Source of the DNA: an uncultured Clostridia bacterium
GTDB taxonomy: Bacteria > Bacillota > Clostridia > TANB77 > CAG-508
Length of the DNA stretch: 64,000 nt
Assembly (NCBI GenBank): GCA_947581805.1
Contig: CANPVM010000002.1
Coordinates: 69,599-133,598, forward strand
Direction of reading: 5' to 3'
Shown here: one piece after another, positions 1 to 64,000 of the stretch
Layout of the letters: every line of letters begins with the position of its first letter
Position numbering within the stretch: position 1 is the stretch's first letter
Notes under the pieces: model-generated
Told to the model about the DNA's origin: nothing
Databases searched by the model: none
The model's input: only the letters and a program-made list of their open reading frames with translations
Program-made: the position numbers and the translations under genes

Positions 1-1285
1 AGTTAAAAGATTTGATATGACAGAATATATTGCAAGCAGGCTTCTTCCTCAAAATAGTATTACTGAAGAGCAAGAAATGGACACTATTATTTCTGGCGTA
101 AATTCTGGAAATTGCGCTTTATTTATTGATACTCTTGAATTTGCTTTTGATATTGAAGTCAAAGGATTTAAGCAAAGGAGTATTGATTCTCCTAATAATG
201 AAATTGTTATAAAAGGGCCTCAAGAAGCCTTCGTAGAGAATATTCGTACTAATACCTCTTTACTTCGTAGAATTACCAATACTGAAGAACTTATTATTGA
301 AAATATTGAAGTTGGAAAAGTAACAAAAACCAAATGTGCTGTTTGTTATTTGGAAAATATCACAAATAGTGATTTGGTAGCAGAAGTTAAATATCGTTTA
401 AACAATTTAGAAGTTGACTCTTTACTATCTTCTGGCGAATTAGAACAACTTATTATTGATGATAACCAAATTGGTGTACCTGAAATTTTATCTACAGAAA
501 GACCGGATAAAACTGCAAAACACTTATTACAAGGTCGTGTTGTTGTACTTGTAAATGGTTCTCCTTATTCTTTAATTATGCCTGCTACTTTTATAGATTT
601 CATGTCATCTCCGGAAGATACTAATTTAAAGCCATATTTTGCAAATTTTTTAAGAGTACTTCGCTTTCTTGCCTCTATTATTACCCTTTTGCTTCCTGGT
701 TTTTACGTGGCAGTTACCAGTTTTCACCAAGAAATTTTGCCAACCGAACTGCTTTACTCTATTTTAAGTGCAAGAGAAACAGTTCCTTTTCCGGTCATTT
801 TTGAAATTTTCATTATGGAGGTTTCTTTTGAACTGATTAGAGAAGCGGGGCTTAGAGTTCCTTCTCCTATTGGACCTACCATTGGCATTGTAGGTGCTTT
901 AGTTTTAGGACAAGCCGCTGTTAGCGCTAATATTGTTAGCCCTATTCTAATTATCATTATTGCTTTAACCGGTATTGCCTCTTTTGCTATTCCAGACTTT
1001 TCGTTTGGTTTTCATTTACGTTTCTTCCGTTTTCTATTTGTGTTACTTGGGTATATTGCAGGATTTTTAGGAATTTCTATTGGACTTTTTGTATATTTAT
1101 CCATTCTTTGCAACATTCGTTCTTTTGGCGTTCCTTTTCTTGCACCATTTGCCCCTGCTATCAATAGCAAAGGAAATGGATATTTCATTCCGCCTATTTG
1201 GAAACAAGAATATAGAGCAACTTATATGGCACCAAAGAAAGAAAAATCACAAGAACATATTAGTATGAAATGGAAGCAAAAGTAA
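1..1285 (+). CDS. Spore germination protein, GerA-family A subunit (GerKA-like). 5'-partial: the frame is open to the window edge.
   Basis: The 422-aa ORF has the GerA-family core: the conserved 'VVLVNGSPYSLIMPATFIDFM' segment and a C-terminal multi-TM region. It sits first in an A-B-C gene order. Confidence 0.8.
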   Translation, partial: VKRFDMTEYIASRLLPQNSITEEQEMDTIISGVNSGNCALFIDTLEFAFDIEVKGFKQRSIDSPNNEIVIKGPQEAFVENIRTNTSLLRRITNTEELIIENIEVGKVTKTKCAVCYLENITNSDLVAEVKYRLNNLEVDSLLSSGELEQLIIDDNQIGVPEILSTERPDKTAKHLLQGRVVVLVNGSPYSLIMPATFIDFMSSPEDTNLKPYFANFLRVLRFLASIITLLLPGFYVAVTSFHQEILPTELLYSILSARETVPFPVIFEIFIMEVSFELIREAGLRVPSPIGPTIGIVGALVLGQAAVSANIVSPILIIIIALTGIASFAIPDFSFGFHLRFFRFLFVLLGYIAGFLGISIGLFVYLSILCNIRSFGVPFLAPFAPAINSKGNGYFIPPIWKQEYRATYMAPKKEKSQEHISMKWKQK

Positions 1286-1427
1286 AAATTTTTAAATAGA
1301 GTAAATTTAGTTGAATTAAATTTATTTATAATATAAGTTTGACTTTAAGCAATTAAAACTTTATGTAGGTTTATAGGTATTTCCTCTAAAATAAAAACCT
1401 AAATTTAAAAAGCAAGGATTTTTCACT

Positions 1428-2528
1428 ATGAATCATTCAAGAATTGGTACATTAGAAGCCATATGCCTTATTTTGTCGGTCATCATTATACGAACTGTAT
1501 TATCACTTCCAAAAAGCATTTTAGCCATTACTGGCTCTGCTAGTATTATTAACTTAGTTTATGTTGGCCTAATTATGCTATTATTAGTCTATTTTATATA
1601 TCGCTTATTTAAAAAATTTCCCGGCATGGACATTATTGATATATCGGAAGTATTAGGAGGAAGTGTTTTAAAGAAAATTGTAGGCTTTATTTTCATTTTT
1701 TATTTTATTGTAAGTTCTAGCATTTTTCTTAGAAACTTTTGTGAATGTTTAAGGATTGTATATTACCCTTCTACTAGCATTTTATTTGTCATTCTATTTT
1801 TCATTATTGCACTTTGCGCTACAAACTACTTATCCTTTAATGCTAGTTTGAAGTCAAACTTGATTATTGCACCAATAGCCCTTGGTAGTATTATATTTTT
1901 ATTTGTTGCCAACTTTAGACACTTTTCACCACAAAGAATTTTTCCTATTTTAGGGAATGGAATATTTGAAACTTTTATAACCGGACTTGGCAATATCTCT
2001 TCTTTTAGTGGAATTGTATTTTTATACTTCCTTCCACCTTTATTAAAAGAGCCTCAAAAGTTCAAAAAAGTTGCAATTACCTCTGTTGTTTTATCTGTAA
2101 TTTACTTAATTATTACAGTTTCCATTGTTTTATTTATATTTCCTTATTTTGTGCAAACAGACGAAGTAATGCCACTATACTCTGCTGCCACTTATATTGA
2201 ATTTGGAAGCTTCTTTCAAAGGTTAGAATCTGTATTCTTACTAATATGGATGCTAGTTCTTGCTTGTTATTTAGGAATTATTAGCAAATTTGTACTTCTA
2301 ATATTCCGAAAAATAACAAATATAAAAGACTTCAAACCTGCCATTTTACCTGTTGGACTTTGCATCCTTGCAGTTTCCCTTCTTCCAAAAAACTATGCTA
2401 CGGCAAAATTTTACGAAACTGATATTTATCCTTATTTAATGATTGGCATTGTTTGCATTATGAGTTTTCTTATTTTGCTTTTTGCATCTTTCAAAAGAAA
2501 AAGAAAAGTAGGTGATTCTATTGAATAA
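1428..2528 (+). CDS. Spore germination protein B subunit (GerAB/GerKB-like, APC-type permease).
   Basis: A 366-aa polytopic membrane protein located directly after the A subunit, with an RBS-like AAGGAT upstream. Confidence 0.75.
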   Translation: MNHSRIGTLEAICLILSVIIIRTVLSLPKSILAITGSASIINLVYVGLIMLLLVYFIYRLFKKFPGMDIIDISEVLGGSVLKKIVGFIFIFYFIVSSSIFLRNFCECLRIVYYPSTSILFVILFFIIALCATNYLSFNASLKSNLIIAPIALGSIIFLFVANFRHFSPQRIFPILGNGIFETFITGLGNISSFSGIVFLYFLPPLLKEPQKFKKVAITSVVLSVIYLIITVSIVLFIFPYFVQTDEVMPLYSAATYIEFGSFFQRLESVFLLIWMLVLACYLGIISKFVLLIFRKITNIKDFKPAILPVGLCILAVSLLPKNYATAKFYETDIYPYLMIGIVCIMSFLILLFASFKRKRKVGDSIE

Positions 2529-3744
2529 AATAGTGCGCAACATCTTTATTTTACTTGTAATTATTGTGTTTATTGTTGCCTTTAGTCCTTCTTACACTTC
2601 ACTTAATATAGATAACTTAGCCTACGTTATTGCACTTGGCATTGATGTTGGAGAAAATGAGGATTTCAACATTAGTTTTCAATTTACCACAGGAAGTTCC
2701 ACAAGTGACTCTGGCTCTAGTGAAAAGAGTCCTCTTATCGTTAATTCTGTAGAAGCATCTTCTATCGATAGTGCCATTAACCTAATGAATAGCTATTTAG
2801 CAAAAAAAATAAGCCTATCGCATTGTCGCTTGCTCATCTTTTCAGAAGAAGTGGCAAGTAAAGGAATTTCAGATGCCATCTATACTTTAGCAAACGATTC
2901 TCAAGTAAGACATTCTGCTAATATTATTGTTAGTAAAAGCACGGCTAAAAGTTATATGGAAAATTCCACACCAATTTTAGAGAATTTAATTACAAAATAT
3001 TATGAAATTTTCCCAAATTCTAGCAAATACACAGGCTACATTTATAATGCTACATTTGCAGATTTTTTAAATCAGTATTTATGCAATACTTGTGAACCTT
3101 TTGCTATTCTTGGTGGCGTAAATACAAACGCTAGTGTTTCCGATGCTGGTACTCATAGTAGCGATGTTACAACTATGAAATCAACCAACACACCTTTTTC
3201 TGGTGATAGAGGTGCAGAGAACTTAGGAATTGCTGTTTTCAAAGATGACAAATTAGTAGGAGAATTAACTGCCATTGAAACACTTTGCCTTTCTATATTA
3301 CGTGGGGATACCGATTCTTTCTTAATCAGTGTGCCGGACCCAGACAATCCAGAAAAACTATTAGATATCAAAATATCAAATGAAGGTCATAAAAAAATAA
3401 AAGTCGATATAGTAAATGGTTCCCCTTATATTCGCTTTGAAGCCAAATTCACAGGTAGAGTTTACTCTATGAAAAACAACGCTCACTATTTAGATGATGC
3501 TACGTTAAACATGATTTCTAATGCAGCAAATGAATATTTAGAAGAAGCCTTAACGCAATACTTGTATCGTACTTCTATGGAATTCAAGTCAGATATTAGT
3601 GGTTTTGGAAAATACGCTCTATCTAGTTTCTTAACTGCCAAAGACTTTGAAGATTATGACTGGCAAAACAGATATGTCGATTCTACTTTCAAAGTAACCA
3701 TTGACACTACAATACAATCCGGTTTCTTAATTAACGAAACCTAA
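2512..3744 (+). CDS. Ger(x)C-family germinant receptor lipoprotein.
   Basis: A 410-aa protein with an N-terminal signal or lipobox-like hydrophobic stretch. Its start overlaps the end of the B subunit, the typical third gene of a ger operon. Confidence 0.75.
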   Translation: MILLNKIVRNIFILLVIIVFIVAFSPSYTSLNIDNLAYVIALGIDVGENEDFNISFQFTTGSSTSDSGSSEKSPLIVNSVEASSIDSAINLMNSYLAKKISLSHCRLLIFSEEVASKGISDAIYTLANDSQVRHSANIIVSKSTAKSYMENSTPILENLITKYYEIFPNSSKYTGYIYNATFADFLNQYLCNTCEPFAILGGVNTNASVSDAGTHSSDVTTMKSTNTPFSGDRGAENLGIAVFKDDKLVGELTAIETLCLSILRGDTDSFLISVPDPDNPEKLLDIKISNEGHKKIKVDIVNGSPYIRFEAKFTGRVYSMKNNAHYLDDATLNMISNAANEYLEEALTQYLYRTSMEFKSDISGFGKYALSSFLTAKDFEDYDWQNRYVDSTFKVTIDTTIQSGFLINET

Positions 3745-3759
3745 AAAGGAGGTTTATTT

Positions 3760-3942
3760 ATGATGCTCGCTTTGTTTTATCATGTTTTATTTCTTGTTTT
3801 TACTATTTATGTGCTAGTGTATTCTATTTCATATGGTTTATACGAAATAAAACAAGAGAAGAACACTTTTGGTGGAAGTCTTATGGTTGCTTTTACTATT
3901 TTTAGTGTTATTTTTAGTAATATTATGGTTTGGAAAAACTAA
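3760..3942 (+). CDS. Small hydrophobic membrane protein (60 aa), possibly a fourth gene of the ger operon.
   Basis: A strong RBS (AAAGGAGG) lies 7 nt upstream of the ATG and the product has two predicted TM helices. The 3' end overlaps the convergent metK. Confidence 0.35.
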   Translation: MMLALFYHVLFLVFTIYVLVYSISYGLYEIKQEKNTFGGSLMVAFTIFSVIFSNIMVWKN

Positions 3943-5041
3943 CTATTTTTTCCCACGCCATTTCTTCTTTGCCGAAATGTCCATAGTTTGTTGTTTTTGC
4001 ATAAATTGGCTTTTTTAAGTCTAAATATTTTATTATGCCATTTGGTGTTAAGTCAAATTTTTCTTTAATCATTTCTAGTATTTTTTCTTCTTCTATGGTA
4101 TTGGTATTAAAGGTGTTAATCCAAATTGAAATTGGCTCTTTTCTGCCAATGGCATAAGATACTTGTAGTTCGCATTTCTTGGCCAAGCCATTTGCTACTA
4201 CGTTTTTAGCAATATGGCGAAGCATATAACTTGCTGACCTATCTACTTTGCTAGCATCTTTTCCTGAAAAAGCGCCTCCTCCGTGTCTTGCATATCCGCC
4301 ATAGGTATCTACTATTATTTTTCTTCCTGTTAAGCCTGTATCTCCTAAGGGTCCTCCTATTACAAATCTTCCTGTTGGATTTACATAGATTTTTGTGTTT
4401 TCGTCCATTTTTTCTGTTGGTACAATTGGAAGAATAACTTTTTCTATGATTTCTTTTTTTAGTTCTTCCATTGAAATTTCTTCTAAATGCTGGGTAGATA
4501 CTAAAATGGTATCAATCCTTTTTGGCTTGTCTTCTTCATATTCGATGGTGACTTGCACTTTTCCATCTGGTCTTAAATAAGGAATTTCGTTTGTTTTTCT
4601 TACCTTTGTTAGTTGTTTAGCAAGTTTATGTGCTAAATCAATTGCATAAGGCATATAATTTTTTGTTTCATCTGCAGCATAGCCAAACATGATGCCTTGG
4701 TCTCCTGCCCCACCTATATCTACTCCCATAGCAATATCTGAACTTTGTTTGGTAATATTAATTGAAAATTTACAAGTTCTATAATCGATATCAGTATTTT
4801 CGTTATCAAATCCAATTTCTTTCATTACATTTCTTGCTACTTTTTCAATATCGACTTCTCCTTTTGAAGTCACTTGTCCTGCTATGGTAATTGTATTTTT
4901 TGAAGCAAATGTTTCTACCGCTACCCTAGAATTTTCATCTTGTTTTAAGTATTCATCTAATATGCTATCTGAAATTAAATCACATAATTTATCTGGATGC
5001 CCCTCTGTTACACTTTCTGATGTAAAATAATAATGCTTCAT
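3923..5041 (-). CDS. metK: S-adenosylmethionine synthetase.
   Basis: Carries the MetK signature motifs GHPDK, GAGDQG and GGGAFSGKD and aligns end to end with bacterial MetK. Confidence 0.95.
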   Translation of the reverse strand: MKHYYFTSESVTEGHPDKLCDLISDSILDEYLKQDENSRVAVETFASKNTITIAGQVTSKGEVDIEKVARNVMKEIGFDNENTDIDYRTCKFSINITKQSSDIAMGVDIGGAGDQGIMFGYAADETKNYMPYAIDLAHKLAKQLTKVRKTNEIPYLRPDGKVQVTIEYEEDKPKRIDTILVSTQHLEEISMEELKKEIIEKVILPIVPTEKMDENTKIYVNPTGRFVIGGPLGDTGLTGRKIIVDTYGGYARHGGGAFSGKDASKVDRSASYMLRHIAKNVVANGLAKKCELQVSYAIGRKEPISIWINTFNTNTIEEEKILEMIKEKFDLTPNGIIKYLDLKKPIYAKTTNYGHFGKEEMAWEKIVSFSKP

Positions 5042-5148
5042 TTTATTTTATCCTTCTTTCATATTTTTTCTTATTTTTCAAGCACTTTACCATATTTTTT
5101 ATAGTGAGCTATCATATTTCTTCACAGCAATTATGATAGTATAAAATC

Positions 5149-7422
5149 TTATTCTTCTATTGTTTCTATATCGTCTTCTTTTTCCTCTACTAATGCAAAG
5201 TCAACCTGTCTTAATGCTTTATTGGCATTTTTCACTCTAATTCTAACTTTATCTCCAATTTGATAATGTTTCTTGGTTCTTTCACCTAATAAAATCTTTT
5301 TATTTTCATCATAAATAAAATAGTCGTCTCCTAAGTCTTCAAAACGAATTAAGCCCTCTACTGTATTTTCTAACTCTACAAACATACCAAAAGAAGTAAC
5401 CGAAGAAACAATGCCTTCATACTCTTTTCCAATTTTATCTTGCATATATTCTGCTTTCTTAATATCCACGCTATCTCGTTCTACTTTTTGGGCAATTTTT
5501 TCTCTTTCAGAAGACTGCTCTGCAAAGCTTGTTGCTTTTGCTCTATATTCTTCTTTCCAATCTTCTGCTACATCATAATTTTGTGCTAGATAATAGGAAA
5601 TCATTCTATGAATAAATAAATCTGGATACCTTCGAATTGGAGAAGTAAAATGACAATAGTAATTACTTGCAATTCCAAAATGTCCTTTATTTTGACTTTC
5701 ATATCTTGCAACTTTTAATGTTCTTAAAAGTAAAGTCGAAACCACTCTTTCCTCTGGTTTCCCTACAATGGCATCTAACACCTCTGCAAATGCTTTAGGA
5801 TGAATATTATCTTTATTTGCTTTGATTTTATATCCAAGATTGAATAAGAATTTATTTAATTCATCAATTTTTTCTTGGTCTGGTACTTCATGCACACGAT
5901 AAATAAAAGGTGCTTCCAGCCAATAAAAACGTTCTGCAATAGTTTCATTTGCTGTTAGCATAAATTGTTCAATAATTTCATTTGCAAAAGTAATTTCATA
6001 TTTTTTAACATCAATAGCAAAACCATTTTCGTCTAATACAATTTTGGTTTCTGGTAAATCCAAATTTAAACTACCTTGTTTTTCCCTTCTATTTTTCAAA
6101 ATATGAGCTAATTCTTCCATTCTTTGAAAATGCTCGATAAATGGCTTATATTTCTTAACCACTTCTAATTCTTTTTCTAAAATTTTAATTTTCTCTTTAG
6201 CTTTTTTCGCATCTTTTATTTCTGCTTCTTCTTGTTTTTCACTATTTGCATATTTTAATAAAATAGCAACATCAGAATAATTCATTCTTCTTGTTACTTT
6301 AATGACGCTTTTTTGCACGTCAGAAGATACTACTTCTCCTTGATTGTTAATTTCCATGATGACAGATAGGCAAAATCTATCTTTTCCTTCATTTAAACTA
6401 CAAATGCCGTTGGAAAGTTCTTTTGGAAGCATAGGAATTACCCTATCTAACATATAAATGCTGGTACCACGAACTAAAGCCTCTTTGTCTAAAGCGCTAT
6501 CTTCTTTGACATAGTAACTAACATCTGCAATGTGAACACCAAGCAAATAATTTCCATTTTGAAGTTTTTTCACTTGCACCGCATCATCTAAGTCTTTAGC
6601 ATCTTCTCCATCAATCGTGAAAATTTCTTCTTCTCTTAAATCTAACCTGTTTGGAATATCTTTTTTGGCTATTTCTTCTTTTATTGCCTGTGCTTCTTCA
6701 ATAACCTTTTTGGGAAATTCATAAGGAAGATTGTATTCTTTAATAAGGCTAAGCATGTCCACTCCTGCCTCATTTACATTTCCTAAAATTTCAATAATTT
6801 TTCCTTCTGCATTCTTCCCTTTTTCAGGATATTTCGTAATTTGCACAACTACTTTTGTATTATTTTTTGCTTTTAACATATTCTTTTTAGAAATATAAAT
6901 ATCAGTTCCGAACTTTCTATCATCTGGCACAACAAAACCATAATTTTGCTGTTTTGTAAAAGTCCCTACTAAACAATTTTTATCATGAGCAATTACCTTT
7001 ATAATTTTTCCTTCTTCATGTACTTCCTGAGTATTTTCTTTGGAAGTTTTAATCATTTCTAATAATACTTTATCTCCATTTAAAGCACCCTTTGTATTAT
7101 TTTTGGCAATATAAATTTCTTCTTCCTTACCTTCTACTTTTACAAAGCCAAAACCTTTTTCATTTGCACGAAATACACCAGATAAGTACTTTCCTTCTTC
7201 TACTAAAGAATATTTTGACTTTCTATTCTTTTTAATTTTATACTCTTGTTCTAAATGATTTAATACTTCTACAAAAGTAGCATACTCTGTTTTAGACACA
7301 CTAAGCATAAGCGCCAACTCTTTTGCTTTCATTGGCACATACATATCTTCTTTCATAAAATTTAAAATCAATTCTTCTTTTTCTTCCATATTATCCTTTC
7401 TAATCTCTAAACCCTGGTACAA
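5149..7422 (-). CDS. rnr: Ribonuclease R.
   Basis: A 757-aa protein with an N-terminal HTH/cold-shock region, an RNB catalytic domain and a C-terminal S1 domain (KVRIRVKNANKALRQVDF). Confidence 0.9.
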   Translation of the reverse strand: MYQGLEIRKDNMEEKEELILNFMKEDMYVPMKAKELALMLSVSKTEYATFVEVLNHLEQEYKIKKNRKSKYSLVEEGKYLSGVFRANEKGFGFVKVEGKEEEIYIAKNNTKGALNGDKVLLEMIKTSKENTQEVHEEGKIIKVIAHDKNCLVGTFTKQQNYGFVVPDDRKFGTDIYISKKNMLKAKNNTKVVVQITKYPEKGKNAEGKIIEILGNVNEAGVDMLSLIKEYNLPYEFPKKVIEEAQAIKEEIAKKDIPNRLDLREEEIFTIDGEDAKDLDDAVQVKKLQNGNYLLGVHIADVSYYVKEDSALDKEALVRGTSIYMLDRVIPMLPKELSNGICSLNEGKDRFCLSVIMEINNQGEVVSSDVQKSVIKVTRRMNYSDVAILLKYANSEKQEEAEIKDAKKAKEKIKILEKELEVVKKYKPFIEHFQRMEELAHILKNRREKQGSLNLDLPETKIVLDENGFAIDVKKYEITFANEIIEQFMLTANETIAERFYWLEAPFIYRVHEVPDQEKIDELNKFLFNLGYKIKANKDNIHPKAFAEVLDAIVGKPEERVVSTLLLRTLKVARYESQNKGHFGIASNYYCHFTSPIRRYPDLFIHRMISYYLAQNYDVAEDWKEEYRAKATSFAEQSSEREKIAQKVERDSVDIKKAEYMQDKIGKEYEGIVSSVTSFGMFVELENTVEGLIRFEDLGDDYFIYDENKKILLGERTKKHYQIGDKVRIRVKNANKALRQVDFALVEEKEDDIETIEE

Positions 7423-7470
7423 ATTGTCCCATTTGTCTCAATTTTGGACTGTCAAAAATTGTTCCATTTA

Positions 7471-7508
7471 CAATAAATAAAAGATGTAGTATGTTAATCT
7501 ACTACACC
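7471..7508 (-). terminator. Rho-independent terminator downstream of secG.
   Basis: The stem GGTGTAGTA/TACTACATC is followed by a U-run when read on the minus strand. Confidence 0.5.
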
Positions 7509-7525
7509 TTATTTTTCCAAAAATT

Positions 7526-7774
7526 TTAAATTACATACAAAATTCCAAGTAGAATAGCAAGTACTACAAATAAAACACCAAGTAAAATAGTAAATCTTTT
7601 TAGTCTTCCTTCTTTAGTTCTACCTTTATTTTTCTCATAAAAGTTGTTGGTAGTAGAACCTGTAATTGTTCCTGATGCTCCTTGGCTATCTTTGGTTTGA
7701 ATGGTAGCAACGATAATTAAAGCTACACAAATAATTAAATATATTGCTAATATAACGTATTTTACAATTTCCAT
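7526..7774 (-). CDS. secG: Preprotein translocase subunit SecG.
   Basis: An 82-aa protein with two TM helices and the Gly-rich mid segment typical of SecG. Confidence 0.8.
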   Translation of the reverse strand: MEIVKYVILAIYLIICVALIIVATIQTKDSQGASGTITGSTTNNFYEKNKGRTKEGRLKRFTILLGVLFVVLAILLGILYVI

Positions 7775-7997
7775 TTTTTGAATTCTCTCCTCTTTTTCTT
7801 AACTTTTTTCTTAACATTGCTTATTGTAACATATATCTCAAAAAAATGCAATTGCTTTTTTGAATTTTCTATTATATAATTAATCACAATAAAATATAAT
7901 CAATTTGAAAAAAGCGTATTGAAAGTATTTGAGCTAGAACGAGCATTTTTGAAAATTGAATATATTTTATCGTGATATCAATTATATAGGTGTTTTT

Positions 7998-8856
7998 ATG
8001 AAAGTTATTATTGTTAATGAAAAACAGAATAATAAAAGATTAGATAAAGTAGTATTTGAAAATTTTCCTCATCTAAGTGCAAATACTTTTTATAAAGCTT
8101 TGCGAAAAAAGGATATTCGCGTAAATGAAAAAAGAGTTTCTGAAAATGTGATTGTTTCTACAAATGATGTTATTAAAGTTTTTATTACAGATGAATTACT
8201 TGAAAATAAACCTACAATTTCTGTTATTTATGAAGATGCTCTTATTTTAGTTGTGGATAAACCTTCTAATTTAGAAGTAGTAGGAGAAAATTCACTTACT
8301 TCTTTGTTACAAGCAAATTATGCTTTTCTTGAGCCTTGCCACAGGCTAGATAGAAATACAACTGGTCTTGTTTTATTTGCAAAAACAAAAGAGGCTTTGG
8401 ATATTTTACTAAATAAATTTAAAAAACATGAAATTGAAAAGCATTATTTAGCTACGGTTTATGGTATTTTACCTAAAAAGCAAGCAAAATTAGAAGCTTA
8501 TCTTTTTAAAGATAGTAAAAAGTCTTTGGTTTATTTATCTGATGAACCTAAAAAAGGCTATCAAAAAATTGTTACTTCTTATAAAGTAGTAACAGAAGAT
8601 AACAAAAATAATACTTCTCTTTTAGATGTTAATTTAGAAACTGGAAAGACTCATCAAATTCGTGCTCATCTTGCCTATATTGGTTTTCCTATTATTGGCG
8701 ACCGGAAAGTATGGTAAAAATGAAATTAACAAACGTTTTAAACAGAAAACGCAATTATTACAAAGTTATTCTTTAAAATTTAATTTTACTTCTCCAAATG
8801 GTATGTTAGAATATTTAAATGGAAAAGAAATCACATTAAAACCACCAATTTCTTAA
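7998..8856 (+). pseudogene. RluA-family (S4-domain) pseudouridine synthase, split by a +1 frameshift near position 8702.
   Basis: The catalytic motif HRLDRNTTG is present. The reading frame switches at 'GAC C GGA AAG'. Deleting the extra C restores the canonical 'IIGDGKYGKNE' sequence, and the C-terminal part continues in ORF 8662..8856. Confidence 0.7.
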
Positions 8857-8880
8857 TACGAGACATGAATTTTATAATTC

Positions 8881-8940
8881 AAAAAAGAAGGGGTGTCCCC
8901 ACCGTTCCATTTTGGAACGAAAAGGGGCGTCCCTCTTGTT
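8881..8940. repeat. Copy 1 of a dispersed, roughly 58-nt GC-rich structured repeat that acts as a terminator and abuts the ftsH stop codon.
   Basis: Sequence: AAAAAAGAAGGGGTGTCCCCACCGTTCCATTTTGGAACGAAAAGGGGCGTCCCTCTTGTTC. It contains nested palindromes (GGGGTGTCCCC and GTTCCATTTTGGAAC). Read on the minus strand, the hairpins are followed by a U-tract. Confidence 0.7.
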
Positions 8941-10749
8941 CTATTCAAATATTTTTTCAAATTCTTTTTCAGTAATGGTTTCTTGTTTTAATAAGGTTTG
9001 GGCTACTTCGTGAAGTTTATCCATATGTTCTAAAATTAATTTTTGTGCTCTATTATAAGCGTTATCTAATAGGATTTTTACTTCTGCACCAATTGCATCA
9101 GCATATTTTTCCCCTAATAATTGTAATTCATATGGGTCTTTTTCTGTATTGATTGAAATAGTTCCTACTACGTCACTCATTCCATAAACGGTTACCATGT
9201 CTTTAGCAATTTTGGTTGCTACTTCTAAGTCATTGCTTGCTCCTGTGGAAATATCATTTAAAGCAATTTTTTCGGCTGCTCTACCTCCTAAAAGACTAAT
9301 CATTCTTTCTTCCATTTCTGTTTTGGAAATATAGTTTTTATCTTCGTTGGTTTTATACATAGTGTAGCCACCTGCCATACCTCTTGGAATAATTGAAATC
9401 TCTTTTACTGGCTCTTGAGTTTCTAAATACTTACTTACAATAGCGTGTCCAGCTTCATGATAAGCAGTTAACTTTTTATCTTTATCAGAAATGACTCTAC
9501 TTGTTTTTTGAAGTCCTACCGTTACTTTTTTTAATGCTTCTTCGATGTCTTCTTGCTGAATTACATCATGTTCATTAATTGCAGCTAAAATAGCAGCTTC
9601 ATTTAAAATATTGGACAATTCTGCTCCGGTAAAGCCTGCGGTATCTTCTGCAATGGATTTTAGTGTAATATTTTCTGCAAATTTTTTGTCTTTACTATGA
9701 ATTTTTAAAATTTCTTCTCTTCCTTTTAGGTCTGGTACATTAATAGTAATTTGTCTATCAAATCGACCTGGTCTTAATAGAGCTTTATCTAGCATTTCTG
9801 GACGATTGGTAGCAGCTAGTACAATAATTGTTTCTTCTGTATCAAAGCCATCCATTTCTACTAATAATTGATTTAATGTTTGGTTATTTTCTGATTCTGC
9901 TCCATTTCCACTGGATCTTCTAGAACCAATGGCATCTATTTCATCTATGAAAACAATACATGGTGCTACTTTTCTTGCTTTTTCAAATAGTTTACGAACA
10001 CGAGAGGCACCAAGTCCTGCAAACATTTCAATAAATTCAGAACCACTCATGGAAATAAAAGGTACACCTGCTTCTCCTGCAATGGCTTTAGCAATTAATG
10101 TTTTTCCTGTTCCTGGTTTTCCATATAATAAAACACCTTTTGGAATTTTTGCTCCCATTTCATTAAATTTTTTTGGCTCTTTTAAGAATTGTACAATTTC
10201 AAGCATTTCTTGCTTTTCTTCGTCTAACCCTGCTACATCATCAAATTTTACTTTTTGCTTGGAAGCATCTTGGTCATAAACTTTTCCTTTATCGCCTAAT
10301 CCTTGCATTTTAAAAACTAAAATAAATAGAGCAACAATCATTAAGGTTGGAAGTAAAGTGAAAAATGTTTCTGAAATGCTAACTAATACATTTTGTGATT
10401 TTTGATTTAGTTTAAATTCAATACCATCTGCTACTTTTTCTTGTACTAATTCAATAAAGGCTTGTGTACTTGGTATAATCGCCGTTTTTTCTTCTTCTAC
10501 ATTTTTCTGTTTTACTTTTACGGTTGTACTTCCTACAGTCATTTCGATTTTTTCAATTTCACCATCGGAAAGTTGTTTAATTAAATCCGTATAAGCAAGC
10601 TTATCTTCGTTTTCTTCTTCAGCTTCATAGAAAAACAAGAAATAAGTTCCTACTGCTACAGCTACTAATAATAAAATTGTTAACACGCTAAGTACAATCT
10701 TATTGATTTTTTCTTTATTATTCTTTTCTTGTTGTTTGTTATCTTCCAT
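8941..10749 (-). CDS. ftsH: ATP-dependent zinc metalloprotease FtsH.
   Basis: Has an N-terminal TM region, an AAA+ Walker A (GKPGTGKT), the SRH region and the HEAGH zinc motif. Confidence 0.95.
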   Translation of the reverse strand: MEDNKQQEKNNKEKINKIVLSVLTILLLVAVAVGTYFLFFYEAEEENEDKLAYTDLIKQLSDGEIEKIEMTVGSTTVKVKQKNVEEEKTAIIPSTQAFIELVQEKVADGIEFKLNQKSQNVLVSISETFFTLLPTLMIVALFILVFKMQGLGDKGKVYDQDASKQKVKFDDVAGLDEEKQEMLEIVQFLKEPKKFNEMGAKIPKGVLLYGKPGTGKTLIAKAIAGEAGVPFISMSGSEFIEMFAGLGASRVRKLFEKARKVAPCIVFIDEIDAIGSRRSSGNGAESENNQTLNQLLVEMDGFDTEETIIVLAATNRPEMLDKALLRPGRFDRQITINVPDLKGREEILKIHSKDKKFAENITLKSIAEDTAGFTGAELSNILNEAAILAAINEHDVIQQEDIEEALKKVTVGLQKTSRVISDKDKKLTAYHEAGHAIVSKYLETQEPVKEISIIPRGMAGGYTMYKTNEDKNYISKTEMEERMISLLGGRAAEKIALNDISTGASNDLEVATKIAKDMVTVYGMSDVVGTISINTEKDPYELQLLGEKYADAIGAEVKILLDNAYNRAQKLILEHMDKLHEVAQTLLKQETITEKEFEKIFE

Positions 10750-10768
10750 ACTTTTTTATTTCCTTTCT

Positions 10769-11824
10769 TTATGCATTTTCTCCTTGTGGTTCTTGTCCCA
10801 CACCTTTTTCTTTTTCTTTCTCTTTTTCTTCTTTCTTTTCTTTTTTCCTTTGTTCTTCTTTTTCTTTTTCTCTCTTCTTTTCTTGTTTTTCTTCTTCTTC
10901 CTTTTCTTTCTGTCTTTCTAATTCTTCTCGTACTTTTTCTTGTTCTTGCAAGATTTTTGCTAATTCTTTTTGGCTTTTTATGACATCTGATTTTATCATT
11001 AAAATTGCTGTAATTATATAAATATACGCAATTGCAATATACATGATTTGGAAATATTGAATACGCAATGTAGTAAAGGTTTCAATAATTGTTACAAGTG
11101 CATTTAATAAAATTGGCAGAGTTAGACTATGAATGGCAATTTTACACATAGCAGAAAAACGAAGATGTAACCTCATAATTAGTGCTGTAAAGAAACCAAA
11201 TGCCCCTAACAAAATAATATCTAGCCAAATACTAATAAAATATAGGACAAATAAATATAATGCTAGCATTAAGAAGATTCCAATATACATTAAGAACATA
11301 TTGGTTCCTGAAAAGTATTCTAAAACTTGCTGTTTATTAAATTCTGAAATTCCATAAGTTTCTTCCAAAGTATTATAAGGATATTCTACTATTTGCGTTG
11401 CCACTTGTGTTTTTATTAATAGCCTATCTTGTAATAATAAAATTCCATTTTGTGCTTTTTCTAAGACTTCCTTATCCTTTTCTACATTATTTTCTTCTGT
11501 TTGATTTGTATCTATAATAATAGTATCAAAAAAATTATCATTATTTTGTTCTATGATAGCAGAAGATTGTTCTACCTGCAATATACCGTTAGAAAAGGTA
11601 AATTCTGGTATTTCTTCTTTTATATATTGTATTGCTTGCTGTAATTCTTCTGCTACTTTATAAACAGAAGTAAAAGAAATAATAAGTACAAAAATTACAA
11701 GTAATTTTACAAAATATGATAAAACTAAACTCCATTTTTTACTAGCTAATTCTGGATATTTTTCAAAATCTTTGATACTTATAATTAATTTTTTAAAAAA
11801 AGAATCTTCTTTTTCTTCTTTCAT
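10769..11824 (-). CDS. DUF1189-like membrane protein with a long Lys/Glu-rich C-terminal tail.
   Basis: A 351-aa protein with several TM helices, ending in a roughly 60-aa KEKEEEEKQEKKREKEKEE low-complexity tail. Confidence 0.5.
   Translation of the reverse strand: MKEEKEDSFFKKLIISIKDFEKYPELASKKWSLVLSYFVKLLVIFVLIISFTSVYKVAEELQQAIQYIKEEIPEFTFSNGILQVEQSSAIIEQNNDNFFDTIIIDTNQTEENNVEKDKEVLEKAQNGILLLQDRLLIKTQVATQIVEYPYNTLEETYGISEFNKQQVLEYFSGTNMFLMYIGIFLMLALYLFVLYFISIWLDIILLGAFGFFTALIMRLHLRFSAMCKIAIHSLTLPILLNALVTIIETFTTLRIQYFQIMYIAIAYIYIITAILMIKSDVIKSQKELAKILQEQEKVREELERQKEKEEEEKQEKKREKEKEEQRKKEKKEEKEKEKEKGVGQEPQGENA
10790..10960. repeat. Polypyrimidine (plus-strand) low-complexity tract of about 170 nt that encodes the KE-rich tail.
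   Basis: A near-uninterrupted run of C and T bases. It also generates spurious plus-strand ORFs. Confidence 0.8.
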
Positions 11825-11886
11825 CTTTAGCTCTCCTTTTTAGCTCCCTGTTTTTCTTTTTATTCTTATATACTATACTCTCGTTG

Positions 11887-13287
11887 TTAGATAGATTCGA
11901 TAGTCATTCCCTCTTTTGTATCTTTTACTACATAACCTTTTTCTTTTAATTCTTCACGAATGCGATCTGATTCTGCCCAGTCTTTGTTTTCTCTTGCCTT
12001 TTTTCTTTGCTCTACTAAATCTAAAATTTCTTTTGGTAATTCTGTTTTCTTTTGGTTTTCCAAATAACTCTTTGCATTTTTTAAATCTAATCCTAATATT
12101 TTATCAAATTCTAATAGAAGGTCTGCAAATTGTTTTGATTTTACTTCATTACGAACAACTTCCCATACTATTCCCATAGCAAGTGGCATATTTAAATCAT
12201 CATTTACTGCTTCTATAAATTTTCTTTTATATTCTTCAATAGTCTCTTTGTTTACTTCTTGCTCATTTTCACTATGGAATAAATATCCTTCTCTTAAACG
12301 ATTTAAAGCTTTTTGTGAAGATATAGCACTATCAAATGTGAAGTTTAATTTTGTTCTATAGTGTGCTGTATAGCAGAATAATTTGTAGGCAAGTGGTTCA
12401 ATTCCTCTTTTTTGTAATTCATCTAAAGTATAGGTATTTCCTAAACTTTTTGACATTTTTCCACCATCTACCTGTAAAAATTCAACATGCATCCAACGTT
12501 TGGCAGGAATATGTCCTGTACATCCTTTACTTTGTGCAATTTCATTTTCGTGGTGGGTTGGAATATGGTCTACCCCGCCTGTATGAATATCGAATTCATC
12601 TCCTAAATATTTTCTACTCATTGTAGAACATTCTAAATGCCAACCTGGGTACGATAATCCCCATGGGCTTTCCCATTTCATTATATGATTTTCAGGTGCT
12701 TTAATCCATACTGCAAAATCATAAGGATTTCTTTTTTCCTCGTCAACATCAACTCTAGCACCTGCAATTTGCTCATCTAAATTACGATTTGATAATACAG
12801 GATAGTGGTCTAACTTTGAAATGTCAAAATAAAGTCCTTTTGATGTTTCATAAGCATATCCATTTTCTACTAATTTTTTTACAAATTCCAACATATCTGC
12901 AATATGATCTGTTGCTTTTGCAATAATTTCTGGTCTTTCTATATTTAGTCTTCCCATATCTCTAAAAAATATATCGGTATAAAAAGCAGCAATTTCATAA
13001 GGATTTTTATTTTCTTTTTTCGCTGCTTTTTCCATTTTGTCTTCGCCTTCGTCGGCATCTGACTCTAAATGACCTACATCAGTAATATTCATAACATGTT
13101 TTAAGGTATAGCCATTTGCTTTTAAGACTCTTCTTAGCGTGTCCATAAAAACATAGGCTCTAAAGTTGCCAATGTGGGCATAACTGTAAACAGTTGGCCC
13201 ACATGTATATATTCTTACTTCTTTTCCCTCTAATGGAGTAAATTCTTCTTTTTTTCTTGTTAAAGTATTGTATAATGTTAAACTCAT
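11887..13287 (-). CDS. cysS: Cysteine--tRNA ligase.
   Basis: A class I aminoacyl-tRNA synthetase with the HIGN(F)R and KMSKS motifs; the N-terminus 'CGPTVYSYAHIGNFR' is typical of CysRS. Confidence 0.95.
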   Translation of the reverse strand: MSLTLYNTLTRKKEEFTPLEGKEVRIYTCGPTVYSYAHIGNFRAYVFMDTLRRVLKANGYTLKHVMNITDVGHLESDADEGEDKMEKAAKKENKNPYEIAAFYTDIFFRDMGRLNIERPEIIAKATDHIADMLEFVKKLVENGYAYETSKGLYFDISKLDHYPVLSNRNLDEQIAGARVDVDEEKRNPYDFAVWIKAPENHIMKWESPWGLSYPGWHLECSTMSRKYLGDEFDIHTGGVDHIPTHHENEIAQSKGCTGHIPAKRWMHVEFLQVDGGKMSKSLGNTYTLDELQKRGIEPLAYKLFCYTAHYRTKLNFTFDSAISSQKALNRLREGYLFHSENEQEVNKETIEEYKRKFIEAVNDDLNMPLAMGIVWEVVRNEVKSKQFADLLLEFDKILGLDLKNAKSYLENQKKTELPKEILDLVEQRKKARENKDWAESDRIREELKEKGYVVKDTKEGMTIESI

Positions 13288-13352
13288 ATTTTATTCCTCC
13301 CTAGGTACAAGTTTAGTTGAAAAATAATTTTATTTTCTAGTTTTTAATTTTT

Positions 13353-16001
13353 TTATACAACGACATTTGTTTCTGTTGTATTCGTATTTGTTGTATTTGT
13401 AGTTGTAGTTGTATTCGTAGTTGTATTATTATTTACTTCATTTGTAATGGTGTTTTGAGTATTGCCACCTTCTTCTGGCTTCTGTATTTTGTTAACCGTT
13501 AATGTAATTGTAGTTTCTTTCGCTACTTTTTCTTTTGCTTTAATACTTTGTTCTAGTACAATTCCATCTTTCTTCGTTTTGTCTTCTTTATATTTAATAC
13601 TTACTTTTAATCCTTGTTTTTCTAAAGCTTCTTTTGCTTGTTTTAGTGTCATTCCTACTACATTTAATACTTCTACTTTTTCTGGCTCTTTATGTACATC
13701 ACAGGTTTCTTCTGGCATATCATATTTGTCTCCGGCATCTGTAGACCATAAATTTGTATTTTCTTTTTGTGGTTTTACTAAGTAAGTTTTTTCTTCGGTC
13801 TCTTTACAATATTCTGTTGCAATTTTTCCTGTTTGTTTACATATTTTTAATTTGGTATGTCCTTCACATTCTTTTGGAAGAGTTCCTTTTACAAAAACTT
13901 CGGATATGGTTCTAGTACAAGAATCTGTTGCTAAACAACCTGAATCTTCACAAATTTTTGCATAAACAACGTTGCTTGGTCTTTGGAAACGAGCAGTTGG
14001 TAAGTCTTTATGAATATCTTTCATAACAGCTGCCCAAATATTAGCTGCATTATTTGTACTAAATACTGGATTTTCATTATAATCAAATCCAAACCAAACA
14101 GATGCTGTATAATATGGTGTAAAGCCACAAAGCCATCTATCTATGTAATGGTCTGTTGAACCTGTTTTAGCTCCTACGTCCATATTAGACATATAACATA
14201 CTGCTGCTGTTCCACTTCTTGCAGGTGATTTTAATAAATCTTGTAATACATAAGCATTGGCTTGTGACATTACTCTTCTCTTTTCTTGTTTTGATTCTAA
14301 AATGACATTTCCATTAGCATCTTCTACCTTTGTGTAGAAAATAGGGCTAATATATTCTCCATTATTTGCTACTGCTGCATAAGCTGCTGCCATATTAAGC
14401 GGGCTTACATCAGCTGTTCCTAATGCTAATGTAATACTTTCATGTCTACTATCAATTTCAATTCCTAAAGTTGATAAAAATTTAATAGCATTGGCAGGAC
14501 CTATTTCTTTCATAATTTTTAAATGTACAATATTAGAAGATTTTGCCAAAGCTGTTCGAATTGTCATTAACCCATGAAAACCATCTGAATTGTGTGGATT
14601 GCTATAATCTGCTCCAAAGCTAGTAGCAGAATCATCGTATACTGTTCCTGCTGTAATAATTCCGCTTTCTAGAGCTGGTGCTTCACAAGCAAGTGGTTTA
14701 ATAGAAGAACCTGTTTGTTTTCCTCTTAAAGCTCTATTGATACCAGTAGAATTTGAATCACTTCCTAAACCTCCGGCGCAAGCTACTACTTGCCCTGTTT
14801 TATGATCAATAATAACCATTCCTGCTTGCGTATGTGTATTAATTAAATTTCCTTCATCGTCTTTCTTTACACCACTTTTAATATATTTGTCTTTTAAAAA
14901 TTCCTCTTCCATTCTGTTTTGTATTGCTGTATCTTGTGTTGTATATACAGTATATCCATAGTTTTCTACCATAAATTGAGCGGTTTCTCTATTAACTCCT
15001 TTTTCTTCCATTAAGTCTTTAATCACTTGCTCAATAGCAGCTGATGTATGATAAGAATAAGTAATTTTTGAAACATTAGCACCTTGTTTAAATGGAAGAC
15101 CTGCTTCTACTTTTGCTACTGCGGAATTATATTCTTCTTCATTAATCATATTTTGGTCTTTCATTTGGAATAAAACTTCTTTTGTTCTATTAATAATAAG
15201 TTCTCCATTGTCTTCTCCTATAAATGGATTATATCTGCTAGGACCATGATTAATACCTGCTATAAAAGCACATTCTGCTAAATCTAATTCTGCTACTGGT
15301 TTATCAAAATAATATTCTGCTGCCATGCCCACACCATAAATAGTAGAACCCATTGGAATTTTATTTAAGTATAGTTCTAATATTTGATCTTTTGAAATAA
15401 TCTTCTCTAGATTGTAAGCACGTGCCATTTCTCTTATTTTTCTTTCAATTCCTGCTGCACCTTCGTCTGCATCATCATCCATTAAATTTTTAATTAATTG
15501 TTGTGTAATAGTACTTCCTCCACCTGCAGAAGATTCTCCTTTATTAATTGCATACATTACTGTAACATATGCCGTTCTTTTTATATCTATTCCCTTATGT
15601 TCATAAAACCTTTTATCTTCAATAGCAACAAAAGCTTTTGGTAAAAGTGCTGGCATATCAGACAAACTTACAATCTTTCTATTTTCTTTTCCAGATATTG
15701 TTGCAATTACCTCTCCATTTTTATCTTTTACACTACCATTAATTTGTTGAATTAGTAAATCTTCTTGTGTTAGTTTAAATTTATCACTAAAGAAGATACC
15801 TGCAATGATACCTATTCCAATTAAGCATAGTAAAATTCCTAAAACAAAGATAATTAAAATTGCTTTTTTTAGTTTTGGATGTTTTTTCTTTGCTTTTTTC
15901 TCTTTACTTTTTCTATGTATTTTTGTTTTATATTTTTTTGTTTTTTCTGTGTCTTCATAATTTGTTTTTGTTACCTTTTTTTTGCCATTTGATTTATTCA
16001 T
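13353..16001 (-). CDS. Class A penicillin-binding protein (PBP1A-type) with a C-terminal PASTA domain and a Thr/Asn-rich tail.
   Basis: Has the GT51 glycosyltransferase motifs (EDKRFYEHKGID), the transpeptidase SxxK/SxN/KTG motifs, a PASTA-like segment and a low-complexity NNNTTTNTTTTT end. Confidence 0.9.
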   Translation of the reverse strand: MNKSNGKKKVTKTNYEDTEKTKKYKTKIHRKSKEKKAKKKHPKLKKAILIIFVLGILLCLIGIGIIAGIFFSDKFKLTQEDLLIQQINGSVKDKNGEVIATISGKENRKIVSLSDMPALLPKAFVAIEDKRFYEHKGIDIKRTAYVTVMYAINKGESSAGGGSTITQQLIKNLMDDDADEGAAGIERKIREMARAYNLEKIISKDQILELYLNKIPMGSTIYGVGMAAEYYFDKPVAELDLAECAFIAGINHGPSRYNPFIGEDNGELIINRTKEVLFQMKDQNMINEEEYNSAVAKVEAGLPFKQGANVSKITYSYHTSAAIEQVIKDLMEEKGVNRETAQFMVENYGYTVYTTQDTAIQNRMEEEFLKDKYIKSGVKKDDEGNLINTHTQAGMVIIDHKTGQVVACAGGLGSDSNSTGINRALRGKQTGSSIKPLACEAPALESGIITAGTVYDDSATSFGADYSNPHNSDGFHGLMTIRTALAKSSNIVHLKIMKEIGPANAIKFLSTLGIEIDSRHESITLALGTADVSPLNMAAAYAAVANNGEYISPIFYTKVEDANGNVILESKQEKRRVMSQANAYVLQDLLKSPARSGTAAVCYMSNMDVGAKTGSTDHYIDRWLCGFTPYYTASVWFGFDYNENPVFSTNNAANIWAAVMKDIHKDLPTARFQRPSNVVYAKICEDSGCLATDSCTRTISEVFVKGTLPKECEGHTKLKICKQTGKIATEYCKETEEKTYLVKPQKENTNLWSTDAGDKYDMPEETCDVHKEPEKVEVLNVVGMTLKQAKEALEKQGLKVSIKYKEDKTKKDGIVLEQSIKAKEKVAKETTITLTVNKIQKPEEGGNTQNTITNEVNNNTTTNTTTTTNTTNTNTTETNVVV

Positions 16002-16162
16002 TTTTTATTTCCTCCTTGGCATAAAATTGACAGTTACATTATATTATATATTGCTTAAAATGAAAAGGTTTTTTAAGAAATTTTTAAGAAAAAAATATCA
16101 ATTTGATTATTTTACTAAGCAGATGTTTTTTCTTTAAAATTTTTCTTGTCTATATTTTATAT

Positions 16163-16199
16163 AACAAAAAATACTAGGCTTATTTGCCTAGTATTTTTT
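16163..16199 (-). terminator. Rho-independent terminator downstream of rny.
   Basis: The stem AATACTAGGC/GCCTAGTATT is flanked by an A-run and a T-run. Confidence 0.55.
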
Positions 16200-16201
16200 G
16201 T

Positions 16202-17743
16202 TTATTTTGCATAATCAATAACTCTAGTTTCTCTTACAACATTTACTTTAATTTGTCCTGGATAATCCATTTCATCTTCTACTTTCTTTGCGATATCTCT
16301 TGCCATTAATGTCATTTGACTATCTGATACTTTTTCCGGTTTTACAATAATTCTTACTTCACGACCTGCTTGAATTGCAAAAGATTTGTCTACCCCTTCA
16401 AAAGAATCTGCAATTTCTTCTAATTGTTGCAATCTCTTTATGTAAGCTTCTAAAGTTTCTCTTCTTGCTCCTGGTCTTGAAGCTGAAATAGCATCTGCTG
16501 CTTGTACTAATACTGCTTCCACACTTTGTGGCTCTACATCTCCATGATGAGCTTGTACGGCATTAATTACCATTTCATTTTCTTTGTACTTTCTAAGTAC
16601 ATCTACACCTATTTCTACGTGTGTTCCTTCCATATCATGATCTAATGCTTTTCCAATATCATGAAGTAACCCTGCTCTTCTTGCTAATTTTGGATCTAAA
16701 CCTAATTCTTCTGCCATAATTCTAGCTAAGTTGGAAACTTCAATAGAATGATTTAATACATTTTGTCCATAACTAGTTCTGTATTTTAGTTTTCCAAGTA
16801 GTTTAATTACATCTGGATGAAGACCAATGACACCAGCTTCCATGGCTGCTCTTTCGCCTTCTTCTTTAATAGTTGCTTCTAATTCTTCTTTTGCTTTTTC
16901 TACCATTTCTTCAATTTTAGCTGGATGAATTCTTCCATCTTCAATTAATTTTTCTAATGCCATTTTAGCAACTTCTCTACGTAGTGGATCAAAACCTGAA
17001 ATAACAACTGCTTCTGGTGTATCATCAATAATTAAATCAATTCCTGTTAAGGTTTCTAATGTTTTAATATTTCTTCCTTCTCTACCAATAATTCTTCCTT
17101 TCATATCGTCATTTGGAAGAGCTACTATGGATACTGTTGTTTCTTGAGAATGATCTGCTGCACATTTTTGAATTGCATAACTAATAATATTTTTTGCTGT
17201 TTTATCTGCTGTTTCCTTTGTTTTTTGTTCTAAGTCTTTAATTAAAGCTGCTTTCTCTGCTGTTATTTGTTTTTCTACTTCTGATAACAATTGTTTTTTT
17301 GCATCTTCTGCAGATAGGCCTGCAATACGTTGTAATTCAGACATTTGCCTATTGTACAATTCTTCTAACTCTTGTTTCTTTTTTTCATTTTCTTCTTGTT
17401 TAGTAAATAAGTCTTTTTCCTTTTTTTCTAATTGTTCCATTCTGTTTTCTAAATTTTCTTCTTTTTGAATTAAACGTTTTTCTTGTAGTTGTACTTCGCC
17501 TCTTCTTTCTCTAATCTCTTGATCTAATTCTTTTCGACTAGCCATAATTTCTTCTTTTGCCTTAAAGATTTCTTCTTTTTTCTTATTTTCTGCTTCTTTA
17601 TTTGCTAATTCTACAATTCTTTTTGCTTCATTTTCTGCACTTTTCATTTTAGATTCTGCTATTTTTTTTCTGATGAAAAAACCAACGAATGTAAAAATAA
17701 TAGCTGAGACTAGAAAAACGGCGATATTAATTATGATATCCAT
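16202..17743 (-). CDS. rny: Ribonuclease Y.
   Basis: Has an N-terminal TM helix, a coiled coil, a KH domain and an HD domain (LLHDIGK); 513 aa. Confidence 0.95.
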
Positions 17744-17885
17744 AATTTTACACCTCTTTCTATTAAATTTTCAATGTACATAAATATATATTACTCTAAT
17801 TATTTTTAGAATATATTTTGTCTCCTCTTCTATTTTATCTTTATTACTGTCAACTGTCAAGACATTTTCAAGAATTGGTAAAAAA

Positions 17886-17922
17886 AACTAAAAAAGTGAA
17901 CTTTGAAAGTTCACTTTTTTAT
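17886..17922 (-). terminator. Palindromic terminator downstream of xerD.
   Basis: AAAGTGAACTTTGAAAGTTCACTTT flanked by A- and T-runs; reads as a terminator in both directions. Confidence 0.55.
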
Positions 17923-17926
17923 AATC

Positions 17927-18808
17927 TTAAGCTCTTGGATGAGCTTTTTTATATACATTTTTTAATCCACTATCTTGAAATTGCATATATACTTGTGTAG
18001 AGGAAATATCAGAATGTCCAAGCATTGTTTGAATTGCTTTCAAGTCTGCTCCATTTTGTAAAAGATGTGTTGCAAAAGAATGTCTTAATACATGTGGGGT
18101 AATATCTTTTGTAATGTGAGCTTGTTCTTTATAATATTTTACAATTTTCCAAAAACCTTGTCTTGTTAATCTTTGACCATTTACATTGACAAATAAAGCT
18201 TTTACACTTTCGTCACGAATTAAAACTGGTCTTGCTTCTTCAATATATTCTTTTAATGCTTTTAAAGCAATAGCACCTAAAGGAATATTTCTTTGTTTTG
18301 AGCCTGAATGGCATACAACATAGCTTTCATCTAATTTTACATCTTGAATATCTAGAGAAATAATTTCTGTTACTCTCATTCCCGTTGCATAAGCAAATTC
18401 TAACATTGCTTTATCTCTAGTTCCTTTTAAGTCTACATCTTTTGGTTGGTCTAATAACAATTCTACTTCTTTTGCTGTTAGTACGCTAGGTGCTCTTTTT
18501 TCAATTTTTGGTGATTGAATATGTGCTGTTGGGTCTTGTTTTACTTTTTTATTTTTTACTAAAAATTGGTAGAAAGAACGAATAGAAGCTAAATTTCTTG
18601 ATATTGTAGATGCTTTCTTTCCTACTGATTGTAAATAATCTAAATAATTTTTAATATCTTCTTCTTTTACTTTTGCATAATTAATTTTATTGCTTTCTAC
18701 ATATTTGTTGTAGTATACAATATCTCTTCTATAAGATTGTAATGTGTTATCTGATGCTTTCTTTTCATTTTGAAGAAATTCTAAAAAAAGTTTTACTTGT
18801 TTTTCCAT
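17927..18808 (-). CDS. xerD: Tyrosine site-specific recombinase of the XerC/XerD family.
   Basis: The C-terminal catalytic region carries R...HxxR...Y (LRHSFATHLL and LGHSDISSTQVY); 293 aa. Confidence 0.8.
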   Translation of the reverse strand: MEKQVKLFLEFLQNEKKASDNTLQSYRRDIVYYNKYVESNKINYAKVKEEDIKNYLDYLQSVGKKASTISRNLASIRSFYQFLVKNKKVKQDPTAHIQSPKIEKRAPSVLTAKEVELLLDQPKDVDLKGTRDKAMLEFAYATGMRVTEIISLDIQDVKLDESYVVCHSGSKQRNIPLGAIALKALKEYIEEARPVLIRDESVKALFVNVNGQRLTRQGFWKIVKYYKEQAHITKDITPHVLRHSFATHLLQNGADLKAIQTMLGHSDISSTQVYMQFQDSGLKNVYKKAHPRA

Positions 18809-18975
18809 TTGATTTAGCTCCCCTATCTATTTATTTTTTCTTTACCTTACGTAAACTGTATATGTTATATCAAATTCCTGACAAATTGTAAAGACATTTT
18901 TCTAAAAAATTTTATATTTTTTTACACTTTTTCTATTTTTTACTTATTTTTCAACATTTCTTTTTTATTCACAAT

Positions 18976-19626
18976 TTAAAAATATGAAACAGATAAACTA
19001 AGCATAGAATTTGATATATATACTTCTGCTAAAGCTGATATCATCAGAATAAATAAAATAAAAAGAGAAAAAACAGTATGTCTTACCATTTCTACTTTAA
19101 TATTTTCTTTTCTTTTATCTTTCATAATAGCTTGGTATAATTTTGCTCCACTAACTGCTAAAGCTAAGGTGCAAGGAATAATAAAAATATTTTGTAATAG
19201 AAGTGTGATACAGGAAAATAAAATTCCTTTTGTGGTTCCTAATACATAAATTATAGAAGAAATTGTATAACCTAACGAAAATCCTTTTAAAGTAACTAAG
19301 CCATAAACAATAGGAATACCTATAATAGTGCAACCCATGAACCATAATAAAAATGCAAATAAAATATGATTTCCAATGATACTTTTTAAAAGATTGACAG
19401 AATCAATTTGATAATCTGTTTTGAGAGCATTGATAAATGTGTTAATTGTTGTTTCGATTTGCACATGTATACTATCATTGGAATGATTAACAAAAATAAC
19501 CCCTGCTATTATTCCAATAAAAAAGAAAACCGAAATAATTGTATATTGTTTTAAATTATGAGATATATGTTCTTTTACGACATTCCAAATTTGATTCTTT
19601 TTCTCTTGTTTTTTCATATTCATCAT
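18976..19626 (-). CDS. spoIIM: Stage II sporulation protein M (SpoIIM)-like membrane protein.
   Basis: A 216-aa polytopic membrane protein sitting next to xerD, the usual position in clostridial genomes. Confidence 0.6.
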   Translation of the reverse strand: MMNMKKQEKKNQIWNVVKEHISHNLKQYTIISVFFFIGIIAGVIFVNHSNDSIHVQIETTINTFINALKTDYQIDSVNLLKSIIGNHILFAFLLWFMGCTIIGIPIVYGLVTLKGFSLGYTISSIIYVLGTTKGILFSCITLLLQNIFIIPCTLALAVSGAKLYQAIMKDKRKENIKVEMVRHTVFSLFILFILMISALAEVYISNSMLSLSVSYF

Positions 19627-19697
19627 GCTCCTTTTGTTCTTTCTACATAATGTCTATTCCATAAAACAAACTTTTAGAACCAAATCACATTCTTATT

Positions 19698-20885
19698 TTA
19701 TTTTACTTTGCCGTAAACTCCTCCACCACCAGCTTGTATTGTTACATTTCCCTCTCTTACCTTAATGATTTTTTCTGCTACTTTTTCTCCTACAACAGAT
19801 TCGATATCATCTTTTGTAAGCTTATGTAATATTGTCATTTCCGTTCCAAAATGGTCTAATAATTTTGTAATTTGTTTTGCTCCAACGCCTGGTATAAATT
19901 GAAGTGGAACTTGGTAAATATAAGGTGGTCTTGTTTTTGGACTTTTTGTTTCTTTTTTATCTTTTATTAATTCAATTCTATCAAATACTCCAAATGTCAC
20001 TTGATTACTTCCACATTTTGGGCAAATAGCTACTGGCTCTTTTGTTTCAATCGTACTTTCACAATCATCGCAGTACGTTCTATGGTATTTGCCTAGTTTT
20101 GGATCTAAACCGTAATTGGCTACTATTTTTCTTCCTTCTTCATTTTTTAGTGCTTTCACCACTTCTTTAAATGAAATATCTTTTACTTCTAACTTGTTGT
20201 ATTCTCTTGCAATTTTAGGAAGAGAATGTGCATCTGAATTCGTAAGAAAGGCTTTGCTTTCTAATTCAGATATCGTATCTGCTAGAAAAGTATCCGAACT
20301 CAAGCCTAATTCAATAGCAAATATTTTATTGAACTTTTCTTTAAAAATTTCTTCTAATCGGTCAACACAATTTCCATAGTAGCTTTTATGAGGAGTAAAA
20401 ACGTGAGCTGGAATTAAAATTCCATGATATTTTTCTACTAAATCAATTAAGTCATATCCAGATAAATCGGACCTTTGCGTACTTAACGTTATGTTTTTTA
20501 CATGTTGGCTCATTTCATGAGAGAAACCTTTTATATCTTTTAAATGTGGAAAGAAACAAATATTATGGGCTGCTCCTTTGTGTCCATTTCTACCTACTTC
20601 TGAAGTTTCTACTTCACTTCCCAATAAGATGCAAACTTTATCTTTATAAATAATTCCACCATCTTCTATTTCATAAGCTTCTCCTGTTTTTAAAAAATTT
20701 TCAATATCTTCTATTACATATGGGGAAGCACAATCAATAATTCCAACTACTTGAATTCCTTTTCTTTCATAACATTCTTTTGCAATGTTTGCAAAATTAA
20801 GGGTTCTTGCTGCTGTTATTTTGATTGGCTTTCCTGTTTCAGACCTTCCAATATGAACATGTAAATCGGCAAATATTTCACTCAT
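19698..20885 (-). CDS. Endonuclease Q / TIGR00375-family protein with a PHP domain.
   Basis: Has an N-terminal PHP motif DLHVHIG, a C-terminal zinc ribbon (CDDC...CPKCG) and a helix-hairpin-helix segment. Confidence 0.5.
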   Translation of the reverse strand: MSEIFADLHVHIGRSETGKPIKITAARTLNFANIAKECYERKGIQVVGIIDCASPYVIEDIENFLKTGEAYEIEDGGIIYKDKVCILLGSEVETSEVGRNGHKGAAHNICFFPHLKDIKGFSHEMSQHVKNITLSTQRSDLSGYDLIDLVEKYHGILIPAHVFTPHKSYYGNCVDRLEEIFKEKFNKIFAIELGLSSDTFLADTISELESKAFLTNSDAHSLPKIAREYNKLEVKDISFKEVVKALKNEEGRKIVANYGLDPKLGKYHRTYCDDCESTIETKEPVAICPKCGSNQVTFGVFDRIELIKDKKETKSPKTRPPYIYQVPLQFIPGVGAKQITKLLDHFGTEMTILHKLTKDDIESVVGEKVAEKIIKVREGNVTIQAGGGGVYGKVK

Positions 20886-20948
20886 TTTTTCTTCCTCCTA
20901 TAAAAATACGTTTCCTTTCGAAATGTTTTCAAAAAGAAACGTGTTTTT

Positions 20949-21185
20949 TTATCTTTCTTCTTTATTTTTATTTTTTAATACAATTGGTTCAATTTCATTT
21001 GGATTAAAATGAATTGTCTCTGGTTTTTGCTTTTCTACTTCTTTTAAAGTTTTATTTCCTATTTCTTTTACTTTCTTTTGAATATATGCATAGGAATTTG
21101 CTGCAGTAATAATAGACTGTTTGGTATCTTTAGCAGTATTCATTTTTATAGCTAAATATTCCATTGTTCGATAAAAACCACTCAT
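20949..21185 (-). CDS. Hypothetical small protein (78 aa).
   Basis: The ORF is translationally coupled to the upstream gene (ATGA overlap). I see no recognisable motif. Confidence 0.3.
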   Translation of the reverse strand: MSGFYRTMEYLAIKMNTAKDTKQSIITAANSYAYIQKKVKEIGNKTLKEVEKQKPETIHFNPNEIEPIVLKNKNKEER

Positions 21186-21727
21186 TATACATATACCTCC
21201 TGCATTTTATTTACAAATTCTTTAAACTGTTCTAAATATCGATTTTTCTTTCCTTTTAAGTTTCGATATTCTAATAGTACTAATGCTTCATCTGGTTTAA
21301 AGCCAATCCTTTCTGGTCTATCTAAAAGCATACCACCAAATTGGTCAACTAGCTCTAAAATATCACTTTCTTTTTCTCTTGGGGTACTTTGAGAATAACG
21401 ATTTACTTCTTCACATATTTTACAAAATCTATCAGAAAATCCAAGGGTTTTTAAATATTCTGCTCCTTCTTTTGCATAAGATTTGACTTTATTTAAATCG
21501 CTAAAATTAGTTGGTTTTTTACAATTGCATAACAAGCAAGCAGTGATAACTAAATTGCTGTCAATATCTATGTTCATAGTTTCTATAAATAATTTTGCTA
21601 ATTCTGTTTTTAAGACAACGGATTTATCAAAGAAAATGCGAGCTTTTTTTTCTAAATAAAACATAATTTCCATTTTGCGAACCCAATCTTTTTCTTTTAA
21701 AATATACTCTGCAAACGTTTCTTCCAT
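21185..21727 (-). CDS. Hypothetical protein (180 aa).
   Basis: An ORF with reasonable codon usage and a Cys cluster (CLLCNC...CKICE). Its family is unknown. Confidence 0.4.
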   Translation of the reverse strand: MEETFAEYILKEKDWVRKMEIMFYLEKKARIFFDKSVVLKTELAKLFIETMNIDIDSNLVITACLLCNCKKPTNFSDLNKVKSYAKEGAEYLKTLGFSDRFCKICEEVNRYSQSTPREKESDILELVDQFGGMLLDRPERIGFKPDEALVLLEYRNLKGKKNRYLEQFKEFVNKMQEVYV

Positions 21728-21916
21728 ATCACCCCTCCTATGGAATTTATCCTTAGTCTTTTTTTCTTTATTATATTGAAAAAAAAGACATAATTCAACA
21801 ATGTTATATAAATGTTATCAAAATGTAATAAATTTGTAATAAAGTAAGCTGAATTGGAACGAGTTCCATACTTTTTGTTTATAATTTTGAAACAGCGAGC
21901 CTAATTCCTACTATAA

Positions 21917-21965
21917 TAAAAAAGAAGGAGAGCTTTGGAGACCTTCCAATTCTTTCCCTCTTTTT
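21917..21965 (-). terminator. Terminator downstream of tmcAL, a degenerate relative of the GC-rich repeat family.
   Basis: It starts AAAAAAGAAGG and ends TCCCTCTTTTT like the repeat copies, but the interior is shortened. On the minus strand it forms the hairpin GAAGG...CCTTC followed by a U-run. Confidence 0.4.
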
Positions 21966-23196
21966 ATAAAATAACTAATTTATTTGTATAGTCTAAATTT
22001 GCCCATGAATCATATTCATACCCTAACGTATAGATATTAGTAGCAAAAATATCTTTTTCTAACATTTCTTTAAGAATTTTATTAGTATTTTGCTCTGTAT
22101 ATTTTTTTACTGAAGTAATCATTTGAATTTTTGGATTAATGTTACAAATATCAGATAACATTTCTTTTCCTTTACTATTAAATCCTAATACTCTTGCATA
22201 TGGTGTTACTTTTTTTGAATTTTGCATATCTTTTTTTGTAATACCAAGTAATGCGTATAATAAAATTCTTTGAATTCTGGTTAAGGTATATCGTTTTGAT
22301 TTTATAATATTAACCAATTCAATTAAACTGTTGCAAGAATCTGCTGCATTTTTAATTGTATTTTCCAATCCTTCTGTAACATCTGCTAGTTCTGCGATTT
22401 CTTTGACTGACATTTTTCTTAATATATATAAAATTTCCTTTTCATATTTTACTAAATCTAAAACATAATTTCCTTTGCGGATTTCTTCTTTTAGTAGCAT
22501 ATAAGAATTTCTTGGCATTACTTTTCTTACATCATCATATTGTTCTGTTGCAACTAATTTGCGTATTGCAGTACTACTTGCAAATTCATCTATAATTTTT
22601 TCATCATTATAAAATACTTTTTTACGTTCTATGGAAAATGGCTTTATTTCACTTTTTAGTCTTTTTAATGCTTTCAAATATTCAATTGCTAATATATTGT
22701 TAGAACCTGACATAATATTAGCATAACGTTTAATATCATTTAAATACATAAGTAATGCATTTTCTCTTGCTTTTGGATATGATAAGCCTTTTCCTAGTTC
22801 ATGATTTAAAATTGCAACATATTCTTTTGGTTCATTATATAAAACGTTAGCAATATTATTTAATGCAGCAAAATCCGCTGTTTCAGAGCCAAAACATAAA
22901 GTATCTACTATTTTTAAACTCTCTAAAACTTTTATTGCTCCTTCTGCAAAATTTTCTGCGCTAGAAATGCTATATACTGTAGGAAGTTCTAATACAATAT
23001 CAACCCCATTTTCTAATGCCATTTGTGCTTTTACCCATTTGTTAATTAAAGAAGTGTTGCCTCTTTGTGTAAAGTTACCTGTCATAATTGCTACAACATA
23101 CTGTGCGCCTGTTTGCTTTTTTGCTTCTTCTATTTGGTATAAGTGTCCATTATGAAATGGATTGTATTCTGCTATAATACCTAGAACCGTTGCCAT
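21964..23196 (-). CDS. tmcAL: tRNA(Met) cytidine acetate ligase (TmcAL, YlbM/UPF0348 family).
   Basis: Has the N-terminal nucleotidyltransferase motif 'GIIAEYNPFHNGHLY'. The RBS GAGGGG sits before the ATG of 'MATVLG'. Confidence 0.8.
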   Translation of the reverse strand: MATVLGIIAEYNPFHNGHLYQIEEAKKQTGAQYVVAIMTGNFTQRGNTSLINKWVKAQMALENGVDIVLELPTVYSISSAENFAEGAIKVLESLKIVDTLCFGSETADFAALNNIANVLYNEPKEYVAILNHELGKGLSYPKARENALLMYLNDIKRYANIMSGSNNILAIEYLKALKRLKSEIKPFSIERKKVFYNDEKIIDEFASSTAIRKLVATEQYDDVRKVMPRNSYMLLKEEIRKGNYVLDLVKYEKEILYILRKMSVKEIAELADVTEGLENTIKNAADSCNSLIELVNIIKSKRYTLTRIQRILLYALLGITKKDMQNSKKVTPYARVLGFNSKGKEMLSDICNINPKIQMITSVKKYTEQNTNKILKEMLEKDIFATNIYTLGYEYDSWANLDYTNKLVIL

Positions 23197-23330
23197 ATTT
23201 ATTTCCCCTCTCTTATGACTTTCCTTATACAAAAATATGATATATTTTGCTTTTTTTCCCTTGTATATTTTTTATTTCATTGATATAATATCATAAAACT
23301 TTTAATTTTTCAATCGAAAGGACAAATATT

Positions 23331-23767
23331 ATGGAAAAAGTTACAATTTATACTGATGGTGCTTGTTCTCGGCAACCCTGGTCCACGGTGGTTGGGGTGC
23401 TATTTTAATGTATCAAGAACATAAAAAGGAAATTTCTGGAGGCCAAAAAGATACTACCAATAATATTATGGAATTAACTGCTGTAATTGAAGCTTTAAAA
23501 TTAATTAAGTTTCCATGCCATATTGAAATTTATAGTGATAGTGCCTATGTTGTAAATGCTTTTTTACAAGGTTGGGTTGAAAATTGGCTTAAGAAAAATT
23601 GGAGAACAGCGGATGGAAGTCCGGTTAAAAATAAGGAATTGTGGGAAACCTTATATCAGTTTACAAAAACACATGACATTAAATTCTTTAAAGTAAAAGG
23701 TCATAGTGATAATGAATACAATAATCGTTGTGATGAACTAGCACGAAATGCTATTGCCAGTTTATGA
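23331..23767 (+). pseudogene. rnhA: Ribonuclease HI with two +1 frameshifts in the first 60 nt.
   Basis: The ATG frame gives [13 protein letters not shown] and then hits a stop. Deleting the extra C at about 23370 and again at about 23387 restores '[17 protein letters not shown]', after which the rest of the gene reads through in frame +2. Confidence 0.75.
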
Positions 23768-23861
23768 GATTTGATATAATATTTATATAATGTATATTAA
23801 TTTTATATATGTTATATAATTTTTATATATAATCTTTATGTAAGGAAGTGAGGTTTGTAAT

Positions 23862-24555
23862 ATGTTAGGAGAGGAAGGAAATTTTTCAGATGTTATTCAT
23901 AATGTAAATGAAGGAAAAGATATTTTACCCAGAACCTTCTTTTGGATGTTTTTAGGATTGCTTGGAACTGCTTTGGTTAGCTAATATACTTATTCTTCTG
24001 GTTTATTTGTTACTGTTTTAGCAGAAGGTTTTTTTGGTCCTTTATTAATTTTAGAGATAATTGTAGTTCTATTATTCTCTTTTTTATTTCGTAAATTACC
24101 GGCTACCATTGTAGGAATTTTATATTTTTTATATGCTGCTATTAACGGAGTTTCCCTTGCTACAATTTTTTATGTTTTTGAACTAAATTCTATTATTTTA
24201 CTATTTGTAGTATCAAGTTTATTATTTGGTGGTTTCGCTCTTTATGGTTATAAAACTAAAAAAGATTTAAGTAATTGGCATACTTTACTTTTTGGTACTT
24301 TACTTGCAGGATTAATAGTTAGCTTATTTAATTTATTCTTTCAAAATTCTATTTTAGACATTATTATAGATTGGGTTATTTTACTTGTTTTCTTTGGTAT
24401 TACTGCTTACGATATGAATAAAATCAAGCAATTAAGCTTAATAGATACTATTGACCAAGATAAAATTCACATTTATGGTGCTATGGAATTGTATTTAGAT
24501 TTTATTAACATCTTTTTACGTATTTTGTCTATTTTTGGAAAGAGAAGAGATTAAG
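23862..24555 (+). pseudogene. Bax-inhibitor-1/YccA-family membrane protein interrupted by an in-frame TAA at 23982.
   Basis: An RBS-like AAGGAAG lies upstream. The full BI-1-like sequence, including the C-terminal 'LYLDFINIFLRILSIFG', reads in one frame except for the TAA at codon 41, and no alternative start codon follows it. Confidence 0.65.
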
Positions 24556-24565
24556 AAATAAAACA

Positions 24566-24600
24566 AAAAAATCCAGTGATTTTCACTGGATTTTTTTGTT
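24566..24600 (+). terminator. Rho-independent terminator.
   Basis: AAATCCAGTGA-TTT-TCACTGGATTT followed by a run of seven T. Confidence 0.7.
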
Positions 24601-24658
24601 TTTTAGGTTCCTATTTGGACACCTCTTTTTGATTTTTAGGTTTCTATTTTAGAACTCC

Positions 24659-24823
24659 TTATTTGGAATTAAGTGCAATGTTCTTCCATCTTTCTATTTC
24701 ATCTTGTGCACTTTTGAGTTGTTGCTGAAGGTTAAAATTTTCCATTCTTAACTTTTTCAGGTCTTCCTCTTTTTCATTTTCTAATTCTTTAATAGCTGAA
24801 ATAATGTCATTTACATTTACCAT
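24659..24823 (-). CDS. Small coiled-coil protein (54 aa) with its own promoter.
   Basis: GGAGG lies 6 nt before the ATG. Upstream is a sigma-A-like TTGACA-N16-TATAAA promoter (24869..24896). The product is MVNVNDIISAIKELENEKEEDLKKLRMENFNLQQQLKSAQDEIERWKNIALNSK. Confidence 0.4.
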   Translation of the reverse strand: MVNVNDIISAIKELENEKEEDLKKLRMENFNLQQQLKSAQDEIERWKNIALNSK

Positions 24824-24937
24824 AGTTGCCTCCTTATAAAAAACGTAATTTACGTTGTAACAATTGTATTTTATAACTTTATGCTTATTTTGTCAATTTT
24901 TTATGTGCAAAGTTAGCTTACTGTATAATAATTATTT

Positions 24938-25000
24938 AAAAAATGAGGGGTGTCCCCACCGTTCCAAAATGGAACGAAAAGGGGCGTCCCTCTTGTTCTT
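24938..25000. repeat. Copy 2 of the roughly 58-nt GC-rich structured repeat, abutting the stop codon of the class B PBP gene.
   Basis: Near-identical to copy 1, except that the loop of the central hairpin is inverted (GTTCCAAAATGGAAC instead of GTTCCATTTTGGAAC). Confidence 0.7.
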
Positions 25001-25002
25001 TT

Positions 25003-27039
25003 TTAGATTTCTTCATAAATTGTTTTTATTTTATCAAGTAAATAATGGCTTCCGCCTCTTTCTTTTACATCTTCTACCATACTAATGATTAACATTTCTC
25101 TTTTTCCATTTACTAAAAAACTATCAAACCAGCCAATTTCAGTACCTTGTGTGTCATCTTTTGAAGCTTTTATTTCTGCTGTTCCTGTTTTTCCTGCTAT
25201 GGTTAGTCCATCTATTTTAACACTATGGGCTGTTCCATTTGGATTTTCTACTACTTGAATTAAACTATCTTTAATGGTATTTGCTGTTTCTTTATTAAAG
25301 GCTTGTTTTTTATAATAAGTAGACGTGCTATTTTCTTTGTATTCTAAATATGGCATTACCATATCTCCCTCATTTGCAAAACTTGAATAAAGCATTGCCA
25401 TATGAATTGGATTTACTAACATTTCTGCTTGCCCATAGCCACTATTTGCTAGTTGTTTTTCACTTGTTATGGTATCAGAATTAGCATAAGAAGATGATTC
25501 CATTTCTTGTACAAATTCTATTTTTTGTTTGAAACCTAACTCTTTTAAACTTTTTACAAAATTTTCTATTCCGATTTTTAATGCTGCTTTTGCAAAATAA
25601 ATATTATCAGAATAAACAAGTGCATTATTTAAATTTTGCTCTCCTGCATAGGTAGTTAAAGTAGAAATGTAAAAATCTCCCCAACTATTATCCTTTTGCC
25701 ATTTATTGGTGCTTGTTCCAAAACTTTCTTCTTTGGTAAAACTACCTAAGTTTAAGCCTATAGCACCTGTAATTGGCTTCATAGAAGAACCTGGTGCATA
25801 GCTTGCTAAATATCTGTTGTAAAAAGGTTTTTCTTCATCTTGAGATAATGCATTCCATTTATTTGTTGTCATTCCTAAACTAAAGTCGTTAGAATCAAAA
25901 GTAGGTGTACTAACTAAAGCTAAAATTTCACCTGTTTTTGGATTCATTGCTACATGAGCACTTTTATCTTCTTTAAATTGTTCATATAAAGCCTCTTGCA
26001 AATTACTATCAATGGTTAGTTTAATATCTTCTCCATTTTTTGCCTCTTTCTTTGCAATGGTCTTTATTTTTTCTCCTTCACCATTGATAATATAAATTTC
26101 TGCTCCATCTATTGCTCTTAAACGGTTTTCATATATTTTTTCTAAACCAGATTTTCCTATTTTGCTATATTCATTATAGCCCTCGCCTTTCTTTTCTTTT
26201 AATTCTTCCTGACTAATACCTTGTATATAGCCAAGAAGATGAGAAGTAGCTTCTCCCAGTGGATAAATTCTTTCTTCGGTATCGATAATTTTAATTCCTT
26301 TTATTTCTAATAATTGGTTTTTTAAGGCTTGCTCTGTTTTTCTAATGGTTCTTAAAGGAACAAATGTGTCTTCTCCTACATAGGAAGCAGATAAGCTACT
26401 ATGGATACTTTCACTAGAAATATCTAAAAGCTCTGCCACCTTTGCAATATCTTGTTCTTTGGTATCGCTATTCATCTTACCTGGTACGAACCCAACTTGT
26501 GAAGCAGTTTGTTTTCCTGCTAAAATAGTGCCATTTCGAGCTAATATTTTGCCCCTATCTGCTTCTATCGTTTCTACTCTTACTTTATAATTGTTTTCTA
26601 ATTCTGGAAAAATGTCATTAGAAGACCAATCTAATTTGTAATCTTCATCCTCTTTTGTAAAATAGCTTGTATTCGAAAAATTGATTTCTCCAGCTACTGT
26701 TTGCATAGTTACTTGATAGATTACTTCTGCAGTTTTCTCTTTTTTATTTGTTTTTACTACATGAATATTCAAGTCACTGATTTCAATTCCTTCATAAATA
26801 TTTTTGTTACGAGAAAGATAAGTTTCTTTTTCTACTTCTTGCTTTGTTTTACTACTTAATAATTCGTACATACCTTCATAGTTTTGTTCTAATATGTATG
26901 ACATATAGGTTGTTAAAGTAGACTCTGGTGTATTGGTTGATTTTTTTCTTACAAAACATAGTAAAAGAATACCAATTATTAAAATTAGTATAAAAAATAA
27001 GATAATTTTGCTTTTCTTATTATTTTGTTTTTTCTTCAT
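25003..27039 (-). CDS. Class B penicillin-binding protein (transpeptidase) with an NTF2-like MecA_N-type N-terminal domain.
   Basis: Has the SxxK motif (GSSMKP), SDN and KTGT. There is an N-terminal TM anchor; 678 aa. Confidence 0.85.
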   Translation of the reverse strand: MKKKQNNKKSKIILFFILILIIGILLLCFVRKKSTNTPESTLTTYMSYILEQNYEGMYELLSSKTKQEVEKETYLSRNKNIYEGIEISDLNIHVVKTNKKEKTAEVIYQVTMQTVAGEINFSNTSYFTKEDEDYKLDWSSNDIFPELENNYKVRVETIEADRGKILARNGTILAGKQTASQVGFVPGKMNSDTKEQDIAKVAELLDISSESIHSSLSASYVGEDTFVPLRTIRKTEQALKNQLLEIKGIKIIDTEERIYPLGEATSHLLGYIQGISQEELKEKKGEGYNEYSKIGKSGLEKIYENRLRAIDGAEIYIINGEGEKIKTIAKKEAKNGEDIKLTIDSNLQEALYEQFKEDKSAHVAMNPKTGEILALVSTPTFDSNDFSLGMTTNKWNALSQDEEKPFYNRYLASYAPGSSMKPITGAIGLNLGSFTKEESFGTSTNKWQKDNSWGDFYISTLTTYAGEQNLNNALVYSDNIYFAKAALKIGIENFVKSLKELGFKQKIEFVQEMESSSYANSDTITSEKQLANSGYGQAEMLVNPIHMAMLYSSFANEGDMVMPYLEYKENSTSTYYKKQAFNKETANTIKDSLIQVVENPNGTAHSVKIDGLTIAGKTGTAEIKASKDDTQGTEIGWFDSFLVNGKREMLIISMVEDVKERGGSHYLLDKIKTIYEEI

Positions 27040-27077
27040 TTTAATTTTTCCTTTCTTACTTTACTAAAAAGTAATGC

Positions 27078-27956
27078 TTATTTTTCTTGTTCTTCTAAAA
27101 TACCATACGCCATTGCAATATCGGTTGGCACAATATATTTTGCACCAATTGCTTCTGCTACCACTAGAACAAAAGCACACATAGCTCGTGTTGCATACCA
27201 CCATTCTGAATCTTTTGTCTTTGCTTTTATAGCATTTAAAGAAATTTCTTTATAATACCTTTGTGTTTCTTGCTTTCTACTTTCTATGCTCATCATAATA
27301 GGAGATGCTATATCTTCATATAAAGTATTGGTTTCGTAGTAAATGCCAGAGTTCCTTGCAAATTTTTCGTGTCCACCTCCTGCTAGTATTAAAATATCTG
27401 CTTTTTCTTTTGGTAAATTTAATCGTTCTTTAATAAACTCTTTAACTTCTTCTAGAGGTGTTGTTGCAACATCTTCTGCTAAGTCTGGAAACTTTTGCAT
27501 AACATCTATTACACCTAATTTGGTATTTACACTTTCTTTGATTTGTCTATCAAAAATAGAAATTTCAGTAGAGCCTCCTCCTCCAATAAAGACACATACT
27601 TTGTCTTTCACAAAACGCGTAGTTCCTAATACAGTTAATTCGTTTTCTTTTTCTTGTGAAATAATATGAAAGTCATACCCGGTTTCTTCTTTAAAATAAT
27701 GAACAAAATTTTCTTTTTCTAATTGCTGTAATGTTCTAAAAATGCTTGTCCCACAAACATAGATATCTTCGGAAACTGCCTTTAATTCCTTAATGCTTTC
27801 AATTAATTCTTCTACATCTGTTTTTCTTAATTGTTTATCTTCATTATAATGTTTTTTAAATTGAATGGTTCTTCCTTCTAATTTTTCTATCTTTTTTCCA
27901 TCAAATTTATCTACTTTCGTGCAAGTAGAACCAACTTCTACTATAATTTTGTTCAT
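27078..27956 (-). CDS. Ppx/GppA-family (ASKHA-fold) phosphatase-like protein.
   Basis: The N-terminus 'VEVGSTCTKV', 'GTSIFRT' and 'IGGGGSTEISIF' match the motifs of the Ppx/GppA N-terminal domain; 292 aa. Confidence 0.45.
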   Translation of the reverse strand: MNKIIVEVGSTCTKVDKFDGKKIEKLEGRTIQFKKHYNEDKQLRKTDVEELIESIKELKAVSEDIYVCGTSIFRTLQQLEKENFVHYFKEETGYDFHIISQEKENELTVLGTTRFVKDKVCVFIGGGGSTEISIFDRQIKESVNTKLGVIDVMQKFPDLAEDVATTPLEEVKEFIKERLNLPKEKADILILAGGGHEKFARNSGIYYETNTLYEDIASPIMMSIESRKQETQRYYKEISLNAIKAKTKDSEWWYATRAMCAFVLVVAEAIGAKYIVPTDIAMAYGILEEQEK

Positions 27957-28093
27957 TTTACTTATCTCCTTGAACTAATATTCTTTTCTTTTTTATATCA
28001 CAAAACTTTGTATTTTCCTAGTAGTTTTTTAATATTTGTATCTTATTGTTTACGAAATATTTTTTTGTAAGCATTATCAAATTATCGTATCAT

Positions 28094-28244
28094 GAAAAGT
28101 GGTGTAATGATTTATTTGTAAGAGCTGCGTAAGCGACTAACCGAAGCGTAGCGTAGGGCGAATGGAGCAACTTACATATATTATTTTAGATTATGAAAGT
28201 TGCGACAACAAAGCTTCTTACAAATAAATCATTACATCACTTTT
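28094..28244. other. A roughly 150-bp element in the mgtA leader: 29/30-bp inverted repeats flanking a GC-rich core of about 90 bp.
   Basis: The left arm GAAAAGTGGTGTAATGATTTATTTGTAAGAG pairs with the right arm CTTCTTACAAATAAATCATTACATCACTTTT with one mismatch. The core is GCTGCGTAAGCGACTAACCGAAGCGTAGCGTAGGGCGAATGGAGCAAC. Confidence 0.5.
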
Positions 28245-28333
28245 AAAAAAATAAGAAATATTATATTTTTTTAACTACTTTTTCAAAATAGTGGTATACT
28301 ATAAAAAAATAATAAATTGGAGTTGATAATTTT

Positions 28334-30940
28334 ATGGCAGACGCTAAAGAAGAAGTAGATGTAGCAAAATTATATGGAAAGGAAGCTACCTTATCAAAAG
28401 AACAATTTATGAAAGATTTTTCTGTTTCTACAGAAGGGCTTAATGCTAATACTGCAAAAGAAAATTTAGAAAAATTCGGTCTAAATGAGATAACTGGTGC
28501 AAAGCCAAAAAAGTGGTATCATTATTTTTTAGAAAGTCTTCTTTCCCCTTTTAACTGTATTTTACTTGGAATTGTATTTATTCTATTTTATACTGACGTT
28601 TATTTAGCAGAAGAAGCAAGTTATGCCAATATTATTGTCATTGCTATTTTAGTTTCTGCAAGTACCTTTTTAGATTTTTTTGAAGAATATCGTTCGAATA
28701 AAGCAGCAGAAAAATTAAAAGAGTTAGTAGCAACTACTACAACTGTCATTCGTGAAGGAAAAGAAATGCAAATACCAATGAAAGAAGTGGTACTTGGTGA
28801 TATCGTTCTTCTTTCCGCTGGTAGCATGATTCCTGCTGATTTAAGAGTGTTAGAGGCAAAAGATTTATATGTAGGGCAATCTTCTTTAACTGGTGAATCA
28901 GAGGCTGTAAAAAAATCATCAGAACCTAGTCTTGCTATGGAAGAAATTGAAAATATTGCCGATTTGGAAACCATTTGTTTTATGGGCACCAATGTTACTT
29001 CTGGAAGTGCCAAGGCGGTGGTTATTAAAACTGGAGATGATACCTATTTTGGAAAAGTAGCTCATACGCTTTCTACTGGTAAACCTAAAACTGCTTTTCA
29101 AGAAGGAATTGAAAACATTAGTAGGCTTCTTATTCGTTTTATGGTCATTATTATTCCTATTGTTTTTCTTTTAAATGCTTGGAAGCATCATGTTATTCTT
29201 GCTTTTACTTTTGCGGTTGCCATTGCTATTTGTATTACACCTCTTTTACTTCCTGTTATTTTATCTTCTAGTTTGTCTAAAGGCGCTGTTCGTATGTCAA
29301 AAAAGAAAACTATTGTAAAAAAACTAGATTCTATTCAAAATTTTGGCGCTATGAATATTTTGTGTACGGATAAAACAGGAACTTTAACCAAAGACGAAAT
29401 TGTTCTTGAAAAATACTTAGATATAAAAGGTAATGAAGACATTCGTGTTTTAAAGCATGCTTTTCTAAATTCTTATTTTCAAACTGGCTTAAAGGGTAAT
29501 ATTGATGAGGCAGTAATTAAAAGAGGTTTGGAAAATGGAATGGAAACTTTCCAAACTAAATATAAAAAAATAGATGAAATTCCTTTTGATTTTTCTCGTA
29601 GGCGCTTATCTGTTATTTTACAAGACGAAAATAAAAAGCAAATGATTACCAAAGGTGCAGTGGAAGAAATTTTAAGTATTTGCAGTCTTGTGGATTATCA
29701 AGGACAAGTTAGCCCTATTACAAAAGAAATTAAAAAACAGATTTTAGATATTAGTAAAAGTTTAAATGAAGATGGCTTAAGAGTAGTTGCGGTATGCCAA
29801 AAAAATGACATTGAAAATATTACAAATTTTGATGTTTCAGCCGAATCAAACATGGTTTTAATGGGATTTATTGGCTTTTTAGACCCACCAAAAGAAACCG
29901 CAAAAGAATCTATTTTGAAATTAAATAAAGCTGGTATTCGTGTGATTGTTCTTACTGGTGATAATTTAGAAGTAACAAGAGCAGTATGTAATAAAGTTGG
30001 TATTAACTCAAAAAGAATTGTGGTAGGAAGTCAAATTGATAAATTAAGTGATATTGCTCTTTTAAGACATTTACGCAATACCAATATTTTTGCCAAACTT
30101 TCTCCTATTCAAAAAGCAAGAATTGTACGTCTTTTAAAGACATCTGGTAACATTGTTGGTTATATGGGAGATGGCATTAATGATGGTCCTTCTCTACTTA
30201 ATTCCGATGTTGGTGTGTCTGTCGATACAGCTGTTGATATTGCGAAAGAATCTGCCGATATCATTTTACTAGAAAAAGATTTAAATGTATTATTTGACGG
30301 TGTAACAGAAGGTAGAAGAACTTTTGTTAATTTAATGAAATATATTAAAATGGCTACTAGCTTTAACTTTGGAGAAGTGCTTTCAGTTATGATTGGTAGT
30401 GTACTTTTACCTTTCTTACCTGAAACACCAATTCAATTATTGGTAGAAGGTTTATTATATGATTTTGGACAAATGACACTTCCTTTTGATAATGTTGATA
30501 AAGAAGCTTTGCAAAAGCCAAAAAAACTAGATATTAAAGGTCTAAAACGATTTATGTTTTTTATGGGTCCTTTAAGTTCTTTGTTTGACTTACTAATTTT
30601 TGCTTATGTATGGTTTGTATTTAACATTCACGAAGTTGCTATGTTCCAAAGTATTTGGTTTACTTATAGCATTATTTCCAATTTGCTTGGACTTTATATT
30701 ATTCGAACAGCGAAAAATCCTTGGAATGGTAGCAAACCAAGTAAAGCAATATATTTTTCTTCTATTTTAATTATTATCATTTCGCTTATCATTCCTTACA
30801 CACCTTTAGGAAAAGCAATTGGTCTTGTTCCTATTGGATTTGGCATTATTGCAGTATTATTTATGATGTCTTTTCTGTACTGCATTGTGGCAAGCTTTGC
30901 GAAAAAAACTTACATTCGAAAATATGGAGAATGGATTTAA
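28334..30940 (+). CDS. mgtA: Magnesium-translocating P-type ATPase.
   Basis: Has the P-type motifs DKTGTLT and GDGINDGPSL with ten TM helices, and resembles MgtA/MgtB along its full length; 868 aa. Confidence 0.9.
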   Translation: MADAKEEVDVAKLYGKEATLSKEQFMKDFSVSTEGLNANTAKENLEKFGLNEITGAKPKKWYHYFLESLLSPFNCILLGIVFILFYTDVYLAEEASYANIIVIAILVSASTFLDFFEEYRSNKAAEKLKELVATTTTVIREGKEMQIPMKEVVLGDIVLLSAGSMIPADLRVLEAKDLYVGQSSLTGESEAVKKSSEPSLAMEEIENIADLETICFMGTNVTSGSAKAVVIKTGDDTYFGKVAHTLSTGKPKTAFQEGIENISRLLIRFMVIIIPIVFLLNAWKHHVILAFTFAVAIAICITPLLLPVILSSSLSKGAVRMSKKKTIVKKLDSIQNFGAMNILCTDKTGTLTKDEIVLEKYLDIKGNEDIRVLKHAFLNSYFQTGLKGNIDEAVIKRGLENGMETFQTKYKKIDEIPFDFSRRRLSVILQDENKKQMITKGAVEEILSICSLVDYQGQVSPITKEIKKQILDISKSLNEDGLRVVAVCQKNDIENITNFDVSAESNMVLMGFIGFLDPPKETAKESILKLNKAGIRVIVLTGDNLEVTRAVCNKVGINSKRIVVGSQIDKLSDIALLRHLRNTNIFAKLSPIQKARIVRLLKTSGNIVGYMGDGINDGPSLLNSDVGVSVDTAVDIAKESADIILLEKDLNVLFDGVTEGRRTFVNLMKYIKMATSFNFGEVLSVMIGSVLLPFLPETPIQLLVEGLLYDFGQMTLPFDNVDKEALQKPKKLDIKGLKRFMFFMGPLSSLFDLLIFAYVWFVFNIHEVAMFQSIWFTYSIISNLLGLYIIRTAKNPWNGSKPSKAIYFSSILIIIISLIIPYTPLGKAIGLVPIGFGIIAVLFMMSFLYCIVASFAKKTYIRKYGEWI

Positions 30941-31043
30941 AAAAGATAGCCAGATTCTTAATTTTAAGAAATCTGGCTATTTTATTGTTTCCAATTTTTA
31001 TTTATGTTCTAACCATTCATAATATTTAATTCTGTGTAAAATA

Positions 31044-31643
31044 TTATGATACATTATTGACAATAAAATTAATAACATCATCTTCATTATAATTTTGTTT
31101 ATCTTTATTTATAGCCTCTTGTGTTAAGTCTACAAAGTATTTATTACATTCTGGCATAATAGAAATAGAATCTAATGGATAACCAGGATTTCTTTTTTCA
31201 CATGGTGTATCTACTAAATAAAAGTTGCTTTTACTCCAAGTATATTCTTTTGCTTCTTTTCCATTATAAATGACCATTCCATATACCCATTTTGCTGTTA
31301 ATTTTCCACCATACTCTTTTACTAAATTGGTATAGTATTCTATCATTTCATCATCATTTAACTCTTTTCCATTTATTCTTCTTACATGAGTTCCTGGTTG
31401 CTTTTCTTCTGGTAATTCTTCAATGAATAAGTTATTATCCATTCCAATTGTTGTTATTCCCGTTTTATCATAATATGCTTTAGCCTTTATATAAGCATTT
31501 TCTATTGCATTTTTTCCATTTTCTTCTACATGTAGATTGATTTGTAAATCTTTAATTGTGATTAGTTCTATACCTCTTTTTGCTAATTCATCCGCATATT
31601 TTTTTACTTTAGCTGGATTTGTTGTTGCAAATAATATTTTCAT
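31044..31643 (-). CDS. Hypothetical protein; weakly resembles Ham1/ITPase-like nucleotide pyrophosphatases.
   Basis: The N-terminal 'MKILFATTNPAKVKKY' and 'IGMDNNLFIEEL' loosely match the Ham1 pattern, but I do not see the SHR motif. Confidence 0.3.
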   Translation of the reverse strand: MKILFATTNPAKVKKYADELAKRGIELITIKDLQINLHVEENGKNAIENAYIKAKAYYDKTGITTIGMDNNLFIEELPEEKQPGTHVRRINGKELNDDEMIEYYTNLVKEYGGKLTAKWVYGMVIYNGKEAKEYTWSKSNFYLVDTPCEKRNPGYPLDSISIMPECNKYFVDLTQEAINKDKQNYNEDDVINFIVNNVS

Positions 31644-31658
31644 TTTTTTCTCTCCTTA

Positions 31659-32540
31659 TTAAGCTTGCTTTTCATCATCTTTATCTTTTATTTCTCTCAA
31701 AGTTTTTTGCTCTATATATTGATAATTCAAAGAATTCTTTTTGCTAATTATGGTTTCTCCTAATTTCTTTTCTAAATCATCTCGCGCAATTTTGGCTACT
31801 TCTCCGCCAGCTTTTGCCACTTTTTTATTTTCTTTTAATCCATAAGGTTTATGTTTTTTGGCAAGTTCTCTTGTAGCTATTTCTCCTAAATCTGTCAATG
31901 CTACTTCTACATCTGACATATTATCTCTTAAAGATTCTTTTCTAATACCTTTGTATGCTTTATATTCTGAAGCTTTCATACCTGACCAAGTTTTATATAT
32001 TTCGTTTGTTAGAACTGCAAATTCGTAATTTTCTTTTATTCCATTTTCTTTCCATACATCTGTTAATTTATTTCTATCTAATATTCCTTTTAGTCTAGCT
32101 TCAATCCATTTATCTGAATAACCACGATTTCTATAATAATCTATTGCTCTTTTTATTGCTATTTCAGGATCAAAAACTTCATCAATTCTTTCTTTTCCTA
32201 AAGATGCAAGCCATAATTTAAAAGGTTCTGCTTTTGAACTTGGAACTGATTCTATTAACCTTAAAATGCCTTGTGTGTCTAAAGTATCAGTCAAATAGCT
32301 TTTTCCATCTTTATTTGATTTTAATTTCAGTTGCACGATTTTTTCGTGCAACTCACTTCCTTCATTAATTAATTTTCGTTTTAAATCACTCCAATAGTTT
32401 CTTGGAATTTTACTATCTGTTAATGCATGAATAACATCAACTACACTGAAAAAGTATTCTTCTTTTTCTGCATTCCAAATGCTTCTTATTTCTTTGCCTT
32501 CAAAAAGATTTGAAATTGTTTCTAATTTATTGATTGCCAT
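31659..32540 (-). CDS. DNA-damage-inducible protein D (DinD)-like Bro-N domain protein.
   Basis: The N-terminal Bro-N-like region and the C-terminal region resemble DinD (..YKGIRKESLRDNMSDVEVALTDLGE..); 293 aa. Confidence 0.55.
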   Translation of the reverse strand: MAINKLETISNLFEGKEIRSIWNAEKEEYFFSVVDVIHALTDSKIPRNYWSDLKRKLINEGSELHEKIVQLKLKSNKDGKSYLTDTLDTQGILRLIESVPSSKAEPFKLWLASLGKERIDEVFDPEIAIKRAIDYYRNRGYSDKWIEARLKGILDRNKLTDVWKENGIKENYEFAVLTNEIYKTWSGMKASEYKAYKGIRKESLRDNMSDVEVALTDLGEIATRELAKKHKPYGLKENKKVAKAGGEVAKIARDDLEKKLGETIISKKNSLNYQYIEQKTLREIKDKDDEKQA

Positions 32541-32669
32541 ATAATAATACCTCTTTCTTAATATTTTTTAACATTATACAATAGGTTTTATTATTTGTCA
32601 AACATTTGTTTTATATTAATATTAATTTTGCTTGCATAATTGATAAATGGTATTTTCGTACTATACTAT

Positions 32670-33221
32670 TTATAAGTAGCTTACAATATCTTCAAAAGTA
32701 TCATATCCACTTTCACTATTGATATGTCCTGCATTTTGAACTAAAATTTGCTTTGTTGCAATAGTATCTGCAAAATCCTTTTCTACTTCATATTTTACAT
32801 ATGGATCATTATCTGAATAAAAACAGATAATATCATTTGCATATTGTTTTACATCTTCCAAGTTATCAAAATACATTGTTCTATTAACATTATCATATTC
32901 TTCATTTATTCCTAGATAATTATTAAATCCACATACAAATATTAATTTTTTAACTTTTACTTTATTTTCAGTTAGAAATTTTGATATAAATATCGGTGCA
33001 ATACTATGAGCAATAATAGTAGTATTTTCATTGATTAAACCTAAATCTAGATAGTTTTTTAGTAATTTACTCCAATTTTCATAATTTTGATAACCTACTC
33101 CTATTGGGAAATGTGGCACATATACTTGTTTCCCTTCATCTTCTATAAAATCATGTAACCAACTAAACCAATTTTCAAATGGACTTCCAAAACTTCCATG
33201 TATTATAAAATAATTTTCCAT
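32670..33221 (-). CDS. Alpha/beta-fold serine hydrolase (YdeN/RBBP9-like).
   Basis: 'IIHGSFGSP', 'AHSIA' (GxSxG-like) and a His near the C-terminus; 183 aa. Confidence 0.5.
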   Translation of the reverse strand: MENYFIIHGSFGSPFENWFSWLHDFIEDEGKQVYVPHFPIGVGYQNYENWSKLLKNYLDLGLINENTTIIAHSIAPIFISKFLTENKVKVKKLIFVCGFNNYLGINEEYDNVNRTMYFDNLEDVKQYANDIICFYSDNDPYVKYEVEKDFADTIATKQILVQNAGHINSESGYDTFEDIVSYL

Positions 33222-33271
33222 TTATATTTACCTCCTAAAAAAATTATTTAATCTTTTAAAATAGTTAGATA

Positions 33272-33895
33272 TTATTTTTCAATTTCATTTTTATATTCAC
33301 TTCTATATTGTTCATATTTAGCTTTTGCCCTTGGCAGTCCTGCATCAACTGCCATTTTTAAATAATATTCTGATAGCCTTAAATTTCTCTCTGTTCCAAC
33401 TCCATTATAATAAAAATTTGCTCCTAAATCATATATTGCAGGAAGATGTCCTTGCATCGCACAATCATGTATTAAATCAAATGCTTTATTCTTATCTATT
33501 TCAACTTCACCAAAACCAAAATAGTAATATGCTCCTAGGCAAAACTTTGAAAATGCTTGTTTTCTTAAATTTTGTTTTTCCTCTTCTATAAGTTTTAATA
33601 ATGATTTGTATGCTTGAATATGTATCTGTTTTGCTTTTTCTTTATCTTGTTCAACTCCATCTCCAAAATAATAACAAGCACCTACTCCATATGCAGAGCG
33701 AGGATCTCCTAACTCTTTTCCTCTTTCATACCAGTACATTGCTTTTTCAAAGTTTTGCTCTGCTCCGTTTTCTTCACTATCATAACTTCTACCTAAAATA
33801 TAACATGCTAGTTTATCTCCTTCTCTAGCTTTAATTTCTAATTCACTTAAATCAAATATCATCGGTTTTATAATATTACTCATTTTTAGTTTCAC
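33272..33895 (-). CDS. Sel1-repeat (TPR-like) protein.
   Basis: Repeated A/GxxYxxG motifs such as 'GVGACYYFGDGVEQDKEKA'. Confidence 0.65.
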   Translation of the reverse strand: MKLKMSNIIKPMIFDLSELEIKAREGDKLACYILGRSYDSEENGAEQNFEKAMYWYERGKELGDPRSAYGVGACYYFGDGVEQDKEKAKQIHIQAYKSLLKLIEEEKQNLRKQAFSKFCLGAYYYFGFGEVEIDKNKAFDLIHDCAMQGHLPAIYDLGANFYYNGVGTERNLRLSEYYLKMAVDAGLPRAKAKYEQYRSEYKNEIEK

Positions 33896-34511
33896 CTAAT
33901 TTCTTTAATAAAATATATCTTTTTATATTTTCATCTTTTTGATACCATGTCTGTTCTTCATATCCTAAATCTTTTAAATTTCTTAAACTATAAACATTTC
34001 CAAACGTTACTTCTGCAATAATATTATTTATACCTTTTTCTCTAGCCCTTTCTTCAAGATATTTTATTAATGTTTTTTGTAACCCATATCCTCTATATTC
34101 TGGTAATACAATAACTCCGTCTATATCAGCACATTTTCCTTTTAAATTTGGAATCTTTTGTTTTAATTCTTTCATTCTATTAGAAACTGAAAGAAAAATC
34201 CAAGCAACCATTTTATTATCTATAAAGGCGCCATATATTTCACCATCTTTTATAGGGTTATTCAATATTCTTAAATATATTTCCTTTGTAAAAGGTAAAA
34301 AATAGCCTTTTTCATCTTCTTTAAAATTATCTATTACAATATTTTCAATATTACATATTTCATCAACATCTTTTTCAGTACATTTTCTTATTTTTATATT
34401 ATTAACATCTGCTTGATTTTTTTGGACTTTTTCAGTTGACTCATTATTTTTATCAAATATATCTATATATTCCATAATATTACTCCTCAATTTTGTTAGT
34501 TTTTTTAACAA
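33876..34511 (-). CDS. GNAT-family N-acetyltransferase.
   Basis: Motif A 'VLPEYRGYGLQKTLIKYLEERAREKGI'. Confidence 0.7.
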   Translation of the reverse strand: MLKKLTKLRSNIMEYIDIFDKNNESTEKVQKNQADVNNIKIRKCTEKDVDEICNIENIVIDNFKEDEKGYFLPFTKEIYLRILNNPIKDGEIYGAFIDNKMVAWIFLSVSNRMKELKQKIPNLKGKCADIDGVIVLPEYRGYGLQKTLIKYLEERAREKGINNIIAEVTFGNVYSLRNLKDLGYEEQTWYQKDENIKRYILLKKLGETKNE

Positions 34512-34585
34512 TATTTAAATCAATATAATTATTATATTTTATATCACAAATTTTATTAATAACTGCTTTATTTTGTAAAATATTA

Positions 34586-35950
34586 TTATGTCAATTCTTT
34601 CAAAGATAGCACTGCAACGCACTCCACATGGCTCGTAAATGGAAACATATCTACCGGTTGTATTTCATTTACTTCATATTTTTCTTCTAATAATTTCATG
34701 TCTCTTACCATAGTCGCTGGATTGCAACTAATGTAAACTACTTTTTTAGGTTCTACTGCTAAAATATTGTTAATTGTGGTATTGTCTAATCCTTTTCGTG
34801 GTGGGTCTACCATAACAACATCTGGATAAACTTGTTTCTTTTCTATCAAATTCGTTAAAACTTTTTCAACATCTCCTGCTATAAATTCAATATTTTCTAT
34901 TTGGTTAATTCTTGCATTTTCTTTGGCATCATAGATAGCTTGTTCTACAATTTCCACTCCATAAACTTTTTTCACATAAGAAGAAGCAAAAATTCCAATG
35001 GTGCCTATACCGCAATATAAGTCAAATAAAATATCCTCTTTGCTTAAATTTGCCATTTCAATTGCTATATTATATAGAACTTCGGCTTGCACAGGGTTTA
35101 CTTGGTAAAAAGACATAGGAGAAATTTTAAAGGTATAATCTCCTAAAATATCGTAAATATATCCATCTCCGTGAAGCACTATATTTTCTTCTCCTAAAAT
35201 AACATTGGTATTTTTTGTGTTGATATTTTTTACAACCGTCTTTACATTATAACGTTTTACTAGCATTTCTACTAATTCTTGCTCATATGGAATTTTATTT
35301 CCATTGACAACTAAAATACACATAATTTCATGCGTGCGAATTCCTACTTTTATTACAATATGACGAAGCAATCCCTCTCTTGTTTCTTCATTATAAACAG
35401 AAATATCTTTTTCTATGATAAATTTTTGAATAGCAAATGCTATTTCTTGTGACATGGTATTTTGAAGGAAACAATCTTGCATTGGAATAATTTCATGAGT
35501 TCTTTTTGCAAATACACCAACTACTTTTTCGTTTTGTTTATTTATTCCTACTGGAAATTGTGCTTTGTTACGATAATGATAAGGATTTCCCATTCCAATA
35601 GTTGGCTTTACCTTCACATTTTTATTTAAAGTTTTGCTTACTAAATTTTGCACCATATTTTGCTTAATGTTTAGTGTTTCTTCATAGTCGATATGGCGAA
35701 GACTACAACCTCCACATCTTTGATAAGTAGCACAATCACTTTCTATGCGATAAGGAGATTGTTCTATAATTTCTAGCAGTTTTCCATAAGCATAAGAAGA
35801 TAACACTTTTACAATTAGAATTTTTACTTTTTCACCTTTCATGGCATTTGGAATAAAAACAGTAAAATTTTCTATTTTTGCAATGCCTTCTCCTTCCATT
35901 CCATAATCGATAATATTTACAATATATTCCTCATTTTTCTTAATTTCCAT
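34586..35950 (-). CDS. rlmD: 23S rRNA (uracil-C5)-methyltransferase of the RlmD/RumA type.
   Basis: Has an N-terminal TRAM domain, an Fe-S Cys cluster (CGGCSLRH) and the SAM-binding MTase motifs DLYCGIGTIG and the PPR region. Confidence 0.85.
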   Translation of the reverse strand: MEIKKNEEYIVNIIDYGMEGEGIAKIENFTVFIPNAMKGEKVKILIVKVLSSYAYGKLLEIIEQSPYRIESDCATYQRCGGCSLRHIDYEETLNIKQNMVQNLVSKTLNKNVKVKPTIGMGNPYHYRNKAQFPVGINKQNEKVVGVFAKRTHEIIPMQDCFLQNTMSQEIAFAIQKFIIEKDISVYNEETREGLLRHIVIKVGIRTHEIMCILVVNGNKIPYEQELVEMLVKRYNVKTVVKNINTKNTNVILGEENIVLHGDGYIYDILGDYTFKISPMSFYQVNPVQAEVLYNIAIEMANLSKEDILFDLYCGIGTIGIFASSYVKKVYGVEIVEQAIYDAKENARINQIENIEFIAGDVEKVLTNLIEKKQVYPDVVMVDPPRKGLDNTTINNILAVEPKKVVYISCNPATMVRDMKLLEEKYEVNEIQPVDMFPFTSHVECVAVLSLKELT

Positions 35951-36009
35951 ATTAAAATCCTTTCAAAATAATAAAAGCAAGGTAATACCTTGCTTTTATT
36001 ATATACAAC

Positions 36010-36396
36010 CTATTCTGTTTTTTCAATATTTTTTTCACTCTTCTTTGCAATTCCTAATCTGTAACATCCTACAATTGCAAATATAAAAAATGAAATGCAG
36101 AAAATAGTAATAAGCATAGACTTTGTTTCTTTATTTTGATATATCATTAAGAAACTGGTCATTGCAACGCCGCCAGAACTTGTACATATTGCATCTAAAA
36201 TATTGTCTTTTACATTTTCTTTGAGAATAGCATTCCAAACTGCTTCAATTACCACCATAAATATAACCCAATACATAAGTATGGTTATGACGACAATTGG
36301 AAAGCTTAAAGAAATTTTAGTTTTAATCCATACTTCTAAAAGTATTGCCAATACTAATCCAACAATTGTGCAACATAAGCTTTTCCGGTTTACCAT
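36010..36396 (-). CDS. Hypothetical membrane protein (128 aa, four TM helices).
   Basis: Called on hydrophobicity profile only. Confidence 0.35.
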   Translation of the reverse strand: MVNRKSLCCTIVGLVLAILLEVWIKTKISLSFPIVVITILMYWVIFMVVIEAVWNAILKENVKDNILDAICTSSGGVAMTSFLMIYQNKETKSMLITIFCISFFIFAIVGCYRLGIAKKSEKNIEKTE

Positions 36397-36502
36397 ATTT
36401 TTTCCTCCTACAAATTATTGTTTTGAGTGGTTAATACAAAAACTTACTTTTTTATTATACGCTTTTTGTTGATTTATATCAATCTTTTTATATACTATTA
36501 TT

Positions 36503-36548
36503 AGTAATATAAACAAATGAAGCCACAAAATATTGTGACTTCATTTGT
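36503..36548 (-). terminator. Rho-independent terminator of the SCIFF gene.
   Basis: On the minus strand: CAAATGAAGTCACAA-TATTTT-GTGGCTTCATTTG followed by TTTATATT. Confidence 0.55.
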
Positions 36549-36568
36549 TGTTTTAGAACAAAAATGTG

Positions 36569-36712
36569 TTACTGCTTCTTTTCACAGGTCTGATTGCCTA
36601 CTGTGCAAGAAGTTTTACATGCAGATTGGCAAGATGTTTGACACTCGCCACAGCCACCTTTTTTCATAGATTCTTTCCAATCTCTGGTAGCTAACGTCTT
36701 TACATGTTTCAC
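36569..36712 (-). CDS. scfA: SCIFF ('six cysteines in forty-five residues') ranthipeptide precursor, 47 aa.
   Basis: Translation: MKHVKTLATRDWKESMKKGGCGECQTSCQSACKTSCTVGNQTCEKKQ. A GTG start with GGAGG 7 nt upstream. The ORF is under 60 aa so it is absent from the ORF track. It matches the conserved GGCGECQTSCQSACKTSCTVGNQ core. Confidence 0.85.
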   Translation of the reverse strand: MKHVKTLATRDWKESMKKGGCGECQTSCQSACKTSCTVGNQTCEKKQ

Positions 36713-36817
36713 TTTCTGTTCCCTCCTTTCTTAAGGTAAAACAACAGTATGATTTGGTTACTCTTTTATTATAATTGAATTTTAAGAATTAGTAAATATA
36801 AAAATTAAAAAACACCA

Positions 36818-37648
36818 TTATATATTGGTGTTTCTTGTTATTTCTCTCTCTTTATTTAATAATGCTTTCATTCTTGATTTTGCATCTATTTTACTTTTAT
36901 GCTCAAAAGTTTTAAAACGATTTGGATTAGTATCATAAACTAATTCTATATTAGGCAAATATTTTTTCTTGGTAAATGCTTTTTTATTAAAAATAGAAAG
37001 CAATTTATTTTTCATTTTATCAAAAATTGTTTCTTCTATTTTTAATAATGCTGTTACTTTCCTTTCTGAAAATACTTTTAAACTGTTTTCGTCAGATACT
37101 ACATAATATTCATCATATTGTTCCATTTGCACTGTTTTGCCTTCTTCTAGTTTTTCACAAATAGCTTGAATCATATCAACACGACTAAATTTTCTAGGTT
37201 CATATTTAATTACTTTTTCAGGATTTACATCATTTACACCAAATAAACATACAAATTTGCCATCATATATACAAATTTTATCCATATAATTTTCTTGCTC
37301 TTCTAAGTGAGTACCTACATCTGCAATTTCTAGTTTCTCTATTTCGAAATTTTCAACTTCAGCTAAACATGGACATACTACTTCTAATAATACTTTTGAT
37401 TTTATTTTATCAAATTTAGCATCATTAAAAAGCCTATCTTCTAAAGAATTTTCGACATATTTTAAATAATTATTATCTACTTCTTCTTTAGATACAGCTT
37501 CTTTAACATCTGTATGTAAACTAATAGCATCTGACATTTTCTTAATTTTTTCCAAAATACTGTCAAATTCTTCTTTTCTGGTCTTTGTTACTTTTTCAAT
37601 TTCATTTGTTTCTGTTATTTTCTTCTCTTCTTCGTTCATTTTTTTCAC
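36818..37648 (-). CDS. Hypothetical acidic protein (276 aa).
   Basis: An ORF with no recognisable radical-SAM or other signature motif. Confidence 0.4.
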   Translation of the reverse strand: MKKMNEEEKKITETNEIEKVTKTRKEEFDSILEKIKKMSDAISLHTDVKEAVSKEEVDNNYLKYVENSLEDRLFNDAKFDKIKSKVLLEVVCPCLAEVENFEIEKLEIADVGTHLEEQENYMDKICIYDGKFVCLFGVNDVNPEKVIKYEPRKFSRVDMIQAICEKLEEGKTVQMEQYDEYYVVSDENSLKVFSERKVTALLKIEETIFDKMKNKLLSIFNKKAFTKKKYLPNIELVYDTNPNRFKTFEHKSKIDAKSRMKALLNKEREITRNTNI

Positions 37649-37763
37649 CTTTATTTTTTAAATGCTTTTATATTATAGCATTAAATAAAAAAAAGTGTGT
37701 TACTGTTTCTTTACTTTTGTATTACAATTTTATGACACTATATAAGGCTCTTTCATTATCAAT

Positions 37764-37827
37764 AAAAAAAGAAGGGGTGTCCCCAACGTTCCATTTTGGA
37801 ACGAAAAGGGGCGTCCCTTCTGTTCAA
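37764..37827. repeat. Copy 3 of the roughly 58-nt GC-rich structured repeat, abutting the ppdK stop codon.
   Basis: AAAAAAGAAGGGGTGTCCCCAACGTTCCATTTTGGAACGAAAAGGGGCGTCCCTTCTGTTC; differs from copy 1 at only a few positions. Confidence 0.7.
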
Positions 37828-40455
37828 TTATTTTCTAGGATTTTTGATAGCAGCTTGTGCAGCAGCTAGTCTTGCGATTGGAACTCTAAATGGTGAGCAA
37901 GATACATAGTCTAATCCTACATTATGGCAGAATTCTACTGATGCTGGGTTTCCTCCATGCTCTCCACAGATTCCTAAGTCTAGGTCTGGTCTTGTTTGTC
38001 TTCCTAGTTTTGCAGCCATTTCTACTAATTTTCCAACACCGTTTTGGTCAAGTTTAGCAAATGGATCTGATTCATAAATTTTCTTGTCGTAGTAATCTCC
38101 TAAGAATTTAGCAGCGTCATCACGGCTGAAACCGAATGTCATTTGAGTTAAGTCGTTTGTACCAAATGAGAAGAATTCAGCTTCTTTAGCGATTTCATCA
38201 GCTGTTAAAGCAGCTCTTGGTATTTCTATCATTGTTCCTACTTTATATTTTAAATCTACTCCTGCTTCTTTAATAACTGCATCTGCAGTCTTTACTACGA
38301 TGTCTTTTACATATTTTAATTCTTTTACTTCTCCAACAAGTGGAATCATAATTTCTGGAACTACATTCATTCCTTCTTTGTTTACGTTGATAGCAGCTTG
38401 GATTACAGCTTTTGTTTGCATTTCTGCAATTTCTGGATAAGTAACTGCTAAACGGCATCCACGATGTCCCATCATTGGGTTGAATTCTTTTAATCCTTCA
38501 CAGATATTCTTCAATTCTTCAAAAGAAAGTCCCATTTCTTTTGCTAAATCTCTAATTGCTTCATCTTCGTGTGGTACGAATTCATGTAGAGGTGGATCTA
38601 AGAAACGGATTGTTACTGGGTAACCTTTCATTTCTCTATATAGTCCTTCAAAGTCTCCTCTTTGCATTGGAAGAATTTTTTCTAATGCTTTTGCTCTTTG
38701 TTCTGGTGTTCTTGAAACAATCATTTCACGGATAGCAGCAATTCTATCTGGTGCAAAGAACATATGCTCTGTACGGCATAGTCCAATACCTTGTGCACCA
38801 AAGTTGTATGCTTGTTTTGCATCTCTTGGTGTATCTGCATTTGTTTTTACTTTTAATTGTCTATATTGGTCAGCCCATCCCATTAATGTAGCAAAGTTTC
38901 CAGATACAGTTGCGTCAACTGTTTCAATTTTTTCTCCATATACATTACCTGTAGAACCATCAAGAGAAATCCATTCTCCTTCTGTTACTTTTCTACCATC
39001 TGGAAGTATGAAGAATTTTTCTTCTTCATTAACAGTAATTTCACCACAACCTGCCACACAGCATGTTCCCATACCACGTGCAACAACGGCTGCGTGTGAT
39101 GTCATACCACCACGTACTGTAAGTACACCATGGCATACGTTCATTCCATCAATATCTTCTGGAGATGTTTCAAGTCTTACTAAGATTAAATCTTTTTCTC
39201 CTGCTTTGTGTAGTTCAACAGCTCTTTCTGCTGTGAATACTACTTTACCTGTTGCAGCTCCTGGAGATGCAGCTAAACCTTTTGCTACTACTTTTGCAGC
39301 TTTTAAAGCAGCTTGGTCAAAGTTTGGATGTAATAATTGATCTAATTGTTGTGGTTCAACTCTTAATACTGCTTCTTTTTCTGTAATCATGCCTTCGTTT
39401 ACTAAATCAACTGCAATTTGTAATGCAGCATTTGCTGTTCTTTTACCATTTCTTGTTTGAAGGAAGAATAATTTTCCTCTTTCAATAGTGAATTCCATAT
39501 CTTGCATATCTCTGTAATGTTTTTCAAGTTTTTCTGCATACATTACAAAGTCTTCATATGCTTTTGGATTTGTATCTTTTAATTGGTCGATATGTTGTGG
39601 TGTTCTAACACCGGCAACAACGTCTTCACCTTGTGCATTCATTAAGTATTCACCAAATAATTTGTTTTCACCTGTTGCTGGGTTACGAGTGAAAGCAACA
39701 CCTGTACCACAATCGTCTCCCATGTTTCCGAATACCATTTCTTGTACGTTAACAGCAGTTCCCCAACTTCCTGGGATATCGTTTAATCTTCTATAAGTAA
39801 TAGCTCTTGCATTGTTCCAAGAACGGAATACGGCTTTTACACCTTCCATTAATTGTACTCTTGGATCAGATGGGAATTCTTCTCCTTTTGCATTTCTATA
39901 TACTTCTTTAAAACGAACTACTAATTCTTTTAAATCTTCTGCTGTTAGTTCTGTATCTAATTTAACACCTTTTGCTTCTTTTACTTCATCAATAATTTTT
40001 TCAAAGAAAGGCTTTGGTATTTCCATAACAACATCGCTAAACATTTGAATAAATCTTCTGTAGCTATCATAAGCAAATCTTTCATTTTTTGCTGCCATTG
40101 ATTTTACTACATCTTCATTTAAACCTAAGTTTAAAACTGTATCCATCATACCTGGCATAGAAGCTCTAGCTCCTGAACGTACAGATACAAGTAATGGATT
40201 TTCGATGTCTCCAAATTTCTTTCCTGTCATTTCTTCTAATTTTGCTAAACTTGCAAAGATTTCTTCTTCAATTTCTGGTGCAATTTTTTCACCATCTTCA
40301 TAATATCTTGTACAAGCTTCTGTTGTAACTGTGAAACCTTGTGGAATTGGTAAACCTAAATTTGTCATTTCTGCAAGGTTTGCTCCTTTTCCTCCTAAAA
40401 GTTCACGCATGTTTGCATTTCCTTCACTAAAAAGGTATACATACTTTTGACTCAT
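37828..40455 (-). CDS. ppdK: Pyruvate, phosphate dikinase.
   Basis: The PEP-utilizing enzyme motifs are present (GGMTSHAAVVARGMG). The true start is MSQKYVYLFSEGN, with GGAGG 7 nt upstream. The 66-aa N-terminal extension in the ORF track is an artefact. Confidence 0.95.
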   Translation of the reverse strand: MSQKYVYLFSEGNANMRELLGGKGANLAEMTNLGLPIPQGFTVTTEACTRYYEDGEKIAPEIEEEIFASLAKLEEMTGKKFGDIENPLLVSVRSGARASMPGMMDTVLNLGLNEDVVKSMAAKNERFAYDSYRRFIQMFSDVVMEIPKPFFEKIIDEVKEAKGVKLDTELTAEDLKELVVRFKEVYRNAKGEEFPSDPRVQLMEGVKAVFRSWNNARAITYRRLNDIPGSWGTAVNVQEMVFGNMGDDCGTGVAFTRNPATGENKLFGEYLMNAQGEDVVAGVRTPQHIDQLKDTNPKAYEDFVMYAEKLEKHYRDMQDMEFTIERGKLFFLQTRNGKRTANAALQIAVDLVNEGMITEKEAVLRVEPQQLDQLLHPNFDQAALKAAKVVAKGLAASPGAATGKVVFTAERAVELHKAGEKDLILVRLETSPEDIDGMNVCHGVLTVRGGMTSHAAVVARGMGTCCVAGCGEITVNEEEKFFILPDGRKVTEGEWISLDGSTGNVYGEKIETVDATVSGNFATLMGWADQYRQLKVKTNADTPRDAKQAYNFGAQGIGLCRTEHMFFAPDRIAAIREMIVSRTPEQRAKALEKILPMQRGDFEGLYREMKGYPVTIRFLDPPLHEFVPHEDEAIRDLAKEMGLSFEELKNICEGLKEFNPMMGHRGCRLAVTYPEIAEMQTKAVIQAAINVNKEGMNVVPEIMIPLVGEVKELKYVKDIVVKTADAVIKEAGVDLKYKVGTMIEIPRAALTADEIAKEAEFFSFGTNDLTQMTFGFSRDDAAKFLGDYYDKKIYESDPFAKLDQNGVGKLVEMAAKLGRQTRPDLDLGICGEHGGNPASVEFCHNVGLDYVSCSPFRVPIARLAAAQAAIKNPRK

Positions 40456-40616
40456 AAAAAAACCTCCTTGTTTTTTCTTGTTTTTTGTCTTAACTATATC
40501 TATATTGTTAAAACTTACAAAAATAAAGTCTTGTCCTAGCATATTTTTCCAGAACGTAATTATTATATCCATATTTTGCCTAATTGTAAAGAGATTTTGA
40601 GAATTTTTTTTATTTT

Positions 40617-40700
40617 TTAATGTCTCTTTTTGGACGTTTCCGAAAAAAAACATTCATGATAATGTCTCTTGAGGAAACGTCCTCAAAAGAGACATTATCA
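40617..40700 (-). promoter_or_regulatory. Structured ppdK leader with mutually exclusive hairpins: a candidate attenuator or operator.
   Basis: Segment A (AATGTCTCTTTTTGGACGTTTCC) and segment C (CATGATAATGTCTCTTGAGGA) can each pair with B/B' (GGAAACGTCCTCAAAAGAGACATTATCATG). A T8/A8 run lies between them. Confidence 0.4.
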
Positions 40701-40750
40701 TGGCAAGATTTAAGACGTGTTTAAATTTTTAGCCTAAAATCAAAAAATAT

Positions 40751-40778
40751 TTACATAATTAATATGTTATGCTATAAT
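40751..40778 (+). promoter_or_regulatory. Sigma-A-type promoter for the first MraZ/AbrB-like paralogue.
   Basis: TTACAT-N16-TATAAT with a TGn extended -10. Confidence 0.5.
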
Positions 40779-40849
40779 ATTGTGTATAGGATTTATTTCC
40801 TGTTATAGAAACTTAAATAAAATAATTTTTATTAAGGAGGTCAAATTTT

Positions 40850-59722: not shown

Positions 59723-60817
59723 TCATTTAAGTGATTTATAATATGCTTTTAGTTTTTTTGCTTCTTCATCAATATCAAAACATGCTTTTTTTATACATTC
59801 ACACATATTTTCCCTTTTGTATTCTGAATGCCTAAGCATATCATCTACAACAAATTCTTTTTCCGTATTAACATCAAATTTTTTAGCCAACTTTGTAATT
59901 ATTGCTACATTAGGTACACCTAATGAACAATAAGTCATTAAGCCAGATGCTTGAGCTTCAATAGCAACTATTCCAAATCCTTCAAAAATTGATGGTAAAA
60001 TAAAGAAATCAAATGATGATAATAAAACATTTACATCATTTCTTATTCCTGTCATTATAATAGATGATTCTAAATCTAATTTTTTGATATCACATAAAAT
60101 CTCCTGTTTTAATTTACCATCACCAACTAAAACAAGAACACTTTTAGGTTCTTTATAATGATATAATTTAAATATTCTTAATAATTCCTTATGGTTTTTT
60201 TCGCTAGAAAATCTACCAATATGACCTATCACTTTATAATCAAATGGAATATTTAATTCTTGTCTAATCTTTTCTCTGGATTTAGGATTATACATATACT
60301 TTTTCGAATCAATTGCGTTGTTTAAAATGAAAGATGATTCTCTTTTGCATTTTGGAAAAACAATAGTAGCATTTTTTGAGCAAGCGATATAATCTGTTAC
60401 AAAAAAACGCGAAAGTTTTATAATTATATAATTTCTAATTGCACTAATCTTTTTATTTGAATACTGCGTTGTATGGCTATGTTGAATAACGTGATTTATT
60501 CCATATACTTTTGCATGATTTGCAAAAAAAATATAAGAAAAAAGAGGATGGCAATGTATTGCTTTATATTGATTATAATGATTTTTAAAAAAATTTTTAA
60601 CTTTTCTACTATAGCTTATAGAAAAATAAGGTTTTCCAATATTATATATATTTCCACCATATTGCTTTATTTCTTTAGAAAAATCATTTTCAACTTCACT
60701 AAAATATAAAAAGTCAAATTGAATATCATGATATATTTTTGAATAATAATTCATAATAACATTCATGACACCACTACTTTTACCAATTGTAGAAACAATA
60801 TGTAATATTTTAATCAT
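59723..60817 (-). CDS. Family 4 glycosyltransferase.
   Basis: C-terminal 'PSIFEGFGIVAIEAQASGL' GT4 signature; 364 aa. Confidence 0.75.
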   Translation of the reverse strand: MIKILHIVSTIGKSSGVMNVIMNYYSKIYHDIQFDFLYFSEVENDFSKEIKQYGGNIYNIGKPYFSISYSRKVKNFFKNHYNQYKAIHCHPLFSYIFFANHAKVYGINHVIQHSHTTQYSNKKISAIRNYIIIKLSRFFVTDYIACSKNATIVFPKCKRESSFILNNAIDSKKYMYNPKSREKIRQELNIPFDYKVIGHIGRFSSEKNHKELLRIFKLYHYKEPKSVLVLVGDGKLKQEILCDIKKLDLESSIIMTGIRNDVNVLLSSFDFFILPSIFEGFGIVAIEAQASGLMTYCSLGVPNVAIITKLAKKFDVNTEKEFVVDDMLRHSEYKRENMCECIKKACFDIDEEAKKLKAYYKSLK

Positions 60818-62021
60818 GCTCGTTTACCTCTACTTTCTTATTAATACTATTAAAATTGCTCATTTTTAATATTAATAATATAAAAATTCCTGGTATAGAA
60901 AACATAGCCCCTCCAGATACGCATTTTGTTATATATAATATCAATAAGAAATATTCTATATATGACTTACATTCTTTAAATACTTGTATTAAGAAAGCTC
61001 CAAATAATATGACACCAATATAACCTGATTGAATTATTAATCTAGCCATAGAATTTATATAAACTGAAGTAACACCTAAAAATGTGTATTCATTTCCTAT
61101 TCCACAACCAAAATATTTTTGCATTCCAGTTAAATTACCAAGGTAATTGTAACTTTTACCTAATCTAGCTATAGACGAAAAATGAGTTGGCTTTGTTATA
61201 GCATCATCAAAAATTTTTCCGAAATTGCCCAAACCTTCTAATATAGTATTTAAATTTAGTATAATAACACTAATAATTGGCAAAAATATAAGTATAAATA
61301 ATATTGCTTTTTTTGTTTTTTTGATATTAATAAAGTACAACATATATAAAAATATTAGCATGTATATTGCAGATGTAGACGTAGATAAAAGTATTCCAAG
61401 TGTTAATAAAATAATAATATTTCTTTTATTTTTTATTGTGTTATCTCGCAATAAAAGAGCAATAGCACATATGACATGTGTTGAATAATACGCTGGTTCT
61501 CCAAAAAAAGAGGCTGGTCTATATGTATTTAATTCACTCAAATCTTCTGCAATATGTATAATAAAATGAAAATTAAATACATTTGGCAGTTTATAAGAAA
61601 ATAAAAATCCGAAAACACTTTGAATAATTATGTATATAGTGGCAATTGCAGCTACCTTTATTACACATTTAAAAAAGTAATTTAAATCTATCATTTGTCC
61701 AAAGGGAAATGACAATACTATTCCCCAAAGCATTAATTTCAATAAATATATAATAGCATTTTTTTGTAATATCGCATAATTTGGAAATAAAATTAAACTT
61801 ATTAGTGAAAGTAGTATTAATAGAAAAATTAATATAATAGGGCGAAAATCAATTTTTATATGTTTTGTTAACGCGGTAAAAATACCAAAAAGTGCATATC
61901 CAGATAAAATTAAATACATTAAAGAAATATTTTGTAAAAAAGAAAATGCATATGCACACAATATAAGTGATAATGACAACAAAAAAGCAAAAACTTTTTT
62001 TAAATTAATTGAGCTATTCAT
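60810..62021 (-). CDS. wzy: Wzy-type polysaccharide polymerase / O-antigen-ligase-like membrane protein.
   Basis: A 403-aa protein with about 10-12 TM helices and a large loop, in the locus position typical of Wzy. Confidence 0.55.
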   Translation of the reverse strand: MNSSINLKKVFAFLLSLSLILCAYAFSFLQNISLMYLILSGYALFGIFTALTKHIKIDFRPIILIFLLILLSLISLILFPNYAILQKNAIIYLLKLMLWGIVLSFPFGQMIDLNYFFKCVIKVAAIATIYIIIQSVFGFLFSYKLPNVFNFHFIIHIAEDLSELNTYRPASFFGEPAYYSTHVICAIALLLRDNTIKNKRNIIILLTLGILLSTSTSAIYMLIFLYMLYFINIKKTKKAILFILIFLPIISVIILNLNTILEGLGNFGKIFDDAITKPTHFSSIARLGKSYNYLGNLTGMQKYFGCGIGNEYTFLGVTSVYINSMARLIIQSGYIGVILFGAFLIQVFKECKSYIEYFLLILYITKCVSGGAMFSIPGIFILLILKMSNFNSINKKVEVNEHD

Positions 62022-62035
62022 AATTTCTCTCCATA

Positions 62036-62452
62036 TTATAAACTAATTTTTTCTCTTAAAATAGTTGATGATATTCCATCTGTATGTTTTAAATAAACTA
62101 CGTCAACATTATATTTTTTTAATTCTTTTTCTAAATTATTCCAATAATTTGTGTTTTTCCAATCATCACCAACAAAGACAACATCACATCCTAATTTCAA
62201 AATCATACGTATTTTATCCATATCTGATTGAACTACAACATAATCTACATACTTTATTGATTTAACTATTTCCATACGATTTTCAAGCTTAATAATAGGA
62301 TACTTTTTTTTTCTAGAATAACACAACTCATCTGTAGTAACAGCAACAACAAGATAATCACATAATTTTTTGGCATTTTTTAATATATTTAAATGTCCAA
62401 TATGAAACATATCATATACACCTGCTGTGTAACCTTTTTTATATTTTTTCAT
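62036..62452 (-). CDS. tagD: Glycerol-3-phosphate cytidylyltransferase (TagD/TarD-like).
   Basis: 'GYTAGVYDMFHIGHLNILKNAK' is the HxGH nucleotidyltransferase motif; 138 aa with TagD-like length and sequence. Confidence 0.85.
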   Translation of the reverse strand: MKKYKKGYTAGVYDMFHIGHLNILKNAKKLCDYLVVAVTTDELCYSRKKKYPIIKLENRMEIVKSIKYVDYVVVQSDMDKIRMILKLGCDVVFVGDDWKNTNYWNNLEKELKKYNVDVVYLKHTDGISSTILREKISL

Positions 62453-63302
62453 TCTTTACATACTCCTTATAATCTTTATTTACATCCCAAAATGTACAAT
62501 GACTTTGATAAATTTTTTTCGTTTCTTCATTTGGAAGACTCATATAATCACTTCCATATCTTATAGTAAGATACTCATCAACGCCGCATGGTACAGGAAG
62601 TTTTATTTTTTCAAAATTTATAAATTTTTGTTCCTTAAAACATCTTTTTGGATATACTGCATTTTTTAATTTTGCTCTGCCAAAAAAATGTCCTAAATAA
62701 TTTGTATTTTCATTTGAATATTTCTTTACAATATTAAAAATAACTTTCTTAGTATATTTATTTACAACTATATTTGCTAAAAGTATTAATACTTTTTTCT
62801 TAATTGAATTAGTTTTATATCCATTAATAACTAATGCCTTAGTTTTTAATAATGCTGCTGCATAATACTGACATTTTTGTTTTAATTTTGACGATGGCAC
62901 GTTATATAAGCACATTATATCAATATAAATACCACGATGGACATCTCTATCTTTCTTTGTATGCTCATCTAAAAAAGTAGTTCCATTCATCCTAATCTTT
63001 GAAAAATAATATGGATTCTCATAAGTATCTTCTTTTTGTAAATAAAATCTTTTTTTATCAATTTTATTTGCAGAACATAGTAGCTTATTATAATTTTCAT
63101 AATCCATAAAAACATCAAAATCATCATCCCATGGAATAAAACCAGCATGCCTAACTGCTCCTAATGCTGATCCTCCCATTAAAAAATATGTTATTTCATT
63201 TTCTTTACAAAATTCATCAAAATATGTAACTATTTCAAGGATTTTGTTTTGTAAAGTTTTAATTTTATACGTATCTGGTATTTCATCACGCATATATTTC
63301 AT
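62439..63302 (-). CDS. licD: LicD-family phosphotransferase (CDP-alcohol phosphotransferase to glycan).
   Basis: 'LMGGSALGAVRHAGFIPWDDDFDVFM' is the LicD DxD signature; 287 aa. Confidence 0.8.
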   Translation of the reverse strand: MKYMRDEIPDTYKIKTLQNKILEIVTYFDEFCKENEITYFLMGGSALGAVRHAGFIPWDDDFDVFMDYENYNKLLCSANKIDKKRFYLQKEDTYENPYYFSKIRMNGTTFLDEHTKKDRDVHRGIYIDIMCLYNVPSSKLKQKCQYYAAALLKTKALVINGYKTNSIKKKVLILLANIVVNKYTKKVIFNIVKKYSNENTNYLGHFFGRAKLKNAVYPKRCFKEQKFINFEKIKLPVPCGVDEYLTIRYGSDYMSLPNEETKKIYQSHCTFWDVNKDYKEYVKNEKI

Positions 63303-63326
63303 TGTTTTGCTTTTTTCCTTCCTTAT

Positions 63327-64000
63327 TTAGATTCTTCTTTTTATTGCATTAATTAGATAAAATGTGAAACAATAGAAACTATAAAATATATTTAAATGTT
63401 CTATATTTCTATACAAGTTCCATGTTTGTTTAATTGCATGGAATTTATTTGAAGATGAACTAACAATATTTCGTCTATAATATGAAAATACATCGTTAAA
63501 TCCGTAGGCATAATCAACAATCTTTAAGACTTTCCACCATGTAGCAGAATCTTCTGATTTAACATTAGGCATATAAATGTCTTCTTTTTTCAATTTATTC
63601 ATATCAAACATAACAGTAATTGTACTAATAATTGTGTTTTTTAATGCTTGTCTATAATTTATTTTTTTTGGAACAAAAACTTTTTTTCCATTTGGTATTC
63701 CATACTGATTTGCAAATTCATACCCAGTAAAAGAAAAAGCACAATCTTCTTTTTTCATAAATTTTAATTGTTCTTCTATTTTATTACTATCCCATAAGTC
63801 ATCAGCATCTAAAAAACAAATATATCTACCGGTTGCTTTTTCTATTCCTTTGTTTCTAGTAATTGCTGCACCATTATTTTTATTTTGAGCAATCAACGAA
63901 ATTCTTTTATCATCTTTTATATAACTTTTAATTATATTTACACTATTATCTATAGAGCAATCGTCAACTAAAATAAGTTCCCAATTTTTATATGTTTGTG
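63327..64000 (-). CDS. Family 2 glycosyltransferase; 5'-partial, continuing beyond the window.
   Basis: 'ITRNKGIE..GRYICFLDADD' is the GT2 DxD motif. The reading frame stays open upstream of the ORF-track start (..WELILVDDCSIDNS..). Confidence 0.7.
   Translation of the reverse strand, partial: QTYKNWELILVDDCSIDNSVNIIKSYIKDDKRISLIAQNKNNGAAITRNKGIEKATGRYICFLDADDLWDSNKIEEQLKFMKKEDCAFSFTGYEFANQYGIPNGKKVFVPKKINYRQALKNTIISTITVMFDMNKLKKEDIYMPNVKSEDSATWWKVLKIVDYAYGFNDVFSYYRRNIVSSSSNKFHAIKQTWNLYRNIEHLNIFYSFYCFTFYLINAIKRRI

Follow-up and report, generated by a model that had tools for sequence, protein, structure and literature searches.

A REP/TIRYT-type repeat family at gene 3' ends, probably acting as a portable terminator, in uncultured gut Clostridia

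Three near-identical repeats in the window (the whole 64-kb stretch of Clostridia DNA analysed here) are probably non-autonomous elements of about 62 nt and of the REP/TIRYT type, dispersed by a transposase and acting as a portable terminator. The earlier note on this DNA had suggested a REP/MITE-like mobile terminator module, and the suggestion is borne out by a dispersed repeat family, insertion polymorphism and a cognate RAYT gene flanked by copies. Dispersal is probably due to a putatively single-copy Y1 HUH transposase resembling the TIRYT or subclass 2.1 proteins with a C-terminal HTH. Where an element inserted right after a stop codon, the mRNA would come to end in a long GC-rich hairpin and, after it, the U-tract that the element itself carries. 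To judge from anatomy and position (a stop-adjacent site, with hairpin preceding U-tract in the sense of the gene), the element most likely serves the upstream gene as an intrinsic terminator and as a hairpin that protects the 3' end.

Copies in the window and their anatomy

A 44-nt core occurs three times in the window (8890-8933, 24947-24990 and 37774-37817, with 0, 3 and 1 mismatches to the pattern), each time on the plus strand, in agreement with the near identity and common orientation claimed for the repeats. The chance expectation was none (100 shuffles), and a repeat search of the window returned the same three copies as one family (D4). Each copy abuts the stop codon of a minus-strand gene, as had been reported: the TGTTC border overlaps the ftsH stop by 1 nt and lies 4 nt from that of a class B penicillin-binding protein (PBP) gene and 2 nt from that of ppdK. 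The description as GC-rich DNA in AT-rich surroundings also holds, the core having 61% GC against 29% for the window. The features are as follows.

8880..8941, minus strand: copy 1, 3' of ftsH; covariance model 89.7 bits
8880-8889: copy 1 A-tract, as written on the plus strand
8890-8900: copy 1 G-box1 GGGGTGTCCCC, as written on the plus strand
8903-8919: copy 1 inner hairpin, loop TTT, as written on the plus strand
8924-8933: copy 1 G-box2 GGGGCGTCCC, as written on the plus strand
8934-8941: copy 1 right end TCTTGTTC; its last C is the first base of the ftsH stop (cta = TAG)
8941..10749, minus strand: ftsH, 602 aa, confirmed by Pfam; its stop shares 1 nt with copy 1
21915..21969, minus strand: ordinary hairpin-plus-U-tract terminator after a tmcAL-like gene, outside the family
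24937..24998, minus strand: copy 2, 3' of the class B PBP gene; covariance model 88.7 bits
24937-24946: copy 2 A-tract
24947-24957: copy 2 G-box1
24960-24976: copy 2 inner hairpin, loop AAA (flipped)
24981-24990: copy 2 G-box2
24991-24998: copy 2 right end TCTTGTTC
25003-25005: PBP stop TAA
25003..27039, minus strand: class B PBP gene, 678 aa, confirmed by Pfam; ends 4 nt before copy 2
37764..37825, minus strand: copy 3, 3' of ppdK; covariance model 90.5 bits
37764-37773: copy 3 A-tract
37774-37784: copy 3 G-box1
37787-37803: copy 3 inner hairpin, loop TTT
37808-37817: copy 3 G-box2
37818-37825: copy 3 right end TTCTGTTC
37828-37830: ppdK stop TAA
37828..40653, minus strand: ppdK (PPDK), 941 aa, confirmed by Pfam; ends 2 nt before copy 3

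The degenerate relative that had been placed at 21917-21965, after tmcAL, is not a family member. With a covariance model built from 69 copies, under which true copies score 88-90 bits, 21915-21969 reached 12 bits (E 0.23), less than an ordinary terminator at 41630-41675 (16.9 bits). What it has in common with the family is no more than the generic design of A-tract, GC stem and T-tract.

The element runs from an A-tract through GGGGTGTCCCC, a 7-bp inner hairpin and GGGGCGTCCC to TCCTGTTC, with a sharp right border after TGTTC; the A-tract is part of the element. It amounts to 1.5 copies of a 34-nt direct unit, and its two units of G-box plus GTTC match better as direct than as inverted repeats. 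The nested palindromes described earlier hold for single-stranded DNA, which folds into three small hairpins, but not for RNA: the gene-sense transcript forms one long hairpin of ~50 nt, its two G-rich boxes base-paired to one another (for the window copies, -27 to -29 kcal/mol and z -3.4 to -5.0). In gene sense, this hairpin is followed by UUCUUUUUU or UCAUUUUUU, and all three window copies have the hairpin and U-tract terminator form proposed for them in the sense of the upstream gene.

The G-boxes are sequence-invariant, whereas the inner helix covaries between subfamilies; the helix joining the G-boxes has no compensatory changes, and three of its pairs in gene-sense RNA are A.C mismatches. 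The inner hairpin only needs to pair, and the invariant G-boxes most likely represent a putative protein-recognition part. On the gene-sense strand the G-boxes are GGGGACAC, which fits the motif GGGGWSAS reported, together with families of terminal inverted repeats (TIRs), for the repeats flanking TIRYT genes (PMC3733652). Neither consensus end carries GTAG or GTGG, the forms of the guide tetranucleotide GT[AG]G, and the element is therefore not a canonical REP.

Distribution and variation among relatives

A covariance-model search yielded 78 sense copies in 536 kb, comprising the window and loci of related rabbit-gut Clostridia MAGs. According to the genome scan, the family is present in four rabbit-gut Clostridia MAGs and subfamilies of it in three Clostridium sp. 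MAGs. These other subfamilies exchange the inner palindrome for TGGCAA, TCCCC or GGTCC and keep the overall architecture, and the G-box 10-mers are absent outside such elements. Tandem G-box arrays also occur in a Planctomycetales MAG.

Nearly all of the 78 copies lie 3' of genes and share one orientation, though exceptions exist. The TGTTC end lies 0-11 nt from an opposite-strand stop codon in ~85% of the 78. Of 74 copies, 65 have such a stop codon next to them on the TGTTC side, usually at a distance of 6-19 nt from G-box2. Between convergent genes the stop-proximal end is always the TGTTC end, and the element's own TAG, TGA or TAA is the stop codon at at least seven independent sites. Both ends are packed tightly against gene signals (stop codon, RBS, promoter), and the orientation of copies with respect to genes is confounded with that with respect to replication. 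A good U-tract (at least 7 of 10 U, measured as 7 or more A among the 10 nt preceding G-box1) accompanies 48 of 66 stop-adjacent copies (73%, against a background of 6%) and is missing from about a quarter of them; the A-tract is also found in half of the inverted copies. Six independent sites have the element reversed and immediately 5' of an RBS, an arrangement incompatible with a terminator role. Copies also lie in frame inside tilS (L075), and one (L014) is read through to give a 24-aa C-terminal tail.

Insertion polymorphism is evident at the PBP site: five relatives, with 74-80% protein identity, have nothing inserted there, and a sixth has a different repeat. The inserted DNA begins exactly at the position of the relatives' stop codon, and in the relatives the stretch from the PBP gene to the next promoter has no terminator. 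The ftsH gene of a 72%-identical species is likewise without the element, and one related locus (L041) has a second, subfamily copy that is missing from the window at about 37750.

Copy 2 has AAAAT in its loop region, the exact reverse complement of the ATTTT in copies 1 and 3, as the earlier note had observed. Its proposal of a flip also stands: among the copies both states of the 3-nt loop are nearly equal in number (34:29), and in several groups orthologous sites carry different states. This dimorphism probably arises by inversion of the loop across a perfect palindromic stem, or else by conversion of one copy by another. There are also partial tandem duplications and one copy of 2.5 units, probably produced by slippage between the two directly repeated units of G-box plus GTTC.

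A REP-type tyrosine transposase and its known counterparts

A Y1 HUH protein of the RAYT/TnpA_REP class, 250-265 aa long, is encoded in five related species, and its gene is associated with the element, being flanked on both sides by inverted copies (L076, L111, L112, L113, L115-L117 and L075). The geometry of these copies is constant, with G-box1 facing the transposase gene, so that GGGGACAC appears in the sense strand of the transposase in the upstream copy and in the complementary strand in the downstream one. Each species' gene carries its own co-varying repeat variant. The order ABC-F / RAYT / Tex is kept in five species at 61-96% identity, and the L075 gene lies between other genes. No other kind of transposase-like gene was found beside copies.

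Profile searches place the protein among REP-type tyrosine transposases. The product of L076:4302-5066 scored 44.6 bits against Y1_Tnp (cut-off 23) and a second protein 43.8 bits; with the NCBIfam model REP_Tyr_transpos the scores were 77.5 (L076:4302-5066, E 9e-22) and 66.3 bits, just under the cut-off of 80, and an IS200 model gave the same transposases 21 and 16 bits. The motifs HuH and Y---NP are present; H60, H62, Y120, N124 and P125 do not vary, and of the PDB entries 4ER8, TnpA_REP, matches best. The C-terminal 30-40 residues gave sub-threshold HTH matches only (E 2e-4 to 8e-3). By analogy with E. coli TnpA_REP, we infer that the transposase may mobilise the copies as single-stranded DNA. 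The 64-kb window contains no RAYT gene, and one in the window's organism is suggested only by metagenome co-occurrence: the two metagenome assemblies that contain the window's exact FtsH also have a 96%-identical transposase.

Short, palindromic, high in copy number and mostly located just 3' of genes, these elements resemble the REP/REPIN and RAYT 'REPtrons' of E. coli and Pseudomonas (PMC3333891, PMC5581495, PMC6006769). The likeness extends to what may be one RAYT gene per repeat type, probably inherited vertically, in conserved synteny; to its place between inverted copies of the genome-dispersed repeat, as RAYT genes are known to be flanked by their own dispersed repeats (PMC5581495, PMC6006769); and to a HuH and Y---NP protein whose nearest solved structure is that of E. 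coli TnpA_REP. Unlike REPtrons, which have two inverted REPs, the Clostridia element consists of 1.5 direct 34-nt units, lacks a GT[AG]G tetranucleotide at the hairpin foot and brings its own A/U-tract; its protein has a putative extra HTH-like region at the C-terminus, and its host belongs to an AT-rich Clostridia lineage and not to the Proteobacteria.

In TIRtrons, described in Stenotrophomonas maltophilia and Koribacter, TIRYT transposases lie between GGGGWSAS-bearing inverted repeats that form moderately abundant families (PMC3733652), and TnpA_Y1 proteins of subclass 2.1 have a C-terminal HTH (PMC6006769). Our system is similar in that the transposase-facing repeat end, GGGGACAC, fits GGGGWSAS (GGGG[AT][CG]A[CG]), the flanking repeats belong to a dispersed family, and the protein is longer than RAYTs, with a putatively HTH-like C-terminal region (sub-threshold matches). 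It differs in that the Clostridia repeats are abundant and nearly all next to a stop codon; in addition, the flanking repeats here are strong hairpins, whereas no REP-like hairpins were reported near subclass 2.1 genes (PMC6006769). The papers on TIRtrons and subclass 2.1 describe no Firmicutes examples (PMC3733652, PMC6006769).

Tolerance of in-frame copies (tilS in L075, the L014 tail) recalls Rickettsia palindromic elements (RPE) and intragenic REPs (PMC3733652), but the Clostridia copies are mostly extragenic, and their family has a dedicated transposase, which RPE/CGTC repeats are reported to lack (PMC3733652). CGTC-tagged REPs have an unpaired terminal CGTC/TGTC tag that directly adjoins an 8-9 bp stem starting with A/T, their loop is 4-5 nt long, and they carry a CCA tail (PMC3733652); we rejected this identity because CGTC/TGTC lies inside the G-boxes, the 7-bp stem starts with C-G, the loop has 3 nt and there is no CCA tail. 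A genome-wide repeat that forms the terminator hairpin of many unrelated genes is also seen in the inverted DNA-uptake sequences of Neisseria and Haemophilus (cited in PMC2267715); the Clostridia repeat differs in being transposase-associated and no uptake signal, and in its much longer hairpin (~50 nt).

Competing explanations and significance

The copies might instead be purely selfish REP-like DNA that has no terminator role and persists only where harmless, just after stop codons, which we consider unlikely. The first nucleotides after a stop codon would be harmless because promoters and RBSs fill the remaining intergenic DNA and deletion bias removes spacer. Such a history accords with the tight packing of copies against stop codon, RBS and promoter, with the copies tolerated inside ORFs and the ~25% without a U-tract, and with relatives whose PBP site has no terminator at all, so that none appears to be 'needed' there. 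It does not, however, predict near-uniform orientation in convergent pairs or an A/U-tract that travels with the element, and a hairpin this stable (-27 to -29 kcal/mol), with six U after it, is expected to terminate whatever its origin. A conserved 3'UTR RNA with its own function (as the target of an RNA-binding protein or as a 3'-derived sRNA), whose conservation would reflect that function and not transposase recognition, seems unnecessary and quite improbable. Most copies are transcribed within the upstream mRNA, the inner helix covaries between subfamilies, and the G-boxes are invariant without covariation, as for a protein-contacted motif; yet the loop, the most exposed part, flips freely between AAA and UUU, and copies occur in either orientation relative to genes as well as inside ORFs. 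Rfam 15 gave no gathering-score match in the window, with only noise at E<10 around copy 1, and at the DNA level this G-box motif stands in inverted arrangement on either side of the transposase gene and matches that of TIRYT repeats (PMC3733652).

Small size, inverted symmetry and insertion polymorphism would also suit a classical MITE, the offshoot of an insertion sequence with a DDE transposase, which would bear terminal inverted repeats and target-site duplications. Flank-to-flank local alignments, however, revealed no such direct duplications (mean z 0.3, with z above 3 in only 1 of 77); the better match of the G-box and GTTC units as direct repeats and the Y1 HUH identity of the sole transposase-like gene beside copies likewise make this origin highly improbable. 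Hardly credible, finally, is a role as double-stranded DNA sites for a host protein, such as a parS-like or DNA-uptake-type signal. The inner palindrome GTTCCA-N3-TGGAAC does resemble the half-sites of Bacillus parS (TGTTCCACGTGAAACA), and invariant G-boxes would be in keeping with protein binding, but the spacing is one base off parS, the central CG is missing, other subfamilies replace the inner palindrome with the architecture kept, and such sites would not be expected to lie so strictly at the 3' ends of genes.

As transposase-dispersed elements that probably act as portable terminators, the copies provide a new example, in uncultured gut Clostridia, of elements known mainly from Proteobacteria. 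It is conceivable, though doubtful, that this clade's RAYT/TIRYT system places a ready-made terminator cassette selectively at the stop-codon position, and that the GGGGWSAS G-box is a recognition motif common to HTH-bearing Y1 transposases across phyla. If so, either some mechanism would direct insertion to the 3' ends of genes, or terminators would be supplied and renewed by a transposase that has been domesticated.

Window copies and anatomy of the element

A search with the 44-nt core of the element, allowing up to three mismatches, returned exactly three matches in the window, all on the + strand, and none in 100 shuffles; the same three copies were recovered as one family (D4) by a repeat finder. 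The ends of the adjoining ORFs agree with both searches, bearing out the earlier note's placement of three copies after ftsH, the class B PBP gene and ppdK:

8890-8933, + strand: core copy 1 (44-nt core search)
8941-10749, - strand: FtsH ORF, whose end at 8941 adjoins copy 1
24947-24990, + strand: core copy 2 (44-nt core search)
25003, - strand: end of the class B PBP ORF (MecA_N, PBP_dimer and transpeptidase) adjoining copy 2
37774-37817, + strand: core copy 3 (44-nt core search)
37828, - strand: end of the pyruvate phosphate dikinase ORF adjoining copy 3

The core is 61% GC compared with 29% for the window, matching the earlier description of a GC-rich element in AT-rich DNA, and its loop reads AAAAT in copy 2 and ATTTT in copies 1 and 3, an inversion that had been reported and is visible directly in the sequence. 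The RNA of each window copy in gene sense (the strand of the upstream minus-strand gene) folds into a single long hairpin (-27 to -29 kcal/mol, z -3.4 to -5.0) followed on its 3' side by UUCUUUUUU or UCAUUUUUU, and a gene-sense transcript would terminate at this U-tract of the element's own. The nested palindromes described earlier hold for the minimum-energy fold with DNA parameters, which consists of three small hairpins, but not for the RNA fold, which is one long hairpin. A proposed fourth, degenerate copy was discarded: with a covariance model of the element (R1), the window copies score 88–90 bits and the stretch at 21915-21969 scores 12 bits (E 0.23), less than an unrelated terminator at 41630-41675.

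The window also holds a CTT/CTTTTT-rich low-complexity tandem region (10707-10947) where the ftsH ORF begins and the upstream DUF1189 gene (10769-11824) has its 3' end; in the latter it would encode a Lys/Glu-rich tail. Direct repeats of 84 nt, 76% identical (40810-40893 and 41231-41314), each span the RBS and start of a small + strand ORF (MAKK...GRLTIP), and these ORFs look like paralogous AbrB/SpoVT-like genes.

Aligned on the core, 68 distinct copies from related genomes gave the consensus AAAAAAAGAA - GGGGTGTCCCC - ACC - GTTCCA - TTT/AAA - TGGAAC - GAAAA - GGGGCGTCCC - TCCT - GTTC. Both the family and its boundaries are established, the right border in this alignment being sharp and the left one A-rich and fuzzier. 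In the two units, the G-box and the GTTC that follows it form an 18-nt direct repeat (14/18 identical); since the G-box is itself a near-palindrome, both boxes also pair with each other. The basic unit is 34 nt long and the usual element comprises one and a half units, with two and a half at a single locus (L003:5016-5105) and partial tandem duplications common at the gene-proximal end. In an alignment of 78 copies, four pairs of the inner helix have compensatory changes, every one from subfamily switches, while the G-box helix never does, its variants being broken pairs in degenerate copies; conservation is thus of sequence in the G-boxes and of structure in the inner hairpin. An A-tract (7 or more A among the 10 nt preceding G-box1) is present in 73% of stop-adjacent copies and half of inverted ones, compared with 6% of background 10-mers, and travels with the element. 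A left-hand stretch, GAGAACTTTCCTACTATAT, lies 20–25 nt to the left of the A-tract at different loci (L050, L074, L065 and L049) and may be a longer form of the element or another attached repeat.

The direct repeat could be read as an attenuator-like switch, with post-stop GAAC pairing with inner-stem GUUC. The alternative helix is just 4 bp long in the main subfamily, and we did not adopt this reading because the 34-nt tandem unit, present two and a half times at L003, explains the direct repeat more simply. Likenesses to parS, LexA (Cheo box), cre and attC were set aside on wrong spacing or sequence and because the inner palindrome is replaced in other subfamilies. Asymmetry between G.U and A.C pairs is not decisive for the strand, because the G-box helix points to the + strand and the outer AGGA/UUCU extension to the gene-sense strand. 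A census of loop states gave 34 ATTTT versus 29 AAAAT, and the state varies within 4 of ~17 orthologue groups as well as upstream of the gene for a REP-associated tyrosine transposase (RAYT); flips would result either from inversion over the perfect 6-bp palindrome or from conversion among copies.

Distribution, insertion polymorphism and placement at stop codons

Scanning one genome per species for two G-boxes with any 18–34 nt between them yielded at least 102 matching stretches. Chance matches arise in GC-rich genomes; among the matches listed, those from AT-rich genomes all come from a narrow set of four rabbit-gut and three 'Clostridium sp.' MAGs. The rabbit-gut 'uncultured Clostridia' MAGs (CANQFS, CANQTK, CANQXD and CANRLO) have at least 8–17 loci each, to which window DNA is 84–97% identical, and a search for further copies with the covariance model found 78 on the sense strand in 536 kb of window and related loci. 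The 'Clostridium sp.' MAGs have the same G-boxes, with the inner palindrome and last block replaced together (inner sequence ATGGCAA / TTGCCA / ATGGCAA in one MAG and TAATCCCC / GGGA / TAATCCC in another); the third of them, UMGS1476, has a tandem array of G-box units instead. The G-box-like array at its locus L080 has a period of ~21 nt. Tandem G-box-like arrays of 15-nt period also occur at many loci (L015, L021, L023, L040, L046, L047 and L051) of a Planctomycetales MAG of 58% GC (CAZAPM), with units GGGGTGTCCCCTTTA GGAGCGTCCCCCTTA GGGGCGTCCC. Viral contigs and JGI metagenome contigs (two scans) gave no match to the two-G-box pattern, so that, among the collections searched, the family seems confined to a few lineages of gut MAGs. 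Rfam gave no match at gathering score across the whole window and nothing meaningful at E<10 around copy 1, and a literature search with G-box strings returned only unrelated eukaryotic or other papers.

Contigs fetched after a search for PBP homologues, graded by PBP protein identity, reveal the insertion polymorphism among relatives. The element is present after the gene at 90–92% identity (L102 and L104, with the loop flipped in L104), the site is occupied by another hairpin repeat at 83% (L105), and at 74–80% (L106-L110) it is empty, and the promoter of the following gene has the PBP stop codon TGA within its -35 box. That promoter is 113 nt further on in the window, where the inserted DNA starts exactly at the stop-codon position with TAAAAAAGAAC:

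24868-24896, - strand: near-consensus promoter (TTGACA-17 nt-TAAAAT) of the small 54-aa gene downstream of PBP

The 42 extra nt inserted with the element have no repeat elsewhere and are unique to the locus. In 113 kb from relatives L105-L110 there is one related perfect palindrome and no canonical copy, so the expansion is specific to the window's sub-lineage; L105 comes from MAG CANQTK, which has many element copies elsewhere. After the PBP gene in L105 (10318-10470) are two inverted arms, GAACCTGTTTTTGGGGACGGAGGAAAAAAACAGGT, with a G-rich box shown in each loop, and these adjoin the stop codons of both convergent genes. In L106 a perfect 70-nt palindrome (AGGCGAACGCAAGGGACGGTCCTTTATGTTCCGA AAT ...; 1309-1378) fills the gap between two convergent genes and matches the repeat variant flanking the RAYT gene of the same sample (L112).

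Other loci vary as well. A different long palindrome comes after the ftsH orthologue in a species that is 72% identical. A TGGCAA-type copy (GGGGTGTCCC AAATGGCAA TTTA TTGCCA AAAAA GAGCGTCC AAATGGCA) stands directly beside the main-type ppdK copy in L041 (330-420), leaves a remnant in L086 (~5900-5960) and is absent from the window at ~37750; the side-by-side copies in L041 indicate that two subfamilies coexist in one genome. In L075 a TGGCAA-type copy lies in frame within tilS, splitting the PP-loop domain match, and a 516-aa membrane protein of L014 owes its last 24 residues to read-through of the element. A search for target-site duplications beside the copies found none.

Placement beside stop codons is established as well. 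Of the 74 copies with a definable neighbour, 65 have an opposite-strand gene's stop codon facing their TGTTC end, mostly 6–19 nt from G-box2, or 0–11 nt from the element end. The stop codon overlaps the element in the commonest class, TAG|AACAGGA (12 copies, at least six independent sites), and in the class TGA|ACAGGA, and lies inside the TCCT/TACT block in two groups (d = -1 or 0). After orthologous loci were grouped by hand, the main subfamily occupies ~42 independent sites, ~31 of them within 33 nt of a stop codon. Between convergent genes the stop-near end is always TGTTC, the other gene being 30–1179 nt off; at six independent sites inside operons the element is reversed, with its TGTTC end directly upstream of the next gene's RBS. 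Nearly all window genes are on the minus strand, the leading strand by GC skew. Oriented by GC skew, 60 copies across all loci point one way and 14 the other, and as 10 of these 14 are also inverted relative to genes, gene-linked and replication-linked orientation are largely confounded across all loci. Both selection with deletion bias and a targeting mechanism fit the stop-codon placement.

A tyrosine transposase gene between inverted copies

Local tblastn with IS200 and RAYT queries gave weak matches in two related loci, L075 and L076, corresponding to candidate transposase ORFs of 265 and 254 aa, respectively. Pfam Y1_Tnp matches the L076 ORF with 44.6 bits and the L075 ORF with 43.8 bits (cut-off 23). 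The NCBIfam model 'REP-associated tyrosine transposase' gives 77.5 and 66.3 bits, both below its cut-off of 80, and the NCBIfam IS200 model 21 and 16 bits; C-terminal HTH matches of both ORFs are weak. A homologue search found 1057 relatives, and in a 34-member family alignment H60, H62, Y120, N124 and P125 are invariant, forming the HuH and Y---NP motifs that are the signature of class 2 (TnpA_REP-like) proteins (PMC6006769). A PDB search with a single transposase sequence found no match; the family profile was needed, and its best match among solved structures is E. coli TnpA_REP (4ER8), ahead of ISDra2 TnpA.

The gene lies between two inverted element copies, with the G-box1/A-tract ends inward and the TGTTC ends outward:

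L076, 4241-4308 and 5147-5214: RAYT-flanking copies, main subfamily
L075, 4591-4655 and 5750-5814: RAYT-flanking copies, TGGCAA-type

Four further species or samples have orthologues with 61–96% identity at the equivalent position, between an ABC-F gene and tex. All of these genes are flanked likewise by their own species' repeat variant, with G-boxes GGAGTGTCCC and GGACCGTCCC and GTTCCGAATTCGGAAC between them in L112, and inner sequences GGTCG and GGACCG in L113; the RAYT-class gene is thus flanked by copies that co-vary with it. The 96%-identical transposase comes from the same two metagenome assemblies as the window's exact FtsH, and its contigs stop within the flanking repeats in several cases, as the repeat family breaks short-read assemblies. 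Contigs L118 (918 nt) and L119 (856 nt) contain the RAYT gene only, both ends of each lying inside flanking repeats.

In four species (L076:5075-5110, L111:2960-2990, L112:2960-2990 and L115:1960-1990) a conserved box, ATAGGGGC(A/G)TAAAT, precedes the RAYT start codon by ~20–30 nt; it shares GGGGCGT with G-box2 and could be an operator or part of a promoter. In L115 (2759-3588) an acetyltransferase gene lies between two direct element copies, between the RAYT gene and tex. The corresponding place in L076 has a single copy (4241-4308) and no acetyltransferase gene, a difference suggestive of recombination between copies, with the gene either gained or lost.

Comparison with known systems and implications

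RAYT genes occur in single copy, are inherited vertically and have a genome-dispersed repeat on their flanks (PMC5581495, PMC6006769), and the transposase gene of the element is flanked in the same manner. Unlike canonical REPs, the element has no GT[AG]G tetranucleotide, nor does it show the CGTC-tagged REP architecture. A better fit is the TIRtron of Di Nocera et al. (PMC3733652), in which RAYT-like 'TIRYT' genes are flanked by inverted repeats sharing GGGGWSAS, some of these repeats forming families of moderate abundance; on the sense strand of the transposase gene, the sequence of G-box1 is GGGGACAC. Most TIRYTs fall in subclass 2.1 of Quentin et al. (PMC6006769), whose proteins have a C-terminal HTH, and those authors found no REP-like hairpins near subclass 2.1 genes, whereas the flanking repeats here are strong hairpins and abundant. 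Clostridia are also among the hosts of Group 1 RAYTs, which have few 16-mer repeats on their flanks (Bertels et al., PMC5581495), and stem-loop repeat families are known in general from Clostridium genomes (PMC2267715). Firmicutes repeats are not mentioned by Di Nocera et al. (PMC3733652) or Quentin et al. (PMC6006769), and we found no description of Clostridia RAYT repeats in the literature.

We conclude that this REP/TIR repeat, which has a cognate tyrosine transposase, forms a new family; to our knowledge, such systems have not previously been described in this lineage. The dispersed family, the insertion polymorphism and the RAYT-class gene flanked by copies uphold the first interpretation as a REP/MITE-like mobile terminator module. 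The transposase would mobilise copies as single-stranded DNA, with the G-box as its recognition motif. The association with stop codons is unusually clean, and the terminator design is built in.

Nearly all work characterising REP/RAYT systems has been on Proteobacteria. The present clade is a compact and clean case, with one transposase gene, fixed synteny and flanking repeats that co-evolve across species, and expansion of the repeat in one sub-lineage has given dozens of stop-codon-sited, terminator-like copies. The system could serve the study of how such enzymes choose their sites and of how selfish repeats turn into gene-expression parts, and could show what share of the 'terminator' repertoire derives from repeats in AT-rich gut bacteria.

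Follow-up and report, generated by a model that had tools for sequence, protein, structure and literature searches.

A dispersed, undescribed hairpin repeat with a conserved core upstream of mgtA in uncultured gut Clostridia

The hairpin element of 151 nt that is situated upstream of the Mg2+-ATPase gene mgtA in the stretch of DNA analysed here (64,000 nucleotides from an uncultured Clostridia bacterium, called the window) is one copy of a dispersed non-coding hairpin repeat of AT-rich, uncultured gut Clostridia. At this locus it forms a recent insertion/deletion polymorphism and is probably a bystander to mgtA, and the family has probably spread as a selfish non-autonomous element. The family is characterized by a centre that is nearly constant in sequence and by ends that differ from copy to copy.

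The element and the mgtA locus

The features of the locus are given below, in window coordinates.

27078..27956, − strand: Ppx/GppA-family gene, divergent, with its start 137 nt from the element
28060..28244, no strand: lineage-specific segment, i.e., a 34-nt filler (28060-28093) and the 151-nt hairpin, delimited by blastn against sister strains
28065..28093, + strand: candidate promoter-like site TTGTAA-17-TATCAT (consensus scan, 9/12 matches; present in L002)
28094..28123, + strand: left arm, 5′ side of stem P1 (arm pairing; P1 covariation over 25 copies)
28124..28215, + strand: conserved GC-rich core, predicted four-way junction (invariant columns, structure, covariance-model match)
28127..28134, + strand: H1, mini-hairpin GC-GUAA-GC with a GNRA-type tetraloop (pairs at alignment columns 37-44 and 38-43)
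28141..28157, + strand: H2, irregular hairpin CC-GRA-GC-G(N)NA-GC-GUA-GG (columns 51-68)
28151-28168, + strand: core 18-mer GCGTAGGGCGAATGGAGC, the probe of the family search
28163..28207, + strand: P2, variable hairpin (GCAACTT...AAGTTGC), closed by U-A, G-C, tandem G·A/A·G, G-C and C-G
28216..28244, + strand: right arm, 3′ side of P1 (arm pairing; missing, like the core, from L002)
28271..28300, + strand: conserved mgtA promoter, with -35-like TTAACT and extended -10 TGGTATACT (consensus scan; orthologue conservation)
28334..30940, + strand: mgtA, Mg2+-translocating P-type ATPase of 868 aa, a neighbour outside the element

The initial annotation of this DNA had described a near-perfect palindrome around a GC-rich core, and both parts of that description hold. 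A repeat search of the window returned inverted-repeat arms at 28095-28123 and 28216-28244 (29 nt, 97% complementary) around a spacer of 92 nt; the sole mismatch, G28102 versus T, corresponds to a G·U pair on the + strand. In the 64-kb window, this pattern is found at two sites only (0 expected from 100 shuffles), and blastn returned no second copy of the whole element. The GC content is 0.48 at 28110-28169, versus 0.13-0.25 in the flanking intergenic DNA and 0.289 in the whole window, and the core contains the hairpin of its own that had been reported, formed by GCAACTTACATA (28167-28178) and TATGAAAGTTGC (28192-28203). The RNA fold of 28085-28340 has a predicted energy of -73.4 kcal/mol (z = -9.3); none of 200 shuffled sequences was equally stable. 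Within the left arm, the outer ~11 nt (GAAAAGTGGTG) are peculiar to the window copy, and the inner part (TAATGATTTATTTGTAAG) is common to the subfamily members L016 and L019 and to the type-A copies described below.

The element does not contain an ORF, a small one (MKSGVMIYL) starting at 28092 having been dismissed since it has no ribosome-binding site. A terminator scan at the element and a search for tRNA and tmRNA genes returned nothing. The promoter-like site at 28065-28093, which ends 1 base 5′ of the hairpin, could drive transcription of the element, a consensus match being weak evidence in such AT-rich DNA.

The downstream gene was confirmed as a genuine Mg2+-translocating P-type ATPase (TIGR01524, 962 bits versus a cut-off of 611), with its start codon 89 nt 3′ of the element. 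The element had also been placed in the mgtA leader, and this position had to be revised. A promoter block, TTACTTTTTCAAAATAGTGGTATAMT, is kept about 35 nt before the start codon in five orthologues of which MgtA is 80-98% identical. The orthologue set includes L002 (98% aa identity), L003 (86%), L005 (81%) and L006 (80%), and the promoter is also present in L067, L069 and L070. The sequence 5′ of the block is different in each orthologue locus. Because the element ends at 28244, 27 nt upstream of the -35 box of this conserved promoter (28271-28300), which is a predicted promoter supported by its conservation, it would lie upstream of the mgtA promoter and outside the leader. The inferred 5′ UTR of mgtA is ~30 nt long and holds a ribosome-binding site only. 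As the Ppx/GppA gene at the other side is divergent and starts 137 nt away, the element is located in a divergent promoter region. At L006 2157-2440, just 5′ of the conserved promoter of the orthologue with 80% identity, there are a 68-aa ORF and a GC-richer stretch that includes a terminator-like hairpin (GGGGCTCTTTTTTTT). Nothing in Rfam matches it, and it bears no relation to the window element.

At the mgtA locus, the element is an insertion/deletion polymorphism among strains. Sister-strain loci were drawn from the same 90% protein cluster (L067/L068, L069 and L070); their mgtA is 95% identical to that of the window at the nucleotide and 98% at the amino acid level, and the element is missing at the mgtA site. 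In blastn comparisons with L070, L067 and L069, homology to the window breaks at 28059 and restarts at 28241-28245. In place of 28060-28244, unrelated sequence is present, i.e., 13 nt (ATGTCATTTTAGT) in L070 and L067 and 39 nt in L069. The empty alleles of L070 and L067 do not contain GAAAAGTGGTG, and their 13-nt filler loosely resembles the right outer arm. As the changed segment is 185 nt long (34-nt filler and hairpin) and replaces 13 nt in the sisters, this is not a clean insertion. In L002, the 34-nt filler is retained, and the left arm (GAAAAGTGGTGTAAGGATTTATTTGTAA) is followed directly by the right flank, core and right arm being absent; the junction has microhomology (TTTGTAA / CTTTTAA). 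No solo arms were found besides the one of L002. The element is also absent from L003, L005 and L006, and the covariance model described below detects no copy in the orthologue and sister-strain loci. Conservation of the element 5′ of mgtA in relatives, which a regulatory role for mgtA would have led one to expect, was thus not found. Because sister strains do without the element and L002 with no more than its left arm, it would be dispensable for mgtA.

The locus is variable in other respects as well. Among 95%-identical strains, the spot between CGAAATA and AAAAAATAA, 5′ of the mgtA promoter, is hypervariable, with three unrelated fillers of 13, 39 and 34 nt (window 28060-28093; L070 2899-2912; L067 9899-9912; L069 2875-2908). 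The window filler includes ATTTTTTTGTAAGC, which resembles the inner arm ATTTATTTGTAAGAGC of the element; searches for the origin of this 34-nt filler gave no informative match. A second strain-level polymorphism concerns the Ppx/GppA gene itself. It lies between a PBP gene and mgtA in the window and in L070, which shares this arrangement even though it has no element, and it is missing in L002, L067/L068 and L069, where the PBP gene is directly 5′ of mgtA.

A dispersed family in gut Clostridia

To find further copies, one genome per species was scanned for exact matches to the core 18-mer. Among the 45 loci returned from these species representatives, 4 are chance matches in GC-rich genomes and 41 are real, and the latter are spread over 7 MAGs of uncultured gut Clostridia/Eubacteriales from rabbit, goat, mouse and human gut. 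The family comprises ~50 copies over seven gut Clostridia MAGs, with about 37-40 in the rabbit-gut MAG Lapin-015 bin77 (hereafter bin77). In JGI metagenomes, 2 of 13 matches to the 18-mer are real, namely a new copy (L057) and L066, which is the same as L044. Viral contigs contain no match to the 18-mer; their one match to an arm 19-mer is inside coding sequence and was judged a chance match. Plasmid and phage collections have no blastn match to 28060-28335.

A covariance model, R1, was built on 25 non-redundant copies. In 312 kb of family loci, 52 matches reach 100 bits or more. The window has only one (28093-28245, 145 bits, E = 5e-31), and the 165 kb examined from its own species group have none. 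R1 additionally finds copies in which the 18-mer is mutated (L012 1246-1394, L020 162-311, L039 2734-2883, L036 7201-7351, and L027 1481-1631). The further copies by which a MITE could be recognized thus exist, with 8-bp duplications only round the carrier of the type-A copies. Some proteins encoded beside the copies are at least 60% identical to window proteins, and the host MAGs are therefore relatives of the window organism. The window regions 16001-16202 and 17743-17927 are syntenic with contig 1 of bin77 (L049, L024). The orthologous intergenic regions of bin77 hold one type-B and one type-A copy and those of the window only ordinary terminators, which provides further filled/empty contrasts between related species.

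Every copy is intergenic. None of the other 51 strong matches adjoins mgtA; they are situated beside unrelated genes, in both orientations, and no gene family recurs beside the copies. The 23 copies of the window's type (type B, see below) lie between convergent (4), tandem (12) or divergent (5) genes, the remaining 2 having no called gene on one side. A same-strand gene is present downstream in 6 of 20 type-B copies, according to a first tally. Where the neighbours are co-directional, the G-rich strand of the element is antisense to them in 21 of 28 cases (p ~0.01, our own binomial estimate). An all-against-all clustering of 360 flanking ORFs, from ~300 kb of flanks, revealed no multi-copy ORF such as a transposase.

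The hairpin repeat family is undescribed, as it matches nothing in Rfam or in the literature. The window as a whole has no Rfam match at the gathering score, 27950-28400 has nothing relevant at E ≤ 10, and five loci with diverse copies of both hairpin families (the second is described below) have nothing at E ≤ 1. The orthologous mgtA loci do not match Rfam either. A full-text search with substrings of the core returned no paper with the core sequence.

Conserved centre and variable ends

The layout of the unit was derived from an alignment of 25 copies, RNAalifold and pair counts. The unit consists of a stem of 25-33 bp and a GC-rich core with ~55 conserved nt, in which 37 alignment columns are invariant. 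On the G-rich strand, the core is predicted to form a four-way junction between the stem, two mini-hairpins and a variable hairpin. Its parts follow each other as H1 (GC-GUAA-GC), the linker A-YY-AA, H2, the junction strand GCGAA, P2, and the junction strand CCAA that leads into P1. The core is invariant over the MAGs from rabbit, goat, mouse and human gut, whereas the arms diverge completely.

The stem covaries. Pairing cells amount to 93.3% in the alignment, versus 76.4% after shuffling. Moreover, 190 cells are changed on both sides, versus 61 in shuffled and 30-50 in slid controls, and 0 of 500 shuffles reach the observed value. Changes on both sides affect 26 of the 42 pairs overall (21/25 in P1, 5/10 in P2); inside the core, only the H2 closing pair and the R·U position covary. 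The H1 pairs are kept in 23 of the 25 copies, and inspection of the sequences of the variants L008, L016 and L047 shows that a hairpin is retained there as well, shifted in register (CG-CAYA-CG). In the diverged copies L036 7201-7351 and L027 1481-1631, H2 is closed by A-U instead of C-G.

Three observations suggest that it is the G-rich strand that folds. The R of H2 that faces U gives a G·U pair in 16 copies and an A-U pair in 9. In L051a, L051b and L057, the 3′ strand of P2 reads GUUUCA, which converts the G·A pairs to G·U and A-U. Finally, in 24 of 25 copies the − strand folds less stably than the + strand, with a mean difference of 5.1 kcal/mol; this comparison is biased by the G·U pairs that G-rich strands gain.

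In a set of 24 near-identical copies, the differences fall in predicted loops, in linkers and at the wobble position (YY, R, N), with hardly any change in the arms or elsewhere in the core. In the type-A copies (L008-L047, 24 aligned), this variation is found at four core positions, GCGA-YY-AACCG-R-AGCG-N-AGCG, and three further variable positions lie in the terminal repeats of their carrier (GTTAC-NNN-ATAATG). At two of the variable core spots, the type-A consensus is a GATC and a CCGG site, and restriction-site avoidance or deamination of methyl-cytosine may contribute to the variation of the type-A core. The copy at L027 3507-3690 has an extra insertion of ~35 nt in the P2 loop, which is itself a perfect terminator-like hairpin (AAAAAATCGAAGAAAG...CTTCGATTTTTTT), and thus forms a nested palindrome.

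Two types of copies can be distinguished. Type A, with ~30 copies, all from bin77, has the hairpin unit inside a MITE, termed the carrier, which ends in the repeats GTTACAGGATAATGG...CCATTATCCTGTAAC and is flanked by 8-bp target-site duplications, such as CATTTTTG in L008, TTATTTTT in L010 and GATTTGCA in L011. At L016 4205-4262, a 58-bp carrier is present that does not contain the hairpin unit and has the 8-bp duplication CATTAAGC. This short carrier holds little beyond the terminal repeats; it does not have CTATTCT, the inverted copy of its left flank AGAATAG, and shows TGAAA microhomology at the junction. At L038 5193-5415, the same carrier repeats enclose another hairpin, the GC-rich core of which is different, so that carrier and hairpin unit are separable.

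This other hairpin belongs to a second multi-copy hairpin family of bin77 (L038 5231-5385; L040 1499-1639 and 7109-7249; L049 3254-3394 and 7459-7599; L030 7829-7967). It has arms GGAAGTAATATATTTAATTT around a different GC-rich core, GACGCGTAGCATGGGAGCGAC...GACGACCAACAAGGAACGAGTC. Arm changes are compensated here as well (GGAAG/CTTCC versus GTACG/CGTAC), and there is no Rfam match.

Type B comprises 23 copies, including the one in the window, that have no carrier. No direct target-site duplication is found at the window copy or at the 22 others. Their inner arms (15-24 nt) are common within a subfamily only, the window copy and L016 sharing TAATGATTTATTTGTAAGAGC; their outer arms (6-13 bp) are unique to each copy and are still complementary. 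L051a and L051b, for example, have identical 93-nt cores at two different sites and different outer arms. The termini are thus the least conserved part of type B and the centre is the most conserved one. Palindromic targets, inverted copying of the flank, and gene conversion of cores between old copies are candidates for the origin of the outer arms. Insertion into the loops of pre-existing terminators was rejected as a general rule, because 5 copies, including the window's, are situated in divergent promoter regions. At L049, the terminator of the neighbouring gene is intact beside the element.

Possible origins and related systems

The findings are probably best explained by a selfish non-autonomous element, MITE- or REPIN-like, that would spread via a folded single-stranded intermediate. 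A trans-acting enzyme would recognize the conserved core and not the termini, and the complementarity of the arms would be kept either by selection on the hairpin or by copying of one arm from the other. The alleles with the left arm only (L002, and the 58-bp carrier of L016) may be footprints of asymmetric excision or slippage, and any effect on mgtA would be incidental. Mobility is supported by the ~30 copies that ride in a carrier MITE with 8-bp duplications and by the identical cores of L051a and L051b at two sites. For the window-type copies, with neither a target-site duplication nor conserved termini, we infer transposition. Several findings argue against this explanation: no transposase, RAYT or other partner enzyme was found among the ORFs of the ~300 kb of flanks, the 185-nt indel at mgtA is not a clean insertion, and the window's own species apparently has very few copies.

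An RNA that benefits the host would also be compatible with a deeply conserved core that varies only where the structure is not affected. In that case, the copies would be structured small RNA genes or modules held in place by selection, with the hairpin-plus-junction RNA as the predicted active product. Its role might be, for example, that of a ribozyme, a protein-binding decoy, an insulator, a terminator or an element for mRNA stability, and the promoter-like site at 28065-28093 would drive transcription of the window copy. The core that stays invariant across the four gut hosts while the arms diverge is consistent with this, as is the strand-specific structure seen in the G·U/A-U alternation, the GUUUCA variant and the greater + strand stability. 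Moreover, the restriction of changes to loops, linkers and the wobble position in the 24 near-identical copies suggests that purifying selection acts on the individual copies, the CUUUU at the end of many 3′ arms recalls intrinsic terminators, and the promoter-like site that abuts the window copy is kept by L002. However, a host function is hard to reconcile with ~40 copies in one genome and none or one in close relatives, and with presence or absence among 95%-identical strains. In addition, there is no consistent orientation or distance with respect to genes, the G-rich strand being antisense in 21 of the 28 co-directional pairs, many copies hitch-hike in a MITE that forms target-site duplications, and the terminator scan at the window copy was empty. 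A host RNA is considered unlikely, but it is a serious rival in view of the depth of core conservation and of the variation pattern in the near-identical copies. An sRNA, which was among the initial proposals, is possible given the strand-specific structure of the conserved core.

A bolder reading, distinctly unlikely in our estimation, would make the family a new class of self-propagating structured element. The four-way-junction core would then be the active part, for example as a small ribozyme or as the site that a single-strand-specific recombinase recognizes and cleaves, and the arms would be regenerated by fold-back copying. Such copying would explain the copy-specific yet complementary arms, the alleles with one arm and the missing target-site duplications. 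If this were true, the second hairpin family of bin77 would be a sister class.

A MITE inserted into the promoter was among the initial proposals. Of this proposal, the dispersed multi-copy hairpin repeat and its insertion/deletion polymorphism were borne out; a target-site duplication and conserved termini were not found. In its plain cut-and-paste form, in which a DDE transposase acts on terminal inverted repeats and direct duplications arise on insertion, it is very improbable. It agrees with the ~30 type-A copies of bin77, with their outer repeats and 8-bp duplications, and with the 58-bp carrier of L016, duplicated at its target without the hairpin unit. The window copy and the 22 other type-B copies, however, have neither outer repeats nor direct duplications, conservation that is weakest at the termini and strongest in the centre is the reverse of that in a MITE, and a carrier that encloses a different core at L038 is separable from the unit.

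Control of mgtA by a novel riboswitch or leader, responsive to Mg2+ or otherwise, which had also been put forward, is virtually untenable: although a genuine mgtA adjoins a strong fold and transcription from the promoter-like site 5′ of the element could in principle include it in a long leader, the conserved mgtA promoter is 3′ of it, the element is absent from L003, L005, L006, L067, L069 and L070 and truncated in L002, and the other 51 strong matches are beside unrelated genes in both orientations. The element does not resemble the M-box, as had been noted correctly: neither the M-box (RF00380) nor Mg_sensor (RF01056) has a match in the window, the locus or the orthologous loci. With the M-box (ykoK) and the Mg2+ sensors of the enterobacterial mgtA leader, it shares only the neighbourhood of mgtA. 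It differs from them in Rfam sequence and structure, in its position upstream of the promoter, in its absence from orthologues and in its presence at unrelated loci.

Returning to the selfish non-autonomous element, REPINs would be its closest parallel among known systems. The arms of a REPIN are two inverted REPs, palindromes of 20-40 nt that are tagged GTAG or CGTC, and the REP-RAYT system includes a single-copy RAYT gene flanked by repeats. We know of no IS element that is related to the window family. REPINs are REP doublets forming hairpins that are mobilised by RAYT tyrosine transposases (PMC3116915; PMC3733652); compensatory changes in their arms and asymmetric excision that leaves part of one arm have been described (PMC3116915). 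Like REPINs, the window family consists of short non-coding, intergenic, multi-copy hairpins of ~100-150 nt that lack target-site duplications, are kept paired in their arms by compensatory changes and would act as folded single strands. The one-arm remnants of L002 and the L016 carrier recall those of asymmetric excision, and GTAG tetranucleotides occur in the conserved part of the family (GCGTAGCGTAGGG), though inside the central core. Unlike in the family described here, it is the arms (REPs) of REPINs that are conserved and the spacer that varies. Besides, the core of the family is a predicted multi-helix junction instead of a simple palindrome, and its hosts are Clostridia, whereas those of the REPINs described so far are mostly Proteobacteria.

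Bacterial MITEs that fold as RNA, i.e., Correia/NEMIS, ERIC, RUP and bcr1 of Bacillus cereus (PMC3733652; PMC3184786), are similar as non-coding inverted repeats of 70-300 bp beside genes, with robust hairpins and a copy number that depends on strain and species. The family is likewise multi-copy, non-coding and shorter than 300 bp, and type A has terminal repeats and 8-bp duplications. The window-type copies differ by having neither a duplication nor conserved termini, and by a conservation that is strongest internally.

For the biology of these Clostridia, this means that mgtA is apparently expressed from a short unstructured leader, and the palindrome should therefore not be annotated as a riboswitch. 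The copy number, which ranges from 0-1 to ~40 between related MAGs, makes the family a practical marker. In the family, the logic of MITEs and REPINs is reversed, as the folded centre is conserved and the ends vary. If the core were catalytic or the handle of a new single-strand recombinase, the family would represent a new type of small mobile element and would offer a compact, conserved RNA or DNA junction to study.

Follow-up and report, generated by a model that had tools for sequence, protein, structure and literature searches.

SCIFF peptides are among the most widespread small peptides of Clostridia, and their biological role is poorly understood. Genome mining detects them almost wholly through the adjacency of the precursor gene, scfA, to the maturase gene, scfB. 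In another class of RiPPs, the prochlorosins, the ProcA precursor genes are scattered and a single ProcM modifies them. The known SCIFF chemistry is the radical SAM formation of thioethers by CteB and Tte1186 (PMC8326336), and in a solved complex (PDB 5WGG) the CteA leader binds the RRE of CteB as a beta-strand (PMC6231123). Concerning function, the SCIFF of C. beijerinckii is reported to be linked to quorum sensing and to the expression of sporulation genes (PMC8326336; Chen et al. 2020 as cited in PMC8102284). According to the curator of the family, each ScfA ought to have a ScfB, and 234 radical SAM genes were counted that lie no more than 500 bp from a SCIFF gene (PMC5300114), so an unlinked scfA/scfB pair is not the documented norm.

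The scfA gene described here stands alone in a 64-kb stretch of DNA, the whole of which was analysed and is called the window. The window has a GC content of 28.9% and encodes GerA/GerB/GerC, SpoIIM, penicillin-binding proteins, RNase Y and a capsule locus. This gene content and the low GC fit an endospore-forming clostridium, and the endospore-former gene set agrees with the clostridial distribution reported for SCIFF (PMC8326336). A sequence-only reading had proposed a 47-aa minus-strand ORF with a GTG start, a strong ribosome-binding site and a terminator of its own; all of these elements were confirmed, the site as GGAGG and the terminator as a 17-bp hairpin. The features of the gene are the following:

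36569..36712, minus strand: scfA coding sequence (47-aa SCIFF precursor, GTG start, MKHVKTLATRDWKESMKKGGCGECQTSCQSACKTSCTVGNQTCEKKQ), read from the sequence
36659..36712, minus strand: scfA leader, residues 1-18, aligning to the CteA 21-mer of PDB 5WGG
36569..36658, minus strand: scfA core, residues 19-47 plus stop codon, with pN of 0-0.03 against pS of 0.5-0.9 among relatives
36721..36726, minus strand: scfA ribosome-binding site GGAGGG (GGAGG at 36722..36726), 8-9 nt 5' of the GTG, read from the sequence
36768..36796, minus strand: sigma-70-like scfA promoter TTTACT-17-TATAAT, 10/12 matches in a consensus scan
36512..36549, minus strand: intrinsic-terminator-like hairpin of scfA (17-bp stem, 4-nt loop, U-rich tail), from RNA folding

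The proposed SCIFF identity of the peptide holds. It matched TIGR03973 over its full length with 86.1 bits (E 1e-24, cut-off 50) and PF13165, also over its full length, with 86.2 bits (cut-off 27), scores so far above the cut-offs that a chance match is excluded. Its six cysteines, at positions 21, 24, 28, 32, 36 and 43, follow the SCIFF spacing C-x2-C-x3-C-x3-C-x3-C-x6-C, and columns 19-41 are identical to those of 80 canonical SCIFF peptides, the closest matches listed. The leader alignment extends over the whole 21-residue CteA fragment that was crystallised together with CteB (PDB 5WGG), and K2, K5, T6, L7, S15 and K18 are kept as in canonical SCIFF peptides; judged by sequence, the leader is of the type bound by the RRE domain of ScfB. 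This is an ordinary, typical member of the SCIFF family; what is unusual is its gene arrangement, which does not make it a system of a new kind.

The terminator hairpin has a folding energy of -23.6 kcal/mol (z -6.18), and none of 200 shuffled sequences was as stable. The promoter-like site lies just beyond the interval that the earlier reading had assigned to the transcription unit. A search of the whole 64-kb window against Rfam gave no matches. The genes and signals that surround scfA are:

36818..37648, minus strand: acidic 276-aa protein, upstream neighbour, of a lineage-restricted family; no Pfam/NCBIfam match above cut-off
36807..36836, minus strand: terminator of the 276-aa gene, from a sequence scan
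36010..36396, minus strand: 128-aa multi-pass membrane protein, downstream neighbour; weak sub-threshold PrsW match (18.9 bits against a cut-off of 225)
36454..36482, minus strand: promoter-like site of the 128-aa membrane protein gene, TTGATA-17-TATAAT, from a consensus scan
34586..35950, minus strand: RlmD/RumA 23S rRNA methyltransferase, 454-aa ORF; TIGR00479, 451.6 bits
37828..40455, minus strand: pyruvate,phosphate dikinase (PPDK), in a block with the 276-aa gene and scfA that is kept across the lineage

The PPDK ORF as listed reaches 40653, and this N-terminal extension looks spurious. Since scfA has its own signals, the upstream gene ends in a terminator and the downstream gene is preceded by a promoter-like site, scfA looks like a self-contained monocistronic unit with its own predicted promoter, ribosome-binding site and terminator. 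The earlier proposal of a self-contained transcription unit is in line with this and with signals that are kept in kind across six sublineages.

We compared the locus with the 80 closest SCIFF loci listed, which represent one genome per bacterial species, are 71-91% identical and, being mostly from Lachnospiraceae, lean to one family. In 80 of 80, loci cut by a contig end included, a homologue of scfB was found on the same strand, starting 8-494 bp downstream of scfA. The encoded proteins were 56-100% identical to a positive control, the ORF that follows the SCIFF gene in locus L005 and that is a true ScfB by its 789 bits on TIGR03974. The assumption that adjacency to scfB is the norm is thus borne out among these loci, and together with the curator's statement it means that the stand-alone scfA truly departs from that norm. 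When the window was compared with the 80 canonical loci in search of the scar of an scfB deletion, no shared genes were found.

The claim that no radical SAM maturase lies nearby was examined over the whole window. A scan for CxxxCxxC in all ORFs of at least 80 aa returned none except one spurious 84-aa antisense ORF, and tblastn with the verified ScfB of L005 (E <=1e-3) gave no matches, which leaves about 36 kb on one side of scfA and about 27 kb on the other free of scfB. The flanking genes had been described as a small membrane protein and an acidic hypothetical protein, and they proved to be the 128-aa and 276-aa proteins, neither of them a radical SAM protein. The only nearby ORF of maturase size is RlmD; it was considered as a hidden maturase and rejected, as its 451.6 bits on TIGR00479 identify it and it is not a radical SAM protein. 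Around the orphan scfA genes of relatives, no scfB was found in the sequence inspected, up to 10 kb to either side. A single radical-SAM-like ORF, of 550 aa, occurs near one of these genes (L094). It is not ScfB, having no NCBIfam match and lying inside an inserted island.

This island (L094 11270..15137) follows scfA directly and is missing from the otherwise identical L091, L092 and L095. It encodes a dTMP-kinase-like protein, the 550-aa CxxxCxxC protein and a NADAR-family protein whose score on the anti-phage NADAR model is below threshold (78.9 bits, cut-off 240), together with 156-aa and 198-aa ORFs that are GreA-type and CYTH-type by the look of their sequences. It may be a defence island.

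The stand-alone arrangement is shared by a whole lineage. At the same site, scfA was found on 23 independent metagenome contigs, with no scfB in the flanks inspected (up to 10 kb). The contigs, one of them 947 kb long (ERZ27249603 NODE_1), represent seven sublineages of one low-GC lineage. The gene order is PPDK, then the lineage-restricted 276-aa gene, then scfA. Three ENA metagenome contigs (L001-L003) belong to the species of the window itself: their RlmD is exactly that of the window, their genes stand in the same order and their scfA is identical. In six further sublineages (L084-L097 and L109-L114, GC 27-30%), scfA directly follows the 276-aa gene in each contig fetched, and the 276-aa proteins of the five aligned sublineages are 69-91% identical to that of the window. 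Since PPDK is just about 69% identical between the two deep branches of the lineage, the arrangement is old.

The transcription signals were compared in the window and five relative sublineages, leaving L109 aside. In five of the six sublineages inspected, window included, TTTAC[TG]-N17-TATA[AC]T was found at the equivalent place, and the remaining one has a weaker -35; the motif is kept although the surrounding intergenic sequence has diverged. A purine-rich site of the Shine-Dalgarno type precedes scfA in all relatives inspected, and a strong terminator hairpin follows it in 5/5 relative sublineages folded, with unrelated sequences.

The genes downstream of scfA vary: an asparagine synthase, small opposite-strand ORFs, the island of L094 or, in the window, the membrane protein and RlmD. 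The 128-aa membrane protein gene is absent from the scfA loci of relatives. The synteny of the window species with its relatives is confined to the block of PPDK, 276-aa gene and scfA, with a breakpoint just downstream of scfA. The sequence-only reading had suggested that the locus might have been rearranged; a breakpoint does lie there, but relatives with other downstream genes also have no adjacent scfB, and so this breakpoint is not what orphaned scfA. An scfB adjacent to scfA in an alternative assembly had been named as the finding that would contradict that reading, and none appeared on the 23 independent contigs. The stand-alone scfA is neither an assembly artefact nor the product of a recent rearrangement. 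An ancestral order of 276-aa gene, scfA and scfB was absent from the JGI metagenome loci and the more distant relatives of the 276-aa family that were searched. In L098-L105, scfA itself is missing from the site: in six of these (L098, L100, L101 and L103-L105) the 276-aa gene is followed by an unrelated one of about 170 aa, while L099 and L102 have neither scfA nor that gene. The SCIFF system is thus dispensable there.

Some observations concern the region at large. The PPDK of the window shares 99.3% identity with its L084 counterpart and 95% with the one in L091, whereas the adjacent 276-aa proteins share just 91% and 75%; this gap could reflect unusually strong constraint on PPDK or gene exchange between sublineages. 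Beyond PPDK, uvrB (41695..43649, minus strand) is split into at least three ORF pieces:

43500..43649, minus strand: uvrB ORF with the N-terminal 49 aa, ending out of frame
42674..43408, minus strand: uvrB ORF with the UvrB_inter domain
41695..42738, minus strand: uvrB ORF with the Helicase_C and UvrB domains, overlapping the UvrB_inter piece

The fragmented gene is either a pseudogene or the result of assembly frameshift errors. At 48714..50944 (minus strand), a ParB_N-domain protein adjoins a PAPS-reductase/DUF3440 protein, a pair that presumably resembles IbrB/IbrA; pairs of this kind form a two-gene module frequent on mobile or defence islands. The window also encodes a Bro-N-domain protein at 31659..32540, whose Pfam label is that of its identical counterpart on L001, and, at 17927..18808, a tyrosine recombinase of the XerC/D type, both on the minus strand. 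Along with the synteny breaks that flank the block of PPDK, 276-aa gene and scfA, these two genes hint at regional mobile-element activity.

Conservation of the ORF in relatives had been set beforehand as a test of the sequence-only reading, and the ORF proved to be conserved and under constraint. Six orphan scfA genes were compared pairwise, codon by codon. Within the 26-codon core, each pair differed by 8-16 synonymous changes (pS 0.48-0.94) but by only 0-2 replacements (pN 0-0.033), and in the leader pN was 0.02-0.21 against a pS of 0.41-1.2. Eight orphan peptides and the 80 closest canonical peptides listed have the same column pattern, with K2, K5, T6, L7 and G19-Q41 invariant and with positions 8, 11-14 and 42 variable in orphan and canonical peptides alike. 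This pattern of substitution indicates that scfA is under strong purifying selection and is a functional gene.

Gene callers miss it, as had been foreseen for short-ORF calling: scfA was left uncalled on the three same-species contigs (L001-L003). The ATG-initiated scfA genes of relatives (L091-L093 and L109-L114) were called and labelled PF13165 whereas the GTG-initiated ones of L001-L003 were not: it is the shortness of the gene together with its GTG start that hides it from annotation.

Of the neighbours of scfA, the 276-aa gene alone is kept in all seven sublineages. Its family comprises 261 homologue clusters, the best 120 of which all trace back to metagenome assemblies or to genome records without annotation (Logan, ENA, JGI, NCBI), and it has 26 representatives among 1.84 billion proteins. 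The protein gave no Pfam or NCBIfam match above cut-off and no PDB match by sequence, and it carries no cofactor or RRE signature; its AlphaFold model has a pLDDT of 59, and Foldseek returned no match for it at E <=0.001. In more distant relatives of the family (L121-L128, GC 24-29%), the next gene encodes a protein of about 580 aa and there is neither scfA nor scfB. This pairing suggests an ancestral two-gene unit; the protein of about 580 aa is likewise uncharacterised. Since the 276-aa gene also occurs without scfA, it is a positional neighbour and not an obligate partner.

These observations are probably best explained by an ordinary SCIFF precursor whose gene is transcribed by itself and which a distantly encoded ScfB modifies in trans. 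With a sigma-70-type promoter and a terminator of its own, scfA would yield a monocistronic transcript. In the peptide, residues 1-18 would serve as a family-typical leader for the RRE domain at the N-terminus of ScfB, a radical SAM/SPASM maturase, and residues 19-44 as the invariant six-cysteine core in which ScfB would form thioether cross-links. The genes for precursor and maturase would be unlinked in this lineage, and a ScfB encoded elsewhere in the genome would act in trans and modify the scfA peptide, whose product may act in signalling, as reported for solventogenic clostridia. The leader keeps the conserved positions of ScfB-linked SCIFFs, and it is most simply supposed that a ScfB still reads it. 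Two points tell against this explanation: scfA is absent from the site in L098-L105, and the documented norm is a linked pair. In addition, the search for the maturase reached over the 64-kb window and over flanks of up to 10 kb at the loci of relatives, and a ScfB of the lineage was seen in neither.

That result would also agree with a lineage that has no ScfB at all, in which SCIFF either acts unmodified, for instance as a metal- or redox-active peptide rich in cysteine, or receives its cross-links from another enzyme. We consider this unlikely. Every flank inspected was free of scfB, as was the window, and scfA is free-standing at a site where genes come and go; however, the search covered just a small part of each genome, SCIFF occurs with ScfB in all 80 of the closest loci listed, and a leader that retains the residues of ScfB-linked SCIFFs is hard to explain if it has no binding partner. 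The 276-aa protein might instead be a functional partner of SCIFF (a chaperone, a regulator, an exporter adaptor or a new modifying enzyme), and the kept adjacency would then be accounted for. It is indeed the sole neighbour retained in the seven sublineages while downstream genes vary, and with 26 representatives its family is as narrow as the orphan arrangement. Yet a terminator and a promoter stand between the two genes, the 276-aa gene is found without scfA in L098-L105 and in the more distant relatives, and the protein shows no cofactor or RRE signature and no Pfam, PDB or fold match, its model being of low confidence (pLDDT 59), so that we find such a partnership quite improbable.

The two remaining readings deny that there is a working stand-alone gene. 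The ORF is short, begins with GTG, is missed by gene callers and has been lost from the site in some sublineages, all of which would suit a chance ORF or a remnant decaying after the loss of scfB. Such an origin is very hard to reconcile with an HMM E-value of 1e-24, with synonymous sites near saturation that go along with only 0-2 core replacements per pair of sublineages, and with the retention of promoter, ribosome-binding site and terminator, no frameshift or loss of a cysteine being seen in relatives. Finally, an assembly error or a very recent rearrangement could have parted scfA from an adjacent scfB. The synteny breakpoint directly downstream of scfA in the window species points that way, and the fragmented uvrB could indicate sequence errors; but the scfB-less order recurs in 23 contigs from different samples and assemblers, one of them of 947 kb, and scfB is also missing in relatives with other downstream genes, and we give this last explanation practically no weight.

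Maturation in trans remains the reading that we favour, and the consequences differ with where the maturase is. Should ScfB merely be encoded at another genomic site, the finding amounts to a minor point on gene organisation. If no ScfB were present, SCIFF would have a role independent of ScfB or there would be an unrecognised cross-linking enzyme, for which the 276-aa neighbour would be the only positional candidate. In either case, RiPP mining based on adjacency and short-ORF filters miss real precursors, and the lineage, with scfA at the site in some sublineages and absent in others, offers a natural test of the co-occurrence of precursor and maturase.

Compared with the SCIFF/ScfA precursors already described (CteA of Clostridium thermocellum and Tte1186a of Caldanaerobacter subterraneus), the window peptide is alike in length, in the MKH[IV]KTL...KKGG leader and in the invariant six-cysteine core GGCGECQTSCQSACKTSCTVGNQxCE. 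It differs in its GTG start and in the missing downstream scfB, and the W12 of its leader was found in no other SCIFF peptide compared. Two public SCIFF variants were also noted: P0153, with two tandem leader copies within one ORF, and P0219, with an in-frame duplication of QSACKTSC that results in eight cysteines. Of the canonical scfA-scfB cassette, in which ScfB is a TIGR03974 radical SAM/SPASM protein such as CteB, the window has the precursor half, which is under selection. The maturase half is missing from it, as it is from all flanks of relatives inspected, and the locus is not a canonical cassette. The prochlorosin ProcA/ProcM system resembles it in having stand-alone precursor genes with their own signals and a modification in trans, which for scfA is presumed. 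That system belongs to another RiPP class with another chemistry, and scfA is a single gene at a fixed locus as against a multigene family that is dispersed. The reciprocal case is that of the NCBIfam family NF040492 ('not_ScfB'), a ScfB-related radical SAM/SPASM orphan maturase. There the enzyme lacks a peptide, whereas in the window the peptide lacks a nearby enzyme. The curation of NF040492 shows that uncoupling within the SCIFF system is already recognised.
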